Assembly (NCBI GenBank): GCA_020696385.1
Contig: JAEHCQ010000001.1
Span: forward strand, 416,001-480,000
DNA from: Methanobacteriota archaeon
GTDB taxonomy: Archaea; Thermoplasmatota; Thermoplasmata; SG8-5; JAGLSY01
Length of the DNA stretch: 64,000 nucleotides
Direction of reading: 5' to 3'
Every line of letters starts with the position of its first letter. Within the stretch, counting starts at the first letter, position 1. A program made the translations under genes and the position numbers. The notes under the pieces are model-generated. The model saw only the letters and a list, made by a program, of their open reading frames with translations, ran no database searches and was not told the DNA's origin. Shown here piece by piece: positions 1 through 64,000 of the stretch.

Positions 1-585
1 AATATTGTAAGCATTCTCCACCTTGCCCTTGTCCTCCTTCTGCCCAAAGGTCTGAGCCAGAGCATCGACGATTGTCATGTCCGCGATACCGAGTCGCATC
101 TTGCCACTAGCTAATCTTCCCAAGTATTGAATTTCATTTTTAGTAGATGAATTGTGGAATAATAATGCTAATAATTTTATTTTGTATTCTTGTGAACCTG
201 ACCCTGAAGCCTTAGCAATGTTCATCATAGTTTCGAATATAAAATTTACGCTTAATTGTTCTTGAAATAGGGAAGTTTGCTTTTTTGTTTCCATAGCTTT
301 CAAAGCAACCTTGCCAGTATCCCCTCCACTAATCCACCAACTTTCTATTAATTTCTTATCTACACGAAAGGCTTCGTATAGTGCTTCATGAACCAAGGTG
401 TGAGAAAGTCCAAGTTCTATTCCTGTGAAATCTGGTGCAAGCTTACCCTGGGTGAGATAGATGACCTTATCGAGTATGTTCGGGGGAGTGATCTTGAACA
501 GCTCCACCAGTATCTCGGTCATCTCCAATCTTTTGCGAGTGGCCTCGATTCTTGAATAGGCCTTGGCGATCACGGAATAATCCAT
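1..585 (-). CDS. lig: ATP-dependent DNA ligase, N-terminal part (runs off window)
   Basis: Manual translation from ATG at 585: MDYSVIAKAYSRIEATRKRLEMTEIL...YLTQGKLAPDFTGIELGL...GSGSQ...GKMRLGIADMTIVDALA. This is the archaeal ligase DNA-binding domain. Not in the ORF track because it is truncated. Confidence 0.93.
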   Translation of the reverse strand, partial: MDYSVIAKAYSRIEATRKRLEMTEILVELFKITPPNILDKVIYLTQGKLAPDFTGIELGLSHTLVHEALYEAFRVDKKLIESWWISGGDTGKVALKAMETKKQTSLFQEQLSVNFIFETMMNIAKASGSGSQEYKIKLLALLFHNSSTKNEIQYLGRLASGKMRLGIADMTIVDALAQTFGQKEDKGKVENAYNI

Positions 586-710
586 TGGGCTGGGAATGGT
601 TTTAGGTCTTTAATAAATTTGGTTCGATCGTATCTATAAATGAACTATATATGATTAAATGATAAGATATAGCAATTAATTTATTAATAAGATAAACATC
701 AGGGGAATTT

Positions 711-1274
711 ATGGATGATACTAACAAAACATTGGTAGCGATAGTCGCCATCGCCGTAATAGTTGCTTTGGTTGTGGCAGGATTCTGGGCGATATCCACC
801 AATAATAAGATAGTGGAAGAGGAAGAGGCCATAGACAGCAACTGGGCTCAGGTGAGTAATCAATATCAGCGAAAGGTCGATCTGATACCCGAGCTTGTCA
901 CTATAGTTTCAAATTATCAGGAATTCGAGTCCAGTACCCTTAGCAATATCACCGCATTGCGTTCACAATGGATGGATGCCGATACTACAGAAGAGCAGGT
1001 CAATGCATCCAATGCACTGGATCAGGAATTGATGTCCATAGTCCTGACCTTTGAAGCATATCCATACCTTCAATCAGTATTCGTTGTCAGTGATCTGATG
1101 GTTTCGCTGGAGAGTACTGAGGATATGATCATGGTCGCGCGTATGAGATACAATGAGGCTGTCCAGGATTATAATACCCATATCAAAAAATTCCCTGCGA
1201 ACATGATAGCCGAGATGGGAGACTACGAAGAGCGTTCGTACTACTCCAGTACTGCTGGGCCTGAAGCACCATAA
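711..1274 (+). CDS. lemA: LemA family protein
   Basis: N-terminal TM helix; WAQVSNQYQRKVDLIPELV, FEAYPYL, ARMRYNEAVQDYN..IKKFPAN motifs. Confidence 0.92.
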   Translation: MDDTNKTLVAIVAIAVIVALVVAGFWAISTNNKIVEEEEAIDSNWAQVSNQYQRKVDLIPELVTIVSNYQEFESSTLSNITALRSQWMDADTTEEQVNASNALDQELMSIVLTFEAYPYLQSVFVVSDLMVSLESTEDMIMVARMRYNEAVQDYNTHIKKFPANMIAEMGDYEERSYYSSTAGPEAP

Positions 1275-1288
1275 TAGAGCGGCTGGCT

Positions 1289-1981
1289 ATGAGATCGCAC
1301 TGGACTTTGGGTGTTTTAATAGCTTTATCACTTCTAGTTCCAGCTGTGTCTGGGTATCCTCAATTGGATTACTATGTCACGGATGATGTCGGAGTTCTTC
1401 TGCTCGATGAGATAAACCTCATCGAGCAGGTGTGTTCCGATATGTATTACGAGACCGGGGTGGAGATGGCCATCCTCATCGTGAATGATACGGGAGATGA
1501 TGATATCACCCTTTTCGCGGTAAAAACATTCGAAGAGAATGGCATAGGTCAAGAAGGCGAAGATAATGGCCTTCTTTTCATCATTGTCACGGGTACTGAT
1601 GAATGGCGTATAGAGGTCGGTTATGGTCTGCAAGGCACCTTGCCAGCTATTTTGGTCCATCATATCGCGGAAGACAATCTGGAACCCGCAATGGCACAGG
1701 GCGATTATTTCACCGGTATAGGCAGCACGGTGGCCGAGCTGGCTGATGAGATATTGGAGAATTATGATGGGGAGCCCGTGGAAAAAACAAGTCCTTATCC
1801 GATAAGCTGGCTGCCATTAACATGGTTTCAATTGATCATGATATGGATAGTCATCGTGATAATGATACTGACAAAAGGCCAGGTCATTCTCTGGATACTG
1901 CCCTTTTTAGGAGGCGGTAGCGGGGGAAAGAAATGGGGTGGCGGACGATCTGGTGGTGGAGGATCCAGAGGCAAGCTCTGA
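1289..1981 (+). CDS. TPM domain (DUF477/YgcG-like) membrane protein
   Basis: YVTDDVGVL, GIGQEGEDNGLL, RIEVGYGL, TM helix and Gly-rich tail GGGRSGGGGS; usual partner of lemA. Confidence 0.9.
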   Translation: MRSHWTLGVLIALSLLVPAVSGYPQLDYYVTDDVGVLLLDEINLIEQVCSDMYYETGVEMAILIVNDTGDDDITLFAVKTFEENGIGQEGEDNGLLFIIVTGTDEWRIEVGYGLQGTLPAILVHHIAEDNLEPAMAQGDYFTGIGSTVAELADEILENYDGEPVEKTSPYPISWLPLTWFQLIMIWIVIVIMILTKGQVILWILPFLGGGSGGKKWGGGRSGGGGSRGKL

Positions 1982-1996
1982 CCTTTATCATTCGAA

Positions 1997-2146
1997 CTAA
2001 CTATAATTGCCGCGGCTGAACCCAAGTATGGATTCGCATATCGGGCAGGAATACATTATCTCCTGTTTGAAGAAGCCAGCACCCTTGATATCTCTTATCA
2101 CGCTATCGATAGATACCTGATTCTTACAGTGTGGACATTTTGCCAT
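1997..2146 (-). CDS. small zinc-ribbon protein (49 aa, CPHC...CPIC)
   Basis: MAKCPHCK...MYSCPICESILG has two CPxC motifs; start taken at ATG 2146, about 25 nt downstream of an AT-rich TATA-like box. Confidence 0.7.
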   Translation of the reverse strand: MAKCPHCKNQVSIDSVIRDIKGAGFFKQEIMYSCPICESILGFSRGNYS

Positions 2147-2260
2147 ATTATAGAGTATGTTATCAATATTATATAACATGAATTTGGGCTTTCCCTGGGA
2201 AATCCCGCACTGGACTTATAAGCCTATTTTTACATTATTATTGATAGGAGGCGAAAAACT

Positions 2261-2356
2261 ATGAACTGCGTAACCTGCAAGGTTTGGGTCAAGATGGCAC
2301 GCGATGCCGCTCAGCGAGTGTGCACGACTTGCCAGCAAGTCAGCAATCCGGTGTGA
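2261..2356 (+). CDS. putative 31-aa CxxC/CxxC microprotein
   Basis: MNCVTCKVWVKMARDAAQRVCTTCQQVSNPV*, preceded by SD-like GGAGGCGA at 2247-2254; below the ORF-track size cutoff. Confidence 0.55.
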   Translation: MNCVTCKVWVKMARDAAQRVCTTCQQVSNPV

Positions 2357-2527
2357 CTACAGGGAAATTATGCAGTTGGTGGTCTATCTTACTGATACTA
2401 ACAAAAACCAAAAAAAAGGGAACGGGGAAGAAAAAGTAAGACCTCCTACCTGCATCTCCTCTATAATCATAAAATGGCCAGTCAGCCCAATACTGGCCCA
2501 ACTTTTATTTATTTAATTTAATTTTCA

Positions 2528-3406
2528 TTAATTGGATCTTGCTTTGGCCTTTCTTATCTTCTTGGACATTTCCGCTTTCTTGGAATATCTGGCCAGCATA
2601 TAAATGAGTATAATTCCGAGGATCGCGGGCATCAGGATGCTTGTGGCCAAATTGGCATCCGTATCGATATTGTCATAAGGTAATCTGAGGGCTCCGAGCA
2701 TCAGGCCAGTTAGAAAAGAAATGGTCTGATACTTCCATTTTTTAATCACTATATTGAGGACCTTGGAGAAGGCCAGCAGGCCGATGATAGCTCCCAATAG
2801 GAAGGCGAATATATCCTCCAGGACCAGAGTCTTGAGAGAGTGTAGCATGTACTCATACTGGTTTAAGAAAAGCAGTATCAGAGCTCCAGAGATTCCAGGC
2901 AATATCATGGCGCAGATCGCCACTATGCCAGATATGAAAATTATATGCAATTCATGACCCATGGTCAGGGAGGTCATACCGACAAAAAGATAGGCGAAGA
3001 AACCTCCGATTATCATCAGGAAAATATTGACTGCCGTTTTCTGCCTTATGTCCATGAAGAGCATGACCGCGGAGGCCAGGATTATCGCGAAGAAGAATGC
3101 GTATATTTCAGTGGTATGGTGTTCCAGAAGATAGCCCATGATATTGGACATCAGAAGAAAAGCAAGAAAGATCCCGGCAGCCAGCGGTATGAAGAATTCC
3201 AAATCAAGTTTCTTGTTCTTTGTAACATCCTTTCTCTTGATGGTGTTGATAAGTGTCTCTTTATTCACCTGGCTGATTCCTCGAACCAGCCTTTCGTAGA
3301 TGCCAGTTATTAGGGCGACAGTGCCGCCGGACACACCTGGAACTATGTCCGCCATGCCCATGGCCATGCCCTTGAAGAAAATGGAGCCAGATTGTTTTGG
3401 TTTCAT
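2528..3406 (-). CDS. DUF368 family membrane protein
   Basis: KGMAMGMADIVPGVSGGTVALITGIYERLV and AMILPGISG motifs, multiple TMs; start re-set to ATG 3406 with AGGTG upstream. Confidence 0.9.
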   Translation of the reverse strand: MKPKQSGSIFFKGMAMGMADIVPGVSGGTVALITGIYERLVRGISQVNKETLINTIKRKDVTKNKKLDLEFFIPLAAGIFLAFLLMSNIMGYLLEHHTTEIYAFFFAIILASAVMLFMDIRQKTAVNIFLMIIGGFFAYLFVGMTSLTMGHELHIIFISGIVAICAMILPGISGALILLFLNQYEYMLHSLKTLVLEDIFAFLLGAIIGLLAFSKVLNIVIKKWKYQTISFLTGLMLGALRLPYDNIDTDANLATSILMPAILGIILIYMLARYSKKAEMSKKIRKAKARSN

Positions 3407-3488
3407 ACTACACCTACTGTGGGTATATGTATCAATATTTAATAATGGTGGGTCTCGGAAAGGTGGATATGCTCTGATGGTAAAATGC

Positions 3489-5258
3489 TCAACCAGAATA
3501 ATAGTACTCGCCAGCACTCTTTTGTTCGCGATCCAGTCTACTGCCATCCTTGTTAATTCTTGGGCGGTTGGTGTCCGTGTCCCGCCTGAAAGTGATATTC
3601 ACATCTTTCAGGAACTGGTTCATTCCCACTCTCATTCCAAAGGGGCCAGCTCCATGACCTTTAACAGATGGCTCACCATCGAATACCATGATGGAATCTG
3701 CCACCATGTCGATGAAATAAACATCGTGGTCGACGATCATGCCAGACTTGCCGGATTTCTCCATCACACGACGGATGGTCCGGGCGGCCTCCATTCTCTG
3801 ATTCGAATCAAGGTAAGCGGATGGTTCATCAATAAGGTAGATATCGGCCTCGCGGCCAAGGGCGAGGGCGATGGCAACTCGCTGCAATTCTCCACCGGAA
3901 ATCGAATCCACCATCCGGTCCATTAATGGCTCGAGGTTCAGGGGGGCTGCCACCTCTGCTTTGAAGAAGCCGGACTCCATCGCTTTGCCTATCTGGCTTA
4001 AAAGAAGAATACGAACTGATCCGTCAAAGTCCGGCTCGATGTATTGCGGTTTGTAGGAAACCTTAACCTCAGTTTCCACTGCGCCAGAATCGGGCTGAAT
4101 CTCATTGGCTAACATCTTGACAAAAGTGGTCTTCCCGGTTGCATTTGAACCGACAATTCCGACCACTTCTCCGGCCTTTATAGTGCCGGGCTCTGTCTCC
4201 ATCTCAAAGGACTCGAATTTCTTTTTCAGGCTGTCAAATGTTACAAGATCCGGGGCTGTCCAGTCTTCCCTCGGGGCCTTTGTCTCGAACTTTATCGCCT
4301 TTGTGCGCACACGGATATTCTCTTCCTTAAGATATCCGTCCAGGTAGGTGTTGATAGCACTTCGCACTGTTCGCGGGTGTGCGACCACACCGAAAGTCCC
4401 TTCCATCCCGTACATGAGATAGACATTGTCGGCTAAGAAATCAAGAACCGCGAGATCATGCTCGATGACCATAACTTGGCTTTTCTTGGCCAGTGTCTGG
4501 ATGGCCTTGGCGACATTAAGTCTTTGATAAATGTCAAGATAAGATGATGGCTCGTCGAAGAAATATATATCCGCGTCCTTGAGGAAGGTCGCGGCTATGG
4601 CCACTCTCTGAAGTTCTCCACCAGATAGTTTTCCCAATTCACGATCCATGCAGTGCTCGATGAATAATTCTTGACTTACTTCATCAAGTCGGCCGCTATC
4701 ATCCACTTTTTTGAGCAATTCACTGACCTTGCCAGTGTGCACCTTGGGAAGCATGTCCACATACTGCGGTTTCATAGCAGTTCTTATGTCACCCTGGGAA
4801 ACTTTTTGAAGATAATTGACCATCTCGGTTCCTGCATATTTATCCAGGACGTGATCCCATGTAGCTTCTTCCTCCAGGTTCCCCATATTCGGAATTTCCT
4901 CTCCGGATAATATGCGGATGGCCGTGGTTTTCCCGATACCGTTTGGTCCAAGAATTCCAATGACATCCCCTTCTCTGGGTACTGGTAATCTGTAAAGCTG
5001 GAAACCATTGACACCATATTGCTGGACAAGCTCTCCTTCCAACTCTTTTGGAAGACCGATTATCCTAATGGCATCGAAGGGACATTTATTGATGCATATT
5101 CCGCAGCCCACGCATAGCTCTTCGGAGATAATCGGCTTGGTGTCTGGACCCACAACTATGGTCTCGTCACCACTACGGACTCGAGGGCAGAATTTGATAC
5201 ACTCAATATTACATCGCTTTGGTTGGCACCTATCTTTTAGCAGAACTGCTATGCGCAT
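3489..5258 (-). CDS. rli: ribosome recycling ATPase ABCE1/RLI
   Basis: N-terminal Fe-S Cys motifs (CQPKRC..EC..FCP, CVGCGIC..KCP), two ABC domains (GPNGIGKTT, GSNATGKTT, SGGELQRVAIA); start MRIAV at 5258. Confidence 0.97.
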   Translation of the reverse strand: MRIAVLLKDRCQPKRCNIECIKFCPRVRSGDETIVVGPDTKPIISEELCVGCGICINKCPFDAIRIIGLPKELEGELVQQYGVNGFQLYRLPVPREGDVIGILGPNGIGKTTAIRILSGEEIPNMGNLEEEATWDHVLDKYAGTEMVNYLQKVSQGDIRTAMKPQYVDMLPKVHTGKVSELLKKVDDSGRLDEVSQELFIEHCMDRELGKLSGGELQRVAIAATFLKDADIYFFDEPSSYLDIYQRLNVAKAIQTLAKKSQVMVIEHDLAVLDFLADNVYLMYGMEGTFGVVAHPRTVRSAINTYLDGYLKEENIRVRTKAIKFETKAPREDWTAPDLVTFDSLKKKFESFEMETEPGTIKAGEVVGIVGSNATGKTTFVKMLANEIQPDSGAVETEVKVSYKPQYIEPDFDGSVRILLLSQIGKAMESGFFKAEVAAPLNLEPLMDRMVDSISGGELQRVAIALALGREADIYLIDEPSAYLDSNQRMEAARTIRRVMEKSGKSGMIVDHDVYFIDMVADSIMVFDGEPSVKGHGAGPFGMRVGMNQFLKDVNITFRRDTDTNRPRINKDGSRLDREQKSAGEYYYSG

Positions 5259-5406
5259 GAGATGTTGTATTAACAAGTTAGATTTAAATTAATTGGATAG
5301 TTTCTATCATTTTTTGTAATTTACAATAATTTATAATGTAGATAAATTCAGCAATAAAGGTTATACATAGGTTCACCATTTTAGTAGAATAATAGGGGAC
5401 TAAAAC

Positions 5407-5889
5407 ATGGCAGAAAGTAAATTAGATATCATACAGGCAATTGAAATAGCGATGCAGGAAGAGCTGGCTGCAGCTGGTTTTTATCACATGGCGATGAAGA
5501 AAGTTAAGGATGGAAGAGCTATCAAAATGCTGGAACAACTTATCATGTTCGAGCAGCACCATTATGAGAAGCTTATTGATCTTAAGATCTCGCTGGAAGC
5601 CGATGGGAAGTTCATAGCCTATGAAGGGATTGAATTCGTTCTACCACCCAGCACGGTGGAGGCTGCGGGTCGCATCGAAGAGAATAAAGGCGATATTCTG
5701 AATATTCTCAGCATTGCCATTAAGACCGAGGCGAATGCTAAGGAGAAATATCTTGAACTGGCAGAAAAGACCGAGATCCCGGAAGGTAAGGCGATGTTCA
5801 CCAAGCTTGCGCAGGAAGAAGAGATGCATTGGAGAATTCTAAGCGACGAGCATTATCACATCACGAATGATGGTATGTGGGGAATCTGA
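5407..5889 (+). CDS. ferritin-like/rubrerythrin family protein
   Basis: Two E...ExxH di-iron helix pairs (AMQEE...EQHH; AIKTE...EEMH). Confidence 0.85.
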   Translation: MAESKLDIIQAIEIAMQEELAAAGFYHMAMKKVKDGRAIKMLEQLIMFEQHHYEKLIDLKISLEADGKFIAYEGIEFVLPPSTVEAAGRIEENKGDILNILSIAIKTEANAKEKYLELAEKTEIPEGKAMFTKLAQEEEMHWRILSDEHYHITNDGMWGI

Positions 5890-5918
5890 ACTACCAGGTT
5901 TTTATCCTGGTAGTTCAG
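5886..5918. terminator. 13-bp perfect inverted repeat between convergent genes
   Basis: CTGAACTACCAGG-tttttat-CCTGGTAGTTCAG. Confidence 0.6.
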
Positions 5919-5947
5919 TAGATTATTATTATTCAATTAGCTTTAGC

Positions 5948-8731
5948 TCAGTCAGACTTCCTGAGCTTTCTCCATACCACGGAGCCAATTAGCACGAGCA
6001 GAGGCAGTACATACAGTATGGCCAGATGGCTGTCATCACCTGTATTTCGTGCTCCTACATCATCCATTGATCCGGTAGTGTTCTGATCCTCCGATGTCAA
6101 GGTTGTTTCCTCCATTGATCCGGTCTGATCTTGACCTGGTCCTGAGATATCCAGGTCATTTACAGGAGCTTCTATTTTCACTATCAGATAGGTATGATTG
6201 ATATTCCCGTAGATATCCGATATGGCCAGTGTCACATTATGATCGCCTGGTTCACTAAATGCCCAAGTTATGTTCATATTGAATGAATCCGCAATTCCAT
6301 CTGAATCCATATCCCATGAGTAGTTCGATATTTCATGTTCCGAGATCGAGCTGGAGGCTGAGAAATTGATGGTCATGTTTGTCATGAAAATACCAGTTGC
6401 GACGATCACTGGTATGGGCTTGTCCATCTCGTCTTTCCAGTCATATCCAAATACCCGGGTGAAATATTCGGCTATTTCATCATTTTCCACTATGATGCCC
6501 ACTTCCCTGTTCCGTGTGCATGAGTTCTCATTCCAGTTTATGCTGGATATCAGAGTTTTTGAATCATCCACCACCAAGCCTTTTGTGTGGACCTTGGTGA
6601 AAATATGGGTGCCGGATCTGACCAGCCTTGCCTCGATGTCCAGATCCTCTGCTTCAGCCAGTGAATTTAGGTACGCGACAGTGTCATCATTGTCATTGTA
6701 ATCCTCGAATTTGATATTATAATCTGAAGAGTCGAGAAGTACCTTGACAGAGCAGCCTCGCCTGGCAGCATCTATCAGGGCTGTCAGGTATGGGTTAAGC
6801 TGTGGCCAAGTTCCATCTGCATTTCGCTTTCCCCAGTGCAGGTCGATGTAAAATTGCTCAGCCAGTATAGCGTCCTCTGCGGAGGATATCAGCTTCATCA
6901 AGGGGTCTTCCGGGGTGAGAGACATATCCGGGTAGATCACGGCGGTCACATTTGATGTGGATATACTGGTTTGCTGCTCGAAGATGGGCTCCAGCGTCTT
7001 TTCCTTTATTGGTTCATAGATATCGGATACCACATTTGGTTCGAACTCACACACATCTTCCCAGTCCGCCTTCCAGTCATTGTAAAATATCTGGGAAAAA
7101 TAATCTGCAAGATCATCATTCTCTATGGCGATCCCCCAACCTCGATTGCCTGTGGTTCCCGGAACTGGCACGCCACTTTTCTTCCAATTCTCGGTCATGA
7201 CGATAGTTGTTGAATTATCTGCGACCATGTATTTCGCATGATTGAAATTGTACCTGGTCTCGACCTTGACACCGGAAGGATTCTGCGTATGAACATCGGC
7301 TCCTGCCAGTACCAACCATGAAAGTAGTTCTTCTTCCGCATCTGGCATGCCGCCGACAGGTGAGCCATCAACCAATATTCTGACATCCACTCCCCTTGAA
7401 AGAGCGTCGCGAAGTGATGTGGCCAGATGGGCGTCTGTGAATTCGTAAAGATTGAGCGAGATACAAACTTTCGCATTCTCGATGACATCGATGATAGCAT
7501 CCATTGAACAATCTGGAGACACGAAAGCAGTGGTATGGCCAGATGTTTGGAAATATCCAGATGTGGCACTGGACTGGCCAGCCTTGATGACCTTGTATGT
7601 ATCCCAATCCAATGATGAATTCGAGTCAAGGTAAGTTCCATTGATCATCATTCTCTTGACTATCTGATATGAACCATCCACTTCCACTGCCGGCCCTATC
7701 CAGCCTTCCCCACTGTGGGTGGAATCGCCGAAGACAAAAGCATCTGCCACGTCGAGGCCAGTGCTCACAAGGAATATCTCATCCCCATCATTCGCCATCG
7801 TGGGGCTTGACTTGGGCACGCTGAGACTATCCATAGTCGATATACCAGTATAGGAAAATTCAGGATACTGGAGGGTCATCTCGTAGTATCTGGTTCCATT
7901 GTCTGCTATTGTCATCACCTCGCCTGGCAGGATCATGGTGCCCTTTTCAAAAACAGCCAAGCCCTCACCATCGGTGATGCCACACATGCTCAGATCGATG
8001 GATCCATTGGTCGGATTCATTATCTGGATGAACTCGCCACCCAGCTTGGCATCGGGGCAAACGGCGGTGATCAGAACACCGCCGATATTCCTGGATGAGG
8101 AGCCAGGTGTTGGGAGTGACTGGCTCCATTCGCTCCCTTCTTTCACATAGGAATAACCTTCAGATATGAATGATAGATTGGATCGCTGACCAAGCTCCAT
8201 TGGCGGAAGGTCCACCGAGCTGCCATCACCATAACTTATGAAGTCCATAGGATAGCCAGTACTGTTCTGAAGAAGTATGTCATCGCCAGAGCCAGTGAGT
8301 ATGGAGGATGTCTTGTTCATGAACAAGTACCAGGAACCCTCGCTGGCATTGTGGTATGATACACCGCAGTTCACATGCACGACTGCGAACTCGCCAGGAG
8401 CCAGAGTGATATTTTGAAATACCATGTCCACACCTCCATCCTGATCACTAAGTGTCCAGTTCAGTATATTCCGGGGAGTGGCTCCCGTATTCTGCAGCTC
8501 GATGAATTCCCCATCCAACTCCAGGCCGAGAGGGTTGTAGAGAAATTCGCTTATGATAATTCCAGATGATGAATTAGTAGTTGAGATGCTGGATGTAGTG
8601 GTGTTAGTGGTGGTGGAACTATCCATTATCTGAATTGGAGCTACATCTGCTGCGGCCGAATTCACTGCCGTTCCGCACAGGTTGATCATTGTCAGGGCGA
8701 TTATCAGGATTGCTATCATTGTCTTTTTCAT
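5948..8731 (-). CDS. secreted, membrane-anchored phospholipase D-superfamily protein with two lamin-tail domains and a PKD domain
   Basis: Signal peptide from MKKTMIAIL (8731); LTD motifs IISEFLYNP..GEFIELQN; two HKD motifs HAKYMVAD and HTKGLVVD; PKD YSWDMDSDG; C-terminal TM plus basic tail. Confidence 0.88.
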   Translation of the reverse strand: MKKTMIAILIIALTMINLCGTAVNSAAADVAPIQIMDSSTTTNTTTSSISTTNSSSGIIISEFLYNPLGLELDGEFIELQNTGATPRNILNWTLSDQDGGVDMVFQNITLAPGEFAVVHVNCGVSYHNASEGSWYLFMNKTSSILTGSGDDILLQNSTGYPMDFISYGDGSSVDLPPMELGQRSNLSFISEGYSYVKEGSEWSQSLPTPGSSSRNIGGVLITAVCPDAKLGGEFIQIMNPTNGSIDLSMCGITDGEGLAVFEKGTMILPGEVMTIADNGTRYYEMTLQYPEFSYTGISTMDSLSVPKSSPTMANDGDEIFLVSTGLDVADAFVFGDSTHSGEGWIGPAVEVDGSYQIVKRMMINGTYLDSNSSLDWDTYKVIKAGQSSATSGYFQTSGHTTAFVSPDCSMDAIIDVIENAKVCISLNLYEFTDAHLATSLRDALSRGVDVRILVDGSPVGGMPDAEEELLSWLVLAGADVHTQNPSGVKVETRYNFNHAKYMVADNSTTIVMTENWKKSGVPVPGTTGNRGWGIAIENDDLADYFSQIFYNDWKADWEDVCEFEPNVVSDIYEPIKEKTLEPIFEQQTSISTSNVTAVIYPDMSLTPEDPLMKLISSAEDAILAEQFYIDLHWGKRNADGTWPQLNPYLTALIDAARRGCSVKVLLDSSDYNIKFEDYNDNDDTVAYLNSLAEAEDLDIEARLVRSGTHIFTKVHTKGLVVDDSKTLISSINWNENSCTRNREVGIIVENDEIAEYFTRVFGYDWKDEMDKPIPVIVATGIFMTNMTINFSASSSISEHEISNYSWDMDSDGIADSFNMNITWAFSEPGDHNVTLAISDIYGNINHTYLIVKIEAPVNDLDISGPGQDQTGSMEETTLTSEDQNTTGSMDDVGARNTGDDSHLAILYVLPLLVLIGSVVWRKLRKSD

Positions 8732-8899
8732 CTTATCACTGAAGCGAAACTGCACCTGCCCGCATATAAACAAAGTCGATTCTTGTAGGCTATATGTAGG
8801 GTATTTTTTTCATCATAATATTGCGGATCATACATGACCTTCATGATTCAATTATATCAATTTTGACAATATAGCCAGTACTTAAAATTCGACATTAAC

Positions 8900-8944
8900 T
8901 TTATATAATATACAAGTAACAAAGCTACCTGGGCAATTTATAAA
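8900..8944. promoter_or_regulatory. TATA-box candidates in the divergent PLD/array intergenic region
   Basis: TTTATATAA at 8900-8908 and TTTATAAA at 8937-8944. Confidence 0.45.
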
Positions 8945-9029
8945 TATGCATTGTTGTAATACATGCGTATATGATACAACAGACGTTGTATAGCTAGACT
9001 CAGGGTGGGGGTCTTTTGGAGGAATCTTC

Positions 9030-11492
9030 ATGAAATATGATAAAATGTTGATTAGCATCTTGCTAATCACCTCAATGATATTAGCTAGTATCGCGATAGT
9101 TTCTGATAATGTGAGTTCCATCGATGTTGGAGGTGATTCTGTTACAGAAATAGCCTCACTTCCCAATGGTGTGACCATAAATGACATCTCGTGGAAGGAT
9201 GATGGTTCCATTGCCCTTGCCGTGGGAGCCAATGAATCTGGCGGCTCCAATGCCTTCTGGTATTATCCAAATATCGACCAGTGGGTGGGACTTACCCCGT
9301 ACTGCGTCGAGGTCCCTATGGAATTGGTCCACACACAGGTAGCAACAGAATGGGAAGCAATGTCTCTGGCATTCTCCCCAGTTTACAATTACACTTTCTA
9401 TATTGATGATGGTGCCCTTAGCAAGTTAACAGAGGGCGTGCATTATAATTTCAATCCTGTAACTGGAGAGGTCGTGATGCTACCTCCAAATCTATCACCT
9501 GGTGATGAACTGCTTTGCTGGTACAATTACTCCATAAGAGAATTCTTCGGAGTGGAATATGATCCATTCACCGATAGTTTCGGCATAGTGGGAGGATATG
9601 TGGATGGCATTCAGTCAAGCGCAATGTATGTGACTCCAGGATCGACAGAGATGTTCGAGATATCGCATAACGGTTCGTGGCCGACCCAGGAACTCAGAGG
9701 AATGGATGTGGATGAGTACGGTAATTTCCTGGCAGTAGGGGCAAATGATCTGGTTCTTTTCTACAGATTGCTGGATGACACTTGGTATGCGGTTGCAGAT
9801 GATGAGCTAGATTCTGGATGGAATTATAATGATGTTAGCTATGAGCTGGAGAATCATAGATACTATCTGGTAGGTGGAAATGCCAGTGGAGGTGTGATAG
9901 CATACACAGATCCACTTGCAGACAATACTGTAATTCCAGCAAAGCATTACGATTATGACTCTTTCGCCAATATGACACAGAAAGCAATTATAAATTCCAT
10001 TGAATGGAACAATGACCCTAATAAATTCGGTGGAAATCAATATGCTTTGTTAGTTGGTAGCTCGGACCTGGTCATGATCCAACCAATTGATTCCGGATCA
10101 CCGATGATCGTTGGCCCACAGATACCGAATATGGTCTTTGAGGATGTTGGATTTGACGAATCCTCGTGGGAGTACGCGACGCTCGTCGGATGGGATCAAT
10201 CCACTTCCAAGGGCTATATCCTTTATTTCAAACCTGGAGAATCCAATATAAAGACCCTGCACTCTGATATCAGCCAGAAGTTCTATTGTGTAGATTATCG
10301 GCCGCCGAACAGCCCGTCCTTCGGCTTCGTTATAGGAGCTAGTGGCGGAGCTAAGATCAACACAAATGCATTTGACATTACCACGAAGCTCTATGTGAAC
10401 ACCGATGTGCCTCATGTATTCGATACAGACATGTGGGATGCCAGTGATGCTGGACAGGTATCAGTGCTCAATACACAGGTCGATGTCAAGAACACCTACA
10501 CTTTCTTTGTGGAAGTGAATTACACCGTTGGTGGAGATGATGAGTTCTGGGACAATAATGACAATGTCAGAGTGGTCCTCTGGGCATGGCATGATGAAGG
10601 GCAGACAGATACAGATTCAAATCCAGAAGGAACCTGGGCCACGGAAGATAACAGGACCAGGCAGTTCAGTGTAGCATGGGATGAGGGAACCACTCTTGTT
10701 CCTGGACAGGGAGCCGCCAGCATGGTATATCCTGTTGGAAGCGTGGGTGAGGACGAGTTCAGGCTGGATAGTTACTGGGTAGACCCAACTGGATATGGTC
10801 TGGATAGTAGCACCTGGCGAATGTACTTCAACATAACCTTCGATAATCAAACATGGGCCGCGGATGGAAATGGCTTTGGAAATGGAGCGGCGACCAATAT
10901 AAATGACCCTAGCCAGTCATTGAATGACCCCAATAGCTGGGATATGAGGTTCCAGATATATGATCAGGATTTCGTAACTGCATTGAACGAGAGCTATGAG
11001 GAGTTCGGGATATTCATGTTCACGAACATCAGCGTCAGTGGAAATCCGATGGGTAATGCACCTCCAGGAACCAATGATACCCTTCTGTCTCCAGTCTCCC
11101 AGATCACCTATGCTGCTAATATCGACTATTACCTGAATGTATCCATCACCAACCTGAGTAGAATAGGAGGAAGTGGAGTGATCGGAGCTAATAATATCAG
11201 GGTTGAGCTCAATGATCCTCAGGCCAACAATACCAATACACAGTTGAATGACACGTTCAGCTACTTCCCAGGAGAGGATCAGACACTGGGAGTTTGGGGA
11301 AATGTGTCGCAACCGGTCTCTGATTGGATGCTACCAGCTCCATTGAATGGAACATCATCTAATGGACCATTTGGCTCGGATTATAATGCTTATGGCGGCA
11401 CCACGAACTTAACCTGGTATGCGTCAGTTCCAGCTGCCATACCTGAAGGGATCTATGAGGCTGTTATAACGATCACGATAGGGTACTATTGA
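9030..11492 (+). CDS. array paralog 1: secreted propeller/Ig/pilin-like-tail protein with a small (~75 aa) inserted beta domain
   Basis: Signal peptide, NDISW..G..A.AVG blades, shared C-terminal module, ends GIYEAVITITIGYY; SD GGAGG. Confidence 0.85.
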   Translation: MKYDKMLISILLITSMILASIAIVSDNVSSIDVGGDSVTEIASLPNGVTINDISWKDDGSIALAVGANESGGSNAFWYYPNIDQWVGLTPYCVEVPMELVHTQVATEWEAMSLAFSPVYNYTFYIDDGALSKLTEGVHYNFNPVTGEVVMLPPNLSPGDELLCWYNYSIREFFGVEYDPFTDSFGIVGGYVDGIQSSAMYVTPGSTEMFEISHNGSWPTQELRGMDVDEYGNFLAVGANDLVLFYRLLDDTWYAVADDELDSGWNYNDVSYELENHRYYLVGGNASGGVIAYTDPLADNTVIPAKHYDYDSFANMTQKAIINSIEWNNDPNKFGGNQYALLVGSSDLVMIQPIDSGSPMIVGPQIPNMVFEDVGFDESSWEYATLVGWDQSTSKGYILYFKPGESNIKTLHSDISQKFYCVDYRPPNSPSFGFVIGASGGAKINTNAFDITTKLYVNTDVPHVFDTDMWDASDAGQVSVLNTQVDVKNTYTFFVEVNYTVGGDDEFWDNNDNVRVVLWAWHDEGQTDTDSNPEGTWATEDNRTRQFSVAWDEGTTLVPGQGAASMVYPVGSVGEDEFRLDSYWVDPTGYGLDSSTWRMYFNITFDNQTWAADGNGFGNGAATNINDPSQSLNDPNSWDMRFQIYDQDFVTALNESYEEFGIFMFTNISVSGNPMGNAPPGTNDTLLSPVSQITYAANIDYYLNVSITNLSRIGGSGVIGANNIRVELNDPQANNTNTQLNDTFSYFPGEDQTLGVWGNVSQPVSDWMLPAPLNGTSSNGPFGSDYNAYGGTTNLTWYASVPAAIPEGIYEAVITITIGYY

Positions 11493-11524
11493 TGGTTTGA
11501 TAATTAGAGCCGTTTCCATAAAGT

Positions 11525-11570
11525 CACAATCGGATAATGTATCCGATTGTGTCTATCCTACTTTTTCCCA
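11525..11570 (+). terminator. hairpin plus T-tract after paralog 1
   Basis: CACAATCGGATA-atg-TATCCGATTGTG (12-bp stem) followed by CTTTTTCCC. Confidence 0.55.
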
Positions 11571-11599
11571 TAATATATAATAGTTACCCAAATAGTATA

Positions 11600-11609
11600 T
11601 TTATATAAA
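11600..11609 (+). promoter_or_regulatory. TATA box candidate for paralogs 2-12 operon
   Basis: TTTATATAAA about 120 nt upstream of ATG 11723. Confidence 0.45.
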
Positions 11610-11722
11610 GTAACATACAAGCTTTATTCTCTAAGGGAGGGTTCCGAAAGGACCCTGCATGATGCGCATCCCTCAATGAAATGATGAGGGGGGCGAATTC
11701 AAAAATAGAGGGGACGAGGCCT

Positions 11723-14700
11723 ATGTTCAGAAAACGAGTTATAGCTTTGAGCATTGTGATATTGATGATAGCCAGTGTATTCTCTGGACTATCATTTTTA
11801 ATTGCAGCTGAAGATGTTGGAATGTATCCTATCGAGGATGTATTAAGTGCTCCAGCAGGTGTCCAATTGAATGATATCGCATGGCATCCTGATGAGAATA
11901 TTGCCGTTGCTGTTGGTAATGATTCGACCAATGGATATATCTACAGATATGAGCCAGACAATGATAACTGGGTCAATCTAAGAAATTATGTGGGAGATAA
12001 TTTCAAAGGTGTGACACAGTTGGAACCATGGACCTTCTTTGATGATGTTGAATCCGATGCTGGATGGACCGTCAACTCATGGATGGGTAACTTGAACTGG
12101 GAGAGAAGGAATCCAATAACCCTGCCAGTACCAGGTTCGGGTATCCCTCATGGAACAGCATATTCTGATAGTGCAGTATGGTGGTTCGGGAACATCACCA
12201 CTGGCGATTACAATGATAATAACCAGATAGTCAGAGGCAGCATGGTCTCTCCTGTAAAACATATACCAAATATCTCGACCAATGCAAACCTCTCATTCCA
12301 GCACTGGTTCGATGTGGAATCTGGTGGAAGTTATGACTATAGCCATGTCTATATCAAGAACACCACCGACCCAGGGTGGACAAATCTATACTCCTGGAAC
12401 TCTGGATGGGTAAGCTCCAATGGAGGTGCTGGCTCTCATACAAAGATAAGCTGGACGCAAGAGAGATATGATATATCTGACTGGATAGGAAATGATGTTC
12501 TTCTGAACTTCACATTTGATTCTGGCGGAGATGGCTCAGCGAATAATTATGCTGGCTGGCACATCGATGATATTCAATTAGAGAGCAATGGGGTCTTCAT
12601 GGCTGTGGGAAACCCTGGCGGAGGCTCTTTTTCTGCTTTCTATACAGATGGTTACAGTCCGATGACCAGTGTGGAAGACCTGAATGGCTTTGATCTGTAT
12701 GACGTGGCTGCTGGACCCGATGGTACCGCGGTCGCAGTCGGGGTTGGAGGAGCAGCCCTTTATTGGAATGGAGAGAGCTGGCAGGCCCTCAGCGGTGCAG
12801 CTGGCAGTGATATCTTGACCTCCATCGATTGCAATGGAACCCATTATTTCATTGTGGGCTATGATTCCAGTGATGATGGGATCGGTTTCTACATAACAGC
12901 TAATGAACTAGCTACAGGGAGCAGTGACATACATCCAATGCCTGGAGCCCCTACCTACAAGCTCAATAGCATCAGCTGGTCAAACAACTGTCCAGCTGGT
13001 GATTCTGATAATGGACTGGGAATAATCGCGGGAGAAGGGAACATCCTCGGCTTCACCAATCCCGAATTCTGGCGACAGAAAGACCCATCAACGATTCCCC
13101 CTGGCAGAAGGAATCAGGCCATGTCCTGGGATGAGGATTACAATCAAATGATAATGTTCGGGGGAAGTGATGGCTCTGACCTTGGTGATACCTGGGCATA
13201 TGATATTGGCGATGATGAATGGGTAGAAATTACCCCTGCAGGCAGCCCATCTGCAAGAAATTACCCCAGGATGGTATACAGTCCAACTGACAATGTCCAT
13301 ATAATGTTCGGAGGAAGCGATGGTGGTGGGTATGATGATGAGACATGGGTGTATAATTATGCCACAAACTCCTGGACGAACAAGAATCCCAACCCCAGAC
13401 CCCCTGCAAGATCCGAGCACACAATGGCCTATGACGAGGTCTATCAAAAGGTCATTCTCTTCGGTGGAAAGAATAACGATGGAAACCTGGCAGACACATG
13501 GGCTTACGATTACCGCACCAACACATGGACCAATATGACCCCCACAATAACCGGAACTCCAAGTGCGAGATTCCTGAGTGGGATGAGCTATGACTCAGTG
13601 AATGACAAAACCATAATGTTCAGTGGCTGGGGATCTTCTGGAGCCATCAGCGACACTTGGGCATATGATTATCCCAGCAATACATGGACCAATATGAATC
13701 CAGTACCATCCCCAACAGCGAGAGACAGGCATGCCATGACCTTCGATAAGGCTATTGGCCGAAGTGTTGTCTATGCTGGTTGGTCAGGAGCTTATGAAGA
13801 TGACACATGGACATACAATTACGGAACCAATTCCTGGGAAGAAATGGTCACACCTACTCGTCCATCTGATAGGTACGACATGCAAATGGCCTATGCCACT
13901 CAAGGAGTGATAGTGATGTTTGGAGGAATACCACCAGGCGACTCAGAAACATGGTTATGCAGGCTGAATGTCAACCCTTGGGGGGAACCTTCCAGTGTCA
14001 CAAATGGTGAGAGCTTCACTGCCACTGCATGGGATACCGCTGGAACAACAGCTATCGTCGTTGGTCACAATACCTCATCCGCAGTCCTTTATTCATATCA
14101 ATCTGGAGATGAGGATGTGACTCAATTACAGGATTTTAACAATGCGCTAGCTGGCCACGAGCTTTATGGTGTCAGCTGGAGACCTCTGGATCATGGTGCG
14201 CAATATGCCATGACTGTTGGAGCCAGTGCCTTCAAGCTATGGAGCAATGCATTCGATGATGGTACCACGATAACCGTGTCCACCGACAAGCCGCATATCT
14301 TCGATCATGGCCTGTGGAAAACAGCGGATGGACTTTATTCCACTTCAAAGCTGGATGCGCAATTGGACATCCAGACAACATACACCTTCTACACCGAAGT
14401 GAATTACACGATCGGAGGAGTGGATGACCTCACCGATGCTGATGGTAATTCCAGGATCGAGGTCATGGCCTGGTACGATGAAGGGAATACAGGAACCTCC
14501 AATCCAGATCCTTCATGGTCATCTGTAGACAATAGAACGCGACAGTTCAGGCTCATGTGGTTCGAGCAGAATGGAGGAACTCCAGCCACGGCCAGTATGA
14601 TTTACCCGAACCTCAGCCCGGGAACAGATGAGTTCCTGCTTGATGATTGGTGGATGGACCCAACTGGCTATGGTGTTGATGGCAATACAAGGAGGTTCTT

Positions 14701-15379
14701 CTTCAATGTCACTCTGGGAACACAAACATGGGCGGCTGACGGCCAGGGCTTTGGCAATGGTATTGGAACGCCACTATACGATAAATCATCCGCTCTCAAT
14801 GATCCAGATAGCTGGGATTTCAGAATAAGACTTTTCGACAATAATTTCGTCAATTCGGCCAATCTCTCATTCGGCGAGTTCGGGGTCTACAGGTACACGA
14901 ACATCACGGTAGCTGGCAACCCTGGCGGGAATGCACCGCCAGGTTCCATGAACTCCCCACTGGGGCCACAGAGCCAAGTCACATATTCTTCCAATATTCC
15001 ACATTATGTCAATGTCTCAGTTGGAGATCTTAATAGACAAGGCGGAGGTGGCAACATTGATGCCACGAACATCAATGTCAGCCTTCAGAACGACCTCGGA
15101 ATTGGATTGAACCCATACACCGAGATCAATGACGATACTTGGCCCGATGGCAGGGCCTTTACAGGTGCGGGATTAGCCAATGGGCTGTGCGTTTGGGGTA
15201 ATAGGACCCAGGTAACCACATACATGCCAGCACCGAAGAACGGAACTACCACCCATGGACCCTGGGGTTCAGATTACAATAACATGGGTGTGACGAACAT
15301 CAACTGGTGGGCCAATGTGCCCGGAGCGACGCCTGAAGGGATCTACCAGGCGGCGATAACATTCAGCATAGAATATTAG
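11723..15379 (+). CDS. array paralog 2: carries an InhA/MAM-like jelly-roll domain and a Kelch-type propeller
   Basis: Start re-set to MFRKRVIAL (signal peptide); FFDDVES...GWHIDDI domain; about six MFGG...DTWAYD...NTWT repeats; shared C-terminal module ending GIYQAAITFSIEY. Confidence 0.87.
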   Translation: MFRKRVIALSIVILMIASVFSGLSFLIAAEDVGMYPIEDVLSAPAGVQLNDIAWHPDENIAVAVGNDSTNGYIYRYEPDNDNWVNLRNYVGDNFKGVTQLEPWTFFDDVESDAGWTVNSWMGNLNWERRNPITLPVPGSGIPHGTAYSDSAVWWFGNITTGDYNDNNQIVRGSMVSPVKHIPNISTNANLSFQHWFDVESGGSYDYSHVYIKNTTDPGWTNLYSWNSGWVSSNGGAGSHTKISWTQERYDISDWIGNDVLLNFTFDSGGDGSANNYAGWHIDDIQLESNGVFMAVGNPGGGSFSAFYTDGYSPMTSVEDLNGFDLYDVAAGPDGTAVAVGVGGAALYWNGESWQALSGAAGSDILTSIDCNGTHYFIVGYDSSDDGIGFYITANELATGSSDIHPMPGAPTYKLNSISWSNNCPAGDSDNGLGIIAGEGNILGFTNPEFWRQKDPSTIPPGRRNQAMSWDEDYNQMIMFGGSDGSDLGDTWAYDIGDDEWVEITPAGSPSARNYPRMVYSPTDNVHIMFGGSDGGGYDDETWVYNYATNSWTNKNPNPRPPARSEHTMAYDEVYQKVILFGGKNNDGNLADTWAYDYRTNTWTNMTPTITGTPSARFLSGMSYDSVNDKTIMFSGWGSSGAISDTWAYDYPSNTWTNMNPVPSPTARDRHAMTFDKAIGRSVVYAGWSGAYEDDTWTYNYGTNSWEEMVTPTRPSDRYDMQMAYATQGVIVMFGGIPPGDSETWLCRLNVNPWGEPSSVTNGESFTATAWDTAGTTAIVVGHNTSSAVLYSYQSGDEDVTQLQDFNNALAGHELYGVSWRPLDHGAQYAMTVGASAFKLWSNAFDDGTTITVSTDKPHIFDHGLWKTADGLYSTSKLDAQLDIQTTYTFYTEVNYTIGGVDDLTDADGNSRIEVMAWYDEGNTGTSNPDPSWSSVDNRTRQFRLMWFEQNGGTPATASMIYPNLSPGTDEFLLDDWWMDPTGYGVDGNTRRFFFNVTLGTQTWAADGQGFGNGIGTPLYDKSSALNDPDSWDFRIRLFDNNFVNSANLSFGEFGVYRYTNITVAGNPGGNAPPGSMNSPLGPQSQVTYSSNIPHYVNVSVGDLNRQGGGGNIDATNINVSLQNDLGIGLNPYTEINDDTWPDGRAFTGAGLANGLCVWGNRTQVTTYMPAPKNGTTTHGPWGSDYNNMGVTNINWWANVPGATPEGIYQAAITFSIEY

Positions 15380-15458
15380 GAGGTCGTAACATGAAAACGA
15401 ATACAGAAAATTTGAGCAAGAACATGACGGCCTTCGAACAGAGAAGGGGTGATTCTCA

Positions 15459-18400
15459 ATGAATCAAAAAATAACCTCAATAGCAATAGTGTGTGCGATG
15501 CTGTTGATGGGAATATCCATCAACATAGACAGTGGCGCCCAAGGGGCCTTCGTGAACTATCAGTCAGTACCATGGACAAGTGACTTCACACCATTGGATT
15601 CCGCATGGGATCCTGCAGGGGACAATTGTGTAGTTGTTGGAAATGACACCTCTGGTCTGCAATCCAGTGCCTGGCATTTTTATGAGCCGACAAACACCTG
15701 GTCACCTATATTTGAAGGAACTGATGCATCTTCACCAGCAGCCAACGTGGTTGTCAATGACAATACAAGCATGACGTATGGTTCTATACAGAGTGCGATA
15801 GATGCTGCAAGCTCTGGCAATGTCCTGGAAGTATGGTCCGGAACCTATTATGAGAATATTGCCATAAACAAGATGCTGACCATAATCGGTAACGGCAGTG
15901 CGAACACCATCATAGATGGGGGTAATGCCGACAATGTCGTGCACATTGGCGCATCCAATGTGGAGTTCAGTGGTTTCAGCGTGACTGGCAGTACACTATT
16001 CTCTGGATATGCAGGGATATTGCTATTCAACTCCGATAACTGCAATATACATGACAATTACATCTACGACAATTATGATGGAATTCGACTTGAGGGGTCA
16101 TCCAACAACATCATCACGGAGAATGATGTTGAGAACAATGAGGTTGGAATAATCACTGCAAGCAGCCCGGAGACAAAGAGTTTGATGGGAGTTTCTGAAG
16201 ATGGCGGGTCGGTAGGCTATGGAGCCATGTATGAACTAGACACGGATGGCTCTAATTTCGATGTGATCCGCGAATTCCTCCCAGAACATCAGGACGGTAG
16301 GAACCCATATTACAATGCGGCATTGACACTGGATATGTTCGATCTCAACACACTGTACGGTACCACAAGATACGGTGGCTCACATAATGCTGGTATTATC
16401 TTCAGAACAGATGTAAATGGAGCATCTTACGATATTCTATTTAATTTCACAGCAAGTGTCAATGATGGCAGATACCCCACAGGGGATTTACTGCAAATCG
16501 GTGATGAACTTTATGGAATGTGTAATTCAGGTGGAAGTTCTAACTATGGGACGATCTTTAAAATAAGAACAGATGGTAGTGATTTTGAGGTCCTTCATAG
16601 CTTTACCGGGGGCGCCGGAGGGAGTTCCCCACAATATGGAGGCTTAGTCTATGATGGCTCGTCAATATATGGAATGACATACAATGGTGGAACCATCTAC
16701 GGTACAATATTCCAGATATATCCAGATGGTTCAGGCTTCACGATCCTGCACAACTTTGATTCTGCCAATGGTGAATATCCATATGGAAGTCTCACTGTCA
16801 GTGGAGGAATGCTCTATGGCATGACCCGTATGGGAGGTCTTTGGGATGATGGAGTGATATTCAAGATAGACACCTCAGGCGGTGGTTACACGGTGCTTCG
16901 TGAATTTGGCCCCACCTTCTACAATCCTTACGGGAATCTCTTGATCATAGGGTCAAATCTTTATGGAATGGTCTACAATGGGCCTGCCAACTATGGGGGC
17001 GTGTTCACCATCGATATATGGGGTGGCGGATTCAATGTACTGCACAGCTTTGCAGGCGGTGTTGGTGATGGTGGCTACCCATACGGAAGCCTGGTACATG
17101 ATGGGAGCGGCATGCTCTATGGGACGACCAGGAGCTATGGAGCCAATAGTGTTGGGACCATTTTCAAGGTCAGCACCGATGGCTTGACATATAATCTGAT
17201 CACATCTTTTACAGGCACAGCGGGCGTAGCCCCGGGGTCATACTCAGGATGCAATCTGATATACGATGGAGGATGGCTCTATGGAACGACCCAGAGTGGA
17301 GGAACCACAAATGACGGGACCATTTTCAAGGTCAGGTGGGATGGTTCTTTATTTACCTCACTACATAACTTTGATGATGCGACGAATGGAGGTACCTACC
17401 CCAAATCAAACCTACTCCAGAGTGGAGATTACATCTACGGGGTCACTAACAACGGTGGCATTTATGGCTCGGGAACTTTATACAAAATGAATATTGACAA
17501 GACCGGCTACACCATAATGCATCATTTCAATTCTGTTGATGGTAGTAATGGAGATAATCCGTATTCTGAACCGATCCAGGTAGGTGGTACATTATACGGA
17601 ACCACCTATGATGGCGGAGTCTTTGGCCAGGGAACTATCTACAAGATAGAGACTGACGGTACTGGCTTTTCGCTATTGCATAGCTTCCAGGGTGGTTTAA
17701 CAGATGGGGCTAGCCCTTACTCTGGACTTACTTATGACGGGTCATTCCTATATGGAGCAACTCGAAATGGTGGACCCTCGAACTATGGTTCGGTCTATAG
17801 GATCAACACTGGTGGTTTCGGCTACACAACAATGCACCTTTTCGGTGGAGTGCCAGACGGAGAATATCCAGGTTATGGAAAATTACTGGATGATGGGGTA
17901 TTCCTATATGGGACAACAACCAATGGAGGAATGTTCGATAGAGGCACTGTGTTTAAAATAGCTAAGGCCACTTCCATAGTAACGATACTTCATAATTTCA
18001 CAAGTGTTGTCTCGGATGCACAGTATCCATATGGCGGCCTTGTGTCCGATGGCACATATCTCTATGGAATGACCAGCTCTGGAGGGGTGTATGGCGATGG
18101 AACAGTATACAGAGTGCGCACAGACGGGTCTAACTTCGGCCTAATGCACCACTTCGATTATAATGCGGATGGTGGCTACCCTGAAGCGTCATTGACACTC
18201 GATGGGAACACATTGTATGGTGTTACATCGGAAGGTGGTGATGGAGTCACAGATTATGGTACGGTATTCAAGATCGACAAGGATACTGCGGTATTCACTT
18301 TGCTTCGCTATTTCCAAGGGAATCCAGGTATTGCCTATCCATATGGCTGTGGCATTGCCATGATAACCTACCCTGCTGCAGATTCGTGGACCAATCTCAT

Positions 18401-20531
18401 CTACCACAATAATCTCATAGACAATACGATCCAAGCATGGGACAATATGCCTATACCAGGCAATGCCTGGGACAATGGTCTTCCAGATGGTGGGAACTAC
18501 TGGAATGATTATGGTGGTGTCGACATGCCTCCTAATGGTATTGGAGATTCAAGCTATTTCATCCTGGGTGGTGTCGGAGCATCAGATGATCGCCCATGGA
18601 TGCGGGAGAATGGCTGGAAACTGCCTTACACCTCACTACTACGTGTGAAATGGGATGATGTCAATGAGAGGTTCTGGATGTGTGGAGAATATTCTACAAA
18701 TGCTGCAAGCTCGATATATTATGTACAGAATGGCAGCTTCGATGCAATGGTGCCCATAGAAGCTCCAACAATCACATTCACAGCATTAGAACCTGATAAC
18801 CTGGGTGCGATCTTACTCGGAGGAAATAATCTGGATGCCATGTACTACTATGATGGGGACAATGGTCACGAAGTAACAGAGATAGGGACCACCAAGATGT
18901 GGGGATGGAATATCACCGATATAGCATTCAATCCCAATGATGACAGGTTCTATGTGGTTGGAAACCAAATGAATCAAGACAAAGGTGTGGCCTTCCACAC
19001 GGATGAAGTACCTCTTGACTCTGGTTCTGCCAATTGTTATCTGGATACATCCACCTTCATCAACACACCGCCAGGTAAATTGAAGGCCATTGATTGGAAC
19101 CCTGTCAGGGATTATGCGCTTGTCGTCGGGGATGGTATTTACAGAATGGATATCTATGATGGCAATCCGGGATATGAGCTGACGTGGACCGAGATAGAAG
19201 CTGCTTCTGCTGGCATTACTTTCAGTGATGTATCCTGGGATTCTGATGGATGGAATGAAGCTGGAATATCTGGTGATGACAGTACATTCGGAACTTATTG
19301 GAGATACTATCACACCAATCCAAATCTTCAGAATGGTTTCACCAACAGCACTGCTGGGACAGAATACACTACCTGTGCGATGAAGCCACCATCAAGTCCA
19401 AAATGGCTACTTCTCCTGGGAGGAGCGGGCGGATTACAGATCAATATTGAAGAACTCGATCAGAGCTCTACAGTTTCGGCCAGCTCGATCAATCCCAATG
19501 TATACTGGGTGGGATTCAATGATACTGCTATGAATCCTAAGAACAACCAGGTCATCAGTCCAGATTCATCATTCTACATAACCTTCGAAGGAAATTACAG
19601 TGGAGGATGGGACCAAGTGTCCGTGGATATCGACATGTGGTATGATTTCGGCTTCATTGGCACCAATTCCATGTACCCGGTGGAGACTGATTTCAATAGG
19701 AACAAAGCCTTTAGTCTAACATATACTCCAGCTGCTTTCCCACCGATTGCTGTCAATTATCCAAATGGTCCTGTTATGGAATTCCAGACAGGTACGATCA
19801 CAGATATTGTCTCTATACCACATCCGACCATGCCAGCATATTCCACACATAGGGTGGAGATCGAGATCCTGCTTGGAGCGCAGATGTTCGCGGCCGATGG
19901 CAGTGGTTCAATGGGTATTGGTCCGGATTATCATTCTGACCCGAACATCGCACTTGACAGGGCCAATACCTGGGACTTCAATGTCAACATGACAGATATT
20001 GGTGATCCAACCAAGTTCAACAGCACATATGGGGAATTTGGCGTGAACAAGGCCATTTCCATATCCATAACTGGAGATCCAGGTGCAGATGGCACACCCG
20101 GTACGAACGGTGTATATCTTGGCTCCAATACCATCGAGTATTCGACCAATACCAATTACTGGGTCAATGTATCGATACCTAACCTTTACTTATATGGCAA
20201 TGAGGCCAGCCCCTATTTCATAACTGCGGATAAATTACAGGTCGAGAACACCAATGGACTATCTTACTTGCCATTGGTATCTGACATTGATGCTGCGACA
20301 TATTTCCAGGGTGCTGACCTGAAATGGTGTGTGTGGGGCAGTTCTGCTGGAGGATCATTGCAAGCTCCAGGTAATGGAACAACAGCCCATGGGCCTTGGG
20401 GTTCGAATTATAACAATTACGGCAGCGTAGACGGGTCCACGACTGTGGAGTGGTATGTGGATCTGCCTGGGGCATTGGCCGCTGGCACTTATGAAGCGAC
20501 CATATCGTATTCGATAGAGACGGAGGGATGA
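15459..20531 (+). CDS. array paralog 3: NosD/CASH-like beta-helix interrupted by 14 GloVer (Gloeo_Verruco-type) repeats
   Basis: IQSAIDAA..G..Y.ENI beta-helix start; 14 LYG.T..GG....GT.F.I..DG..F..LH.F repeats counted; GGNYWNDY..NGIGD beta-helix end; shared C-terminal module. Confidence 0.88.
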   Translation: MNQKITSIAIVCAMLLMGISINIDSGAQGAFVNYQSVPWTSDFTPLDSAWDPAGDNCVVVGNDTSGLQSSAWHFYEPTNTWSPIFEGTDASSPAANVVVNDNTSMTYGSIQSAIDAASSGNVLEVWSGTYYENIAINKMLTIIGNGSANTIIDGGNADNVVHIGASNVEFSGFSVTGSTLFSGYAGILLFNSDNCNIHDNYIYDNYDGIRLEGSSNNIITENDVENNEVGIITASSPETKSLMGVSEDGGSVGYGAMYELDTDGSNFDVIREFLPEHQDGRNPYYNAALTLDMFDLNTLYGTTRYGGSHNAGIIFRTDVNGASYDILFNFTASVNDGRYPTGDLLQIGDELYGMCNSGGSSNYGTIFKIRTDGSDFEVLHSFTGGAGGSSPQYGGLVYDGSSIYGMTYNGGTIYGTIFQIYPDGSGFTILHNFDSANGEYPYGSLTVSGGMLYGMTRMGGLWDDGVIFKIDTSGGGYTVLREFGPTFYNPYGNLLIIGSNLYGMVYNGPANYGGVFTIDIWGGGFNVLHSFAGGVGDGGYPYGSLVHDGSGMLYGTTRSYGANSVGTIFKVSTDGLTYNLITSFTGTAGVAPGSYSGCNLIYDGGWLYGTTQSGGTTNDGTIFKVRWDGSLFTSLHNFDDATNGGTYPKSNLLQSGDYIYGVTNNGGIYGSGTLYKMNIDKTGYTIMHHFNSVDGSNGDNPYSEPIQVGGTLYGTTYDGGVFGQGTIYKIETDGTGFSLLHSFQGGLTDGASPYSGLTYDGSFLYGATRNGGPSNYGSVYRINTGGFGYTTMHLFGGVPDGEYPGYGKLLDDGVFLYGTTTNGGMFDRGTVFKIAKATSIVTILHNFTSVVSDAQYPYGGLVSDGTYLYGMTSSGGVYGDGTVYRVRTDGSNFGLMHHFDYNADGGYPEASLTLDGNTLYGVTSEGGDGVTDYGTVFKIDKDTAVFTLLRYFQGNPGIAYPYGCGIAMITYPAADSWTNLIYHNNLIDNTIQAWDNMPIPGNAWDNGLPDGGNYWNDYGGVDMPPNGIGDSSYFILGGVGASDDRPWMRENGWKLPYTSLLRVKWDDVNERFWMCGEYSTNAASSIYYVQNGSFDAMVPIEAPTITFTALEPDNLGAILLGGNNLDAMYYYDGDNGHEVTEIGTTKMWGWNITDIAFNPNDDRFYVVGNQMNQDKGVAFHTDEVPLDSGSANCYLDTSTFINTPPGKLKAIDWNPVRDYALVVGDGIYRMDIYDGNPGYELTWTEIEAASAGITFSDVSWDSDGWNEAGISGDDSTFGTYWRYYHTNPNLQNGFTNSTAGTEYTTCAMKPPSSPKWLLLLGGAGGLQINIEELDQSSTVSASSINPNVYWVGFNDTAMNPKNNQVISPDSSFYITFEGNYSGGWDQVSVDIDMWYDFGFIGTNSMYPVETDFNRNKAFSLTYTPAAFPPIAVNYPNGPVMEFQTGTITDIVSIPHPTMPAYSTHRVEIEILLGAQMFAADGSGSMGIGPDYHSDPNIALDRANTWDFNVNMTDIGDPTKFNSTYGEFGVNKAISISITGDPGADGTPGTNGVYLGSNTIEYSTNTNYWVNVSIPNLYLYGNEASPYFITADKLQVENTNGLSYLPLVSDIDAATYFQGADLKWCVWGSSAGGSLQAPGNGTTAHGPWGSNYNNYGSVDGSTTVEWYVDLPGALAAGTYEATISYSIETEG

Positions 20532-23500
20532 AGATGAGAACAAAAATCACCTCTATTTTGATCGTCAGCGCGATGTTGTTTATGGGAATGTCCGTCAACA
20601 TAGACAATAATGCTCAGGGAGCATTCATGGACACTCTGTCCGGAAATGGTTTGAATCCTAATTTCATCCCACTAGACACGGAATGGAACACTGAGGGCAC
20701 CATGGCAGTGGTTGTGGGACAGGATACTGCGAACGGGCCTAATGCGTACATGTATTGGCCGCATAATGACACATACTACCCCATTCCAAACTATGTTTCG
20801 GGTCAAGTACTGATGGGAGTGGATTGTTACAGTGAGCCTGTGTACAATACCACCCAATCAGGTTCAGCCTCAACCGTACTTCTGGTTGACGCGGACTACT
20901 TTGATGACGGGCTGGTAACACTGTATGACAACCCACTGGTGAACAATGGACTATCTGTGACAATATGGGATGTATATGGAAACAATGGTCCAGCCGAAGG
21001 CAAGCCAAGCGAAATTGATATGTCTCCATATGACCTGGTTGTCTGGATCCCTAGTAGGAATACCCAAGGACCGCCAGTATGGAGTGGTGGTGAGACCTTT
21101 GATGGAACTGATGAAGCAGAGGTCAGTACTTATCTGGATGGTGGAGGGAATTTCTTCCTGTCCAATATCTATTGGTCATCATACATATCTGCCGCAATGC
21201 CATACAGTTTGGGTGATTTCCCATACGATTACTTGGGTTTGAGCAGTATTAGCAACACCGGCTCCAACAGAGAGGATGCTGTAATGGGGGAGCCAGGAGA
21301 CCCTGAGTTCGATGGATTCGGAACCACTTATCTGGATTGGAACCTTGGTGGATGGGGGGGAACAAATCCTTTCCAATCCGATGAACCAAATGCCGGAAAT
21401 GGGGAGGTCTGTGCTTATATTGCATGGGATATGCCACCTCTCTCTTGGGGTAATGGTGGGGTCAAGTATGATGCAGGGACCTTCAAGTCCATGTTCATGG
21501 GATTCCCTGTGGAGACCTTGCAGCCATCCGATGCTGATGATTTCTGGTCTAGGGCCATAGATTTCTTTGGATTATCTTCTACCGGTGCCCTGACGAACTA
21601 CGCCATGCTCAATCCTTCTCAGGATAACACCATATATGAAGAGGATTCAAGTTACAGCAACGGCGCTGGGGAATACATCTTTACTGGAATGAATTCAGGC
21701 TCTGATATCAGAAGAGCTCTTGTTCAATTTGATCTGGAGGACTCTCTACCCGAGGGTTCGACCTTAACTGGCGCAGCTCTTTATCTATATTGTAGCTGGT
21801 CCGAGATGCCAGGAAACGAAGCGGTCAGTCTTCATGCCCTACAGGAAGATTGGGGTGAAAGCACCTCTGATGCTGATCCTAGTGAGGAATATGGAACCAA
21901 TGCGAACATTGGAGATGCAACATGGGACCATAGATATTATTCCTCAACCTTTTGGTCAAGTCCAGGGGGTGAATATGATCCCTCATCCAGTGCTATAACT
22001 ACCGTGGGAGGATCTGGCTCATATTATGTCTGGACATCTGCACAAATGAAAACAGATGTGCAAAATTGGATAGATAATCCTGAACAGAATAATGGCTGGA
22101 TGGTCAGGGGAAATGAGGGTATGATGGAAACTGCAAAAGGTTTCAGTAGTGTGAACAATAGTGATCAAGCTACCATTCCGATCCTTATGCTGGAGTATAC
22201 AAATCCATTCACACAAGAAATTGTTATCACATCAGATAGGGATAACAATATCTTTGATGAGGACCCGGACCAGAGCAATGGAGCCGGAGAGGCCATGAGG
22301 GCGGGTGTCAATAATAATGGTTATTTAAGACGCGGTCTATTGCATTTTGATGTTGCGGGTAATGTTCCTGCAGGCTCGACCATCACATACACTGACCTGA
22401 TGATGACCTGCCGACAGCATACTGATGGAGATCCTGAAGCAACCACTTTGCAGACCATGACGAATGACTGGGGAGAAGGTATCTCGGATGATGGAGGAAT
22501 GTCAGCCACCGGAAATGCAGAGCCAGATGATGCCACCTGGTGGTATAATTTCTATGATTTTTCCCCTTGGGCATCCTGGGGCGGTGATTTTGATACTGCC
22601 ATTGTATCTTCTGCAGATGTCACTGTCGCGGGTCAAAACTATACCTGGCCATTCACAACCGCGATGCAGACCAATGTTCAGGATTGGCTGGATGATGGTG
22701 CAAACAATTATGGCTGGATGGTGCGTGGTAATGAAACATATGATGGTTCTGGTACGGTCAAGCAGTTCTACACAAGGGAAATCGCGACTCCGGATTACAG
22801 GCCACAACTGACAATAAGGTATGTTCCCTCAGAGATCCCAGACCCGATAGGATACAATGACACTTTTTGGCTAGTGGGAGATGAGGCAGGCGGTGGAGTA
22901 ACCTGTGTGTACAAAGTGGTTCCAGATATTAGCCTTAACCTGATAGACATGGGAAAGAACACTGCATCACCTCTGACTTCAATTGCATGTGATGATAATG
23001 GAAATCCACTGGCTGTAGGGCATAACCAACCCAGCATGTATTATTATGATACCCAGGCGACCGCCTGGTACAATGTTGCCGGTAACATGGATTGTGATTT
23101 CGAGGGTGTGGACTATAATCCCAATGATGGAAGGTTCTACGTAGCGGGATACAATGGAAACTGGGCATGGAATGTGGTTTATTACACAGATCCGGGACCC
23201 CTTAACAATGGTACATCCTCGAGTTATTATTACCAGTCAACAGACCTGACCGCGGATTGCTCATTCCAGGCAATCGCCTGGAACGACCTGTATGATTATG
23301 GACTGGTCGTGGGAGATGAGGGAACTATCCTGAAGGTCTGGCCCTTTGATCATAATGGAAATGGAACCATGCATTATGAGGATATTTCCATCAACTGGCT
23401 GGATTACTACTATGATGTATCCTGGGACACGGATGGATGGAACGAAGCAGGTATCGTTGGAAGTGACAGCATGGGTTGGGACGGCCTGTATTACAGATAT

Positions 23501-24709
23501 TACCACTCTAACCCGGAAATCATACTCGGTCATGACAGCAATGATGGAAGTTATTATCGTGCATGCGCGATGAAGCCGCCATCAAGTCCAAAATGGCTTT
23601 TCATCCCAACAGCCGGTGGAGGTATCAAAGCCAATATCCAGGCTCTGGATCAGAGTTCCACGGTATCAGCCAGTTCCTTGTTCCCTAACATTTACTGGGC
23701 GGGCTTGAACGATACAGCCATGAACTCAAAGAACAACATGATGGTGAACACAGATACAGACTTCTACATAACCTTCGAGGCAAATTACACTGGTGGCTGG
23801 AATCAGGCTCAGGCAGATATCCATATTTGGTATGATGATGGATTGACAGGGACCAACTCACAATACCCTGCTGAAACACCAAATAACAGGAATTGGGCCA
23901 TCAACCTGACCTATGATCCGAATGCTGGATCCTACGTGATCAACTATCCAACGGCTCCAATACTGGAAGCTACCATTGGCGCGTATTCGGACACAATTGT
24001 TTCGGCGCATCCAGATCCGACACAATCGACACATCGTGTTGAGTTGCCTATCCATTTTGGTGGCCAGATGTTCGCTGCAGATGGTGGCGGATCCTTGGGA
24101 GCCGGCCCAGATTATGATTCTGATCCTAACTTAGCACTTGATCGGGGTAATACATGGGACTTCAATGTGACGGTATATGATAGTGCCAATACCGCGAAAA
24201 GAAATAGCACATACGGCGAGTTCGGAGTCAACCAGGCGATCTCCATATCCATCGCGGGTGATCCATCTGGTGATGCACCCCCAGGTTCTAACGGGGTCTA
24301 CCTTGGCAGTAATGTCATCACATACTCGACGAACACGAACTACTGGGTCAATATGTCGATACCCAACCTGGAAAAAATAGGTGGAGGGTCATCGATCCCA
24401 GCAAGCAATTTGCGGGTACAGAACACCAATAGCTTGGCCAGTTTGCCATCAGCATCGGAGTTGGGTGTTTCTACATATTTCTCTGGACCGGATATGAAAA
24501 TGTGTGTCTGGGGAATATCTGGACCTGCGATTCCATTGCCCTCTCCAGGAAATGGAACAACAGCACATGGCCCCTGGGGATCCAATTACAATAATTATGA
24601 CAACCCGGGAGGAACTACGAGCATTGACTGGTACATCGATCTACCAAGCTCGCTACAATCTGGAATATACATGGCCACGATCACATATTCGATAGAGATA
24701 CAGGGGTGA
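20528..24709 (+). CDS. array paralog 4: GATase/ThuA-like alpha/beta domain plus two DNRLRE-like domains
   Basis: VLLVDAD...YDLVVW...YLDGGGNFFLS; two DN.I.E...NGAGE...RR.L..FD...N.GWM...P.L...Y units; shared C-terminal module; true start may be 20534. Confidence 0.85.
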   Translation: MKMRTKITSILIVSAMLFMGMSVNIDNNAQGAFMDTLSGNGLNPNFIPLDTEWNTEGTMAVVVGQDTANGPNAYMYWPHNDTYYPIPNYVSGQVLMGVDCYSEPVYNTTQSGSASTVLLVDADYFDDGLVTLYDNPLVNNGLSVTIWDVYGNNGPAEGKPSEIDMSPYDLVVWIPSRNTQGPPVWSGGETFDGTDEAEVSTYLDGGGNFFLSNIYWSSYISAAMPYSLGDFPYDYLGLSSISNTGSNREDAVMGEPGDPEFDGFGTTYLDWNLGGWGGTNPFQSDEPNAGNGEVCAYIAWDMPPLSWGNGGVKYDAGTFKSMFMGFPVETLQPSDADDFWSRAIDFFGLSSTGALTNYAMLNPSQDNTIYEEDSSYSNGAGEYIFTGMNSGSDIRRALVQFDLEDSLPEGSTLTGAALYLYCSWSEMPGNEAVSLHALQEDWGESTSDADPSEEYGTNANIGDATWDHRYYSSTFWSSPGGEYDPSSSAITTVGGSGSYYVWTSAQMKTDVQNWIDNPEQNNGWMVRGNEGMMETAKGFSSVNNSDQATIPILMLEYTNPFTQEIVITSDRDNNIFDEDPDQSNGAGEAMRAGVNNNGYLRRGLLHFDVAGNVPAGSTITYTDLMMTCRQHTDGDPEATTLQTMTNDWGEGISDDGGMSATGNAEPDDATWWYNFYDFSPWASWGGDFDTAIVSSADVTVAGQNYTWPFTTAMQTNVQDWLDDGANNYGWMVRGNETYDGSGTVKQFYTREIATPDYRPQLTIRYVPSEIPDPIGYNDTFWLVGDEAGGGVTCVYKVVPDISLNLIDMGKNTASPLTSIACDDNGNPLAVGHNQPSMYYYDTQATAWYNVAGNMDCDFEGVDYNPNDGRFYVAGYNGNWAWNVVYYTDPGPLNNGTSSSYYYQSTDLTADCSFQAIAWNDLYDYGLVVGDEGTILKVWPFDHNGNGTMHYEDISINWLDYYYDVSWDTDGWNEAGIVGSDSMGWDGLYYRYYHSNPEIILGHDSNDGSYYRACAMKPPSSPKWLFIPTAGGGIKANIQALDQSSTVSASSLFPNIYWAGLNDTAMNSKNNMMVNTDTDFYITFEANYTGGWNQAQADIHIWYDDGLTGTNSQYPAETPNNRNWAINLTYDPNAGSYVINYPTAPILEATIGAYSDTIVSAHPDPTQSTHRVELPIHFGGQMFAADGGGSLGAGPDYDSDPNLALDRGNTWDFNVTVYDSANTAKRNSTYGEFGVNQAISISIAGDPSGDAPPGSNGVYLGSNVITYSTNTNYWVNMSIPNLEKIGGGSSIPASNLRVQNTNSLASLPSASELGVSTYFSGPDMKMCVWGISGPAIPLPSPGNGTTAHGPWGSNYNNYDNPGGTTSIDWYIDLPSSLQSGIYMATITYSIEIQG

Positions 24710-24712
24710 TGA

Positions 24713-27700
24713 ATGAATAGAAAAATAGTTTCCGCATTGATAATCATGTCCCTCCTCAGCGTGAGCTTTGGCTATGGATTGATAATGAATGCAGGAGCTA
24801 CCAGTTTCGTCAAGGACATAGAGGGCCCCGATGCAACATTCAGAGATGTTATCTGGAAGGATGATGGGACCTCTGCCTATGTGGTCGGCAATGATACGGC
24901 TGATGGTGTGATATACAATTACACTGCAGAAGATGATACATGGAACCCGCTATCCAGTGTGCCCGGTGATAGTTACAATGCCATCTCCAGAACTGGGAAC
25001 TATACATGGACAGAGGATGTCGAAAGTGGAGATAATGGCTGGACATCGTATGGTGGGCAAGGAGGATCGATCCCTCCTCAGATAGCTTCTTCCACACTTG
25101 TGGGAGAGTGGAAGTTCGACGAGGGTATCGGACAATTCACCAATGAAACAGTGAACAATAATGATGGAGAATTGTTACCGACCTATCCATCGAATGTGCC
25201 GGTTTGGACCTCGGATGGGGTATCTGGTAGTGCTCTGTATTTCGATGGTATCGATGATTATGTGGACACGGATTTCATTCCGAACACCTTCAATATCCAT
25301 GATCATTCAATTTCAGCATGGGTGTATCCAACCGCAAGTGTATCTGGTGGTGTAATTTATGCCGTGGGAGAAGGCAGTACGGATACCACTCTGGAATTCA
25401 AGATAGATAATCTAGAGATAGAAGTATGGCACTGGAGTGATAATTGGTATACTGGCCATACTGTGAATCTTAATGAATGGACGCACATCGTATACACCTA
25501 TAATGCATCCATGAAGACTGGTTACGTGTACATAAATGGCGAATTCGCGACCTCACATGTATTCAGTGGATATCTCAATATCAACAGTGATGGTTACATA
25601 TCTAGCCAGATCGGATTGGGTTACTCAGGCAGATATTTCAGGGGCAATATAGATGAGGTCCAGATATACAATGCCACATTGTCCTTGACAGAAATATCTG
25701 ATTATTATAATATCACAGCCGAGAAAGCAGGAGAGTGGAAGCTTGATGAAGGTGCTGGTATCAATGCAGAAGATACAAGCCAGCATAGCAATCATGGAGC
25801 ACTGTCTAGTATGGATGATACAAATTGGGTCGAGGGCATAAAAGGAGATGCCCTGAGGTTCGATGGCTCAAGTGAATTTGTGGATTGTGGAAATGATGCC
25901 AGTCTCAATATGGGACATGCCTTCACCATCGAGGCTTGGGTCAATATCGATACTGTAGGAAGTTATAGGACCATCTTGAGCAAGGCTGTGGACAATTCTG
26001 TAGGGGGCATATCGTATGCCTTGCTCACGGGCACGGACAATAAAATGCTGATATATTTGAGCAATGGCATTACCAGTGAGTTCGAATACAGCGATACGGT
26101 AGTTCCGACTGGTTCCTGGCATCATGTTGCAGTTGTCATGACAGATACAGATATCAAATTCTTCCTGGATGGACAGCCAGATGGGGTCCGTCCTTCTCAT
26201 ACCGTCACACCCCAGGTGAATGCGGCAACTGTAAGAATAGGAACAAAGGCCAATGCTCCGCAACAATACTTCGATGGCATCATTGATGAGATCAATATAT
26301 GGAATTACAGTTTATCAGATAGTGATATACTGAATAGCTACAATGCTACCACCCTGGTGGGCGATTGGAAGTTCGATGAGGGTATAAATGGGTTAGCTTA
26401 TGATGATAGCCAGTATGATCATGACGGTACATTGGGGCCTACATATCCAGCCAATGCCCCAACATGGACCACAGGTGTAATAGAAAACGCATTGCAATTC
26501 GATGGTGTAGATGATAATATCAATTGTGGCAATGATACGAATTTGAACATGGTCGGTGAGCTGACATTGGAAGCCTGGATCAAACCGCAAGCCGATGGAT
26601 GGAAATTCAGTAAGGCCCTATCCATAAGTGGATCGGCAACCCCTCTTGTAAATTATCAGGTCAGGATAGATCTTAATCCCGGAAACTTCGATTTCTCGAA
26701 AGCAGATCCAAACGGTGATGACATCAGATTCTACAATGACGCAGGAATGAAATTAGATTACTGGATAGGAGATTGGGGCGGGGGAACTGCAACTGTCTGG
26801 GTGGAGGTCCCAAGCATCCCAATCATCGGTACGACTATCTATATGCATTATGGAAACCCAGTTGCTGTGAGTGAAAGTGACCACACCGCGGTCTTAGAAC
26901 CATACACTATCTCATACGATATCGTTAGTAATGCCGGTACCTTTGGTAACTTGGGTTCTTCCATGTACTTGGGCAGCCCTGTGCCTGCTCCAGGAGGTAA
27001 AGTATTCAGCACTGTGAAGCAAGCTGGGATGAGCTTTAGTACTGCTACTTTCCCGATAGATCTTGAATTACAGATATGGGATGGGATCGGTAATCCATCC
27101 ACGCTAGAATACACATTCTCTCCACAGACCGTCTCAACTTTAGGATGGTTCAATTCACCAATTGTTAATCAACCTCTGACTATTAACGATGAATTATTCG
27201 TTATCGTACACAAGTTGAGTGGCGGAACTGCAACAGGGGTTGACTGTGCAAGCACCATACCATCTGGTTTGGGAAGATATTCGGCCGATGGTGCTTCTTG
27301 GAACTCATGGGGCGGGAATTCACCTTCTGTATTCTTTGACGGGTATATGCGCAGTACGGCAAGCCCTGAGCCTTCAGCGACCATCGGGGTTGAGAACGCA
27401 GTGGGCATCAGCAAGCTCGGAGCATATGGCATTGGAGTCGATACTTCCTCAGCATATGCCAGTATAAACGGTGTGGTCATTGATTCAGCCATAACACCAG
27501 GTTGGAATCATATTGCATTGACCTATGACAGTGCCCTCGGCACGAACCACATGAAGCTGTATGTGAACGGCTCTCTTGCAGACCAAGCAAATTGTGCTGG
27601 AGGTATCAGCACGAGCATCAATGATCTAATTATAGGCAATGGAGATGCTTTCAATGGCGTTATAGACGAGGTGAAGATCTATAAGCGCACGCTTGATGCT

Positions 27701-30064
27701 ACCGAGATATCAGATTCCTATAACAATGCCCTGCCAACTGCATCTGGATCTACATCTACACTTTCCTGGCATATTGTGGATCCTGGATTGATCCCCACTC
27801 CTGGCTCCGGCACAGATCATGGTGCAGCAGCCAGTGGTAGCAAGATATGGTGGTTAGGAGATAATGCAACTGGCAACTACGATTCAGGAGAGAGAGAGAC
27901 TAGCAACCTGGTATCTCCAGTAACACACATACCTGATTCTGCCACGACAGGAATGTTCGCTTTCAGCCACTGGTTCGATGTGGAACCAGGTAATCCTGGC
28001 GCAGATATGATGACCGTGTCCATCAAGAACACGAGCGATGGTGGTTGGACACAGCTGAGATACTGGGACAGCGTCAGCACACCAGTGTCAAATTGGAGCC
28101 AAGAGATAATTGATATATCTGGCTGGCTGGGAAATGATATCCAAGTGAACTTCACTTTCGATTCGGCGGACGGTAATAACAATGACTATGCTGGCTGGCA
28201 TATAGATAATATCAGTTTCTACACCAATGATGTGTACATAGTGGTCGGTGATGTGCCAACAGGTGCTGGCTATTCGGCCTATGCAATGGACGAATATGGT
28301 AATATGAATGATATTGATGGTATAAACACTGTAGGATTCAAAGATGTGGCCGGTAGTCCGGCCCCCGCATCCTTCGTGGCAGTTGGCGGAGATCAAGGCA
28401 CCTACTGGGATGGCGAGAACTGGAACACATTGACCGGTGTGAATCCTGGAGACGATCTTAGGGGAGTGGAGTTCAATGGAACTCATTTCTTCATTGTAGG
28501 CCACGATTCAGGCGGCCAGGGTAAGGCCTTCTACATAACCCAGGATGAGCTGGATGCGGATATGTTCGCCATGCACGCCATAGCCAATCCTCCAACAGAA
28601 GGATTGAATGCAATAGAATGGCACAATGGCGTGGGATTAGGCCTTGCCTGTGCCGATGGGGCTGTATATCTTCTGAGCAGTGCCTTAACATGGCAGGAAC
28701 TAGTGGGCGTCAATGCTACAGATGACTACACTGCGGCCACATGGAACGAAGCCGGCACTAGAGCCATAATAGCAGGTAATACGCCAACAGGAAGCGTGGC
28801 CTATAACTTCTACACTGGAAATGATTATATCTCAAAGGTTCCAGATTATGATGCCATATTCTTGAACCACAAGCTTTATGGAGCCGCATACCAGCCAATA
28901 TCTGGAGTGGACGCGGAGGTCATACTGGCCGGAGCTAGTGCTTTCAAGATCACACCAAAGCTCTTCGATCAGAACTCACAAGTGTCAGTAGAGACAATTC
29001 GCCCCAATCTATTGGACATTCAATTTTACAGAACTGGTGATGGTACCAAAGCATCCAGGCTCAATACACAGGTCAATGCTGATGATACCTACACATTCTA
29101 CGCAGAGGTCAATTACAGCTCAGGGGCTGTAGACAGCCTGTTTGACGGTATCAATAACACTGCAATAGACATTGTCGCATGGCATGATGACGATGGAGGC
29201 AGTGAGCTTGCCATACCTCCAGAGGATGACGAGCACAGGACGAGGATGTTCAATGCCACATGGTATGAGGGAGATGGCGGAGGAACACCACAGAATGCCA
29301 TAATGAATTATCCAATAGCAGGCCCGGGAGGAGATGAATTCCAGATAGTTGGCTTTAACAGCGGTTCCGCAGGCGGCGATAGCTGGTGGATCGAAGTTGA
29401 GATATATTTCGGATCACAAGCCTGGGCCGCAGATGGCAATGGATTCGGCAATGGACTATCGACCAATGAAAGCGATCCCATCCAATCCTTCAATGATCCT
29501 GATTCATGGAATTTCATGGTCAACATATATGATCTGTCCATGCCAGCATCCATCAATGCCAGATATGAGGAGTTCGGGTTGTTCAGGCACACGAACATCC
29601 TCGTGGCTTCAGATCCAAGCGGAAACGCGGTTCCAGGTATGACAGATCAATCTCTTGGTGCGGGAAGCCAGATCACTTATTCCACTAACACCGACTATTT
29701 CATCAATGCTTCGATACCGAATCTTGATAGAATAGGGGGAGGAGGCAGCATACTGGCCTCCAATGTCAATGTGTCCATAAACAGTGGACTTGCTAATAAT
29801 TTGAATTCACAGATAGATGCGTCCTGGGGTCCTGCTGGAAGGGCATTCCCTGGAGCGAACATGCCACTTGGCATTTGGGGCAATGCTAGCCAAGTGGATC
29901 GGGATGTAGATGCCCCAATGAACGGAACAACGGCCCACGGGCCATGGGGTTCGGACTTCAATGGATATGGAGCGACAGTCGTGCTGTGGTATATCAGTGT
30001 ACCAGCCGCGACCGCTGAAGGAACGTACCGGGCCAAGATAACATTCACAATAGGATACTACTGA
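24713..30064 (+). CDS. array paralog 5: InhA/MAM-like domain split by three LamG domains, the third split by DUF2341
   Basis: Three G.WK.DEG...F.G.IDE..I LamG units; DIRFY...LDYWI...VWVEVP...YGNP DUF2341 motif; ends GTYRAKITFTIGYY. Confidence 0.88.
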   Translation: MNRKIVSALIIMSLLSVSFGYGLIMNAGATSFVKDIEGPDATFRDVIWKDDGTSAYVVGNDTADGVIYNYTAEDDTWNPLSSVPGDSYNAISRTGNYTWTEDVESGDNGWTSYGGQGGSIPPQIASSTLVGEWKFDEGIGQFTNETVNNNDGELLPTYPSNVPVWTSDGVSGSALYFDGIDDYVDTDFIPNTFNIHDHSISAWVYPTASVSGGVIYAVGEGSTDTTLEFKIDNLEIEVWHWSDNWYTGHTVNLNEWTHIVYTYNASMKTGYVYINGEFATSHVFSGYLNINSDGYISSQIGLGYSGRYFRGNIDEVQIYNATLSLTEISDYYNITAEKAGEWKLDEGAGINAEDTSQHSNHGALSSMDDTNWVEGIKGDALRFDGSSEFVDCGNDASLNMGHAFTIEAWVNIDTVGSYRTILSKAVDNSVGGISYALLTGTDNKMLIYLSNGITSEFEYSDTVVPTGSWHHVAVVMTDTDIKFFLDGQPDGVRPSHTVTPQVNAATVRIGTKANAPQQYFDGIIDEINIWNYSLSDSDILNSYNATTLVGDWKFDEGINGLAYDDSQYDHDGTLGPTYPANAPTWTTGVIENALQFDGVDDNINCGNDTNLNMVGELTLEAWIKPQADGWKFSKALSISGSATPLVNYQVRIDLNPGNFDFSKADPNGDDIRFYNDAGMKLDYWIGDWGGGTATVWVEVPSIPIIGTTIYMHYGNPVAVSESDHTAVLEPYTISYDIVSNAGTFGNLGSSMYLGSPVPAPGGKVFSTVKQAGMSFSTATFPIDLELQIWDGIGNPSTLEYTFSPQTVSTLGWFNSPIVNQPLTINDELFVIVHKLSGGTATGVDCASTIPSGLGRYSADGASWNSWGGNSPSVFFDGYMRSTASPEPSATIGVENAVGISKLGAYGIGVDTSSAYASINGVVIDSAITPGWNHIALTYDSALGTNHMKLYVNGSLADQANCAGGISTSINDLIIGNGDAFNGVIDEVKIYKRTLDATEISDSYNNALPTASGSTSTLSWHIVDPGLIPTPGSGTDHGAAASGSKIWWLGDNATGNYDSGERETSNLVSPVTHIPDSATTGMFAFSHWFDVEPGNPGADMMTVSIKNTSDGGWTQLRYWDSVSTPVSNWSQEIIDISGWLGNDIQVNFTFDSADGNNNDYAGWHIDNISFYTNDVYIVVGDVPTGAGYSAYAMDEYGNMNDIDGINTVGFKDVAGSPAPASFVAVGGDQGTYWDGENWNTLTGVNPGDDLRGVEFNGTHFFIVGHDSGGQGKAFYITQDELDADMFAMHAIANPPTEGLNAIEWHNGVGLGLACADGAVYLLSSALTWQELVGVNATDDYTAATWNEAGTRAIIAGNTPTGSVAYNFYTGNDYISKVPDYDAIFLNHKLYGAAYQPISGVDAEVILAGASAFKITPKLFDQNSQVSVETIRPNLLDIQFYRTGDGTKASRLNTQVNADDTYTFYAEVNYSSGAVDSLFDGINNTAIDIVAWHDDDGGSELAIPPEDDEHRTRMFNATWYEGDGGGTPQNAIMNYPIAGPGGDEFQIVGFNSGSAGGDSWWIEVEIYFGSQAWAADGNGFGNGLSTNESDPIQSFNDPDSWNFMVNIYDLSMPASINARYEEFGLFRHTNILVASDPSGNAVPGMTDQSLGAGSQITYSTNTDYFINASIPNLDRIGGGGSILASNVNVSINSGLANNLNSQIDASWGPAGRAFPGANMPLGIWGNASQVDRDVDAPMNGTTAHGPWGSDFNGYGATVVLWYISVPAATAEGTYRAKITFTIGYY

Positions 30065-30084
30065 AAATAGATGGAGGAATATAA

Positions 30085-32295
30085 ATGAAGACAAAATTCG
30101 CCGTATTGGCAATTGTGGCCGCGATGGTCTGTCTCAGCTTAGCGAACGTGTCTCCCAGCGTAGGTGCGGGAGATGTAGGTGGCGATGTGGTGCGGGAACT
30201 GCTCTCAACACCACCCGGCATAACTGTAAATGATGTAGCCTGGAACAGTGATGGGACAAGGGCACTTGTCGTTGGCTTTGATTCCAATGGCGATGGGCGA
30301 AATGCTGCATGGTATATTCCAGAACTGAATACCTGGAGCTATGTGGCCAATTACCCATATCCTGCTGGCTATACCCTGAACTCATGTGAATACAACCCCT
30401 ACAACAATATCTTCTTTGTCACGGGAGATGTACAAGGTGGCCAGTGTACCTGTTACTATATCAGTCCTGGTTCTGGTTCTATGATAAGACTGCCATCCAA
30501 TGGTGCCTACCCGACCATGGACATGAAAGATATGGCCGTAGGTGATTACGGCAATGGAGTTGCCGTCGGATTCAATGATCAGGTCTACTTCTATAAGAAC
30601 TCAGGAAGTACATGGAGTGTTCTGAATGATGCTGATGATACACTGCCATATGCAGATTATTATGATGTTGATTATGAATCTACATTCCAGCGCTTCTACA
30701 TCGTGGGAAATGCTGGCAGTTCGGCAATGATAACCTACACGGATCAAATACCGGATGGAGCTGCCATACCAGCAGCCCACTACAATTACTTGTTTGCAGA
30801 ATTGGGAAATTATCCAGAGCTTTACTCCATCGCCTGGAACAATGACCCAGACCTTCCTATTGTAGATAAATACGCCCTATTAGGCGGCAATGACGTGCTG
30901 GTAGGTATCAAGCCTTATGATCTCGGCGAACAGTTCTATCCTGGAACTAGCTATCCTAATGGATATTATGATCACATAACATGGGATGAATCTAATTGGA
31001 ATGAGGCCACTGTAATATCCAATAGAGGCGGAGTGTCCACATTATACCAGTTCATGAATTCCTCAAAAGATCTGGTATTCCTTGATTCCCTTGCTCCCGA
31101 CTACTTCACGGCAGTTGATTACAAGCCACCAGCCAGCCCCAGTTGGGGGTTCGTGGTCGGTACAATTGGCGGATACCAACTCAATACCAATGCCTTCCAT
31201 TCCGATACCACGATAACCATCAGTTCGGATATGCCACATATCTTCTCCATGGATATGTGGAAGCAAGTTGATGGTATTGGCGGAGCCTCCAAATTCAATA
31301 CACAGGTGGATGTGGACACGGTATACACTTTCGCCATCGAGGTAAATTACACAGTTGGTGGAGCCAATAAGCTCTTCGATGGAATAGATGATGTACGTAT
31401 TGTTCTGGAAGCCTATTATGACGAAGGGAGTGCCAATAGTTTTGCCGAGCCTACCTGGGCTACCCCTGATAATCGAACAAGGCAGTTCAGTTTCCTATGG
31501 GAAGAAGGTGTTGCCGGTGATTCCGTGAACATGGTCTACCCTATTCTCAGCCCTGGAACTGACGAGGTCCAGCTGGTGAATGGCTGGCGAGATCCTGCAA
31601 GCTATGGAGCTGATGGATTCAGCTATCGATTGTATTTCAATGTTTCATTCGGAGCCCAGATGCGGGCTGCCGATGGCAATGGGTTCGGCAATGGAGCCGC
31701 ATCGGAACCATGGGATGAGAGCACGGCCTTCGATGATCTGGATTCCTGGAATATCGGTATGATGATCTATGATAATCTTTACCCTGGTGCGGCCAATGCC
31801 TCATATGAGGAGTTCGGTATCTTCCAGTATTCGAACATAACAGTTTCTGGAAGTCCTTCTGGTAATGCACCACCTGGAACAGTAGACCAGGTTCTTGGAA
31901 ATCCAAGCCTGATCACAGTTTCTTCCAATATTCCGTATTATGTCAATGTCTCAGTGCCAGATCTTGCAAAGATCGGAGGTGGTCTACCTATATCCGCTAA
32001 CAATGTGAAGGTGAGGTCCACCAGCACATTAGCTTCTGATACGAACAGCATGATCAGAAATATGCAGGCATTCCCTGCAGCAAATGTAAACATCAGCGTA
32101 TGGGGAAATACCAGCCAAATTTTCAGCAACTGGATGGTAGCAGCGCCGATGAATGGAACGACGGCCCACGGGCCATGGGGTTCTGATTACAATGGTTACG
32201 CAACTACAGACCTTCTCTGGTATGTGACCATTCCTGGTGGTACTTTAGAGGGAATCTACCAGGCGACCATCACCTTCAGGATCGGATATTATTAG
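30085..32295 (+). CDS. array paralog 6: minimal 'empty chassis' member with no inserted cargo
   Basis: 736 aa; signal peptide, propeller blades and C-terminal module only; closest to paralog 1 (VGGD.V.E..S.P.G.T.ND..W). Confidence 0.85.
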   Translation: MKTKFAVLAIVAAMVCLSLANVSPSVGAGDVGGDVVRELLSTPPGITVNDVAWNSDGTRALVVGFDSNGDGRNAAWYIPELNTWSYVANYPYPAGYTLNSCEYNPYNNIFFVTGDVQGGQCTCYYISPGSGSMIRLPSNGAYPTMDMKDMAVGDYGNGVAVGFNDQVYFYKNSGSTWSVLNDADDTLPYADYYDVDYESTFQRFYIVGNAGSSAMITYTDQIPDGAAIPAAHYNYLFAELGNYPELYSIAWNNDPDLPIVDKYALLGGNDVLVGIKPYDLGEQFYPGTSYPNGYYDHITWDESNWNEATVISNRGGVSTLYQFMNSSKDLVFLDSLAPDYFTAVDYKPPASPSWGFVVGTIGGYQLNTNAFHSDTTITISSDMPHIFSMDMWKQVDGIGGASKFNTQVDVDTVYTFAIEVNYTVGGANKLFDGIDDVRIVLEAYYDEGSANSFAEPTWATPDNRTRQFSFLWEEGVAGDSVNMVYPILSPGTDEVQLVNGWRDPASYGADGFSYRLYFNVSFGAQMRAADGNGFGNGAASEPWDESTAFDDLDSWNIGMMIYDNLYPGAANASYEEFGIFQYSNITVSGSPSGNAPPGTVDQVLGNPSLITVSSNIPYYVNVSVPDLAKIGGGLPISANNVKVRSTSTLASDTNSMIRNMQAFPAANVNISVWGNTSQIFSNWMVAAPMNGTTAHGPWGSDYNGYATTDLLWYVTIPGGTLEGIYQATITFRIGYY

Positions 32296-32301
32296 GGGGA
32301 T

Positions 32302-35007
32302 ATGATGAAAAAACTGATAACAATAACATTGTGCCTCCTGATGGCATTGTCCAGCCTGGGCTTTATTACACAGAATGCGGATGCGGAGAATTCCTCACTG
32401 CCCTTCATGGATATGAGCACAGGATATCCTGGTCCGAACCAGGTTGTGGATCAGGAGCAGTTATTATCCAATAGGGGAACTGGACCAATAGGTCAAAGCT
32501 TCTCTATGGCCTTTGCTGCCCAGAGAATTACTGTTGGAATCAATGGTGAGTTGGTAGAATTTAGTGTGTACATAGAATCCTTCACTGGCTCTGGTATTGT
32601 ATACTACGATATACGAAGTGGAACATCCTCGGGGAGCTCTCTCATTGGAGGATTCCAAGGTGTATCAATATTGACCTTGACCAGCGGAACCTGGAACTCT
32701 TTCACACTCCCTGCACCACTGTCTCTTTCATCTGGCCAAATGATCTATCTTGTATTGTCAGCAGATCCAGGAACCAACTTCCACTGGAAAATGGAAGACC
32801 CTGGTCCTTATGGGGGAGGAGTTACATATGAATCAAATGATGATTCCACCTGGATATTGCTCAATGGTGGGAGTGGTGATTTCACTTTCAGAACCTACAT
32901 GGAAGTTCCTCCAGCTATTGTTCCAAGCAAAGTGGCTTGGCACAGCAATGGTGAATATGCCGTTGCTGTAACTGGCATGGATGATGAAATATGGAAGTTC
33001 ACCAGAGAAACTGGTGCCTGGTCATCTCTAGGGCATATTGCTGCCGGAGCGGTCTACACAGATATCGTATATGACGATTTCACGGATTTCTTTTACTTTG
33101 TAGGATGGAAATCCACCAATAATCCATATGTTGTCAGGTACGTTGATGGCGGTGGTTTTTCAGACTGTAATGTTCCTCAAGTTGTGGGTACGCGCCTCTA
33201 TGGCGTGGAAGTTTGTGGTGGAGTTAATGGATACCGCATACTTGTCACCGGAGAAGATGGTGGTAATGGATATGCAGCTTGGTATAATGGAGGCTGGACC
33301 GAGATAAGGGGACTGGCCGGAGGCTGGGTCGGCGGAGAGGTTGCCCAGGTAGAAGATGCTGCATGGAATAAGAGAATCAATCCAGTAACTTCCAAGCATT
33401 ATCTTGTTGGAGATGATGATGAGAATACTGGCTTTGTCTATGAACTTGATGCTCCTGGTGATACTACAGTCACACGATTATATGCGACATATGCTGATAA
33501 GATAGACCATATGAATGCCATATCATGGAATCCTGGATGGGCAGATGGAGCAGAGTACGACTATGCCATAATGGCTGGAGCCAATACTCAGGGCTGGGGA
33601 AATATATGGAAATTCGATGGCACGAACAAGCCAATAACCATATCATCGACCACAGACACATTCAATGATGTCGCCTGGACAACAGATGGCACTATGGCCG
33701 TAATCGTTGGAGAGAGTCTCAGTAGTAATGGCAAAGTATTCCATCATGGTGCCGGAACCGACCTTTTGGTTGACATGACATCGGATCTTCCTGATGGAAC
33801 TGGCACATTGTTAGGTATCGCTTACAAGGGATACACAAGCCCAAGCTCTGGCATAATAGTCGGAGCCAGTGGTGGCACCGCGACATATCCATCGGCATCG
33901 GATTCACTGACGACCATAACAGTGAATGCGGCCTTCCCTCACAACTTCGACATCGGCATGTGGAAGACCAACGATAATAGCCGCGCATCCACTCTGAACA
34001 AACAGGTGGATGTGGAGGAGACCTACACCTTCTACACCGAGGTAAATTATTCTGTCGATGGAGTGGACCAGTTCTACGATGATGGAGTGGACAATGTGGT
34101 GGTTTCCCTCACAGCATGGTACGATGAGGGAGGCATTTCCCCGATCTCGCCGGCGTCTGATGACGAGCACAGGACCGGGAGGTTCAGGGTCAGGTGGCAT
34201 GAAGGGCCAGCTCCAGGTGCGGATTTCGCTAATATGTTTTATCCCATAGGGAGCCCTGGCACCGATGAGGTTCAGCTTCACAGTGCTGGCATAGAGGCAG
34301 GTCCAGGTGACCATTACTATATCTATATCAACGTGACCCTAGGCTCTCAATTGAGGGCGGCTGACGGCGGAGGCTCGTGGAATCCCTCAGGAGACATTTG
34401 GGACAATGGGTTCACAGGTTCCTTCAATGACCTGGATAGCTGGAATTTCAGAATGCGCATCTGGGACGATACTTACGTTGGAGCCGAGAATATCACGTAT
34501 GAAGAGTTTGGTATCTTCAGATTCACAAACATCACAGTAATAGGAAACCCTGGTGGGAACGCGCCTCCAGGAGCTAGTAATATAAGCCTGGGGAACAGCC
34601 AGATAACATGCTCTGCAAATATACCGTATTATGTAAATGTCTCACTTCCAAATCTGACAAGTGGAAGTTATGAGATCGAGGCCACCAATATCGCGGCCAG
34701 TCTTATTGGATCCTATCCCGCGGGTTTTGATTATGATCCTTACACGGAGATGAACACATCATGGGGTGCTTTTGGCAGGGCGTTTTCAGGAGCGAATGAG
34801 CAGAGGATGATATGGGGCAATGCTAGCCAGGCACCTGGTAATCAGATGTTGGCTGTGCCAAAGAATGGAACCACGGCTCATGGGCCGTGGGGCTCGGATT
34901 TTATTGGATTCGGGGCGACCCAAATCCAATGGTGGGCGAGCGTACCAGCCGCTACATATGAAGGCGTGTACACGGCGACAGTGACATTTAACATAGGAGA
35001 GTTTTGA
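32302..35007 (+). CDS. array paralog 7 (subfamily D): ~150-aa N-terminal jelly-roll-like head
   Basis: ENSS...GYP-[VVDQEQ...AQ...DFTFRTY]-KVAWH; shared C-terminal module ending GVYTATVTFNIGEF. Confidence 0.85.
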   Translation: MMKKLITITLCLLMALSSLGFITQNADAENSSLPFMDMSTGYPGPNQVVDQEQLLSNRGTGPIGQSFSMAFAAQRITVGINGELVEFSVYIESFTGSGIVYYDIRSGTSSGSSLIGGFQGVSILTLTSGTWNSFTLPAPLSLSSGQMIYLVLSADPGTNFHWKMEDPGPYGGGVTYESNDDSTWILLNGGSGDFTFRTYMEVPPAIVPSKVAWHSNGEYAVAVTGMDDEIWKFTRETGAWSSLGHIAAGAVYTDIVYDDFTDFFYFVGWKSTNNPYVVRYVDGGGFSDCNVPQVVGTRLYGVEVCGGVNGYRILVTGEDGGNGYAAWYNGGWTEIRGLAGGWVGGEVAQVEDAAWNKRINPVTSKHYLVGDDDENTGFVYELDAPGDTTVTRLYATYADKIDHMNAISWNPGWADGAEYDYAIMAGANTQGWGNIWKFDGTNKPITISSTTDTFNDVAWTTDGTMAVIVGESLSSNGKVFHHGAGTDLLVDMTSDLPDGTGTLLGIAYKGYTSPSSGIIVGASGGTATYPSASDSLTTITVNAAFPHNFDIGMWKTNDNSRASTLNKQVDVEETYTFYTEVNYSVDGVDQFYDDGVDNVVVSLTAWYDEGGISPISPASDDEHRTGRFRVRWHEGPAPGADFANMFYPIGSPGTDEVQLHSAGIEAGPGDHYYIYINVTLGSQLRAADGGGSWNPSGDIWDNGFTGSFNDLDSWNFRMRIWDDTYVGAENITYEEFGIFRFTNITVIGNPGGNAPPGASNISLGNSQITCSANIPYYVNVSLPNLTSGSYEIEATNIAASLIGSYPAGFDYDPYTEMNTSWGAFGRAFSGANEQRMIWGNASQAPGNQMLAVPKNGTTAHGPWGSDFIGFGATQIQWWASVPAATYEGVYTATVTFNIGEF

Positions 35008-35008
35008 A

Positions 35009-38000
35009 ATGACTCAAAAGATAGCTAATTGGGCAAGCAAAAGAAGGACTCTGGCCGCGAGGAATTTCTCGCAGTCAGTCAGCCTTGCTATAGCTTTAGC
35101 TATCATGATAAGCTCCATATCGATGATCATTCCAACAAATGCCACTGCCTCCATATTCACAGATATCGAGGGGCCAGATGTCACATTCAAGGATGTTCTA
35201 TGGCATGAGGAACAGGATGTCGCAATAGCAGTGGGAAATGATTCTGTAGGTAATGGAGTTGCATACAGATATTCCGCAGACCAGGAACTATGGAGTGAGG
35301 TCTTGAATGTCTCAGGTGACAGTTACAATGCTGTTACCAAGACAGAACCTTACATCTGGCCAGATCTTGTAGAGAGTGGAGAGAATGGATGGACGACAAG
35401 CACATGGGATGCGGATGCCAGCATCAGCAGTCTTGTAAGCGAGTGGAAGTTCGAGGATGGGATAGGGACCAATGTGAATGATACCAGTGGAAATGGTCAT
35501 TTTGGAACTCTTGACCCCTTAATGGATAATTCCAACTGGGTAGATGGAATGAGTGGAAAGGCTCTGGAATTCCACAGTGCGGAAGCAAATGAAGAATTGA
35601 TCATACCAGATGTTGCTGGCTTGACCGAGGGATCCTTCTCTGGCGATTGCTGGGTCAACTTGACCACGCATCAAAGCTACGGCGGCATTGTGAATAAATA
35701 TGGAGGTGGGGGCTGGGGAATATGGGATCAGTCAGGCGGAGAGATCAGATTCTACCTGTATGATGGCTCAACCACCACCTCGGCAAATTCAGCCCCAATA
35801 TCCACGGGTGAATGGCATCATCTCGCCTGGAGCTATAATGAGACCTCGGGAATGATCTCCTTTTACATTGATGGAGATCTGGATTATTCTACTGCGAGCG
35901 TTAATCCTACTAGACATGTCACACCTATAGAGATAGGTAGCAGAGGAAATACCAACTGGTTAGATGGGAAGATAGACGAAGTGCGGATCTTCAATCGTGT
36001 TCTGACCTTGAAAGAGATATCCGATTATTACAATGATACCGTGTACAAGGTCGGAGAATGGAAATTGGACGAGGGGACTGGCAAGTTCACCAATGACACA
36101 GGCCCCAACAACTACATCGGAACCCTCAGACCCACCTATCCAACAAGCAATCCGCATTGGTCCGATGAAGCGATATCTGGCAAGGCCCTGTACTTCGATG
36201 GAGGGGATGACCGCGTTGAGACAGATTATCTTCCCAACACCTTCAACCTGCATGACCACACGGTCGAGGCATGGGTATATCCAACCCAGACAAAGACCAA
36301 CTCCGTTATTTATGGGATAGGTGAGCAAACCGTTAATGGTAAGATCTTAGAGTTGAAGATAGACAATGATGAAATTGAGGTCTGGCATTGGGGATGGAAT
36401 TGGTACACTGGCGTGTATGTGAATAATAATGAGTGGACCCACATTTCCTATTCTTACACGACTGCGAACAAGACCGGGTATTTATATGTCAATGGGCAAT
36501 ATCAAGGAAGCTTTGTCTTTGGCGGCTATCTGAATGTTCAGAATGATTTGAACAATCCCAGCCAGATAGGTATGAGCGTTTCAGGAAGGGTTTTCAAAGG
36601 CTACATCGATGAGGTCTCTATCTATAATTATTCAAGGCCAGGCTATCTCACGACTCGCGATTACAATGAGGATTTGTCCCACTACTACAGCTCACAGACC
36701 CTTATGGGCGACTGGAGGTTCGAAGATGGTGGTGGGGGTATCGCGACGGATGACAGTCAGTATGAAAGGGACGGAACGCTGGGCCCTTTCCCTCCCTCAA
36801 CCACACCGACCTGGACCGAAGGAAGAATTGGTGGGGGATTATACTTCGACGGGGTGAACAATGTACATACTGGCTATATACCCAACACATTCAACAACCA
36901 TGATCTCACCCTTGAAGCTTGGGTTAATCCAGATGCAGCCACTGCAGACCTTATTATCTATGGAATTGGGGATGAAAATAATCCGGGACAATGCTTCGAG
37001 ATCAAATTAAATCTAGGTGAATTAGAGGTCTGGCATTGGAATGATAATTGGGAAAATACAGGAATTTATCCTACGACCGGAGAATGGTCACACATTGCTT
37101 ATGTATATCAAAGTTCAACATGGACTGGTATGCTGTATCTTAATGGAGCTCCTGTTGGTACTTATTCATTCGCCAACCCATTGAACATTCAGGATGATTC
37201 ATATATTTCCGGACAGATAGGTGCCGGCTATCCTGACAGGTACTTCAGAGGTTACATTGACGAATTCAAGATATGGAACAGGATGCTGAATGATACCGAG
37301 ATCCTTGAATCATACAGGAGTGCTTTCACACCAGCCTGGCAGATAGTGAACCCTTCAACTTTGCCTGTTCCAGGCTCGGGAATAGACCATGGTAGTGCCA
37401 ATTCCCCCAGCAATATCTGGTGGTTCGGCCATAATGAGACCGGGAGCTATGATAATGGGGCAAAGGTATCAGGTAGCCTGATATCTCCCGCAGTTCAACT
37501 ACCCAGCATTTCACTTTGGGGAGCCATTGTCATGTCGCATTGGTTCGATATCGAGGATATTGGACCAAATGCCGATGTGATGACACTTTCCATAAAGAAC
37601 ACCACGGATTCCGATTGGTATCCTTTGAAAATCTGGGACAGTGATACCACACCGATCTCAAACTGGACTCAGGATATCATAGGTATAACACCCTGGCTAG
37701 GCAATCAGGTTCAGATCAATTTCACCTTTGACTCGATCGATGAGGATCTCAATGATTACGGTGGCTGGCATCTGGATGATATCGTATTCTACACAAGTGA
37801 AGCCTACATCGTAGTTGGAGAAATTCCCACAGGGTTAGGCTATTCCGCATATGCTGGTGACATAAGTGGATCATTCAGTCATATAGCAGGAATGAAATCG
37901 ATCAGCTTCAATGATGTGGCCGGTGGTAATATTCCAGCCACATTTGTCGCTGTTGGTGACAATGGAAAGGCCAGATACTGGAACAATGGTGCCTGGATAT

Positions 38001-39634
38001 CTCTATCAGGTATGAATCTTGATGATACTTTGACAGGGGTGGATTTCGATGGAAACAACTTCATCATTGTCGGATATGATATTTCCAATAATGGTGTTGT
38101 GTACTACATTACCGAAGCAAACCTGTATGGTGGTAGCACGATCCTCACACCAACCCCTTGGGCTCCATCTGTCAAATTGAATGCTATCGCTTGGCACAAT
38201 TATGTGAATGGTGGTCTGGTCTGTGCCGAGGGGGCTATGTATTTCCTCAACAGCACATGGGAATGGAAAGGGCCAATTGGCATTGATGCTTCAATGAATT
38301 ACACTGCGGCATCTTGGGATCCACAGGGTTTGAGAGCCATAATAGTTGGAAATACAGGAACAGGAAGCGCGGCCTTTGATATATATGCTGGAAACACGGA
38401 GATAACTCGTATACCGGATTATGATAATATATTCCTTAACCACAAGCTTTATGGCGCGGCATATCAAGAGAAACTTACGGGAGATGTGGAAGTACTTCTT
38501 GTAGGAGCCAGTGCTTTCTCAATATCACCAAAGGCCTTTGCTCAGAACACGCAGATCCTGGTCAATGTGGATTATCCCAGGATCTTTGATGTTGATTTCT
38601 TCAAGACAAGCGACCCTGGAACTTCACTGGTCAACAAACAGGTGGATGTACAGGAAACTTACACCTTCCGCACCGAGGTCAATTACACCCAGGGAGCCAC
38701 GGACCAACTATTCGATGGCATAAACAACACTGCCATCGATCTCATGGTCTGGTTCGATGATTCTGGAGTCAATGAAATGACCCTTCCTGGAATGGATGAT
38801 GTTCACCGGACCAGATACTTCAATGTGACATGGTTCGAGGGCGATGGAGGAGCGAATGTCGAGAATGCGATAGTGACCTATCCGATTAACAGTCCAGGCA
38901 CAGACGAGTTCCAGCTGGTGGGCTTCGGTAGCGGACCTGTCGCGGGAGATCATTGGTGGATAGAGTTGGAGATATACTTCGGACCTCAAACAAGAGCGGC
39001 AGATGGCCAGGGCTTTGCAAATGGGGACTCTACCAATGAGAGCGATATATTCCAGTCATTCACAGACCCAGATTCTTGGAACTTCATGATGGAGATTTAC
39101 GACACCACATTCACAACTGCTTCGAGCAAGGGCTATGAGGAGTTCGGTGTCTTCAAATACACGAATATCACAGTATCTGGAAACCCGTCTGGAAATTCAC
39201 CACCGGGAACCAGTGACAATGCCATTGGCTCAAGCACGGTGACCTTCTCGGCCAATGTGCCTTACTACGTCAATGTTTCAATTCCCGACCTTGCAAGGGT
39301 CGGCGGTGGAGGAAGTATAGCTGCCACCTATATCGCGGCTTCATCAGCAAGCCCATTGGCAAATAACACAAATTGCGGGATGAACAGCACCTGGATCTAC
39401 GGCAAGCCGTTCCCAGGAGCATATCAGAACCTGAGTGTCTGGGGGAATACAAGCCAGCCCTTTACGGATTGGTATGTGCCCGCACCGGACAATGGAACAG
39501 CGGCCCACGGGCCATGGGGCTCCGATTTCAATGCTAACGGAGCCACCATAGTCGATTGGTTCGCCAGTGTCCCTGGAGGAACTGGCGAAGGAATTTACCG
39601 AGCGACTATCACATTCAAAATAGGATACTACTAG
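35009..39634 (+). CDS. array paralog 8: InhA/MAM-like domain split by three LamG domains
   Basis: DIEGPD.TF.DV.W start shared with paralog 5; three LamG units; ends GIYRATITFKIGYY. Confidence 0.87.
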   Translation: MTQKIANWASKRRTLAARNFSQSVSLAIALAIMISSISMIIPTNATASIFTDIEGPDVTFKDVLWHEEQDVAIAVGNDSVGNGVAYRYSADQELWSEVLNVSGDSYNAVTKTEPYIWPDLVESGENGWTTSTWDADASISSLVSEWKFEDGIGTNVNDTSGNGHFGTLDPLMDNSNWVDGMSGKALEFHSAEANEELIIPDVAGLTEGSFSGDCWVNLTTHQSYGGIVNKYGGGGWGIWDQSGGEIRFYLYDGSTTTSANSAPISTGEWHHLAWSYNETSGMISFYIDGDLDYSTASVNPTRHVTPIEIGSRGNTNWLDGKIDEVRIFNRVLTLKEISDYYNDTVYKVGEWKLDEGTGKFTNDTGPNNYIGTLRPTYPTSNPHWSDEAISGKALYFDGGDDRVETDYLPNTFNLHDHTVEAWVYPTQTKTNSVIYGIGEQTVNGKILELKIDNDEIEVWHWGWNWYTGVYVNNNEWTHISYSYTTANKTGYLYVNGQYQGSFVFGGYLNVQNDLNNPSQIGMSVSGRVFKGYIDEVSIYNYSRPGYLTTRDYNEDLSHYYSSQTLMGDWRFEDGGGGIATDDSQYERDGTLGPFPPSTTPTWTEGRIGGGLYFDGVNNVHTGYIPNTFNNHDLTLEAWVNPDAATADLIIYGIGDENNPGQCFEIKLNLGELEVWHWNDNWENTGIYPTTGEWSHIAYVYQSSTWTGMLYLNGAPVGTYSFANPLNIQDDSYISGQIGAGYPDRYFRGYIDEFKIWNRMLNDTEILESYRSAFTPAWQIVNPSTLPVPGSGIDHGSANSPSNIWWFGHNETGSYDNGAKVSGSLISPAVQLPSISLWGAIVMSHWFDIEDIGPNADVMTLSIKNTTDSDWYPLKIWDSDTTPISNWTQDIIGITPWLGNQVQINFTFDSIDEDLNDYGGWHLDDIVFYTSEAYIVVGEIPTGLGYSAYAGDISGSFSHIAGMKSISFNDVAGGNIPATFVAVGDNGKARYWNNGAWISLSGMNLDDTLTGVDFDGNNFIIVGYDISNNGVVYYITEANLYGGSTILTPTPWAPSVKLNAIAWHNYVNGGLVCAEGAMYFLNSTWEWKGPIGIDASMNYTAASWDPQGLRAIIVGNTGTGSAAFDIYAGNTEITRIPDYDNIFLNHKLYGAAYQEKLTGDVEVLLVGASAFSISPKAFAQNTQILVNVDYPRIFDVDFFKTSDPGTSLVNKQVDVQETYTFRTEVNYTQGATDQLFDGINNTAIDLMVWFDDSGVNEMTLPGMDDVHRTRYFNVTWFEGDGGANVENAIVTYPINSPGTDEFQLVGFGSGPVAGDHWWIELEIYFGPQTRAADGQGFANGDSTNESDIFQSFTDPDSWNFMMEIYDTTFTTASSKGYEEFGVFKYTNITVSGNPSGNSPPGTSDNAIGSSTVTFSANVPYYVNVSIPDLARVGGGGSIAATYIAASSASPLANNTNCGMNSTWIYGKPFPGAYQNLSVWGNTSQPFTDWYVPAPDNGTAAHGPWGSDFNANGATIVDWFASVPGGTGEGIYRATITFKIGYY

Positions 39635-39644
39635 AACGGAGGAG

Positions 39645-42350
39645 ATGGAGATGAATGGAGCAAAGAAAATATTGGCCATGATGGTGATGATCACCATGGT
39701 CAGTGCAGGCTTGATAATCGTGTCGCCACAGGCGACAGTCAGTGCAGAGAATTCTTCCTCGCAATTCGCACTGCTCATGGATGGATACCCGCAAGTCGCA
39801 GGGGCAAATGATGCCATGCAGCTTATGTTCTCAGCACCAATTACAGTTTCCAATGCTAACTGGCGATCGCAATCCTTCAGACCAACTGTAAATGGCGATT
39901 TGACCACGATCTCATTGAATATCTGGCAAAATGGAGGAAATGGCATGGTGCTCGTTGATATCTACAACACAGATCAGGCTGAAAAACCTATACCTGGAAA
40001 CGTTATTGCCAGCGAGTCCATCCCTTCAGCCAGCCTTAGTGCCACTGCAGACAACTGGTTCGATATCACATTCTCCACACCTGCAACACTCACAGCAGGT
40101 ACTGAATATGCTATTGTGGTACACCCAGATCCATCCTGTGGGATCTACTGGTACTATTATTCGAGTAATGTGTACATTCCTGGTGGAGTATCTTTCTGTG
40201 TGGACGGAAGCGGCTTCACATGGAACACCAACCCAAGTGTCGAAATGGCATTCTTGACATACATGGAACAGCCAGCAATCACTCCCACCAAGGTAGCCTG
40301 GCATGAGAATGGTGAATACGCACTGGCAGTCAATGGTGTTGATGAGACGATCTACAAGTTCGACAGGCAATCCTCTGCCTGGAGCACATTGGGATACACA
40401 TTCCCCTCCATCGTATTCAATGATGTCACCTATGACCCAGCCTTCGGTGAGTTCTATCTCGTAGGAGTGGATACAAGTGTATCACGACCTCATGCCTATT
40501 ATTATGATGGTTCCAACATCTGGAACATAGGAACCCCTAGTGCTCAAACCGGGGAGTTCCACGCAGTGACTGCTATTGGTGGCGATTCCTCATACAAATT
40601 CCTGGCAGTTGGTGAAAGAACAGGCGGATGGGGTTATGCCGCCTGGTATAGGGATGGTTTTGGATGGATAGAGGTTTTAAGCGATTGGAGTGGTGGAGTC
40701 ACTGAGACCTTATATGATGTTACATGGAACCAGCAGACCGGCGCTCCCAACAGATGTTATGGTGTGGGAGAGGATGGAAATAGCCATGGCTTCGTATTCA
40801 CACTCCAATTGGGAACCACGAACGCCTTGAGAGAATACACCTATGATAGCGATTCTCAGTTCATGGAGCCGCAGCATTCCATTGCATGGAATCCTGGATG
40901 GGACCTGGGTGCTGAATTTGACTATGCCCTGATAGGTGCGAGCACGTTCATGGGCTATGGGAATGTGCTCAAGTTCGATGGTTCGTCCCCACCCGATGTG
41001 ATCACGGACATTTCAGATACGATATATGACATTGCATGGAAGCCAGACGGCGAGATGGCCATATTGGTCGGCGAAAACTCTGGTAATGAAGGGGTAGTCT
41101 ACTATCATCCAGTAGGATCTGAGGAACTCCTCCCTCAGGACATGGAGGCTCCCGCCATATTCGGAGTAGCTTACAAGGGATATACCAGCCCCAGCTCGGC
41201 CATCATGGTCAGCTCCGGTGGATCTATAGCAGCCTATCCATCAGCGACCGATATTGGCACAACGATCACAGTGAATTCCGCTTTCCCCCACAGCTTTGAT
41301 ATCGATATGTGGAAAACCAGTGATGCTGGCCGAGCTTCAAAATTGAATACACAGGTGAATGTGGAAACAACTTACACATTCATGACCGAAGTGAACTACA
41401 GCGTGAACGGTATCGATCAGTTCTATGCGGATGGCGAGCAGGATGTATGGATATTGCTAACTGCCTGGTATGATGATGGTCTTACTCCATCACCAGACCC
41501 GGATGATACAGATTATAATCGAACAAAGAATTTCCAGGCTATATGGCAGGAAGGAGCGGTCATAGGGGCCGACACTGCAGGAATGGTATACCCTGGTGTA
41601 AGCCCGGGAACAGATGAAGTTCAATTTGACAGCGCTGGCATCGAAGCTGGACCTGATGATCATTACTATGTCTACATCAACCTGACCCTTGGGCCACAAC
41701 TCTGGGCAGGGGATGGTCAGGGATTCACCAATGGGGCAGCTCCAGACATCAATGATGGAGCCACTGCTTTCAATGATCCAGATTCATGGGATTTTGTAAT
41801 GACCATTGTTGATATCAATTACATGGATGCTGTGAATTCGTCATTTGAAGAGTTTGGATTATTCAGATTCACCAATATCACGGTGTCTGGCAATCCATCT
41901 GGAAACGCACTTCCAGGTTCTGTGAATAATGGCCTAGGAGCTAGCCAGATCGCAGTTTCTTCCAATATCCCATACTACGTGAATGTCTCGATACCCCGGC
42001 TGAATATGACAACGGATGATTCGAAATTCATACCTGCCAGCAGTGTCAATGTTTCTCTTACTAGTGCATTCGCTAACAATACGAACACCCAGATGAACGG
42101 ATCGTGGGGGGTCTTTGGAAGAGCCTTACCAGGAGCGAATCAACAGCTGGGAGTATGGGGTAATGCAAGTCTGGCACAATCTTTCTGGACTGTGCCAGCA
42201 CCTTTGAACAGTACAACGGCCCACGGGCCGCAAGGTGAGGATTTCCAAGGACTTGGAGATACCTTTGTCCAATGGTATGTCAATGTGCCAGGGGCGACGG
42301 CTGAAGGAACCTATCAGGCGACGATCACCTTCAGGATAGGATATTATTGA
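39645..42350 (+). CDS. array paralog 9 (subfamily D)
   Basis: ENSS..F..L.DGYP-[SQSFRP...MAFLTY]-KVAWH; ends GTYQATITFRIGYY. Confidence 0.85.
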   Translation: MEMNGAKKILAMMVMITMVSAGLIIVSPQATVSAENSSSQFALLMDGYPQVAGANDAMQLMFSAPITVSNANWRSQSFRPTVNGDLTTISLNIWQNGGNGMVLVDIYNTDQAEKPIPGNVIASESIPSASLSATADNWFDITFSTPATLTAGTEYAIVVHPDPSCGIYWYYYSSNVYIPGGVSFCVDGSGFTWNTNPSVEMAFLTYMEQPAITPTKVAWHENGEYALAVNGVDETIYKFDRQSSAWSTLGYTFPSIVFNDVTYDPAFGEFYLVGVDTSVSRPHAYYYDGSNIWNIGTPSAQTGEFHAVTAIGGDSSYKFLAVGERTGGWGYAAWYRDGFGWIEVLSDWSGGVTETLYDVTWNQQTGAPNRCYGVGEDGNSHGFVFTLQLGTTNALREYTYDSDSQFMEPQHSIAWNPGWDLGAEFDYALIGASTFMGYGNVLKFDGSSPPDVITDISDTIYDIAWKPDGEMAILVGENSGNEGVVYYHPVGSEELLPQDMEAPAIFGVAYKGYTSPSSAIMVSSGGSIAAYPSATDIGTTITVNSAFPHSFDIDMWKTSDAGRASKLNTQVNVETTYTFMTEVNYSVNGIDQFYADGEQDVWILLTAWYDDGLTPSPDPDDTDYNRTKNFQAIWQEGAVIGADTAGMVYPGVSPGTDEVQFDSAGIEAGPDDHYYVYINLTLGPQLWAGDGQGFTNGAAPDINDGATAFNDPDSWDFVMTIVDINYMDAVNSSFEEFGLFRFTNITVSGNPSGNALPGSVNNGLGASQIAVSSNIPYYVNVSIPRLNMTTDDSKFIPASSVNVSLTSAFANNTNTQMNGSWGVFGRALPGANQQLGVWGNASLAQSFWTVPAPLNSTTAHGPQGEDFQGLGDTFVQWYVNVPGATAEGTYQATITFRIGYY

Positions 42351-42368
42351 GGTTGAGGAGGTGAAAAA

Positions 42369-45059
42369 ATGATACAAACACGAAAAATACTGGCAATGGC
42401 GATAATGACCCTGATGGTGTGTGGCAGTGTGCTGATCGTCACACCTTATACTCCTGCGGCTGCAGAGGATTCGGCAAAGGCCTTTGAAATTCTGGATGGT
42501 GGATTCCCATTGGCATATCAAACCACCCTGGATCAGAGCTGCGAAGATGCGGTTGATCATTATACTGTGAGTTCCGGGGTTCCCTGGGCTCAGACCTTTG
42601 TGCCTACAATAACGGGTGAGCTCTCCTTTGTTGATCTTCAATTATATGCTGATTCTTCGATCACGCTCTCAGTTCGCTGTGAGATAAGAACCACCCACTG
42701 GGAAATTGACGAATGGGTTCCGGATGATGTGGGTGGTAGGATGACCTACGAGGGAGATTCTCAAACCCTGACAACGTCTCCCGCCTGGTATCAGATATCT
42801 ATGTCGACAAAACCAGTATTAACAGCTGGACAGACCTACGCAATAGTTCTTGTATGGTTGAGCGCGGATTTCCATTGGAGTTGCCTAGGAAACTATGGAG
42901 ATGGGGATGGATTCAATACAGGTGATGGGGGAACCACATGGAGCAGTCTTAGTGGCGAGAACTTTGGTTTCCGCACATACATGGAGGAACCAGATAATTG
43001 GCTTTCAAAGGTCGCCTGGCATGGAAACAACAACTATGCATATGGAGTTGATGGAACTTCCAGCAATCTGTACAAATTCACAAGGGATACCGGCTCATGG
43101 AGTAATGTTGGGGCATTGGAGTTAGGAGCGACATTCCATGACATAGTCTATGATCCTAGCACATCCCTATTTTACATAGTTGGCCAGGACAATAGCGGCT
43201 ATGCGGCCGGTTGGATGTACAACCACGACACCGGAACACCAACATATCTGATAGACACATTTGTGACCGGGGCATTCTATGGAGTGGAACGTGCGGCTCC
43301 CTATGAATATCCATATTTATTCCTGGCAGTGGGTGAGGACACGACAAATGGCAAAGCCTACATGTGTTGGTACGATGATAATTCACCGTGGTGGGCGGCC
43401 GAGGACACAACCCCTGCAGAGGATGCCACTGGTGATGTGATCTATGACGTTGCTTGGAATGGTATTGATGCATCCGGAAGCGCTTATATCTGCGTTGGCA
43501 TGGACGCTTCAGGTGATGGAGTGGTTTACCATATTGGAGGTCCACTCGAAAGTGGTATTGACCTGGGAATCATACATGGATGGAGCCCATTAGGCTCTTT
43601 GAAAGCAGTTGACGGGCATCCATCAGATCCCACACTTGGGATCATTGTCGGTGAAAATACTGCTGGAACTGGAAATGCATATTTATTGGACACCAGTGGG
43701 GCACAGCCAACAATGATCTCTGACACATCGTACATATTCAATGATGTGGACTGGCGCCCAGACGGAGAGATGGCTGTAGCTGTGGGAGCGAAGTTGAATG
43801 GCAAAGGTGTCATGTGCCAGTATAACGAAGGTACTGATTATGTAGTTGATCTATCTGCCGATCTACCTACAGATGCTGAAGGCCTATTTGGCGTCGCTAT
43901 GAAGGGATTCTCCAGCCCCAGTTCTGGGCTTATAGTAGGCAGTAGTGGAGCAGTTGGATTTTACCCATCGGCGGTTGATTCTGGCACCACTATCACAGTG
44001 AGCTCCGAAGAGCCGCATATGTTCAATATGGATATGTGGAAGACATCAGATGCTGGACGCGTATCCAAATTGAATACCCAGGTGGATGTTGAGACCACTT
44101 ACACCTTCATGGCCGAGGTCAACTACACAAAGGGCGGCATCGACCAGTTCTACACAGATGGTGACGATGATGTATATGTGATCCTGACTGCTTGGTTCGA
44201 TTACGGAGTAGCGCCCTCTAGTTTACCAGGTCAGGATGACTATAATCGAACAAGGATGTTCCAGGCAATTTGGGTAGAGGGAGGGGCTGCACCTGGAAAT
44301 GCAGGCATGATGTATCCTGTTGGAAGTCTAGGAACCAATGAGGTACTTCTTGACAGCTATGGATTCGAGATAGGGGCGAGTGACCATTATTACGTCTACT
44401 TCAACCTAACCTTCGGACCCCAAATGTGGGCGGCTGATGGCAATGGATTTACAAATGGTGCAACCTCCGATATCTACGATTATACCACAAGCTATGATGA
44501 TCCAAACAGCTGGGATTTTGTAATGACCGTGGAGGATGCGAACTTCAACAGTGCATCGAATTCCAGTTTTGAGGAGTTCGGAATATTCCAGTTCACGAAC
44601 ATAACGGTCTCAGGAAACCCTGGCGGGAATGCACCACCAGGGTCAAGCACACAGCTTGGGCCGAACAGCCAGATGCAAGTTTCTTCCAATATCGATTACT
44701 ACGTCAATGTCTCAATTCCAGACCTTGCCAGGATCGGTGGAGGAACACCCATCAATGCGACATACGTGTCAGTGAACATAACCAGTCCATTTGCTAACAA
44801 TACGAATTCGATGATAAACGGAACCGCAGTGAGCTTCCCGGGAGGAAACATGACCCTCGGGGTGTGGGGCAATACGAGCCAGGCATTTGGAGACTGGGTT
44901 GTTGCGGCTCCGCTGAACAGTACGACGGCTCACGGGCCGCAAGGAGCGGACTTCCAGAGTATTGGAACGACCGACATTGAATGGTGGATAGATGTGCCAG
45001 GCGGGACAGACGAAGGCATATACCAGGCCACGGTGACATTCAAAATAGGATACAATTGA
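42369..45059 (+). CDS. array paralog 10 (subfamily D)
   Basis: SD GGAGGTGA; EDS..F..LDGGFP-[AQTFVP...FGFRTY]-KVAWH; ends GIYQATVTFKIGYN. Confidence 0.85.
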   Translation: MIQTRKILAMAIMTLMVCGSVLIVTPYTPAAAEDSAKAFEILDGGFPLAYQTTLDQSCEDAVDHYTVSSGVPWAQTFVPTITGELSFVDLQLYADSSITLSVRCEIRTTHWEIDEWVPDDVGGRMTYEGDSQTLTTSPAWYQISMSTKPVLTAGQTYAIVLVWLSADFHWSCLGNYGDGDGFNTGDGGTTWSSLSGENFGFRTYMEEPDNWLSKVAWHGNNNYAYGVDGTSSNLYKFTRDTGSWSNVGALELGATFHDIVYDPSTSLFYIVGQDNSGYAAGWMYNHDTGTPTYLIDTFVTGAFYGVERAAPYEYPYLFLAVGEDTTNGKAYMCWYDDNSPWWAAEDTTPAEDATGDVIYDVAWNGIDASGSAYICVGMDASGDGVVYHIGGPLESGIDLGIIHGWSPLGSLKAVDGHPSDPTLGIIVGENTAGTGNAYLLDTSGAQPTMISDTSYIFNDVDWRPDGEMAVAVGAKLNGKGVMCQYNEGTDYVVDLSADLPTDAEGLFGVAMKGFSSPSSGLIVGSSGAVGFYPSAVDSGTTITVSSEEPHMFNMDMWKTSDAGRVSKLNTQVDVETTYTFMAEVNYTKGGIDQFYTDGDDDVYVILTAWFDYGVAPSSLPGQDDYNRTRMFQAIWVEGGAAPGNAGMMYPVGSLGTNEVLLDSYGFEIGASDHYYVYFNLTFGPQMWAADGNGFTNGATSDIYDYTTSYDDPNSWDFVMTVEDANFNSASNSSFEEFGIFQFTNITVSGNPGGNAPPGSSTQLGPNSQMQVSSNIDYYVNVSIPDLARIGGGTPINATYVSVNITSPFANNTNSMINGTAVSFPGGNMTLGVWGNTSQAFGDWVVAAPLNSTTAHGPQGADFQSIGTTDIEWWIDVPGGTDEGIYQATVTFKIGYN

Positions 45060-45127
45060 ATGATATGATATCAAATTCCAAAATAATCATGAAAAAGGAG
45101 AAAATAAAAAAAGGAGAGATGAGAAAT

Positions 45128-47827
45128 ATGACAGAGATGAAGAAGATAATGGCCATGACGGTCGTGATAGCCATGGCATGCGCAAGTTTAGTGGTAGTTA
45201 TGCCGAACAACACGGTAATAGCGGAGGATTCTGCGAAGCCACTTACCGGTTTGGATAATGAATACCCTGCATTTGAAGATGTATTGGATGTGAGTCAGGA
45301 TCTAACGGATATGACATACCCTATCCTTTTTGGCAGTGACCAATATGGATCACAGAGTTTCCAACCCCTATCTGATGGAGATCTGTCCATGTTCGAATTC
45401 AGATTATCCTATCTGACATATCCAGATGGTGGAATGCTTGGTTATGACATTCGAGTGGGAGATCCACCAAACCCAGCAAGCACATTGATCGGTGGTTTTC
45501 AGTGGGTCGCTCTGTCAGATCTGGACGTCGGATGGAATGCGATAACCCTTTCCAGCACCGTCCCTGTATCCATTGGGACAACCTACCAGATCGTCCTAAC
45601 AGTATCCGACAGCAGCAGAGTTGATTGGGACTATAAATCCGGAGATCCCTATGCATCTGGAACTGGAAGGACCTCAGCAAGTGATACAGGATATTCGACT
45701 TTGGGGGGTGACTGGACCTTCAGAACTTACCTGGCAGTACCAACAGATGGCCTTGCAAAGGTCGCCTGGCATGAGAGTGGTGACTATGCTTTAGGGGTAA
45801 CTGGTTATGACGATCATATCTACAAGTACACAAGGCAGACATCGACATGGTCCAGTGAGAAGAATTTGGCCGGAGGCAATGTTTTCAATGATATCAAATA
45901 CAGTTCCAACTTCAACTTGTTCTACATAGTTGGCACTGGCTCAGTTCCATTGGGTTTCAGTTACTATGAACCAGCACAGTCTCTTGCAAACCTAAATGCC
46001 CCATTTGATGGCGGTGCTTATTTCAATGGACTATGCCTGGCTGACGAGAACGGTGCCGAAGATTTTGCTTTCCTCGCAGTTGGTTATAATTCAAACACCA
46101 ATGACCCCTATGCTGCATGGTATAATCAATCTTCACATATCTGGACAGTAGTAAATAGTGGCTGGAGCGGAGCGGATGAGAACCTGTATGATGTAACATG
46201 GGATCATGGCGCCACAGGAAACCCATACTATGCTGTTGGAAAGGATTACGGTACCGGAATGGGAGTGGTATACTATTTCACCACTACAGGGAACAATACA
46301 GCCAATTCCCTTGAGCTCAATGGGTGGATGCCCGGTCCATTATTTGGCATTGACTGGCAGCCAGCAGGAACTGCAGATCATGCAGTCATAGTTGGAGCAT
46401 TATACAGTTATGGGAATGTGTGGGTTTTCAATGGCTCATTTGGAGAGACCATATTGAACAATTCATACATACTCAATGATGTATGCTTCCATCCAGATGG
46501 CTCAATGGCCATGATAGTTGGTGAGACCAATAGCTTTGATGAAGGGGTGATCTATCATTATTATCCAGATAGCTCAGCAACGAAGATGAGCACTGATGGA
46601 ACACTTGACAGTCTAAACGGAGTTTCTGTAAAAGGCTGGACAAGCCCTAGCTCGGGTCTGATAGTAGGATCCAGCGGAGCAGTTGGTTCATACCTCAGTT
46701 CGAGCGATGGTGAAACCACAATAACCGTCAATGCCGCCTTCCCGCACATGTACACGATAGACATGTGGAAGACCAGTGATGCTGGCGAGACATCCACACT
46801 TAATGCAAGGGTGGATGCAGAGGAAACTTACACCTTCTACACAGAGATAAACTACACCATCGGAGGCACGGATGAGCTCTTTGACGTTGGTAATGTCAAT
46901 AATACCTTCGTGGACCTGACAGCATGGTTCGATGATGGAGATGATTCGACAAGTCTGATACCACCAGCAAGTGATGATGACCGCAGAACGAGGAAATTCG
47001 TGGCCAGATTCTATGAGGGGACTGCAGGAACTGGTGGCGTATCAGGTTCTATCATCTATCCAGACACCACAACCAATGAAATATTGTTGGATGGTGTAGG
47101 ATGTAGTGGACCATTTGGGGGCGATGACAGGTACGGTGTTTGGATCAATGTCACCTTCGGAGCGCAGATGAGAGCTGCTGATGGACAGAACTTCGCATTT
47201 GGCGCCGCAGGAGATATATTCGACAGCAACCAGGCATTTGACGATGATGACAGCTGGAACTTCCAGATGGAGGTCTACGATAATGACTTCCCAGGAGCGA
47301 CGAATTCCACATACGAAGAATTCGGGATATTCATGGCCACGAACATCACAGTGTCCAATAACCCAAGTGTCAATGCTCCGCCAGGAAGTGTCAGCATGCC
47401 ATTTGACTCGAACAGCTTGATAACTTACTCGGCCAATATACCATACTACGTGAATGTGTCAATTGAAAGGTTGAACTTGACAACTGATGATTCAAAATTC
47501 ATACCGGCCAGTAATGTCAATGTAAGCCTGGTGGATGCTTATCCTGCGGGATTCGATCTGGAACCATACACTGAGATTAATTCAACATGGGGAGCTGCTG
47601 GAAGACCATTCGCAGCTGCCAATACAGAGTACATGGTGTGGGGAAATACAAGCCAGGCAACTGAACTGGTACCAGCACCGAACAATGGAACAGCAGCACA
47701 TGGTCCGATATATTCGAACTTTGACGGGTATGGAGCCACGGAAGTTTCGTGGTGGGTGTCAGTACCTGGAGGAACGGATGAAGGTATCTATCAAGCGACG
47801 ATAACCTTCAAGATCGGGTACTATTAG
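45128..47827 (+). CDS. array paralog 11 (subfamily D)
   Basis: Start re-set from 44981 (overlaps paralog 10) to MTEMKKIMAM at 45128 by alignment with the paralog 10/12 signal peptides; ends GIYQATITFKIGYY. Confidence 0.85.
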   Translation: MTEMKKIMAMTVVIAMACASLVVVMPNNTVIAEDSAKPLTGLDNEYPAFEDVLDVSQDLTDMTYPILFGSDQYGSQSFQPLSDGDLSMFEFRLSYLTYPDGGMLGYDIRVGDPPNPASTLIGGFQWVALSDLDVGWNAITLSSTVPVSIGTTYQIVLTVSDSSRVDWDYKSGDPYASGTGRTSASDTGYSTLGGDWTFRTYLAVPTDGLAKVAWHESGDYALGVTGYDDHIYKYTRQTSTWSSEKNLAGGNVFNDIKYSSNFNLFYIVGTGSVPLGFSYYEPAQSLANLNAPFDGGAYFNGLCLADENGAEDFAFLAVGYNSNTNDPYAAWYNQSSHIWTVVNSGWSGADENLYDVTWDHGATGNPYYAVGKDYGTGMGVVYYFTTTGNNTANSLELNGWMPGPLFGIDWQPAGTADHAVIVGALYSYGNVWVFNGSFGETILNNSYILNDVCFHPDGSMAMIVGETNSFDEGVIYHYYPDSSATKMSTDGTLDSLNGVSVKGWTSPSSGLIVGSSGAVGSYLSSSDGETTITVNAAFPHMYTIDMWKTSDAGETSTLNARVDAEETYTFYTEINYTIGGTDELFDVGNVNNTFVDLTAWFDDGDDSTSLIPPASDDDRRTRKFVARFYEGTAGTGGVSGSIIYPDTTTNEILLDGVGCSGPFGGDDRYGVWINVTFGAQMRAADGQNFAFGAAGDIFDSNQAFDDDDSWNFQMEVYDNDFPGATNSTYEEFGIFMATNITVSNNPSVNAPPGSVSMPFDSNSLITYSANIPYYVNVSIERLNLTTDDSKFIPASNVNVSLVDAYPAGFDLEPYTEINSTWGAAGRPFAAANTEYMVWGNTSQATELVPAPNNGTAAHGPIYSNFDGYGATEVSWWVSVPGGTDEGIYQATITFKIGYY

Positions 47828-50576
47828 GAGATATACAAATCCAAAAAATCATGAAAAATGAAAAAAAAGAAAAAAGGAGATGAGAAAAATGATAGACATA
47901 AGAAAAATATTGGCCATGGCGGTCGTGATCGCCATGGCATGCGCAAGTTTAGTAATCGTGTCGCCGAACAATACGGTGACAGCGGAGGATTCGGCCAGAC
48001 CTCTATCGGGTCTGGATTCTGGATTCCCTGCATTTGAGAATGTGATTGACCAGAGCCAGATGGGGACTGACCTTACATGGCCCATTATGGATGGGGGTGA
48101 CCTATATGGAGCCCAGGGTTTCCAAGTAGGTATGGATGGGGACCTTTCCATGTTCGAGTTCGAACTAATGACCATCAGTGATATGGGAGGCGGGCAACTT
48201 GGCTATGATATCAGAGAAGGTAGCGATCCAGGTCTTGCAATGTCTATCATTGGAGGGTTCCAGTGGGTGAATCTGGCAGACCTGGAAGTTGGGTGGAATT
48301 CCATTTCCCTTGACACGTTCGTGGAAGTAATTATGTTTACAGATTACCAGATCGTATTGACGGTCACTGGAGGCAGTACCTTTGATTGGAATTATGATAG
48401 CAATGATTTCTATCCATCAGGCACTGGAAAATTGTCAGCGAATGATTTTGCCTATGGAGATCTTGGTGGAGACTGGACCTTCAACACATACATGGCAGTT
48501 CCAACAGATGGCCTGAAAAAGGTCACTTGGCATGAATCAGGTGATTATGCTCTAGGCATAGCGACCGGAACAGACCACATTTACAAGTACACAAGGAACA
48601 CCATGACCTGGGCCAGTGAATATGATCTAGGAACAGGCGACATATTCAATGACATCGAATACAGTGAATTTTTTGATTTATTCTACATAGTGGGAGAAGA
48701 TGTCGGAAGTATCACTGGTGCAGCCTGGAGCTACTATGAACCAACACAGAACTTACTGAACCTGGGTGCACCTAATGTCCCTGCAACGGACTTCAACTGT
48801 CTTGGCCTCGCGGATGAGGATGGTACAACAGATTATGCTTTCCTTGCCATGGGTGAGGACTATGCCCAATGGTATGATGAGGTCAATGATATTTGGATCG
48901 AGGTAACAGGTGGATTGAGTGCAATGGTGGACGTCATGGACGTGACCTGGGACCATGGCTTTGGCATATATTCATATTGGGCTGTTGGAGATATGTTGGG
49001 CGAAGGATACATTTATAAATTTATGAATGCGGGTGACGCTACCGCACAACAGTCGAATCCCGCAACATGGGGTACTGTGGGGCCATTCCATGGAATTGAA
49101 TGGCAGCCAGCAGGAGCCTCTGATCATGCCATAATAGTGGGTGAAAATACAGGAGATGGGAATGTCTGGAGTTGGGATGGTACGACTGCAGAGGCTCTTC
49201 TAGACACTACTGACACCTATACTGGCGTGAGCTGGCACCCTGACGGAAGTATGGCCATGCTCGTTGGTTATAATGGTGTTGATGAAGGTGTCATCTATCA
49301 CTATATTCCTGATAACAACAATGCATTTATCAAAATGAGCACAGATGGTGATCATGGAAAGCTATATGGCGTTGATGTAAAAGCCTGGACTAGTCCAAGC
49401 TCGGGTCTTATAGTTGGTAGCAGTGGAGCAGTTGGTTCATATCTTTCAGCATCAGATGGTGATACGACATTGACAGTCAATGCCGCTTTCCCGCACATGT
49501 ACACGATAGACATGTGGAAGACCAGTGATGCTGGCGAGACATCCACACTTAATGCAAGGGTGGATGCAGGGGAAACTTACACATTCTACACCGAGATAAA
49601 CTACACCATCGGAGGCACGGACGAGCTCTTTGACGCTGGTAATGTCAATAATACCTTCGTGGACCTGACCGCGTGGTTCGATGATGGAAATGATGCGACG
49701 AGCATGACGCCATCTGCAAGCGATGATTCACACAGAACGAGAAAGTTCGTGGCCAGATTCTATGAGGGAACTGCAGGAACTGGTGGCGTATCAGGTTCTA
49801 TCATCTATCCAGACACCACAACCAATGAAATATTGTTGGATGGTGTAGGATGTAGTGGACCATTCGGTGGAGATGACAGGTACGGAGTATGGATCAATGT
49901 CACCTTCGGAGCGCAGATGAGAGCTGCTGATGGCCAGAATTTCGTAAATGGAGCCGCTGGAAGCATATTCGACAGCAACCAGGCATTTGACGATGATGAC
50001 AGCTGGAACTTCCAGATGCAGGTATATGATAATGACTTCCCGGGAGCGACGAATTCCACATATGAGGAATTCGGGATATTCATGTCAACGAACATAACAG
50101 TGTCCAATAACCCAAGTGTGAACGCGCCGCCAGGAAGTGTCAGCATGCCGTTTGACTCGAACAGCTTGATAACTTACTCGGCCAATATTCCATACTACGT
50201 GAATGTGTCAATTGAAAGGTTGAACTTGACAACGGATGATTCAAAGTTCATACCAGCAGCCAGTGTAAATGCAAGTCTTGTTGACATGTACCCAGCTGGT
50301 TTTGATCTCGAACCATACACTGAGATTAATTCAACTTGGGGAGCTGCTGGAAGACCGTTTGCAGCTGCCAATGCAGAGCGCATGGTATGGGGAAATACAA
50401 GCCAAGCAACCGAACTGGTGCCAGCTCCGAACAATGGTACAGCAGCGCATGGTCCGATATACTCGAACTTTGACGGATATGGAGCCACGGAAGTTTCGTG
50501 GTGGGTGTCAGTACCTGGAGGAACAGATGAAGGAATTTACCAGGCATCGATAACCTTCAAGATCGGGTACTATTAG
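46725..50576 (+). repeat. near-identical ~1.1 kb direct repeat (46725-47827 vs 49474-50576, offset 2749)
   Basis: For example, a 95-bp exact match between 47021-47115 and 49770-49864. Confidence 0.9.
47889..50576 (+). CDS. array paralog 12 (subfamily D), recent duplicate of paralog 11
   Basis: Start MIDIRKILAM after SD-like GGAGATGA (alternative start 47880); C-terminal ~365 aa nearly identical to paralog 11. Confidence 0.86.
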   Translation: MIDIRKILAMAVVIAMACASLVIVSPNNTVTAEDSARPLSGLDSGFPAFENVIDQSQMGTDLTWPIMDGGDLYGAQGFQVGMDGDLSMFEFELMTISDMGGGQLGYDIREGSDPGLAMSIIGGFQWVNLADLEVGWNSISLDTFVEVIMFTDYQIVLTVTGGSTFDWNYDSNDFYPSGTGKLSANDFAYGDLGGDWTFNTYMAVPTDGLKKVTWHESGDYALGIATGTDHIYKYTRNTMTWASEYDLGTGDIFNDIEYSEFFDLFYIVGEDVGSITGAAWSYYEPTQNLLNLGAPNVPATDFNCLGLADEDGTTDYAFLAMGEDYAQWYDEVNDIWIEVTGGLSAMVDVMDVTWDHGFGIYSYWAVGDMLGEGYIYKFMNAGDATAQQSNPATWGTVGPFHGIEWQPAGASDHAIIVGENTGDGNVWSWDGTTAEALLDTTDTYTGVSWHPDGSMAMLVGYNGVDEGVIYHYIPDNNNAFIKMSTDGDHGKLYGVDVKAWTSPSSGLIVGSSGAVGSYLSASDGDTTLTVNAAFPHMYTIDMWKTSDAGETSTLNARVDAGETYTFYTEINYTIGGTDELFDAGNVNNTFVDLTAWFDDGNDATSMTPSASDDSHRTRKFVARFYEGTAGTGGVSGSIIYPDTTTNEILLDGVGCSGPFGGDDRYGVWINVTFGAQMRAADGQNFVNGAAGSIFDSNQAFDDDDSWNFQMQVYDNDFPGATNSTYEEFGIFMSTNITVSNNPSVNAPPGSVSMPFDSNSLITYSANIPYYVNVSIERLNLTTDDSKFIPAASVNASLVDMYPAGFDLEPYTEINSTWGAAGRPFAAANAERMVWGNTSQATELVPAPNNGTAAHGPIYSNFDGYGATEVSWWVSVPGGTDEGIYQASITFKIGYY

Positions 50577-50599
50577 AAATAGGCAATAACCCAAAAATA

Positions 50600-50650
50600 G
50601 GGGCGGTAGAGGATTCTCTCCTTTTCACTATCGCCCTCCCTTTTCCTTTT
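50600..50650 (+). terminator. hairpin plus pyrimidine tract ending the array
   Basis: GGGGCGGTAG...CTATCGCCCT stem (with G-U pairs) followed by CCCTTTTCCTTTT. Confidence 0.55.
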
Positions 50651-50775
50651 ATGTTACTATTATTCTATAATTAATAGGTATGTAATATATACATATGGAG
50701 AATCTTCATAATCAATAATTAGGCACAAAGATTTATTAATGGGTAGATGTTATAATCAATCATAACGGTAATATT

Positions 50776-52800
50776 ATGGCATCAACCAAGAAAGAGGATG
50801 ACAATATCTGCGAAGTTCCGGTCGATAACTGGATAGATGATCAAGCATTCATCTCCACAGAAGATATAGAGATCCCTGAGAATATGGCAGACCAGGTCAT
50901 AGGCCAAGAAGATGCGGTCTATGTGATCAAGAAAGCTGCCGAGCAGAGAAGACATGTCATGCTAATAGGGGAGCCTGGTACTGGCAAGTCCATGCTCGCA
51001 CATTCCATGGTGGAATTCCTCCCAATGGGAGAGAATGAGGATCTGATAGCATATGCCAATAAAGAAGATCCAAATGAGCCATTGATAAAAGTGGTACCAG
51101 CAGGTAAGGGCAAGGAGATAGTCAATGCCCAGAAAGCAGAGGTCGCACAGCGCATGGAGCAGAAAGCACAGGCAATGATGACAATAATATTCCTCATTGT
51201 TGGTTTCTCAATTGTCATGTTCGTGCTGGATGGTATGAACAACGGAGAATACAATCCAATGTGGATATTCTTCGGCATACTGGCAGCTGTTTTCATTTAC
51301 ATGGCCTCAAGATGGCCTGGTGCAAGACAGGAACAGGCGAGTATACCAAAGATGTTGCTCAGCAGATCGAATGATGATCCACCTGCATTCATAGATGCGA
51401 CTGGAGCACACGCAGGTGCTCTCCTTGGAGATGTGAAGCACGATCCTTTCCAGAGTGGTGGATTAGAGACCCCAGCCCACGATAGAGTGGAGGTTGGAGC
51501 TATTCACAAAGCCAATAAAGGTGTTCTATTCATAGATGAGATCAATATGCTGAAAATGGAGAGCCAGCAAAGCCTCCTAACAGCCCTTCAGGAAAAGGCC
51601 TTTTCCATTGTGGGACAGAGCGAGAGAAGCTCGGGTGCCATGGTCAAAAGCCAACCAGTTCCCTGTGATTTCATACTGGTTGCCGCCGGTAATCTTGATT
51701 CCATATATGGTATGAGAGATGAGAATGGGGGTCAGAGAGGAGGAATGCATCCAGCTCTCAGATCCAGGATACGTGGTTATGGCTATGAAACTTACATGAG
51801 GAACACTATGCCAGACTCTGATGAGAACAGAAAGAAGCTCATCAGGTTCGTGGCTCAGGAAGTTACCAAAGATAAGAAGATCCCTCATTTCACTAAAAAA
51901 GCTGTAGCTGAGATCGTAAGAGAAGCTCAGAGGCGAACTGGACGTCGTGGACGTTTGACCCTCCGATTGAGAGAACTCGGTGGCCTGGTGCGTGTTGCTG
52001 GAGATATTGCTAAAGGAAAGAATATTCCACTTGTCACGGAGCTTGAAGTTGTGGAGGCAAAGAAAGTTGCCCGATCTCTTGAAAAGCAGATAGTGGAAAG
52101 GATGATCGAGCATTCGATGGACTATCCGACAATGTCAACAGAAGGTGGGGCGGTAGGCCTTGTCAATGGACTGGCAGTCATGCAAGGTGATGCTTCCATG
52201 GCAGAGATGTCGGGAATTGTTCTACCCATAGCTGCAGAGGTCACTCCTGCTCAAGCAAAATCTAATGGAAGGATAATCGCTACTGGAAAGCTTGGAGAGA
52301 TGGCTAAAGAATCTGTCCAGAATGTGTCAGCTCTTTTCAAAAAGTTGACAGGAGAGGATATCAGCAACCATGATGTCCATGTGCAATTCATAGGAAGCAG
52401 AGACGGAACCGAGGGTGATTCAGCCTCGATATCTGTGGCAACTGCTGTCTTTTCCGCATTAGAGTGCGTGGAGGTCGATCAAACTGTGGCAATGACTGGT
52501 TCTCTCAGTGTGCGCGGTAAGGTCCTTCCAGTTGGAGGAGTGACCGCGAAGATCGAAGCGGCTGCCGAGATGGGGCTCAAAAAAGTGATAATACCAAAAT
52601 CCAATCTAAAAGATGTTATTCTTGAGGATCGGTATGTCAATATGATAGAGATCATTCCAGTAGATACCATAGGTGAGGTTCTGGAGCATGCATTGATCAT
52701 CGGTCCTGACAAAGATGGATTGCTTACGAGATTGGCGGCTTCGATAGTTCCAAAAGGTGTCACTCCTCTCAAGGTCAAGCCAGAGAGTACTCCCGTATAA
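50776..52800 (+). CDS. lonB: archaeal membrane-bound Lon protease LonB
   Basis: Walker A GEPGTGKS, two TM helices inside the AAA domain, VLFIDEI, catalytic EGDSASI and [12 protein letters not shown]. Confidence 0.96.
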
Positions 52801-52812
52801 GAGGGGATCGAT

Positions 52813-53004
52813 TTGGTTGGCAATTTGGAATTCTACGGCAAAAAGATGGATAAAGAGCATGAGCCTTTGGTTGGACGTATCTGTTATGTCTTCAATACGA
52901 ATCTTACAAAGAAGTTGAATGACACTATCTGTACGCATTGTGCCAAGTTCATGACCCTTGAGTGTGAACATATTGATGAGTTCGTGGGAGATGATGGTGA
53001 TTGA
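52813..53004 (+). CDS. small Cys/His-rich hypothetical protein
   Basis: TTG start after GAGGGG; C...CTHC...CEH; stop overlaps the next gene's start. Confidence 0.6.
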   Translation: MVGNLEFYGKKMDKEHEPLVGRICYVFNTNLTKKLNDTICTHCAKFMTLECEHIDEFVGDDGD

Positions 53005-53513
53005 TAGCCCTGATAATCGGGCGTTTTCAACCATTCCATAATGGCCATTTACAGGTCGTGAAGGAGATATTGGATAATGATGATATTGATGAGCTCGTCA
53101 TCGGAATAGGAAGCTCCCAGTATGATCATGAAAAAGACAATCCTTTCTCATTTGATGAAAGAAAGGATATGATATCGCTTTCCCTGGAAAAAGAGGGCAT
53201 ATACAATTATTCATTGATCCCAATTTCAGACATACATAATTATCCAATATGGGTGGAACATGTTCGTAAGCATGTTCCTAATTATGATGTCGTATACACT
53301 CGTAGCCAGCTTACAAAACGTCTCTTTGAAGAAGCTGGTGATAGAGTGGTGGAAACCGACCTCTATGATAGAAAAGAATATTCAGGGTCTGAGATCAGGA
53401 GAAGGATCGTGGCTGGAGAGAAATGGCAGAAACTGGTTCCTGAAGGAACATTGCTTGTGATCGAGAGAATTGATGGAGCCACACGAGTGATCGAATCCCA
53501 GAAAGATCGATAA
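53001..53513 (+). CDS. nadM: nicotinamide-nucleotide adenylyltransferase
   Basis: GRFQPFHNGH, IGIGSSQ, NPFSFDER, SGSEIRRRI...W..LVP. Confidence 0.92.
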   Translation: MIALIIGRFQPFHNGHLQVVKEILDNDDIDELVIGIGSSQYDHEKDNPFSFDERKDMISLSLEKEGIYNYSLIPISDIHNYPIWVEHVRKHVPNYDVVYTRSQLTKRLFEEAGDRVVETDLYDRKEYSGSEIRRRIVAGEKWQKLVPEGTLLVIERIDGATRVIESQKDR

Positions 53514-53535
53514 ACATATAATTGAATTCAGAGAG

Positions 53536-54015
53536 ATGATAATGAAATCGATAGAAAAAATAGCCGAATTATTGACCATTTCCCAGAGAACACTGGGCAT
53601 TGTGGAATCCTGTACTGGAGGACTGCTCTGCCATCACATAACGAATATGCCTGGAAGCTCCAATTTCTTTGATGGAGGTATTGTGGCATATGGCAATGCT
53701 TCTAAGATCGAGGTTGTGGGAGTTACCGAGGAATGCCTGAGAAAGAATGGAGCCGTGAGTGAAAGAACAGCACTGGCCATGGCAGATGGGGCCAGGGAGA
53801 ACTTCACCTCGGATATTGGGATCGGTATTACAGGGATCGCAGGACCAAGTGGTGGTTCTGAAGAGAAGCCAGTGGGTCTTGTCCACATAGCTATCTCAGA
53901 TATGGACAGATCCGCCTCAGAGGCATTTAGATTCCAGGGTAACAGAGAGAAAATAAAGAATCAGGCTGTCGAAAAAGCAATCGAGATGTGCATTAGATTC
54001 CTTGAAGAAGAATGA
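53536..54015 (+). CDS. CinA C-terminal / NMN deamidase (PncC) family
   Basis: ESCTGG, PGSS, GAVSERTALAMA, GITGIAGPSGG..EKPVGLV. Confidence 0.9.
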   Translation: MIMKSIEKIAELLTISQRTLGIVESCTGGLLCHHITNMPGSSNFFDGGIVAYGNASKIEVVGVTEECLRKNGAVSERTALAMADGARENFTSDIGIGITGIAGPSGGSEEKPVGLVHIAISDMDRSASEAFRFQGNREKIKNQAVEKAIEMCIRFLEEE

Positions 54016-54020
54016 GGGCT

Positions 54021-54238
54021 CCCCAACGCTAAAGCATGGGGTATCCCCTCTGTTAAATTATTGAAGTTTGTCGAGAATATGAGCCCTTATTGAATACATC
54101 CCAAGCAATACCATAATTTTGTAGCGCTTTGTATCCACAAATCTAAAGATTGTGGCAGTAAATGTTACCCACATGGTATCGAACATTTACTGATGAAAGA
54201 ATTCGTTTGAATTCTTCGTATTAAAGCTTGGGGATATT
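54021..54238. mobile_element. possible IS200/IS605-type end-hairpin relics (PATE/REP-like), no transposase
   Basis: CCCCAACGC-TAAA-GCATGGGG (54021-54041), CCACAAATC-TAAA-GATTGTGG (54135-54155), and a degenerate third copy TAAAGCTTGGGATATTC (~54222). Confidence 0.45.
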
Positions 54239-54248
54239 CAATAAAATA

Positions 54249-55607
54249 TTAAGCCAGTTGCTCTGCCACGATCTTATCAATGGCATTTAGAAAATCCTTT
54301 TCCTTATCTGATGGAACCTTTGCTCCAGAGGCAATATTATGTCCGCCTCCGCTTCCACCGACCTCGCCAGATGCCTGTTTGCATGCTGAACCCAGATCAA
54401 GACCTTTGTTAACAAGTTCGCGTGTTGCTCTGGCAGATATGTTTGACTTGTCATCACCAGTGAATATTCCGATTATGGGCTTTGACTTATCGAAAATGTA
54501 CAATGCACCAAGGCCGGCTATGACCCCGGAATACGAGCTCTCACGAACATGAATGTATTGAATATTATCCATCTGGGTTGGTGGCTCATCCTCAATGGCC
54601 AGCATACTATCCATTATCAAGGAAATGTGTTCATTGCGAACTGCTTTAGCTTCTTCCATCGCTTCCTTGGATCCCAAAGCCAAGCTCAATCCCAGACTAT
54701 ATTTTTTCTTTCTACCACAGGCATTGAGCAGTGGTACTAATTCATCCACATACATGCTCCAATCATAAAGCCAGTATCTGTTCGTAACAAGTTGATCGAT
54801 GGCCTCGGAGCTGGCTCCCTGTTTTAAAAGATGAAGGGCCAAAGTGGAGGCCAGTTGTGTAGGCTTGTCAGCCTCAAGTGATTTGATGGTAGAGTCCACA
54901 TCCAATTCCATTTTCTTAAGAAAGGCAGTGACCTCTTTCTTATTGCCACTGAGACCTTTGAAATATGGTTCGGGGTGATTGAGAAGACTATCGTATATTG
55001 TCTCCCCTCTGAGATCCAGTACCTTTTCTTTTTTTATGAGTTCTCGACGGACCGCGATATTGACAAAATGATCATTGTAGCCCCTGAAGCCGCCCAAATT
55101 TTGTCTGTCACCTACCGCTCCTGCCAATGCGAGAGGAGCGAGGTTCCAGTTCTCATCATCAAGGGTGACTGCGAGGAAGAAGCTCATAGTAGCTCCACAA
55201 GCCTCTCTGGCACCATCAAATCCAAAGAGATGTGGATTCAAATGAATAACTGGCTTTGACCCTTCCTTCTGGGTTGCGTGATGATCGACCACGATGACAT
55301 TTTTGTCCAGGGTTTCCAATTCCTCAATGAAACCACTTCCCATATCGGAGAAGATGAGTAGATCATTATCCTCATCCTTGATCTCATCCAGAAATCCACC
55401 AGCTACTTTCGGTGTCAGAGTAATGTGGAAGGTCTTATTAGCTCGAGACAGAGCCTTGGCCAGAATAGCCGCAGAGCTCATACCATCTGGATCATAATGA
55501 GAAATAAGTCTTATCAGGCCAGTTGTTTGCCTGATAAGAGCAGATGCCTCGGCTAGCCTCTCTGAGAAATTCTTGCTGAATTCCAGATCGAGGGATTTAT
55601 CGGCCAT
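54249..55607 (-). CDS. RecJ-like DHH phosphoesterase (GAN/Cdc45-related) with DHHA1 domain
   Basis: SHYDPDG, FSDMGSG, VDHH, C-terminal GSGGGHNIASGA; directly downstream of rps15. Confidence 0.9.
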   Translation of the reverse strand: MADKSLDLEFSKNFSERLAEASALIRQTTGLIRLISHYDPDGMSSAAILAKALSRANKTFHITLTPKVAGGFLDEIKDEDNDLLIFSDMGSGFIEELETLDKNVIVVDHHATQKEGSKPVIHLNPHLFGFDGAREACGATMSFFLAVTLDDENWNLAPLALAGAVGDRQNLGGFRGYNDHFVNIAVRRELIKKEKVLDLRGETIYDSLLNHPEPYFKGLSGNKKEVTAFLKKMELDVDSTIKSLEADKPTQLASTLALHLLKQGASSEAIDQLVTNRYWLYDWSMYVDELVPLLNACGRKKKYSLGLSLALGSKEAMEEAKAVRNEHISLIMDSMLAIEDEPPTQMDNIQYIHVRESSYSGVIAGLGALYIFDKSKPIIGIFTGDDKSNISARATRELVNKGLDLGSACKQASGEVGGSGGGHNIASGAKVPSDKEKDFLNAIDKIVAEQLA

Positions 55608-55608
55608 C

Positions 55609-56067
55609 TTACCTACTCAGCTCAATCTCAGCTGTCTTGATCGAGTATTTCCAATCCTTGGAGATCACACCTGTGGATTTATAATACCTCTCAAGGCGCC
55701 TTATTTTTGCCTCTATGAGCTGTAAGTTTCTCTTATTGTGAATATCCTTTTTGTTATCCTGAATATGGCTGTTGAGGTTAACTGCCTTGGTCATAAGGTT
55801 ACTGATATCCTCTGGCAATTTCATTTCAATTCCATTTTCAATCATGATCTGAGTAATGGATTTTCCTGTAGCCAACTTAACATCTGGAACTCCATACTGG
55901 TCTCTTAAAATTGTACCAATAGTGGCACTGGAGGTTCCCTCCCCTGCCATCTTCGTTATAGTAGCGACGATCTCTTTCTTATCTATTGGAACCCACGCTG
56001 GGTTCTCGTATATCAATGGGCGGGTTGAGGAAGATTTCCCCTTTCGCCTCGCGTGCATCCTTGCCAT
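55609..56067 (-). CDS. rps15: 30S ribosomal protein uS15 (archaeal S15/S13e)
   Basis: MARMHARRKGKSSS.RP, IGTILRDQYGVPDVK, LPEDI.NL, LIEAKIRRL.RYYK; start re-set to 56067. Confidence 0.97.
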   Translation of the reverse strand: MARMHARRKGKSSSTRPLIYENPAWVPIDKKEIVATITKMAGEGTSSATIGTILRDQYGVPDVKLATGKSITQIMIENGIEMKLPEDISNLMTKAVNLNSHIQDNKKDIHNKRNLQLIEAKIRRLERYYKSTGVISKDWKYSIKTAEIELSR

Positions 56068-56274
56068 TTTAATTCTCTCCATTTCATTCCGATATTTTGA
56101 ATACATGAATTTATTCATGCACTCAAAATTCATCCATGTCCACATCGTGGGCCATGGTGCCTATCAATAGGCTGAAGTATTCGGTAATAACAATTTCTTG
56201 TATTTAAGACTGATTGCTGTAAATATAATAAATAAGGCATTAAGCTAATCAATGAGTAGTGCATGGAATAATTT

Positions 56275-56544
56275 ATGTCGAAAATACTGAAAGTGTATGC
56301 CTCCACATGGTGCATACATTGTAAATTGACTGTGAAATTTCTGAAAGATAGCCACATACCTTTTGAATATATTAAGATAAATGAGGTGGATAAGAATACA
56401 CTTCAAAAGATAATAGAAGTAAACGGCGGAGTTGATTGGGTCATTCCCACCATGGAATTCGATGGACATTGGAACCCGGGAAAGGTCTTCAATAAGGAAG
56501 TTTTAATAAATGACCTCCGGGCTATGGGGATAGATATTGATTGA
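56275..56544 (+). CDS. glutaredoxin family protein
   Basis: VYASTWCIHC active site and cis-Pro motif VIPT. Confidence 0.85.
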   Translation: MSKILKVYASTWCIHCKLTVKFLKDSHIPFEYIKINEVDKNTLQKIIEVNGGVDWVIPTMEFDGHWNPGKVFNKEVLINDLRAMGIDID

Positions 56545-56564
56545 AGCCAGTGATGTGATAATAA

Positions 56565-56894
56565 GTGTCGGGCAAAAGGATCCAAAGAGAAAAAAAGACC
56601 ATAAAAGCCATGTTCAGGATATTCTGTCATAAAAATCATGGAAATGATAAGGAGATATGCCAGGAGTGCTCGGAGCTTCTGCAATATTCGGAAGACAAGC
56701 TGGACAAGTGCCCATTTCAGGAAAAGAAAGCTCCCTGCACAGATTGTCTAATCCATTGCTATGCGGAACCCATGAGGAGCCAGGTTCGAGAAGTGATGAG
56801 ATTCTCTGGACCAAAGATGTTATCAAGACATCCTTGGCTGGCCATCATGCACCTCGTTGATGGCAGGCGTTCTCCCAAAGATACAAAGAAATGA
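56565..56894 (+). CDS. YgbA / nitrous-oxide-stimulated-promoter family protein
   Basis: REKKTI.AM..IFC...H, C.EC.EL, CPF...K..C..C..HCY, VMRFSGPKML..HP. Confidence 0.88.
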   Translation: MSGKRIQREKKTIKAMFRIFCHKNHGNDKEICQECSELLQYSEDKLDKCPFQEKKAPCTDCLIHCYAEPMRSQVREVMRFSGPKMLSRHPWLAIMHLVDGRRSPKDTKK

Positions 56895-57006
56895 TGGTAT
56901 GCTGATACCAAAATATACAAAAAACGATGGTATGCTGATACCTAAATATACAAAAAACGATGGTATGCTGATACCTAAATATATAGAGAAATGATGGTAT
57001 ACTGAT
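56893..57006. repeat. 33-bp tandem repeat, about 3.4 copies, with internal palindrome
   Basis: Unit GATGGTATGCTGATACCTAAATATACAAAAAAC starting at 56893, 56926, 56959 and (partial) 56993. Confidence 0.92.
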
Positions 57007-57424
57007 GAATGAAGAAGAGTGCGAAACAGATAGTAGGGAAAAAGTAGCTAATGCCATCTGGGTGACCATTGGAACTATATCCCTAGCCTTTGGAATAATA
57101 GGTATAGCTTTGCCATTGCTCCCAACAACACCATTCCTTCTTCTCTCGGCAGCCTGTTACTGCCGAGGCTCTGAAAAAATGCACACGTGGTTACTTGAGC
57201 ATAAATTATTTGGAAGGTATATCAGGGATTACCAGGAGAAGAGAGGAATAAGGAAAAAGGCCAAGATAACAGCCATTGTCACCATGTGGGCCTCCATACT
57301 GTTATGTGCCTGGTATATGGGTTATTCAGAGATCATGCCTGATATAATTATGTATGTCCAGATCCTTTTATTGATCATAGCCTCTGGAGTTACAATTCAT
57401 TTGTTAAAACTAAAAACTCTGTGA
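57005..57424 (+). CDS. YbaN/DUF454 family membrane protein
   Basis: GIIGIALPLLPTTPFLLLSAAC..RGS...H.WLL.H..FG. Confidence 0.92.
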   Translation: MNEEECETDSREKVANAIWVTIGTISLAFGIIGIALPLLPTTPFLLLSAACYCRGSEKMHTWLLEHKLFGRYIRDYQEKRGIRKKAKITAIVTMWASILLCAWYMGYSEIMPDIIMYVQILLLIIASGVTIHLLKLKTL

Positions 57425-57592
57425 TCATTATTTATTATTAAAGAATACATAATGAAACTGAACAGCGTTTATCTGATCCAGTATAATTGATAACTTTTTC
57501 TCAAAATACAGAAGTGGAATATTACTTTTGAGAATTGCCAGTGGCGGCAAAAACTACTAATATCATGGAGATAATGCTTCGCTCGGTATCAA

Positions 57593-58561
57593 ATGGATGG
57601 CAGTCTGAAAAGTAAATCAAAGAGCGTGCTTATCGAACTCTCAAGGATTAATGAATGGGCGATCATCTCAATCAGCCTCACATTATTTGTTTTCTTACCG
57701 AATATGTATGTTATCAATGAGGGGGTTCTCACACCCGAGATCATATTCGAGCTTTTCACATCCGTTAGCCTGTATGTCGCCCTGACAATAGTCTTCACGA
57801 TCCAGATATTCCTCTTTGCCAGTAATGATTATTATGACAGGCACGTGGATGCTCTGGATGAGGGAAAAAGACAGAGAAATCCAGTATGCGCTGGACGGGT
57901 GACTGAGAAGGAAGTAAAGACTCTGCTCATCGTGACCGCCATCATACCACTGGTCCTTTCATTATATTTCAATCTATACGCTTTCTTATTGACAGCCTTC
58001 ACTGTTTTCGTCTACTTCTTCTACACCGCGGAACCTCTAAGGTTCAAGAACAAAGTGGGGCTTGATGTATTGAGCCATGCGACACTTATCAATTCATTTC
58101 CATATATCTTCAGCCTTGTCGCTCTTAATTATTATGTGCCTGGCATAATCTATCTTCTCATTATCATAATGATGAGAAGCGCCATCGCCCAGATCCTTCA
58201 GGAAGTTAGGGACCACGATATTGATAAAAAAGCAGAGACCAATACCGTGATATACCTGGGACAGAAAAAGGCAGTCTGGCTTGTATTTTCCATATGGCTG
58301 ACCATGACCATCGGAAGTGCGGTGCTTCTTTTGACACACTATTTATTTGGAATTGGTATCTCCCTATTCTACCTGTTCGTGATGTTCATCACCATCTCGT
58401 ATGCTCCCACCTTTTACAAGCTGGTCAAGGCAGATAATTATTCTGAAATAATTGAAAAGCAATGGATGGGACAGGGCAGAACGAATAAGCAGCTTGGCCT
58501 TTCCTATGGTTTGCCAGTTATCGCCTATCTCTTCATACTGTTCTTCTTTTTATTGAAATGA
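57593..58561 (+). CDS. UbiA-family prenyltransferase
   Basis: NDYYDRHVD, Y...PLRFKN, EVRDHDID Asp-rich motifs; multiple TMs. Confidence 0.85.
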   Translation: MDGSLKSKSKSVLIELSRINEWAIISISLTLFVFLPNMYVINEGVLTPEIIFELFTSVSLYVALTIVFTIQIFLFASNDYYDRHVDALDEGKRQRNPVCAGRVTEKEVKTLLIVTAIIPLVLSLYFNLYAFLLTAFTVFVYFFYTAEPLRFKNKVGLDVLSHATLINSFPYIFSLVALNYYVPGIIYLLIIIMMRSAIAQILQEVRDHDIDKKAETNTVIYLGQKKAVWLVFSIWLTMTIGSAVLLLTHYLFGIGISLFYLFVMFITISYAPTFYKLVKADNYSEIIEKQWMGQGRTNKQLGLSYGLPVIAYLFILFFFLLK

Positions 58562-58649
58562 ATGCACCCGAAACTAATTGTCGAGTCAGCATGTTGATTC
58601 AAATAGATATTCAATAATTATAAATATCAATTATCCACTCCATAATTCA

Positions 58650-59822
58650 ATGGGACAGGAACTTCTGGAGCGTGGATTGACCGCCAAAGAGAGGATCATC
58701 ATTCACCTGAAAGACCATTGGAACTTCAAGGATGAGATGGAGTGCCCTTTCGAGATCACACAGGCGGGCATATCGGAGATTACTGGACTTACATTATCAC
58801 ATATCCCTCGAAATATCAAGAAGATGAAAGATGAGGGGCTTTTAACAGAGGGGAAGGCCTATGTGAAAGGAAAGAGCCGGAGATACAAAGTGTATCATCC
58901 AACCCAAAAAGGACTGAAGCTGGGTAGGTCCCTTATCAAGGAGATCGGAAAGACCTCCGTCATTTACAATGATGAGAGTATGATGGTGCAGGATATCCTG
59001 AAGATAGAAAAGGGGCTGGCTATGTCTGTCATTGCCTCGCTTCTTGGAGAATCCACCAAAAAGTCAGCGGCTGGAAAAAAGAAGGTGGGATATCATGGAA
59101 GCATACCAGATACAGATGGCTTTGTAGACAGGGACGAAGAGCTAGAGGAATTGAGATCTCTTTTTTCAGAAGACATAACGAAGCTCATCATGATATACGG
59201 CAGCCAGGGTTATGGAACCAGCTCACTGGCCTCCAAGTTCATCAAACATATCGGGAACCGATGGAGTAGTGTTATTTGGATAGATATAAAGAAGAAGCTG
59301 GATGACACATTGGAACAGTTATACAACCATATTATCGCATCCGGGCAGGATGGGATCACGAAGGAAATAATATTCAATCCTCATACTCTTATCTCATATC
59401 TGGCAAATAAGAAGATGGTCATTGTCTTTGATGGATATTTTGAAGTAGGTGAGGCCAGTGTGGAGTATTTCTCTGGCCTTGTGGAAAAGTTGAAGGAAGT
59501 TGATGGGTTGAAGATGATCGTGACCGCCAGGGAGGATACCGCCTCCTACAATCGCTTCTACACGATAATGGACATCCATGATTCCAGTGTTCAGGAGATC
59601 CATGTCAAGAGAATGGACATGGCATCCTGTCGCGCACTACTCGGCGTTAGTGATCTGGATGATGATGCATTGAGAAGACTCTATGCCTTCACAAGGGGGA
59701 GCCCATCCATAATGAAGACACTGGCCAGTGATGATATATCCTATATAGAGGAGAGGACCAGCTTTTCCAGAGAGGAGATTAAGCTGATGCTTCACCTTAA
59801 GACCCTGAGGATTGATAATTAG
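58650..59822 (+). CDS. winged-helix plus STAND/NB-ARC-like NTPase-domain protein with degenerate Walker A
   Basis: ITQAGISE..G....HIPR HTH; FVDRDEEL, IMIYGSQGYGTSSLA, VIVFDG, IVTAR, TRGSP; start re-set to 58650 downstream of TATA-like ATTATAAA. Confidence 0.72.
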   Translation: MGQELLERGLTAKERIIIHLKDHWNFKDEMECPFEITQAGISEITGLTLSHIPRNIKKMKDEGLLTEGKAYVKGKSRRYKVYHPTQKGLKLGRSLIKEIGKTSVIYNDESMMVQDILKIEKGLAMSVIASLLGESTKKSAAGKKKVGYHGSIPDTDGFVDRDEELEELRSLFSEDITKLIMIYGSQGYGTSSLASKFIKHIGNRWSSVIWIDIKKKLDDTLEQLYNHIIASGQDGITKEIIFNPHTLISYLANKKMVIVFDGYFEVGEASVEYFSGLVEKLKEVDGLKMIVTAREDTASYNRFYTIMDIHDSSVQEIHVKRMDMASCRALLGVSDLDDDALRRLYAFTRGSPSIMKTLASDDISYIEERTSFSREEIKLMLHLKTLRIDN

Positions 59823-59829
59823 ATCCAGT

Positions 59830-60261
59830 TCAAATATCGAACAATACCTGGACAGTGTTTTTCACCGCGTCGATTTCCAGCATGTGATACGTCACTGCCT
59901 TGATCTCGGTCTTCAAAGAGTGTTTGCCCATATCCAAAGTCTCGCCCCGGATGACTGCATCCAGCTTTTGAATTGTGGAATCCTCATTATCCTGGATGTG
60001 AACCTCGAACTCGGAGAATATAGTATCTTCGACTTCGAACAGGTACAAAAGTTCGGAGAGCCAGTCGACCAAAAGTTGCTCCATGTCTGGAGCTTCAATT
60101 TCCACCTTGAATTCCTTATCATTTCCGACCTTTTCCACATCGGTCATTTGGGAGAACATGGCGAAAGCCGCATTTTGAAAAGCCTCCGGTATACTATCAC
60201 CGAAGGCTTTGATCGCGATGTCAGCCGTATGATCGATGGTCTCGAACCTTTGGTTCACCAT
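59830..60261 (-). CDS. archease
   Basis: IDHTADI, LLVDWLSELLY, EIKAVTYH, C-terminal FDI. Confidence 0.95.
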   Translation of the reverse strand: MVNQRFETIDHTADIAIKAFGDSIPEAFQNAAFAMFSQMTDVEKVGNDKEFKVEIEAPDMEQLLVDWLSELLYLFEVEDTIFSEFEVHIQDNEDSTIQKLDAVIRGETLDMGKHSLKTEIKAVTYHMLEIDAVKNTVQVLFDI

Positions 60262-60265
60262 ATGC

Positions 60266-60778
60266 TTAGAGTCCCTTAGCATATTCGAATACATTACCAG
60301 CAGCCAGTATATCCTTTTGGACAGTCGAAAGAGGCATGGTCCTGCCTATGACGAGGCCATCCTTTTCCATGGTGCCAGAGTCTGTATCGATGCTTACGAC
60401 ATCCCCGGTAGAAAGTGCGGAGATGTCCAGTTCCTTGATAGTGAGTATCGGATAGCCAGAGTTGATGGCATTTCTTTTGTATATGGCCCCGTATGAATTG
60501 GCCAGTATGCAGGTGACACCCAAATTATCAAAGCAATCCACCGCCTGCTGCCTTGATGAGCCAGACCCGAAGTTCGCGCCAACCACGACGATATCCTGAG
60601 GCTGAGCTTTCTTCGCGAAATCCTCATATCCCTTCAGATTGTCAAAGGTGTATTGCCCCATCTGGGACTTGTCAGTTATTGCCAGGTATTTGTTATGATA
60701 GATCATGTCCGTATCGATGTCGTCCATCAACTGGCCATCCTCGAATATGAGCCAGATCCTTCCTTTATAAACCGTCAT
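60266..60778 (-). CDS. LeuD/HacB-family dehydratase small subunit
   Basis: DDIDTD, GANFGSGSSR, IYKRNAINSG. Confidence 0.9.
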   Translation of the reverse strand: MTVYKGRIWLIFEDGQLMDDIDTDMIYHNKYLAITDKSQMGQYTFDNLKGYEDFAKKAQPQDIVVVGANFGSGSSRQQAVDCFDNLGVTCILANSYGAIYKRNAINSGYPILTIKELDISALSTGDVVSIDTDSGTMEKDGLVIGRTMPLSTVQKDILAAGNVFEYAKGL

Positions 60779-62029
60779 TTACTTGACCTCCTCTTTTGTC
60801 GCTATACGCCCAAGCAGAGCGGAAGCCGCTGCAGTCTCGGGAGAAGCCAGGTATGTGAATCCCGCTCCCTGCTTTCCAGTGAAGTTTCGATTGGAGGTGG
60901 ATACCTGCACCTGTCCTTCACCGGTCATACCGATCTGACCGGATGCACATCCTCCGCATCCGGGATTTGATATAAGGAAGCCTGCATCCATCAGTGTTTC
61001 AAGCACGCCTTCCTTCATGAGTCTGATATAGCCACGCCTTGTGGCTGGTACCACGGAGCCGAATACTCCTGACTTGATCCTCTTGCCTTTCACGACATCG
61101 GCGGCTGCTTTGATATCCTCGTACCTGCCATTGGTGCAGGAACCGATGAAGACCGAGTCAACTTGGACATCGTTTACTGTTTCAACATCCACCACATCAT
61201 GGGGTTTTCCAGGTCTTGATATCTGAGGCTTCAAGCCGCCGATATCAACAGTCACATTTCCAGAATAGATCGCATCCGCATCTGGAGCGATGCCCTGGAC
61301 TGGTGAACCACGAGCTGCGCCACATTCCTTCAGCACAAGGTCATTAGGCTGAAGAAGGGCGATTATCGAGCTCATCTCGGTCGCCATTGAGGCCAGTGTT
61401 ATCCTGCCAGAAAGATCGAGCTTGTCGATCGCAGACCCGAAGAATTCCTCTGCCTTTCCCAAAGCTGTCTTTGTACCGAGAGTTCCGACGGTCTTCAATG
61501 TCAGATCCCTTGCAGTACAATTAGCAGGTAGATCTCCCTCGACATCTATCCTCACGGTCTCTGGAACCTCGAACCATGTCTTGCCAGCTTTGAAAACAAA
61601 GGCAATGTCCTGATCGCCCATTCCCTGACCGAAAGCTCCTATGGCCCCAAGGATATTGAGATGGGAATCTGTGCCGACCCCTGTCTCTCCGGGAGCCAGT
61701 AATCCTTCCTCGATCATCACATGCGAACCGATTCCCGCATCCACATCATACACGCGCACATCCTGTTCCTTGGCATATTTCCTGCATATGTGCTGATTAT
61801 TGGCATATGCGATGGTATTGGCCGGTACATTGCAATCGAAGGTGAAGTAAGTCTTTGAACGATCATTCACCTTTTCTCCGGGGTAATATGTGTTCATGTT
61901 CTTGACCACATTCGCTCCTCCAAAATCCCTGGCCGATCTCACATCGATACCGATCCAAATAATCTTTCCTGGCTCTGCGTCTTCATTGGAATGCTTCTGC
62001 ATTATTTTCTCGATCATGGTTTGACCCAT
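60779..62029 (-). CDS. LeuC/HacA-family (aconitase-type) dehydratase large subunit
   Basis: GTDSH, FIGSCTNGR, PGCGGC, STSNRNF.GKQG, YLASP; start MGQT at 62029 with GGAGGT. Confidence 0.92.
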   Translation of the reverse strand: MGQTMIEKIMQKHSNEDAEPGKIIWIGIDVRSARDFGGANVVKNMNTYYPGEKVNDRSKTYFTFDCNVPANTIAYANNQHICRKYAKEQDVRVYDVDAGIGSHVMIEEGLLAPGETGVGTDSHLNILGAIGAFGQGMGDQDIAFVFKAGKTWFEVPETVRIDVEGDLPANCTARDLTLKTVGTLGTKTALGKAEEFFGSAIDKLDLSGRITLASMATEMSSIIALLQPNDLVLKECGAARGSPVQGIAPDADAIYSGNVTVDIGGLKPQISRPGKPHDVVDVETVNDVQVDSVFIGSCTNGRYEDIKAAADVVKGKRIKSGVFGSVVPATRRGYIRLMKEGVLETLMDAGFLISNPGCGGCASGQIGMTGEGQVQVSTSNRNFTGKQGAGFTYLASPETAAASALLGRIATKEEVK

Positions 62030-62275
62030 ATAATGACCTCCTAATCTGAGCTCATTATGCGATATTGTGAATATCACCCAATGAACTCCGAACCCTGAAA
62101 TGAGCAGGTTGCTTAATAACTTTACACTGAATATATTTCACATATTTGGTATACGAACTATCAATAATTCAATAAACGAAACTATATTAATCCAATAAGG
62201 AGATGTCCATGTCAAGGGAGTTAAGTGGAATTAACGTATTCCAGATAACTTATAATATATCGGAGGAAAAGAAAA

Positions 62276-63706
62276 ATGATAACTTTTAGTGACAAACAGC
62301 TGAAATCACCAAAGATGCAGAGACCTGTGTATCTTGTCACTGGTGGAATGTCCAAGTTTGCAAGGGCATTCCCGGACAAGAGAACCGAGGAACTGGTCAT
62401 TGATGCAATGACAGAGGCAGCGGAGTTCATAAACATGACACCTGCCCAGCTGAAGAAGTATATCCATACTTGCTACTACGGCCATTTCGCTGACCATTTT
62501 GGCGACCAGCTTCTTGGCGAGTCTGTGATACATGACCGTCTTGGACTGGATCCACTCGGCAACATAGGTGTGAAGACAGGTGGAGCAACAGGAGGCTCGA
62601 CCTTGTGGGAAGCCTACAAGACCGTGGCATCTGGTTACTCGGACTGCACACTGGCCATGGGCTGGGAGAGAATGGATGAAGTGCCAACAGATGAAGGGAA
62701 CAATTACATATCCTTCGCTGCGGACAAAGATTGGGAAACACCAATGGGACACATATACACTGGCTACTACGCAGTCATGGCCCAGAAGTACTGGCAGGTA
62801 TTTGGAAAGGAAGAGGATTCTTTCCGCAGGACAATGGCCGAGATAGCGGTCAAGAACCGTGGCTATGCCAGATTCAACCCCCATGCCCAGGGACCAATGA
62901 AGATCACAGTGGAGGATGTTCTTAACTCGCCCACAGTGGCCTACCCATTACTGGCACTGGACTGTTGTCTGATGAGCGTTGGTGCCGCATGCGGTATACT
63001 GGCCGATGAGAAGACAGCTTATGAGATGACCGACAATCCACTGAGGATCGACATTGGTGCAGGTAGCCATACTCTTAGGGTGGCAGACAGGCGTAACATG
63101 GAGATCCCGCTTTTGCCAAATGAAACAAAGGATCAATACGCAGATCTGGCTCAGAGATTCCCTGGAAGCGATAGATATCCTGGATTCACAGGATTCCTGG
63201 CTGCTAGAGTTGCAGCTCACTATGCCTACAATATGACTGGCATCAAGGATCCAACAGAAGATATGGATCTGGTCGAATTGCACGATGCTTTCACGATAAG
63301 CGATATCCAGACATACGAGGATATCGGTATTCGCCCATACGGTGAGGGAAGGACATACGTGGAATCAGGTGACTGTTACCACACCAACCCTAACACAGGA
63401 CAGCCAGGTAAATTACCGGCTAACTTGAGTGGTGGGCTTCTTGGAAACATGCACTCTGTAGGAGCGACTGGCATCATGCAGGTTCTGGAAATAGGACACC
63501 ACATCTGGGACAGATGGGCAGAGATGCACGGCGATGAGAAGAAATGGGCCAAGTTCGACAGGCAGAAACCAGAGGACTGGACGGACCTGCAGGTCAAGGG
63601 CGCGAAGCGCGGTCTGGCCATCAGCCACGCAGGTGTAGGATCACATGTGACATGTACCATCTTACAACATCCGGACAAGATACTCCCAGGAGGGATGTTT
63701 GAATGA
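62276..63706 (+). CDS. thiolase-fold protein lacking the canonical catalytic Cys
   Basis: AVKNR, NPHAQ, ELHDAF, NLSGGLL..MHSVGATG; VKTGGATGG where CASG is expected. Confidence 0.85.
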   Translation: MITFSDKQLKSPKMQRPVYLVTGGMSKFARAFPDKRTEELVIDAMTEAAEFINMTPAQLKKYIHTCYYGHFADHFGDQLLGESVIHDRLGLDPLGNIGVKTGGATGGSTLWEAYKTVASGYSDCTLAMGWERMDEVPTDEGNNYISFAADKDWETPMGHIYTGYYAVMAQKYWQVFGKEEDSFRRTMAEIAVKNRGYARFNPHAQGPMKITVEDVLNSPTVAYPLLALDCCLMSVGAACGILADEKTAYEMTDNPLRIDIGAGSHTLRVADRRNMEIPLLPNETKDQYADLAQRFPGSDRYPGFTGFLAARVAAHYAYNMTGIKDPTEDMDLVELHDAFTISDIQTYEDIGIRPYGEGRTYVESGDCYHTNPNTGQPGKLPANLSGGLLGNMHSVGATGIMQVLEIGHHIWDRWAEMHGDEKKWAKFDRQKPEDWTDLQVKGAKRGLAISHAGVGSHVTCTILQHPDKILPGGMFE

Positions 63707-64000
63707 GTTGCGGATGCGAAGAGAACAGAGGCACAGTGAAGGTCGTGAATGGAAGATACAAGCCAAGTGGCAAGTTTCATTTCCCACAGCCAAACACACC
63801 CATCAGGAACGAACAGGGTGTGTTGCTGGGTATAACTAATCCACGTGACATCGTCCACATGCATTCATATGGCGGCGAGGCCATCTTCTTCGAGAGCCTC
63901 GGAAAAGGAAAGCTGATGGCGTCCAGATGTGATAATTCAGATTGTGAAACAACCGGCTCCATCTACATGCCTTTCAGGATCCACTGCCCGGATTGCCTTG
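63703..64000 (+). CDS. DUF35 Zn-ribbon/OB-fold thiolase partner (runs off window)
   Basis: ATGA overlap with the thiolase; MSCGCEE...FFESLGKGKLMASRC..SDC...IYMPFRIHCPDC. Confidence 0.85.
   Translation, partial: MSCGCEENRGTVKVVNGRYKPSGKFHFPQPNTPIRNEQGVLLGITNPRDIVHMHSYGGEAIFFESLGKGKLMASRCDNSDCETTGSIYMPFRIHCPDCL

Follow-up and report, generated by a model that had tools for sequence, protein, structure and literature searches.

Integrin alpha subunits carry a seven-bladed beta-propeller that tolerates a large inserted binding domain, placed between blades 2 and 3, followed by beta-sandwich legs. A number of bacterial adhesin stalks, such as the C-terminal domains of AgI/II, FimH, the MSCRAMMs FnBPA and SdrD, SpaD and PrgB, are tandem beta-sandwiches bearing a binding head, and the hybrid two-component sensors of Bacteroides (BT4663, PDB 4a2l) have a propeller followed by a beta-sandwich, in this case the Ig-like Y_Y_Y domain. 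In the dockerin-cohesin, SLH, WxL and type IX secretion systems, one C-terminal domain is shared by varied secreted proteins that have no membrane anchor. The cell surface of uncultured sediment Thermoplasmata is, to our knowledge, almost entirely unexplored. The locus described here resembles each of these systems in part, and we found it to belong to none of them.

The window, that is, the whole stretch of 64,000 nt that was analysed, contains 12 co-oriented genes at positions 9030-50576 of the + strand, all with open frames (Table 1), which bears out the array of secreted-protein genes proposed in an earlier sequence-only reading of this DNA. The array occupies 41.5 kb of the 2.28-Mb genome (ca. 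1.8 %) and is flanked in the window by housekeeping genes. Genes 2 to 12 are as closely spaced as that reading had claimed (about -4 to 80 nt), with successive intergenic gaps of 79, -4, 3, 20, 6, 1, 10, 18, 59 and 52 nt; the 59-nt gap assumes translation of paralog 11 from the Met at 45119, its likely start from the alignment with paralog 12, which would give a product of 902 aa. A profile search of the contigs of the genome also found a 13th full paralog ca. 60 kb away (C11:356263-357438, minus strand), a lone minimal copy outside the array.

Table 1. Position of the array genes, of the domains of paralog 6 and of the associated hairpins in the window.
Feature	Position (nt)	Strand	Product (aa)	Module (nt)	Remarks
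Paralog 1	9030-11492	+	820	10275-11489	Signal peptide; ~100-aa unnamed insert behind blade 1
Hairpin behind paralog 1	11522-11554	+			Terminator-like; 12 bp, then T-rich tract
Paralog 2	11681-15379	+	1232	14156-15376	Alternative start 11723; cargo InhA-like MAM and Kelch propeller
Paralog 3	15459-20531	+	1690	19359-20528	NosD-like beta-helix and 14 GloVer repeats behind blade 1
Paralog 4	20528-24709	+	1393	23549-24706	~270-aa unnamed region and 2 DNRLRE domains behind blade 1
Paralog 5	24713-30064	+	1783	28865-30061	LamG_3 repeats and DUF2341 behind blade 1
Paralog 6	30085-32295	+	736		Minimal form; signal peptide residues 1-~29
Paralog 6, propeller	30190-31182	+			Residues ~36-366; 7 blades (AlphaFold2)
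Paralog 6, sandwich domain A	31231-31854	+			Residues ~383-590 (AlphaFold2)
Paralog 6, sandwich domain B	31888-32292	+			Residues ~602-736 (AlphaFold2)
Paralog 7	32302-35007	+	901	33805-35004	~160-aa unnamed head ahead of propeller
Paralog 8	35009-39634	+	1541	38438-39631	3 LamG_3 domains behind blade 1
Paralog 9	39645-42350	+	901	41151-42347	~175-aa unnamed head ahead of propeller
Paralog 10	42369-45059	+	896	43878-45056	~175-aa unnamed head ahead of propeller
Paralog 11	44981-47827	+	948 (ORF)	46613-47824	Unnamed head ahead of propeller
Paralog 12	47880-50576	+	898	49356-50573	Unnamed head ahead of propeller
Hairpin behind paralog 12	50600-50637	+			Imperfect; then T/C-rich tract

The C-terminal region shared by the array proteins is a real, new domain family. 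An alignment of the last ca. 400 aa of all 12 has 43 invariant columns, and the sequences share 32-54 % identity with paralog 6 and contain the conserved acidic-domain motifs quoted in the sequence-only reading. This region, which we call the module (ca. 390 aa), comprises two beta-sandwich domains, and its profile matches the 12 array genes with E values of 1e-137 to 1e-182, far beyond chance. The view that this constant base belongs to no named family held, since the profile did not match any entry of Pfam or NCBIfam, nor any PDB sequence even at E <= 10; likewise, a search of the full text of articles returned nothing on the family. A second C-terminal domain, CTD2, is unrelated to the module by profile-profile comparison (probability 0.1 %). 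In the protein atlas the closest clusters to the module are unnamed and archaeal, and domain A alone gave no usable named match.

The AlphaFold2 model of full-length paralog 6 (pLDDT 83.8) consists of a seven-bladed propeller followed by the all-beta module, which folded as two beta-sandwich domains when modeled alone (pLDDT 89.7, pTM 0.85). The propeller-like blades that had been noticed in the sequence are therefore those of a seven-bladed propeller in the model of paralog 6, and the other 11 paralogs would have equivalent propellers by homology to it. Paralog 6 had no match in Pfam, nor had its propeller alone at E <= 1. In a Foldseek search with whole paralog 6, the top PDB matches were integrin alpha ectodomains (5es4_G, E 2.5e-13; TM-score normalised to query 0.34), whose legs were matched by the module as well, and the Bacteroides sensor 4a2l ranked 13th (E 3.8e-10). 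The propeller taken by itself agrees better with those of Ycf48 and WD40 (TM-score normalised to target ca. 0.7). With the module as query, the top matches were the bacterial adhesin stalks AgI/II, FimH, FnBPA/SdrD, SpaD and PrgB, but the likeness is weak: the best E value is 4.9e-5, identity is 6-13 % and the TM-score normalised to query does not exceed 0.29, so that no functional information can be drawn from it. A viral structure library produced weak, generic tandem-Ig matches (best E 6.3e-5, TM-score normalised to query 0.20).

The resemblance to integrin alpha, generic and weak (TM-score 0.34 for paralog 6), is thus one of design, not of membership: the array proteins have no match to FG-GAP, leg or other integrin families in Pfam, lack a C-terminal transmembrane segment in 12/12 cases and any beta subunit, and receive their insertion between blades 1 and 2. 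Unlike the bacterial adhesin stalks, they have no sortase motif and no chaperone-usher genes. The module has no Pfam match to the dockerin-cohesin, SLH, WxL or type IX tags, which are much smaller than this two-domain module of ca. 360 aa, and its host is an archaeon; for WxL (PF13731), the closest named entry in the atlas, the score of 0.77 is below the level that the tool considers meaningful and can be taken as a lead only. Finally, and unlike the Bacteroides sensors, the array proteins show no Pfam match to Reg_prop or Y_Y_Y and contain no transmembrane or signalling part.

The cargo differs from gene to gene, as had been pointed out, although its placement is fixed, either at one site of the propeller or ahead of it. 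In five paralogs the cargo separates blades 1 and 2, entering near residues 86-100 of paralog 6, and in another five it is N-terminal to the propeller. Searches of Pfam and NCBIfam identified LamG, Kelch, MAM, beta-helix with GloVer repeats and DNRLRE domains; other heads are formed by a small unnamed, sandwich-like domain. The sole Pfam sign in the head of paralog 7 is a sub-threshold match to DUF3218, and in that of paralog 9 one to DUF4082, while the insert of paralog 1 has no Pfam match. None of the 12 matched a catalytic family (Pfam; NCBIfam for the six scanned). Heads of the same types are found again, with 40-48 % identity, at the corresponding site of proteins from another family of the order. 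The alignment and these matches support the idea of a constant scaffold with variable domains of binding type, and the array offers a clean example of domain grafting into a propeller loop.

All 12 proteins contain exactly one hydrophobic window, which is N-terminal, and none elsewhere, in agreement with the signal peptide assigned to each of them in the sequence-only reading. These signals look like ordinary Sec signals, with Ala-X-Ala-like ends, and not like those of pilins. That no C-terminal transmembrane segment, PGF/PEF-CTERM or lipobox is present was also correct: a C-terminal hydrophobic window, a PGF/PEF motif near the C-terminus and a canonical lipobox ([LVI][ASTVI][GAS]C, first 50 residues) were each found in 0/12 proteins, which sets them apart from archaeosortase substrates and from lipoproteins. 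The genome contains two exosortase-like genes in spite of this absence of PGF/PEF motifs from the array proteins. The 12 proteins are very acidic (pI 4.05-4.24), and seven N-X-S/T positions are conserved in at least eight of the 12 modules, three of them in all 12, with a density of sequons about twice that of shuffled sequences. A homolog of STT3/AglB is encoded in the genome, and the array proteins are probably N-glycosylated.

A second genome of the genus has a syntenic array on a 956-kb contig, with the same flanks and gene order but with 13 genes, one more than in the window. Comparison of positional orthologues from these two congeneric genomes yielded dN/dS values of 0.05-0.17 for the module and of 0.10-0.23 for whole genes. 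The synteny and this purifying selection indicate that the genes are real and not an artefact of the assembly, a possibility that the sequence-only reading had itself raised. Evolution of the array is mosaic: four heads fall to 33-49 % identity between congeneric orthologues, versus 83-92 % for their modules, and paralogs 11 and 12 share 94 % identity in their modules, versus 38-72 % in their heads and propellers.

With 271 clusters the family is small, and it is restricted to the order of the window and a few related families; genomes of the genus have 13-20 copies each. Among the 150 best relatives, the module ends at most eight residues from the C-terminus in 125, and in four a different C-terminal domain follows it, the module itself being N-terminal or internal; in P0083, for instance, an N-terminal module precedes a beta-helix, a PQQ propeller and a PKD domain. 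These four indicate that the module is not always a terminal base. Other relatives (P0089, P0100, P0087, P0098 and P0020) are stand-alone forms consisting of a signal peptide and the module. Residues D446, E494 and E576 of domain A are invariant among 29 sequences whose identity falls to 21 %.

Among the arrays examined in eight other genomes, no neighbor from outside the family recurs throughout, and none is shared with the window. The arrays of one family are flanked by TPR proteins, a metallo-beta-lactamase-fold protein, DUF92 and phosphoglycerate mutase, a conservation within that family that looks like plain shared ancestry. The best lead for a docking partner of the module is a candidate designated MP494, an unnamed type I membrane protein (G000:C47:134620-136104) found in 22 of 41 related genomes, all of them within the 26 that have the module; at the level of families, both have the same distribution. 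Its gene adjoins module genes in genomes G032 (3/3 copies) and G022 (1/1), as well as in the three metagenome loci fetched with MP494 as query (3/3), which are not independent because they resemble those of G022 and G032 and were found with patterns derived from them. In the window's own order MP494 is not linked to the arrays. Its co-occurrence with the module is drawn from related genomes, for which a single-gene tree of ABCE1 offers only one independent module-MP494 contrast on well-supported branches, leaving a co-evolution test without power. MP494 has no match in Pfam or NCBIfam and no meaningful one in the PDB, where its sole match is that of a Lys/Glu-rich tail to a designed helical protein.

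Our preferred reading, which is tentative although it has a reasonable chance of being correct, is that this lineage-restricted family provides a repertoire of adhesin- or lectin-like binding proteins of the cell surface, built on one scaffold. The scaffold of ca. 700 aa common to all paralogs, that is, the seven-bladed propeller and the rigid pair of beta-sandwiches, would serve as a stalk that keeps the heads at the envelope, with neither a covalent link nor a membrane anchor; the different heads would bind different ligands, and MP494 might be the docking site of the array proteins. The data show how the proteins are built, that they form one family, where it occurs, and its selective constraint and mosaic evolution; surface retention and ligand binding are what we infer from them, together with docking to MP494 as a candidate only. 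It is unlikely that MP494 acts as a common socket into which a dozen or more secreted proteins plug by their two-sandwich module, with their heads grafted into a propeller loop. Such an arrangement would combine an integrin-like design with a logic like that of cohesin and dockerin, independently evolved in the wall-less Thermoplasmata, and the plug would be homogenised by gene conversion as the heads become more different.

Since no known type of anchor was found, the array proteins may simply be released as soluble proteins for binding or polymer processing, with the module as a structural or ligand-binding domain and not as an attachment device. Carbohydrate-active extracellular proteins often contain domains of the beta-helix, DNRLRE and LamG types, all present among the heads here, and the acidic residues that are invariant in domain A would be compatible with a site for a metal or a ligand; the stand-alone forms and the N-terminal position of the module in some large proteins also agree with release. 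Nevertheless, we consider it doubtful, because none of the 12 belongs to a detected catalytic family, MP494 adjoins module genes in other lineages, and the secreted peptidases of the genome carry a C-terminal domain different from the module, suggesting that such domains serve sorting or retention and not catalysis. The scaffold could also be the unit of an S-layer-like lattice or coat, which the paralogs would decorate with different inserts, and the beta-propeller is among the folds of S-layer proteins listed in a preprint (10.1101/2024.05.28.596244). A minimal form of ca. 730 aa is common in relatives (23 of the 29 sequences chosen for alignment), and there is one such copy alone outside the array. 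Many archaeal surface-layer proteins are, like the array proteins, acidic, rich in sequons and devoid of an anchor. However, a lattice protein would not usually be encoded in as many copies as are present in genomes of the genus, the module is also part of quite different proteins, and no curated model of an S-layer family was matched (Pfam, 12 paralogs; NCBIfam, six scanned), which makes a lattice rather improbable.

The sequence-only reading had also contemplated an appendage system, and in this sense the module could be a pilin-like unit of donor-strand exchange, with the stand-alone forms found in relatives as the shaft and the paralogs with cargo as tip adhesins; FimH, FimG, CsuA/B and SpaD are indeed among its weak fold matches. 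But these matches do not exceed a TM-score of 0.29 normalised to the query, and the first strand of the module belongs to domain A and, in the array proteins, follows the propeller, not a free extension. Genes for a chaperone, usher, sortase, pilin peptidase or ATPase were found beside the array neither in the window nor in eight other genomes. The appendage is unsupported because no pilus or assembly genes accompany the array, whose signal peptides moreover look Sec-like, and we give very little credit to a pilin-like module or to membership in the FimH-like chaperone-usher pilins. An artefact of assembly, or gene copies that are decaying and unexpressed, would be a hardly conceivable explanation of the array: fragments of more copies on a 1326-bp contig of the same genome show that the repeats did trouble the assembly, but the 12 frames are open, the flanks and gene order recur in the congeneric contig, and the dN/dS of whole genes is low enough to fall within 0.10-0.23. 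Should the module be a docking device, as our preferred reading supposes, it would offer a handle on how proteins are retained at the surface of archaea without known anchors, as well as a natural scaffold for display; should the proteins simply be released, they would constitute a family of extracellular binding proteins that is new but not out of the ordinary.

The hairpin that the sequence-only reading had placed behind paralog 12 as terminator-like does exist, but it is modest (-18.9 kcal/mol, z -1.9, with 9/200 shuffles folding as well) and was not listed by a terminator scan, which is of sigma-70 type and unsuited to archaea. The hairpin behind paralog 1 is stronger (-23.2 kcal/mol, z -4.8, 0/200 shuffles), and downstream of it a TATA-like element, TTTATATAAA, can be read by eye.

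The array consists of twelve co-oriented open reading frames of 736 to 1783 codons, and each deduced protein has a single, N-terminal hydrophobic segment and a common C-terminal module of about 390 aa, so that the array of secreted modular genes proposed in the sequence-only reading was borne out. The proteins are acidic (pI 4.05-4.24) and contain 11-29 N-X-S/T sequons each; their signal segments end in AQG, ADA, VSA, AAA, VIA or VTA, which to us look like ordinary signal-peptidase sites. The gaps between genes 2 to 12 range from -4 to 79 nt, and gene 1 is followed by a gap of 188 nt containing a strong hairpin and a T-rich tract. A terminator-like hairpin had also been placed after paralog 12; a hairpin is indeed present there, although a weaker one, and a scan for terminators of the bacterial type, applied here to an archaeon, listed none at that site. 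Three minus-strand ORFs of 166-200 codons that lie within paralogs 3, 8-9 and 9-10 are probably chance frames.

Features of the window and of related loci, with the cargo of individual paralogs (positions without a contig are those of the window; G000 is its genome, G012 a genome from another family of the order)
Feature	Coordinates	Strand	Description
PLD/LTD/PKD gene	5948-8773	-	941-aa secreted protein, divergently upstream of paralog 1
Paralog array	9030-50576	+	genes 1-12
Hairpin after gene 1	11522-11554		-23.2 kcal/mol; z -4.8; as stable in 0/200 shuffles
ORF in paralog 3	18813-19313	-	probable chance frame
ORF in paralogs 8-9	39344-39946	-	probable chance frame
ORF in paralogs 9-10	42126-42641	-	probable chance frame
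Hairpin after gene 12	50600-50637		then T/C-rich tract; z -1.9; as stable in 9/200 shuffles
Cargo, paralog 1			unnamed insert, ~100 aa, same site as in paralogs 2, 3, 4, 5 and 8
Cargo, paralog 2			InhA-like MAM domain and Kelch propeller
Cargo, paralog 3			NosD-like beta-helix and 14 GloVer repeats
Cargo, paralog 4			two DNRLRE domains
Cargo, paralog 5			LamG_3 repeats and DUF2341
Cargo, paralog 8			LamG_3 repeats
Cargo, paralogs 7, 9-12			unnamed head, ~160-175 aa
Module fragments	G000:C7:1-1326		end of one module, start of another
STT3/AglB match	G000:C46:122414-123595		surrounding open frame 2427 codons long
MP494 cluster	G000:C47:129689-136104		locus L049
Second C-terminal domain	G000:C11:279602-297758		and 13 further places (loci L046-L048)
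Second C-terminal domain, single match	G000:C11:108868-109242		surrounding open frame 8676 codons long
TPR genes flanking arrays in G012	L027:7699-11973; L029:7557-10631		~1420-aa TPR and ~1020-aa zinc-ribbon/TPR proteins

AlphaFold2 and Foldseek were run on paralog 6, the minimal form. The full-length model (28 homologues, mean pLDDT 83.8) contains a seven-bladed propeller at residues ~36-366 followed by an all-beta region, and the module modeled alone (34 homologues, pLDDT 89.7, pTM 0.85) folds into two beta-sandwiches, one of about 215 and one of about 135 residues. In the PDB, integrin alpha ectodomains were the first match of the whole protein (E 2.5e-13), yet with a TM-score of only 0.34, and the propeller part was matched by pure propellers, Ycf48 and WD40 proteins among them, with a TM-score, normalised to the target, of ~0.7. 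The module alone gave only weak matches (best E 4.9e-5, TM-score normalised to the query <= 0.29), to sandwiches of stalks and adhesins (AgI/II, FimH, integrin legs, FnBPA/SdrD, SpaD and PrgB); a viral structure library provided no better match. In a protein atlas it falls among unnamed archaeal clusters, the nearest named one being WxL (score 0.77, graded by the tool as a lead only). As had been supposed for the constant base, no named family covers the module, with no Pfam family over it in any of the twelve proteins, no NCBIfam family in the six scanned, and no PDB sequence match to its profile even at E <= 10. With no sequence matches and only generic fold matches, the module is new as a sequence family, and its fold is of a common kind.

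An alignment of the last ~400 residues of all twelve proteins contains 43 invariant columns, with 32-54 % identity to paralog 6. Compared with shuffled sequences, the frequency of sequons is about doubled, and seven positions are kept in at least eight of the twelve modules and three in all; the genome also encodes an STT3/AglB homolog, the match to which lies in an unusually long open frame. The module profile found 15 places in the 2.28-Mb genome: the array genes, one more full copy (the thirteenth) at a distance of ~60 kb, and two fragments that share a 1326-bp contig, probably part of another array left unplaced by the assembler. Among 1.84 billion representative proteins, only 271 clusters matched at E <= 0.001, and source records name the relatives only "hypothetical protein". 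The module occurs in 26 of 41 genomes (40 relatives and that of the window), the three congeners having 16-20 matches apiece, and in none of 120 others sampled evenly across the phylum (E <= 1e-5). It ends within 8 residues of the C-terminus in 125 of the best 150 relatives, four of which (P0001, P0029, P0085 and P0118) have a different C-terminal domain of ~130 aa downstream of it; in P0083 a beta-helix, a PQQ propeller and a PKD domain follow it on the C-terminal side, and there are stand-alone forms with just a signal peptide and the module.

Mapping of each paralog onto paralog 6 sharpened the idea of a chassis with cargo, which proved right: the scaffold comprises the propeller and the two sandwich domains, and cargo is either grafted into one fixed loop or placed N-terminally. 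In paralogs 2, 3, 4, 5 and 8, the signal and blade 1 (the first ~85-90 residues) precede the cargo, after which the propeller is taken up again near residue 77-110 of paralog 6. The head of paralogs 7 and 9-12 instead follows the signal peptide and precedes blade 1. In scans of four of these heads (paralogs 7, 9, 10 and 12), the only matches were sub-threshold ones, to DUF3218 or DUF4082 in two of them. Heads of these types are found at an identical site in another family of the order, with 40-48 % identity over 650-985 residues; they are therefore old and have been maintained. In another family of the order (G012, with counterparts in G007 and G010), the arrays are bordered by genes for a TPR protein of ~1420 aa and, at the opposite end, a zinc-ribbon/TPR protein of ~1020 aa.

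Housekeeping genes flank the array, with DNA ligase, LemA, a TPM-domain protein, ABCE1, rubrerythrin and the minus-strand PLD/LTD/PKD gene on one side, and LonB, a nucleotidyltransferase, CinA, a DHH phosphoesterase, ribosomal protein S15 and others on the other. LonB, like further genes of archaeal type, indicates that the DNA comes from an archaeon. The PLD/LTD/PKD product has two lamin-tail, two PLD-like and one PKD domain and a C-terminal transmembrane helix, and its gene also adjoins the array in a congeneric genome (82 % identity). That the genes are real is supported by a 13-gene array between the same flanking genes in a second genome of the genus, on a 956-kb contig, and by module dN/dS values of 0.05-0.17 between positional orthologs, ratios that are rough because dS approaches saturation at some points. 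Global alignment of array members with their orthologs gives 56-87 % identity (53-87 % by BLAST), as against 96 % for ABCE1 and 95 % for LonB. Compared with their orthologs, the heads of paralogs 3, 8, 9 and 12 fall to 33-49 % identity while the module remains at 83-92 %; in paralogs 2, 4, 7 and 10 the head is conserved as much as the module, or more. Within the window, module-to-module identity is 30-62 %, except for paralogs 11 and 12 (94 %); in this pair a sharp boundary lies at about residue 500, with 38-72 % identity upstream, a pattern that fits gene conversion, or recent duplication followed by head divergence.

The sequence-only reading had proposed an adhesin or appendage system whose constant base docks onto a shared surface structure. 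The appendage part found no support, since the arrays of the window and of eight other genomes examined have no pilus, sortase or secretion-device gene beside them. Our tentative preference, as the most likely function, is for a repertoire of surface binding proteins. The absence of a lipobox, PGF/PEF motif or C-terminal transmembrane segment was confirmed in all twelve, with no hydrophobic segment beyond the N-terminus. That these are instead binding proteins released from the cell seems unlikely. An S-layer-like coat is less probable again, and a fibre assembled by donor-strand exchange very improbable.

For surface binding proteins, the best candidate for the shared structure, as a lead only, is a type I membrane protein of ~490-540 aa, here called MP494, with a signal peptide, a ~430-aa ectodomain, one transmembrane helix and a Lys/Arg/Glu-rich tail, and with no Pfam, NCBIfam or meaningful PDB match. 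In two more distant families (genomes G032 and G022) its gene is found in among the module genes, adjoining them in all three copies that G032 has and in the single one of G022. Module genes also directly adjoin it, on the same strand, in all three metagenome loci fetched with MP494 as query, which are not independent because they resemble G022 and G032, from which the search patterns were drawn. MP494 occurs in 22 of the 41 genomes, all within the 26 that carry the module, and the other four are 59-83 % complete. Module and MP494 show the same family-level pattern among these related genomes; an ABCE1 tree, whose deep branches are poorly supported, has only one independent contrast on supported branches. 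In the order of the window MP494 is unlinked to the arrays; in the window's genome its neighbors are a gene for an unnamed 232-aa product and two ChlI/ChlD-like AAA+ genes, one of which encodes 1024 aa and includes zinc ribbons. MP494 is accompanied by this cluster in G022 as well, and in G032 the module genes have VWA/AAA-lid genes beside them.

A second, larger paralog family shares a ~130-aa C-terminal domain that differs from the module (motifs HWK, GWNLVGYP and GEAYWV...W.V.W), for which neither NCBIfam nor the PDB gave a match and Pfam showed no family in the full-length members scanned. The domain was found in 33 of the 41 genomes (up to 55 matches per genome) and in 17 ORFs of the window's genome, S8 subtilases and an M14 carboxypeptidase among them; one match lies in an unusually long open frame. 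In this class, it seems to be the principal C-terminal domain by which secreted proteins are sorted or retained.
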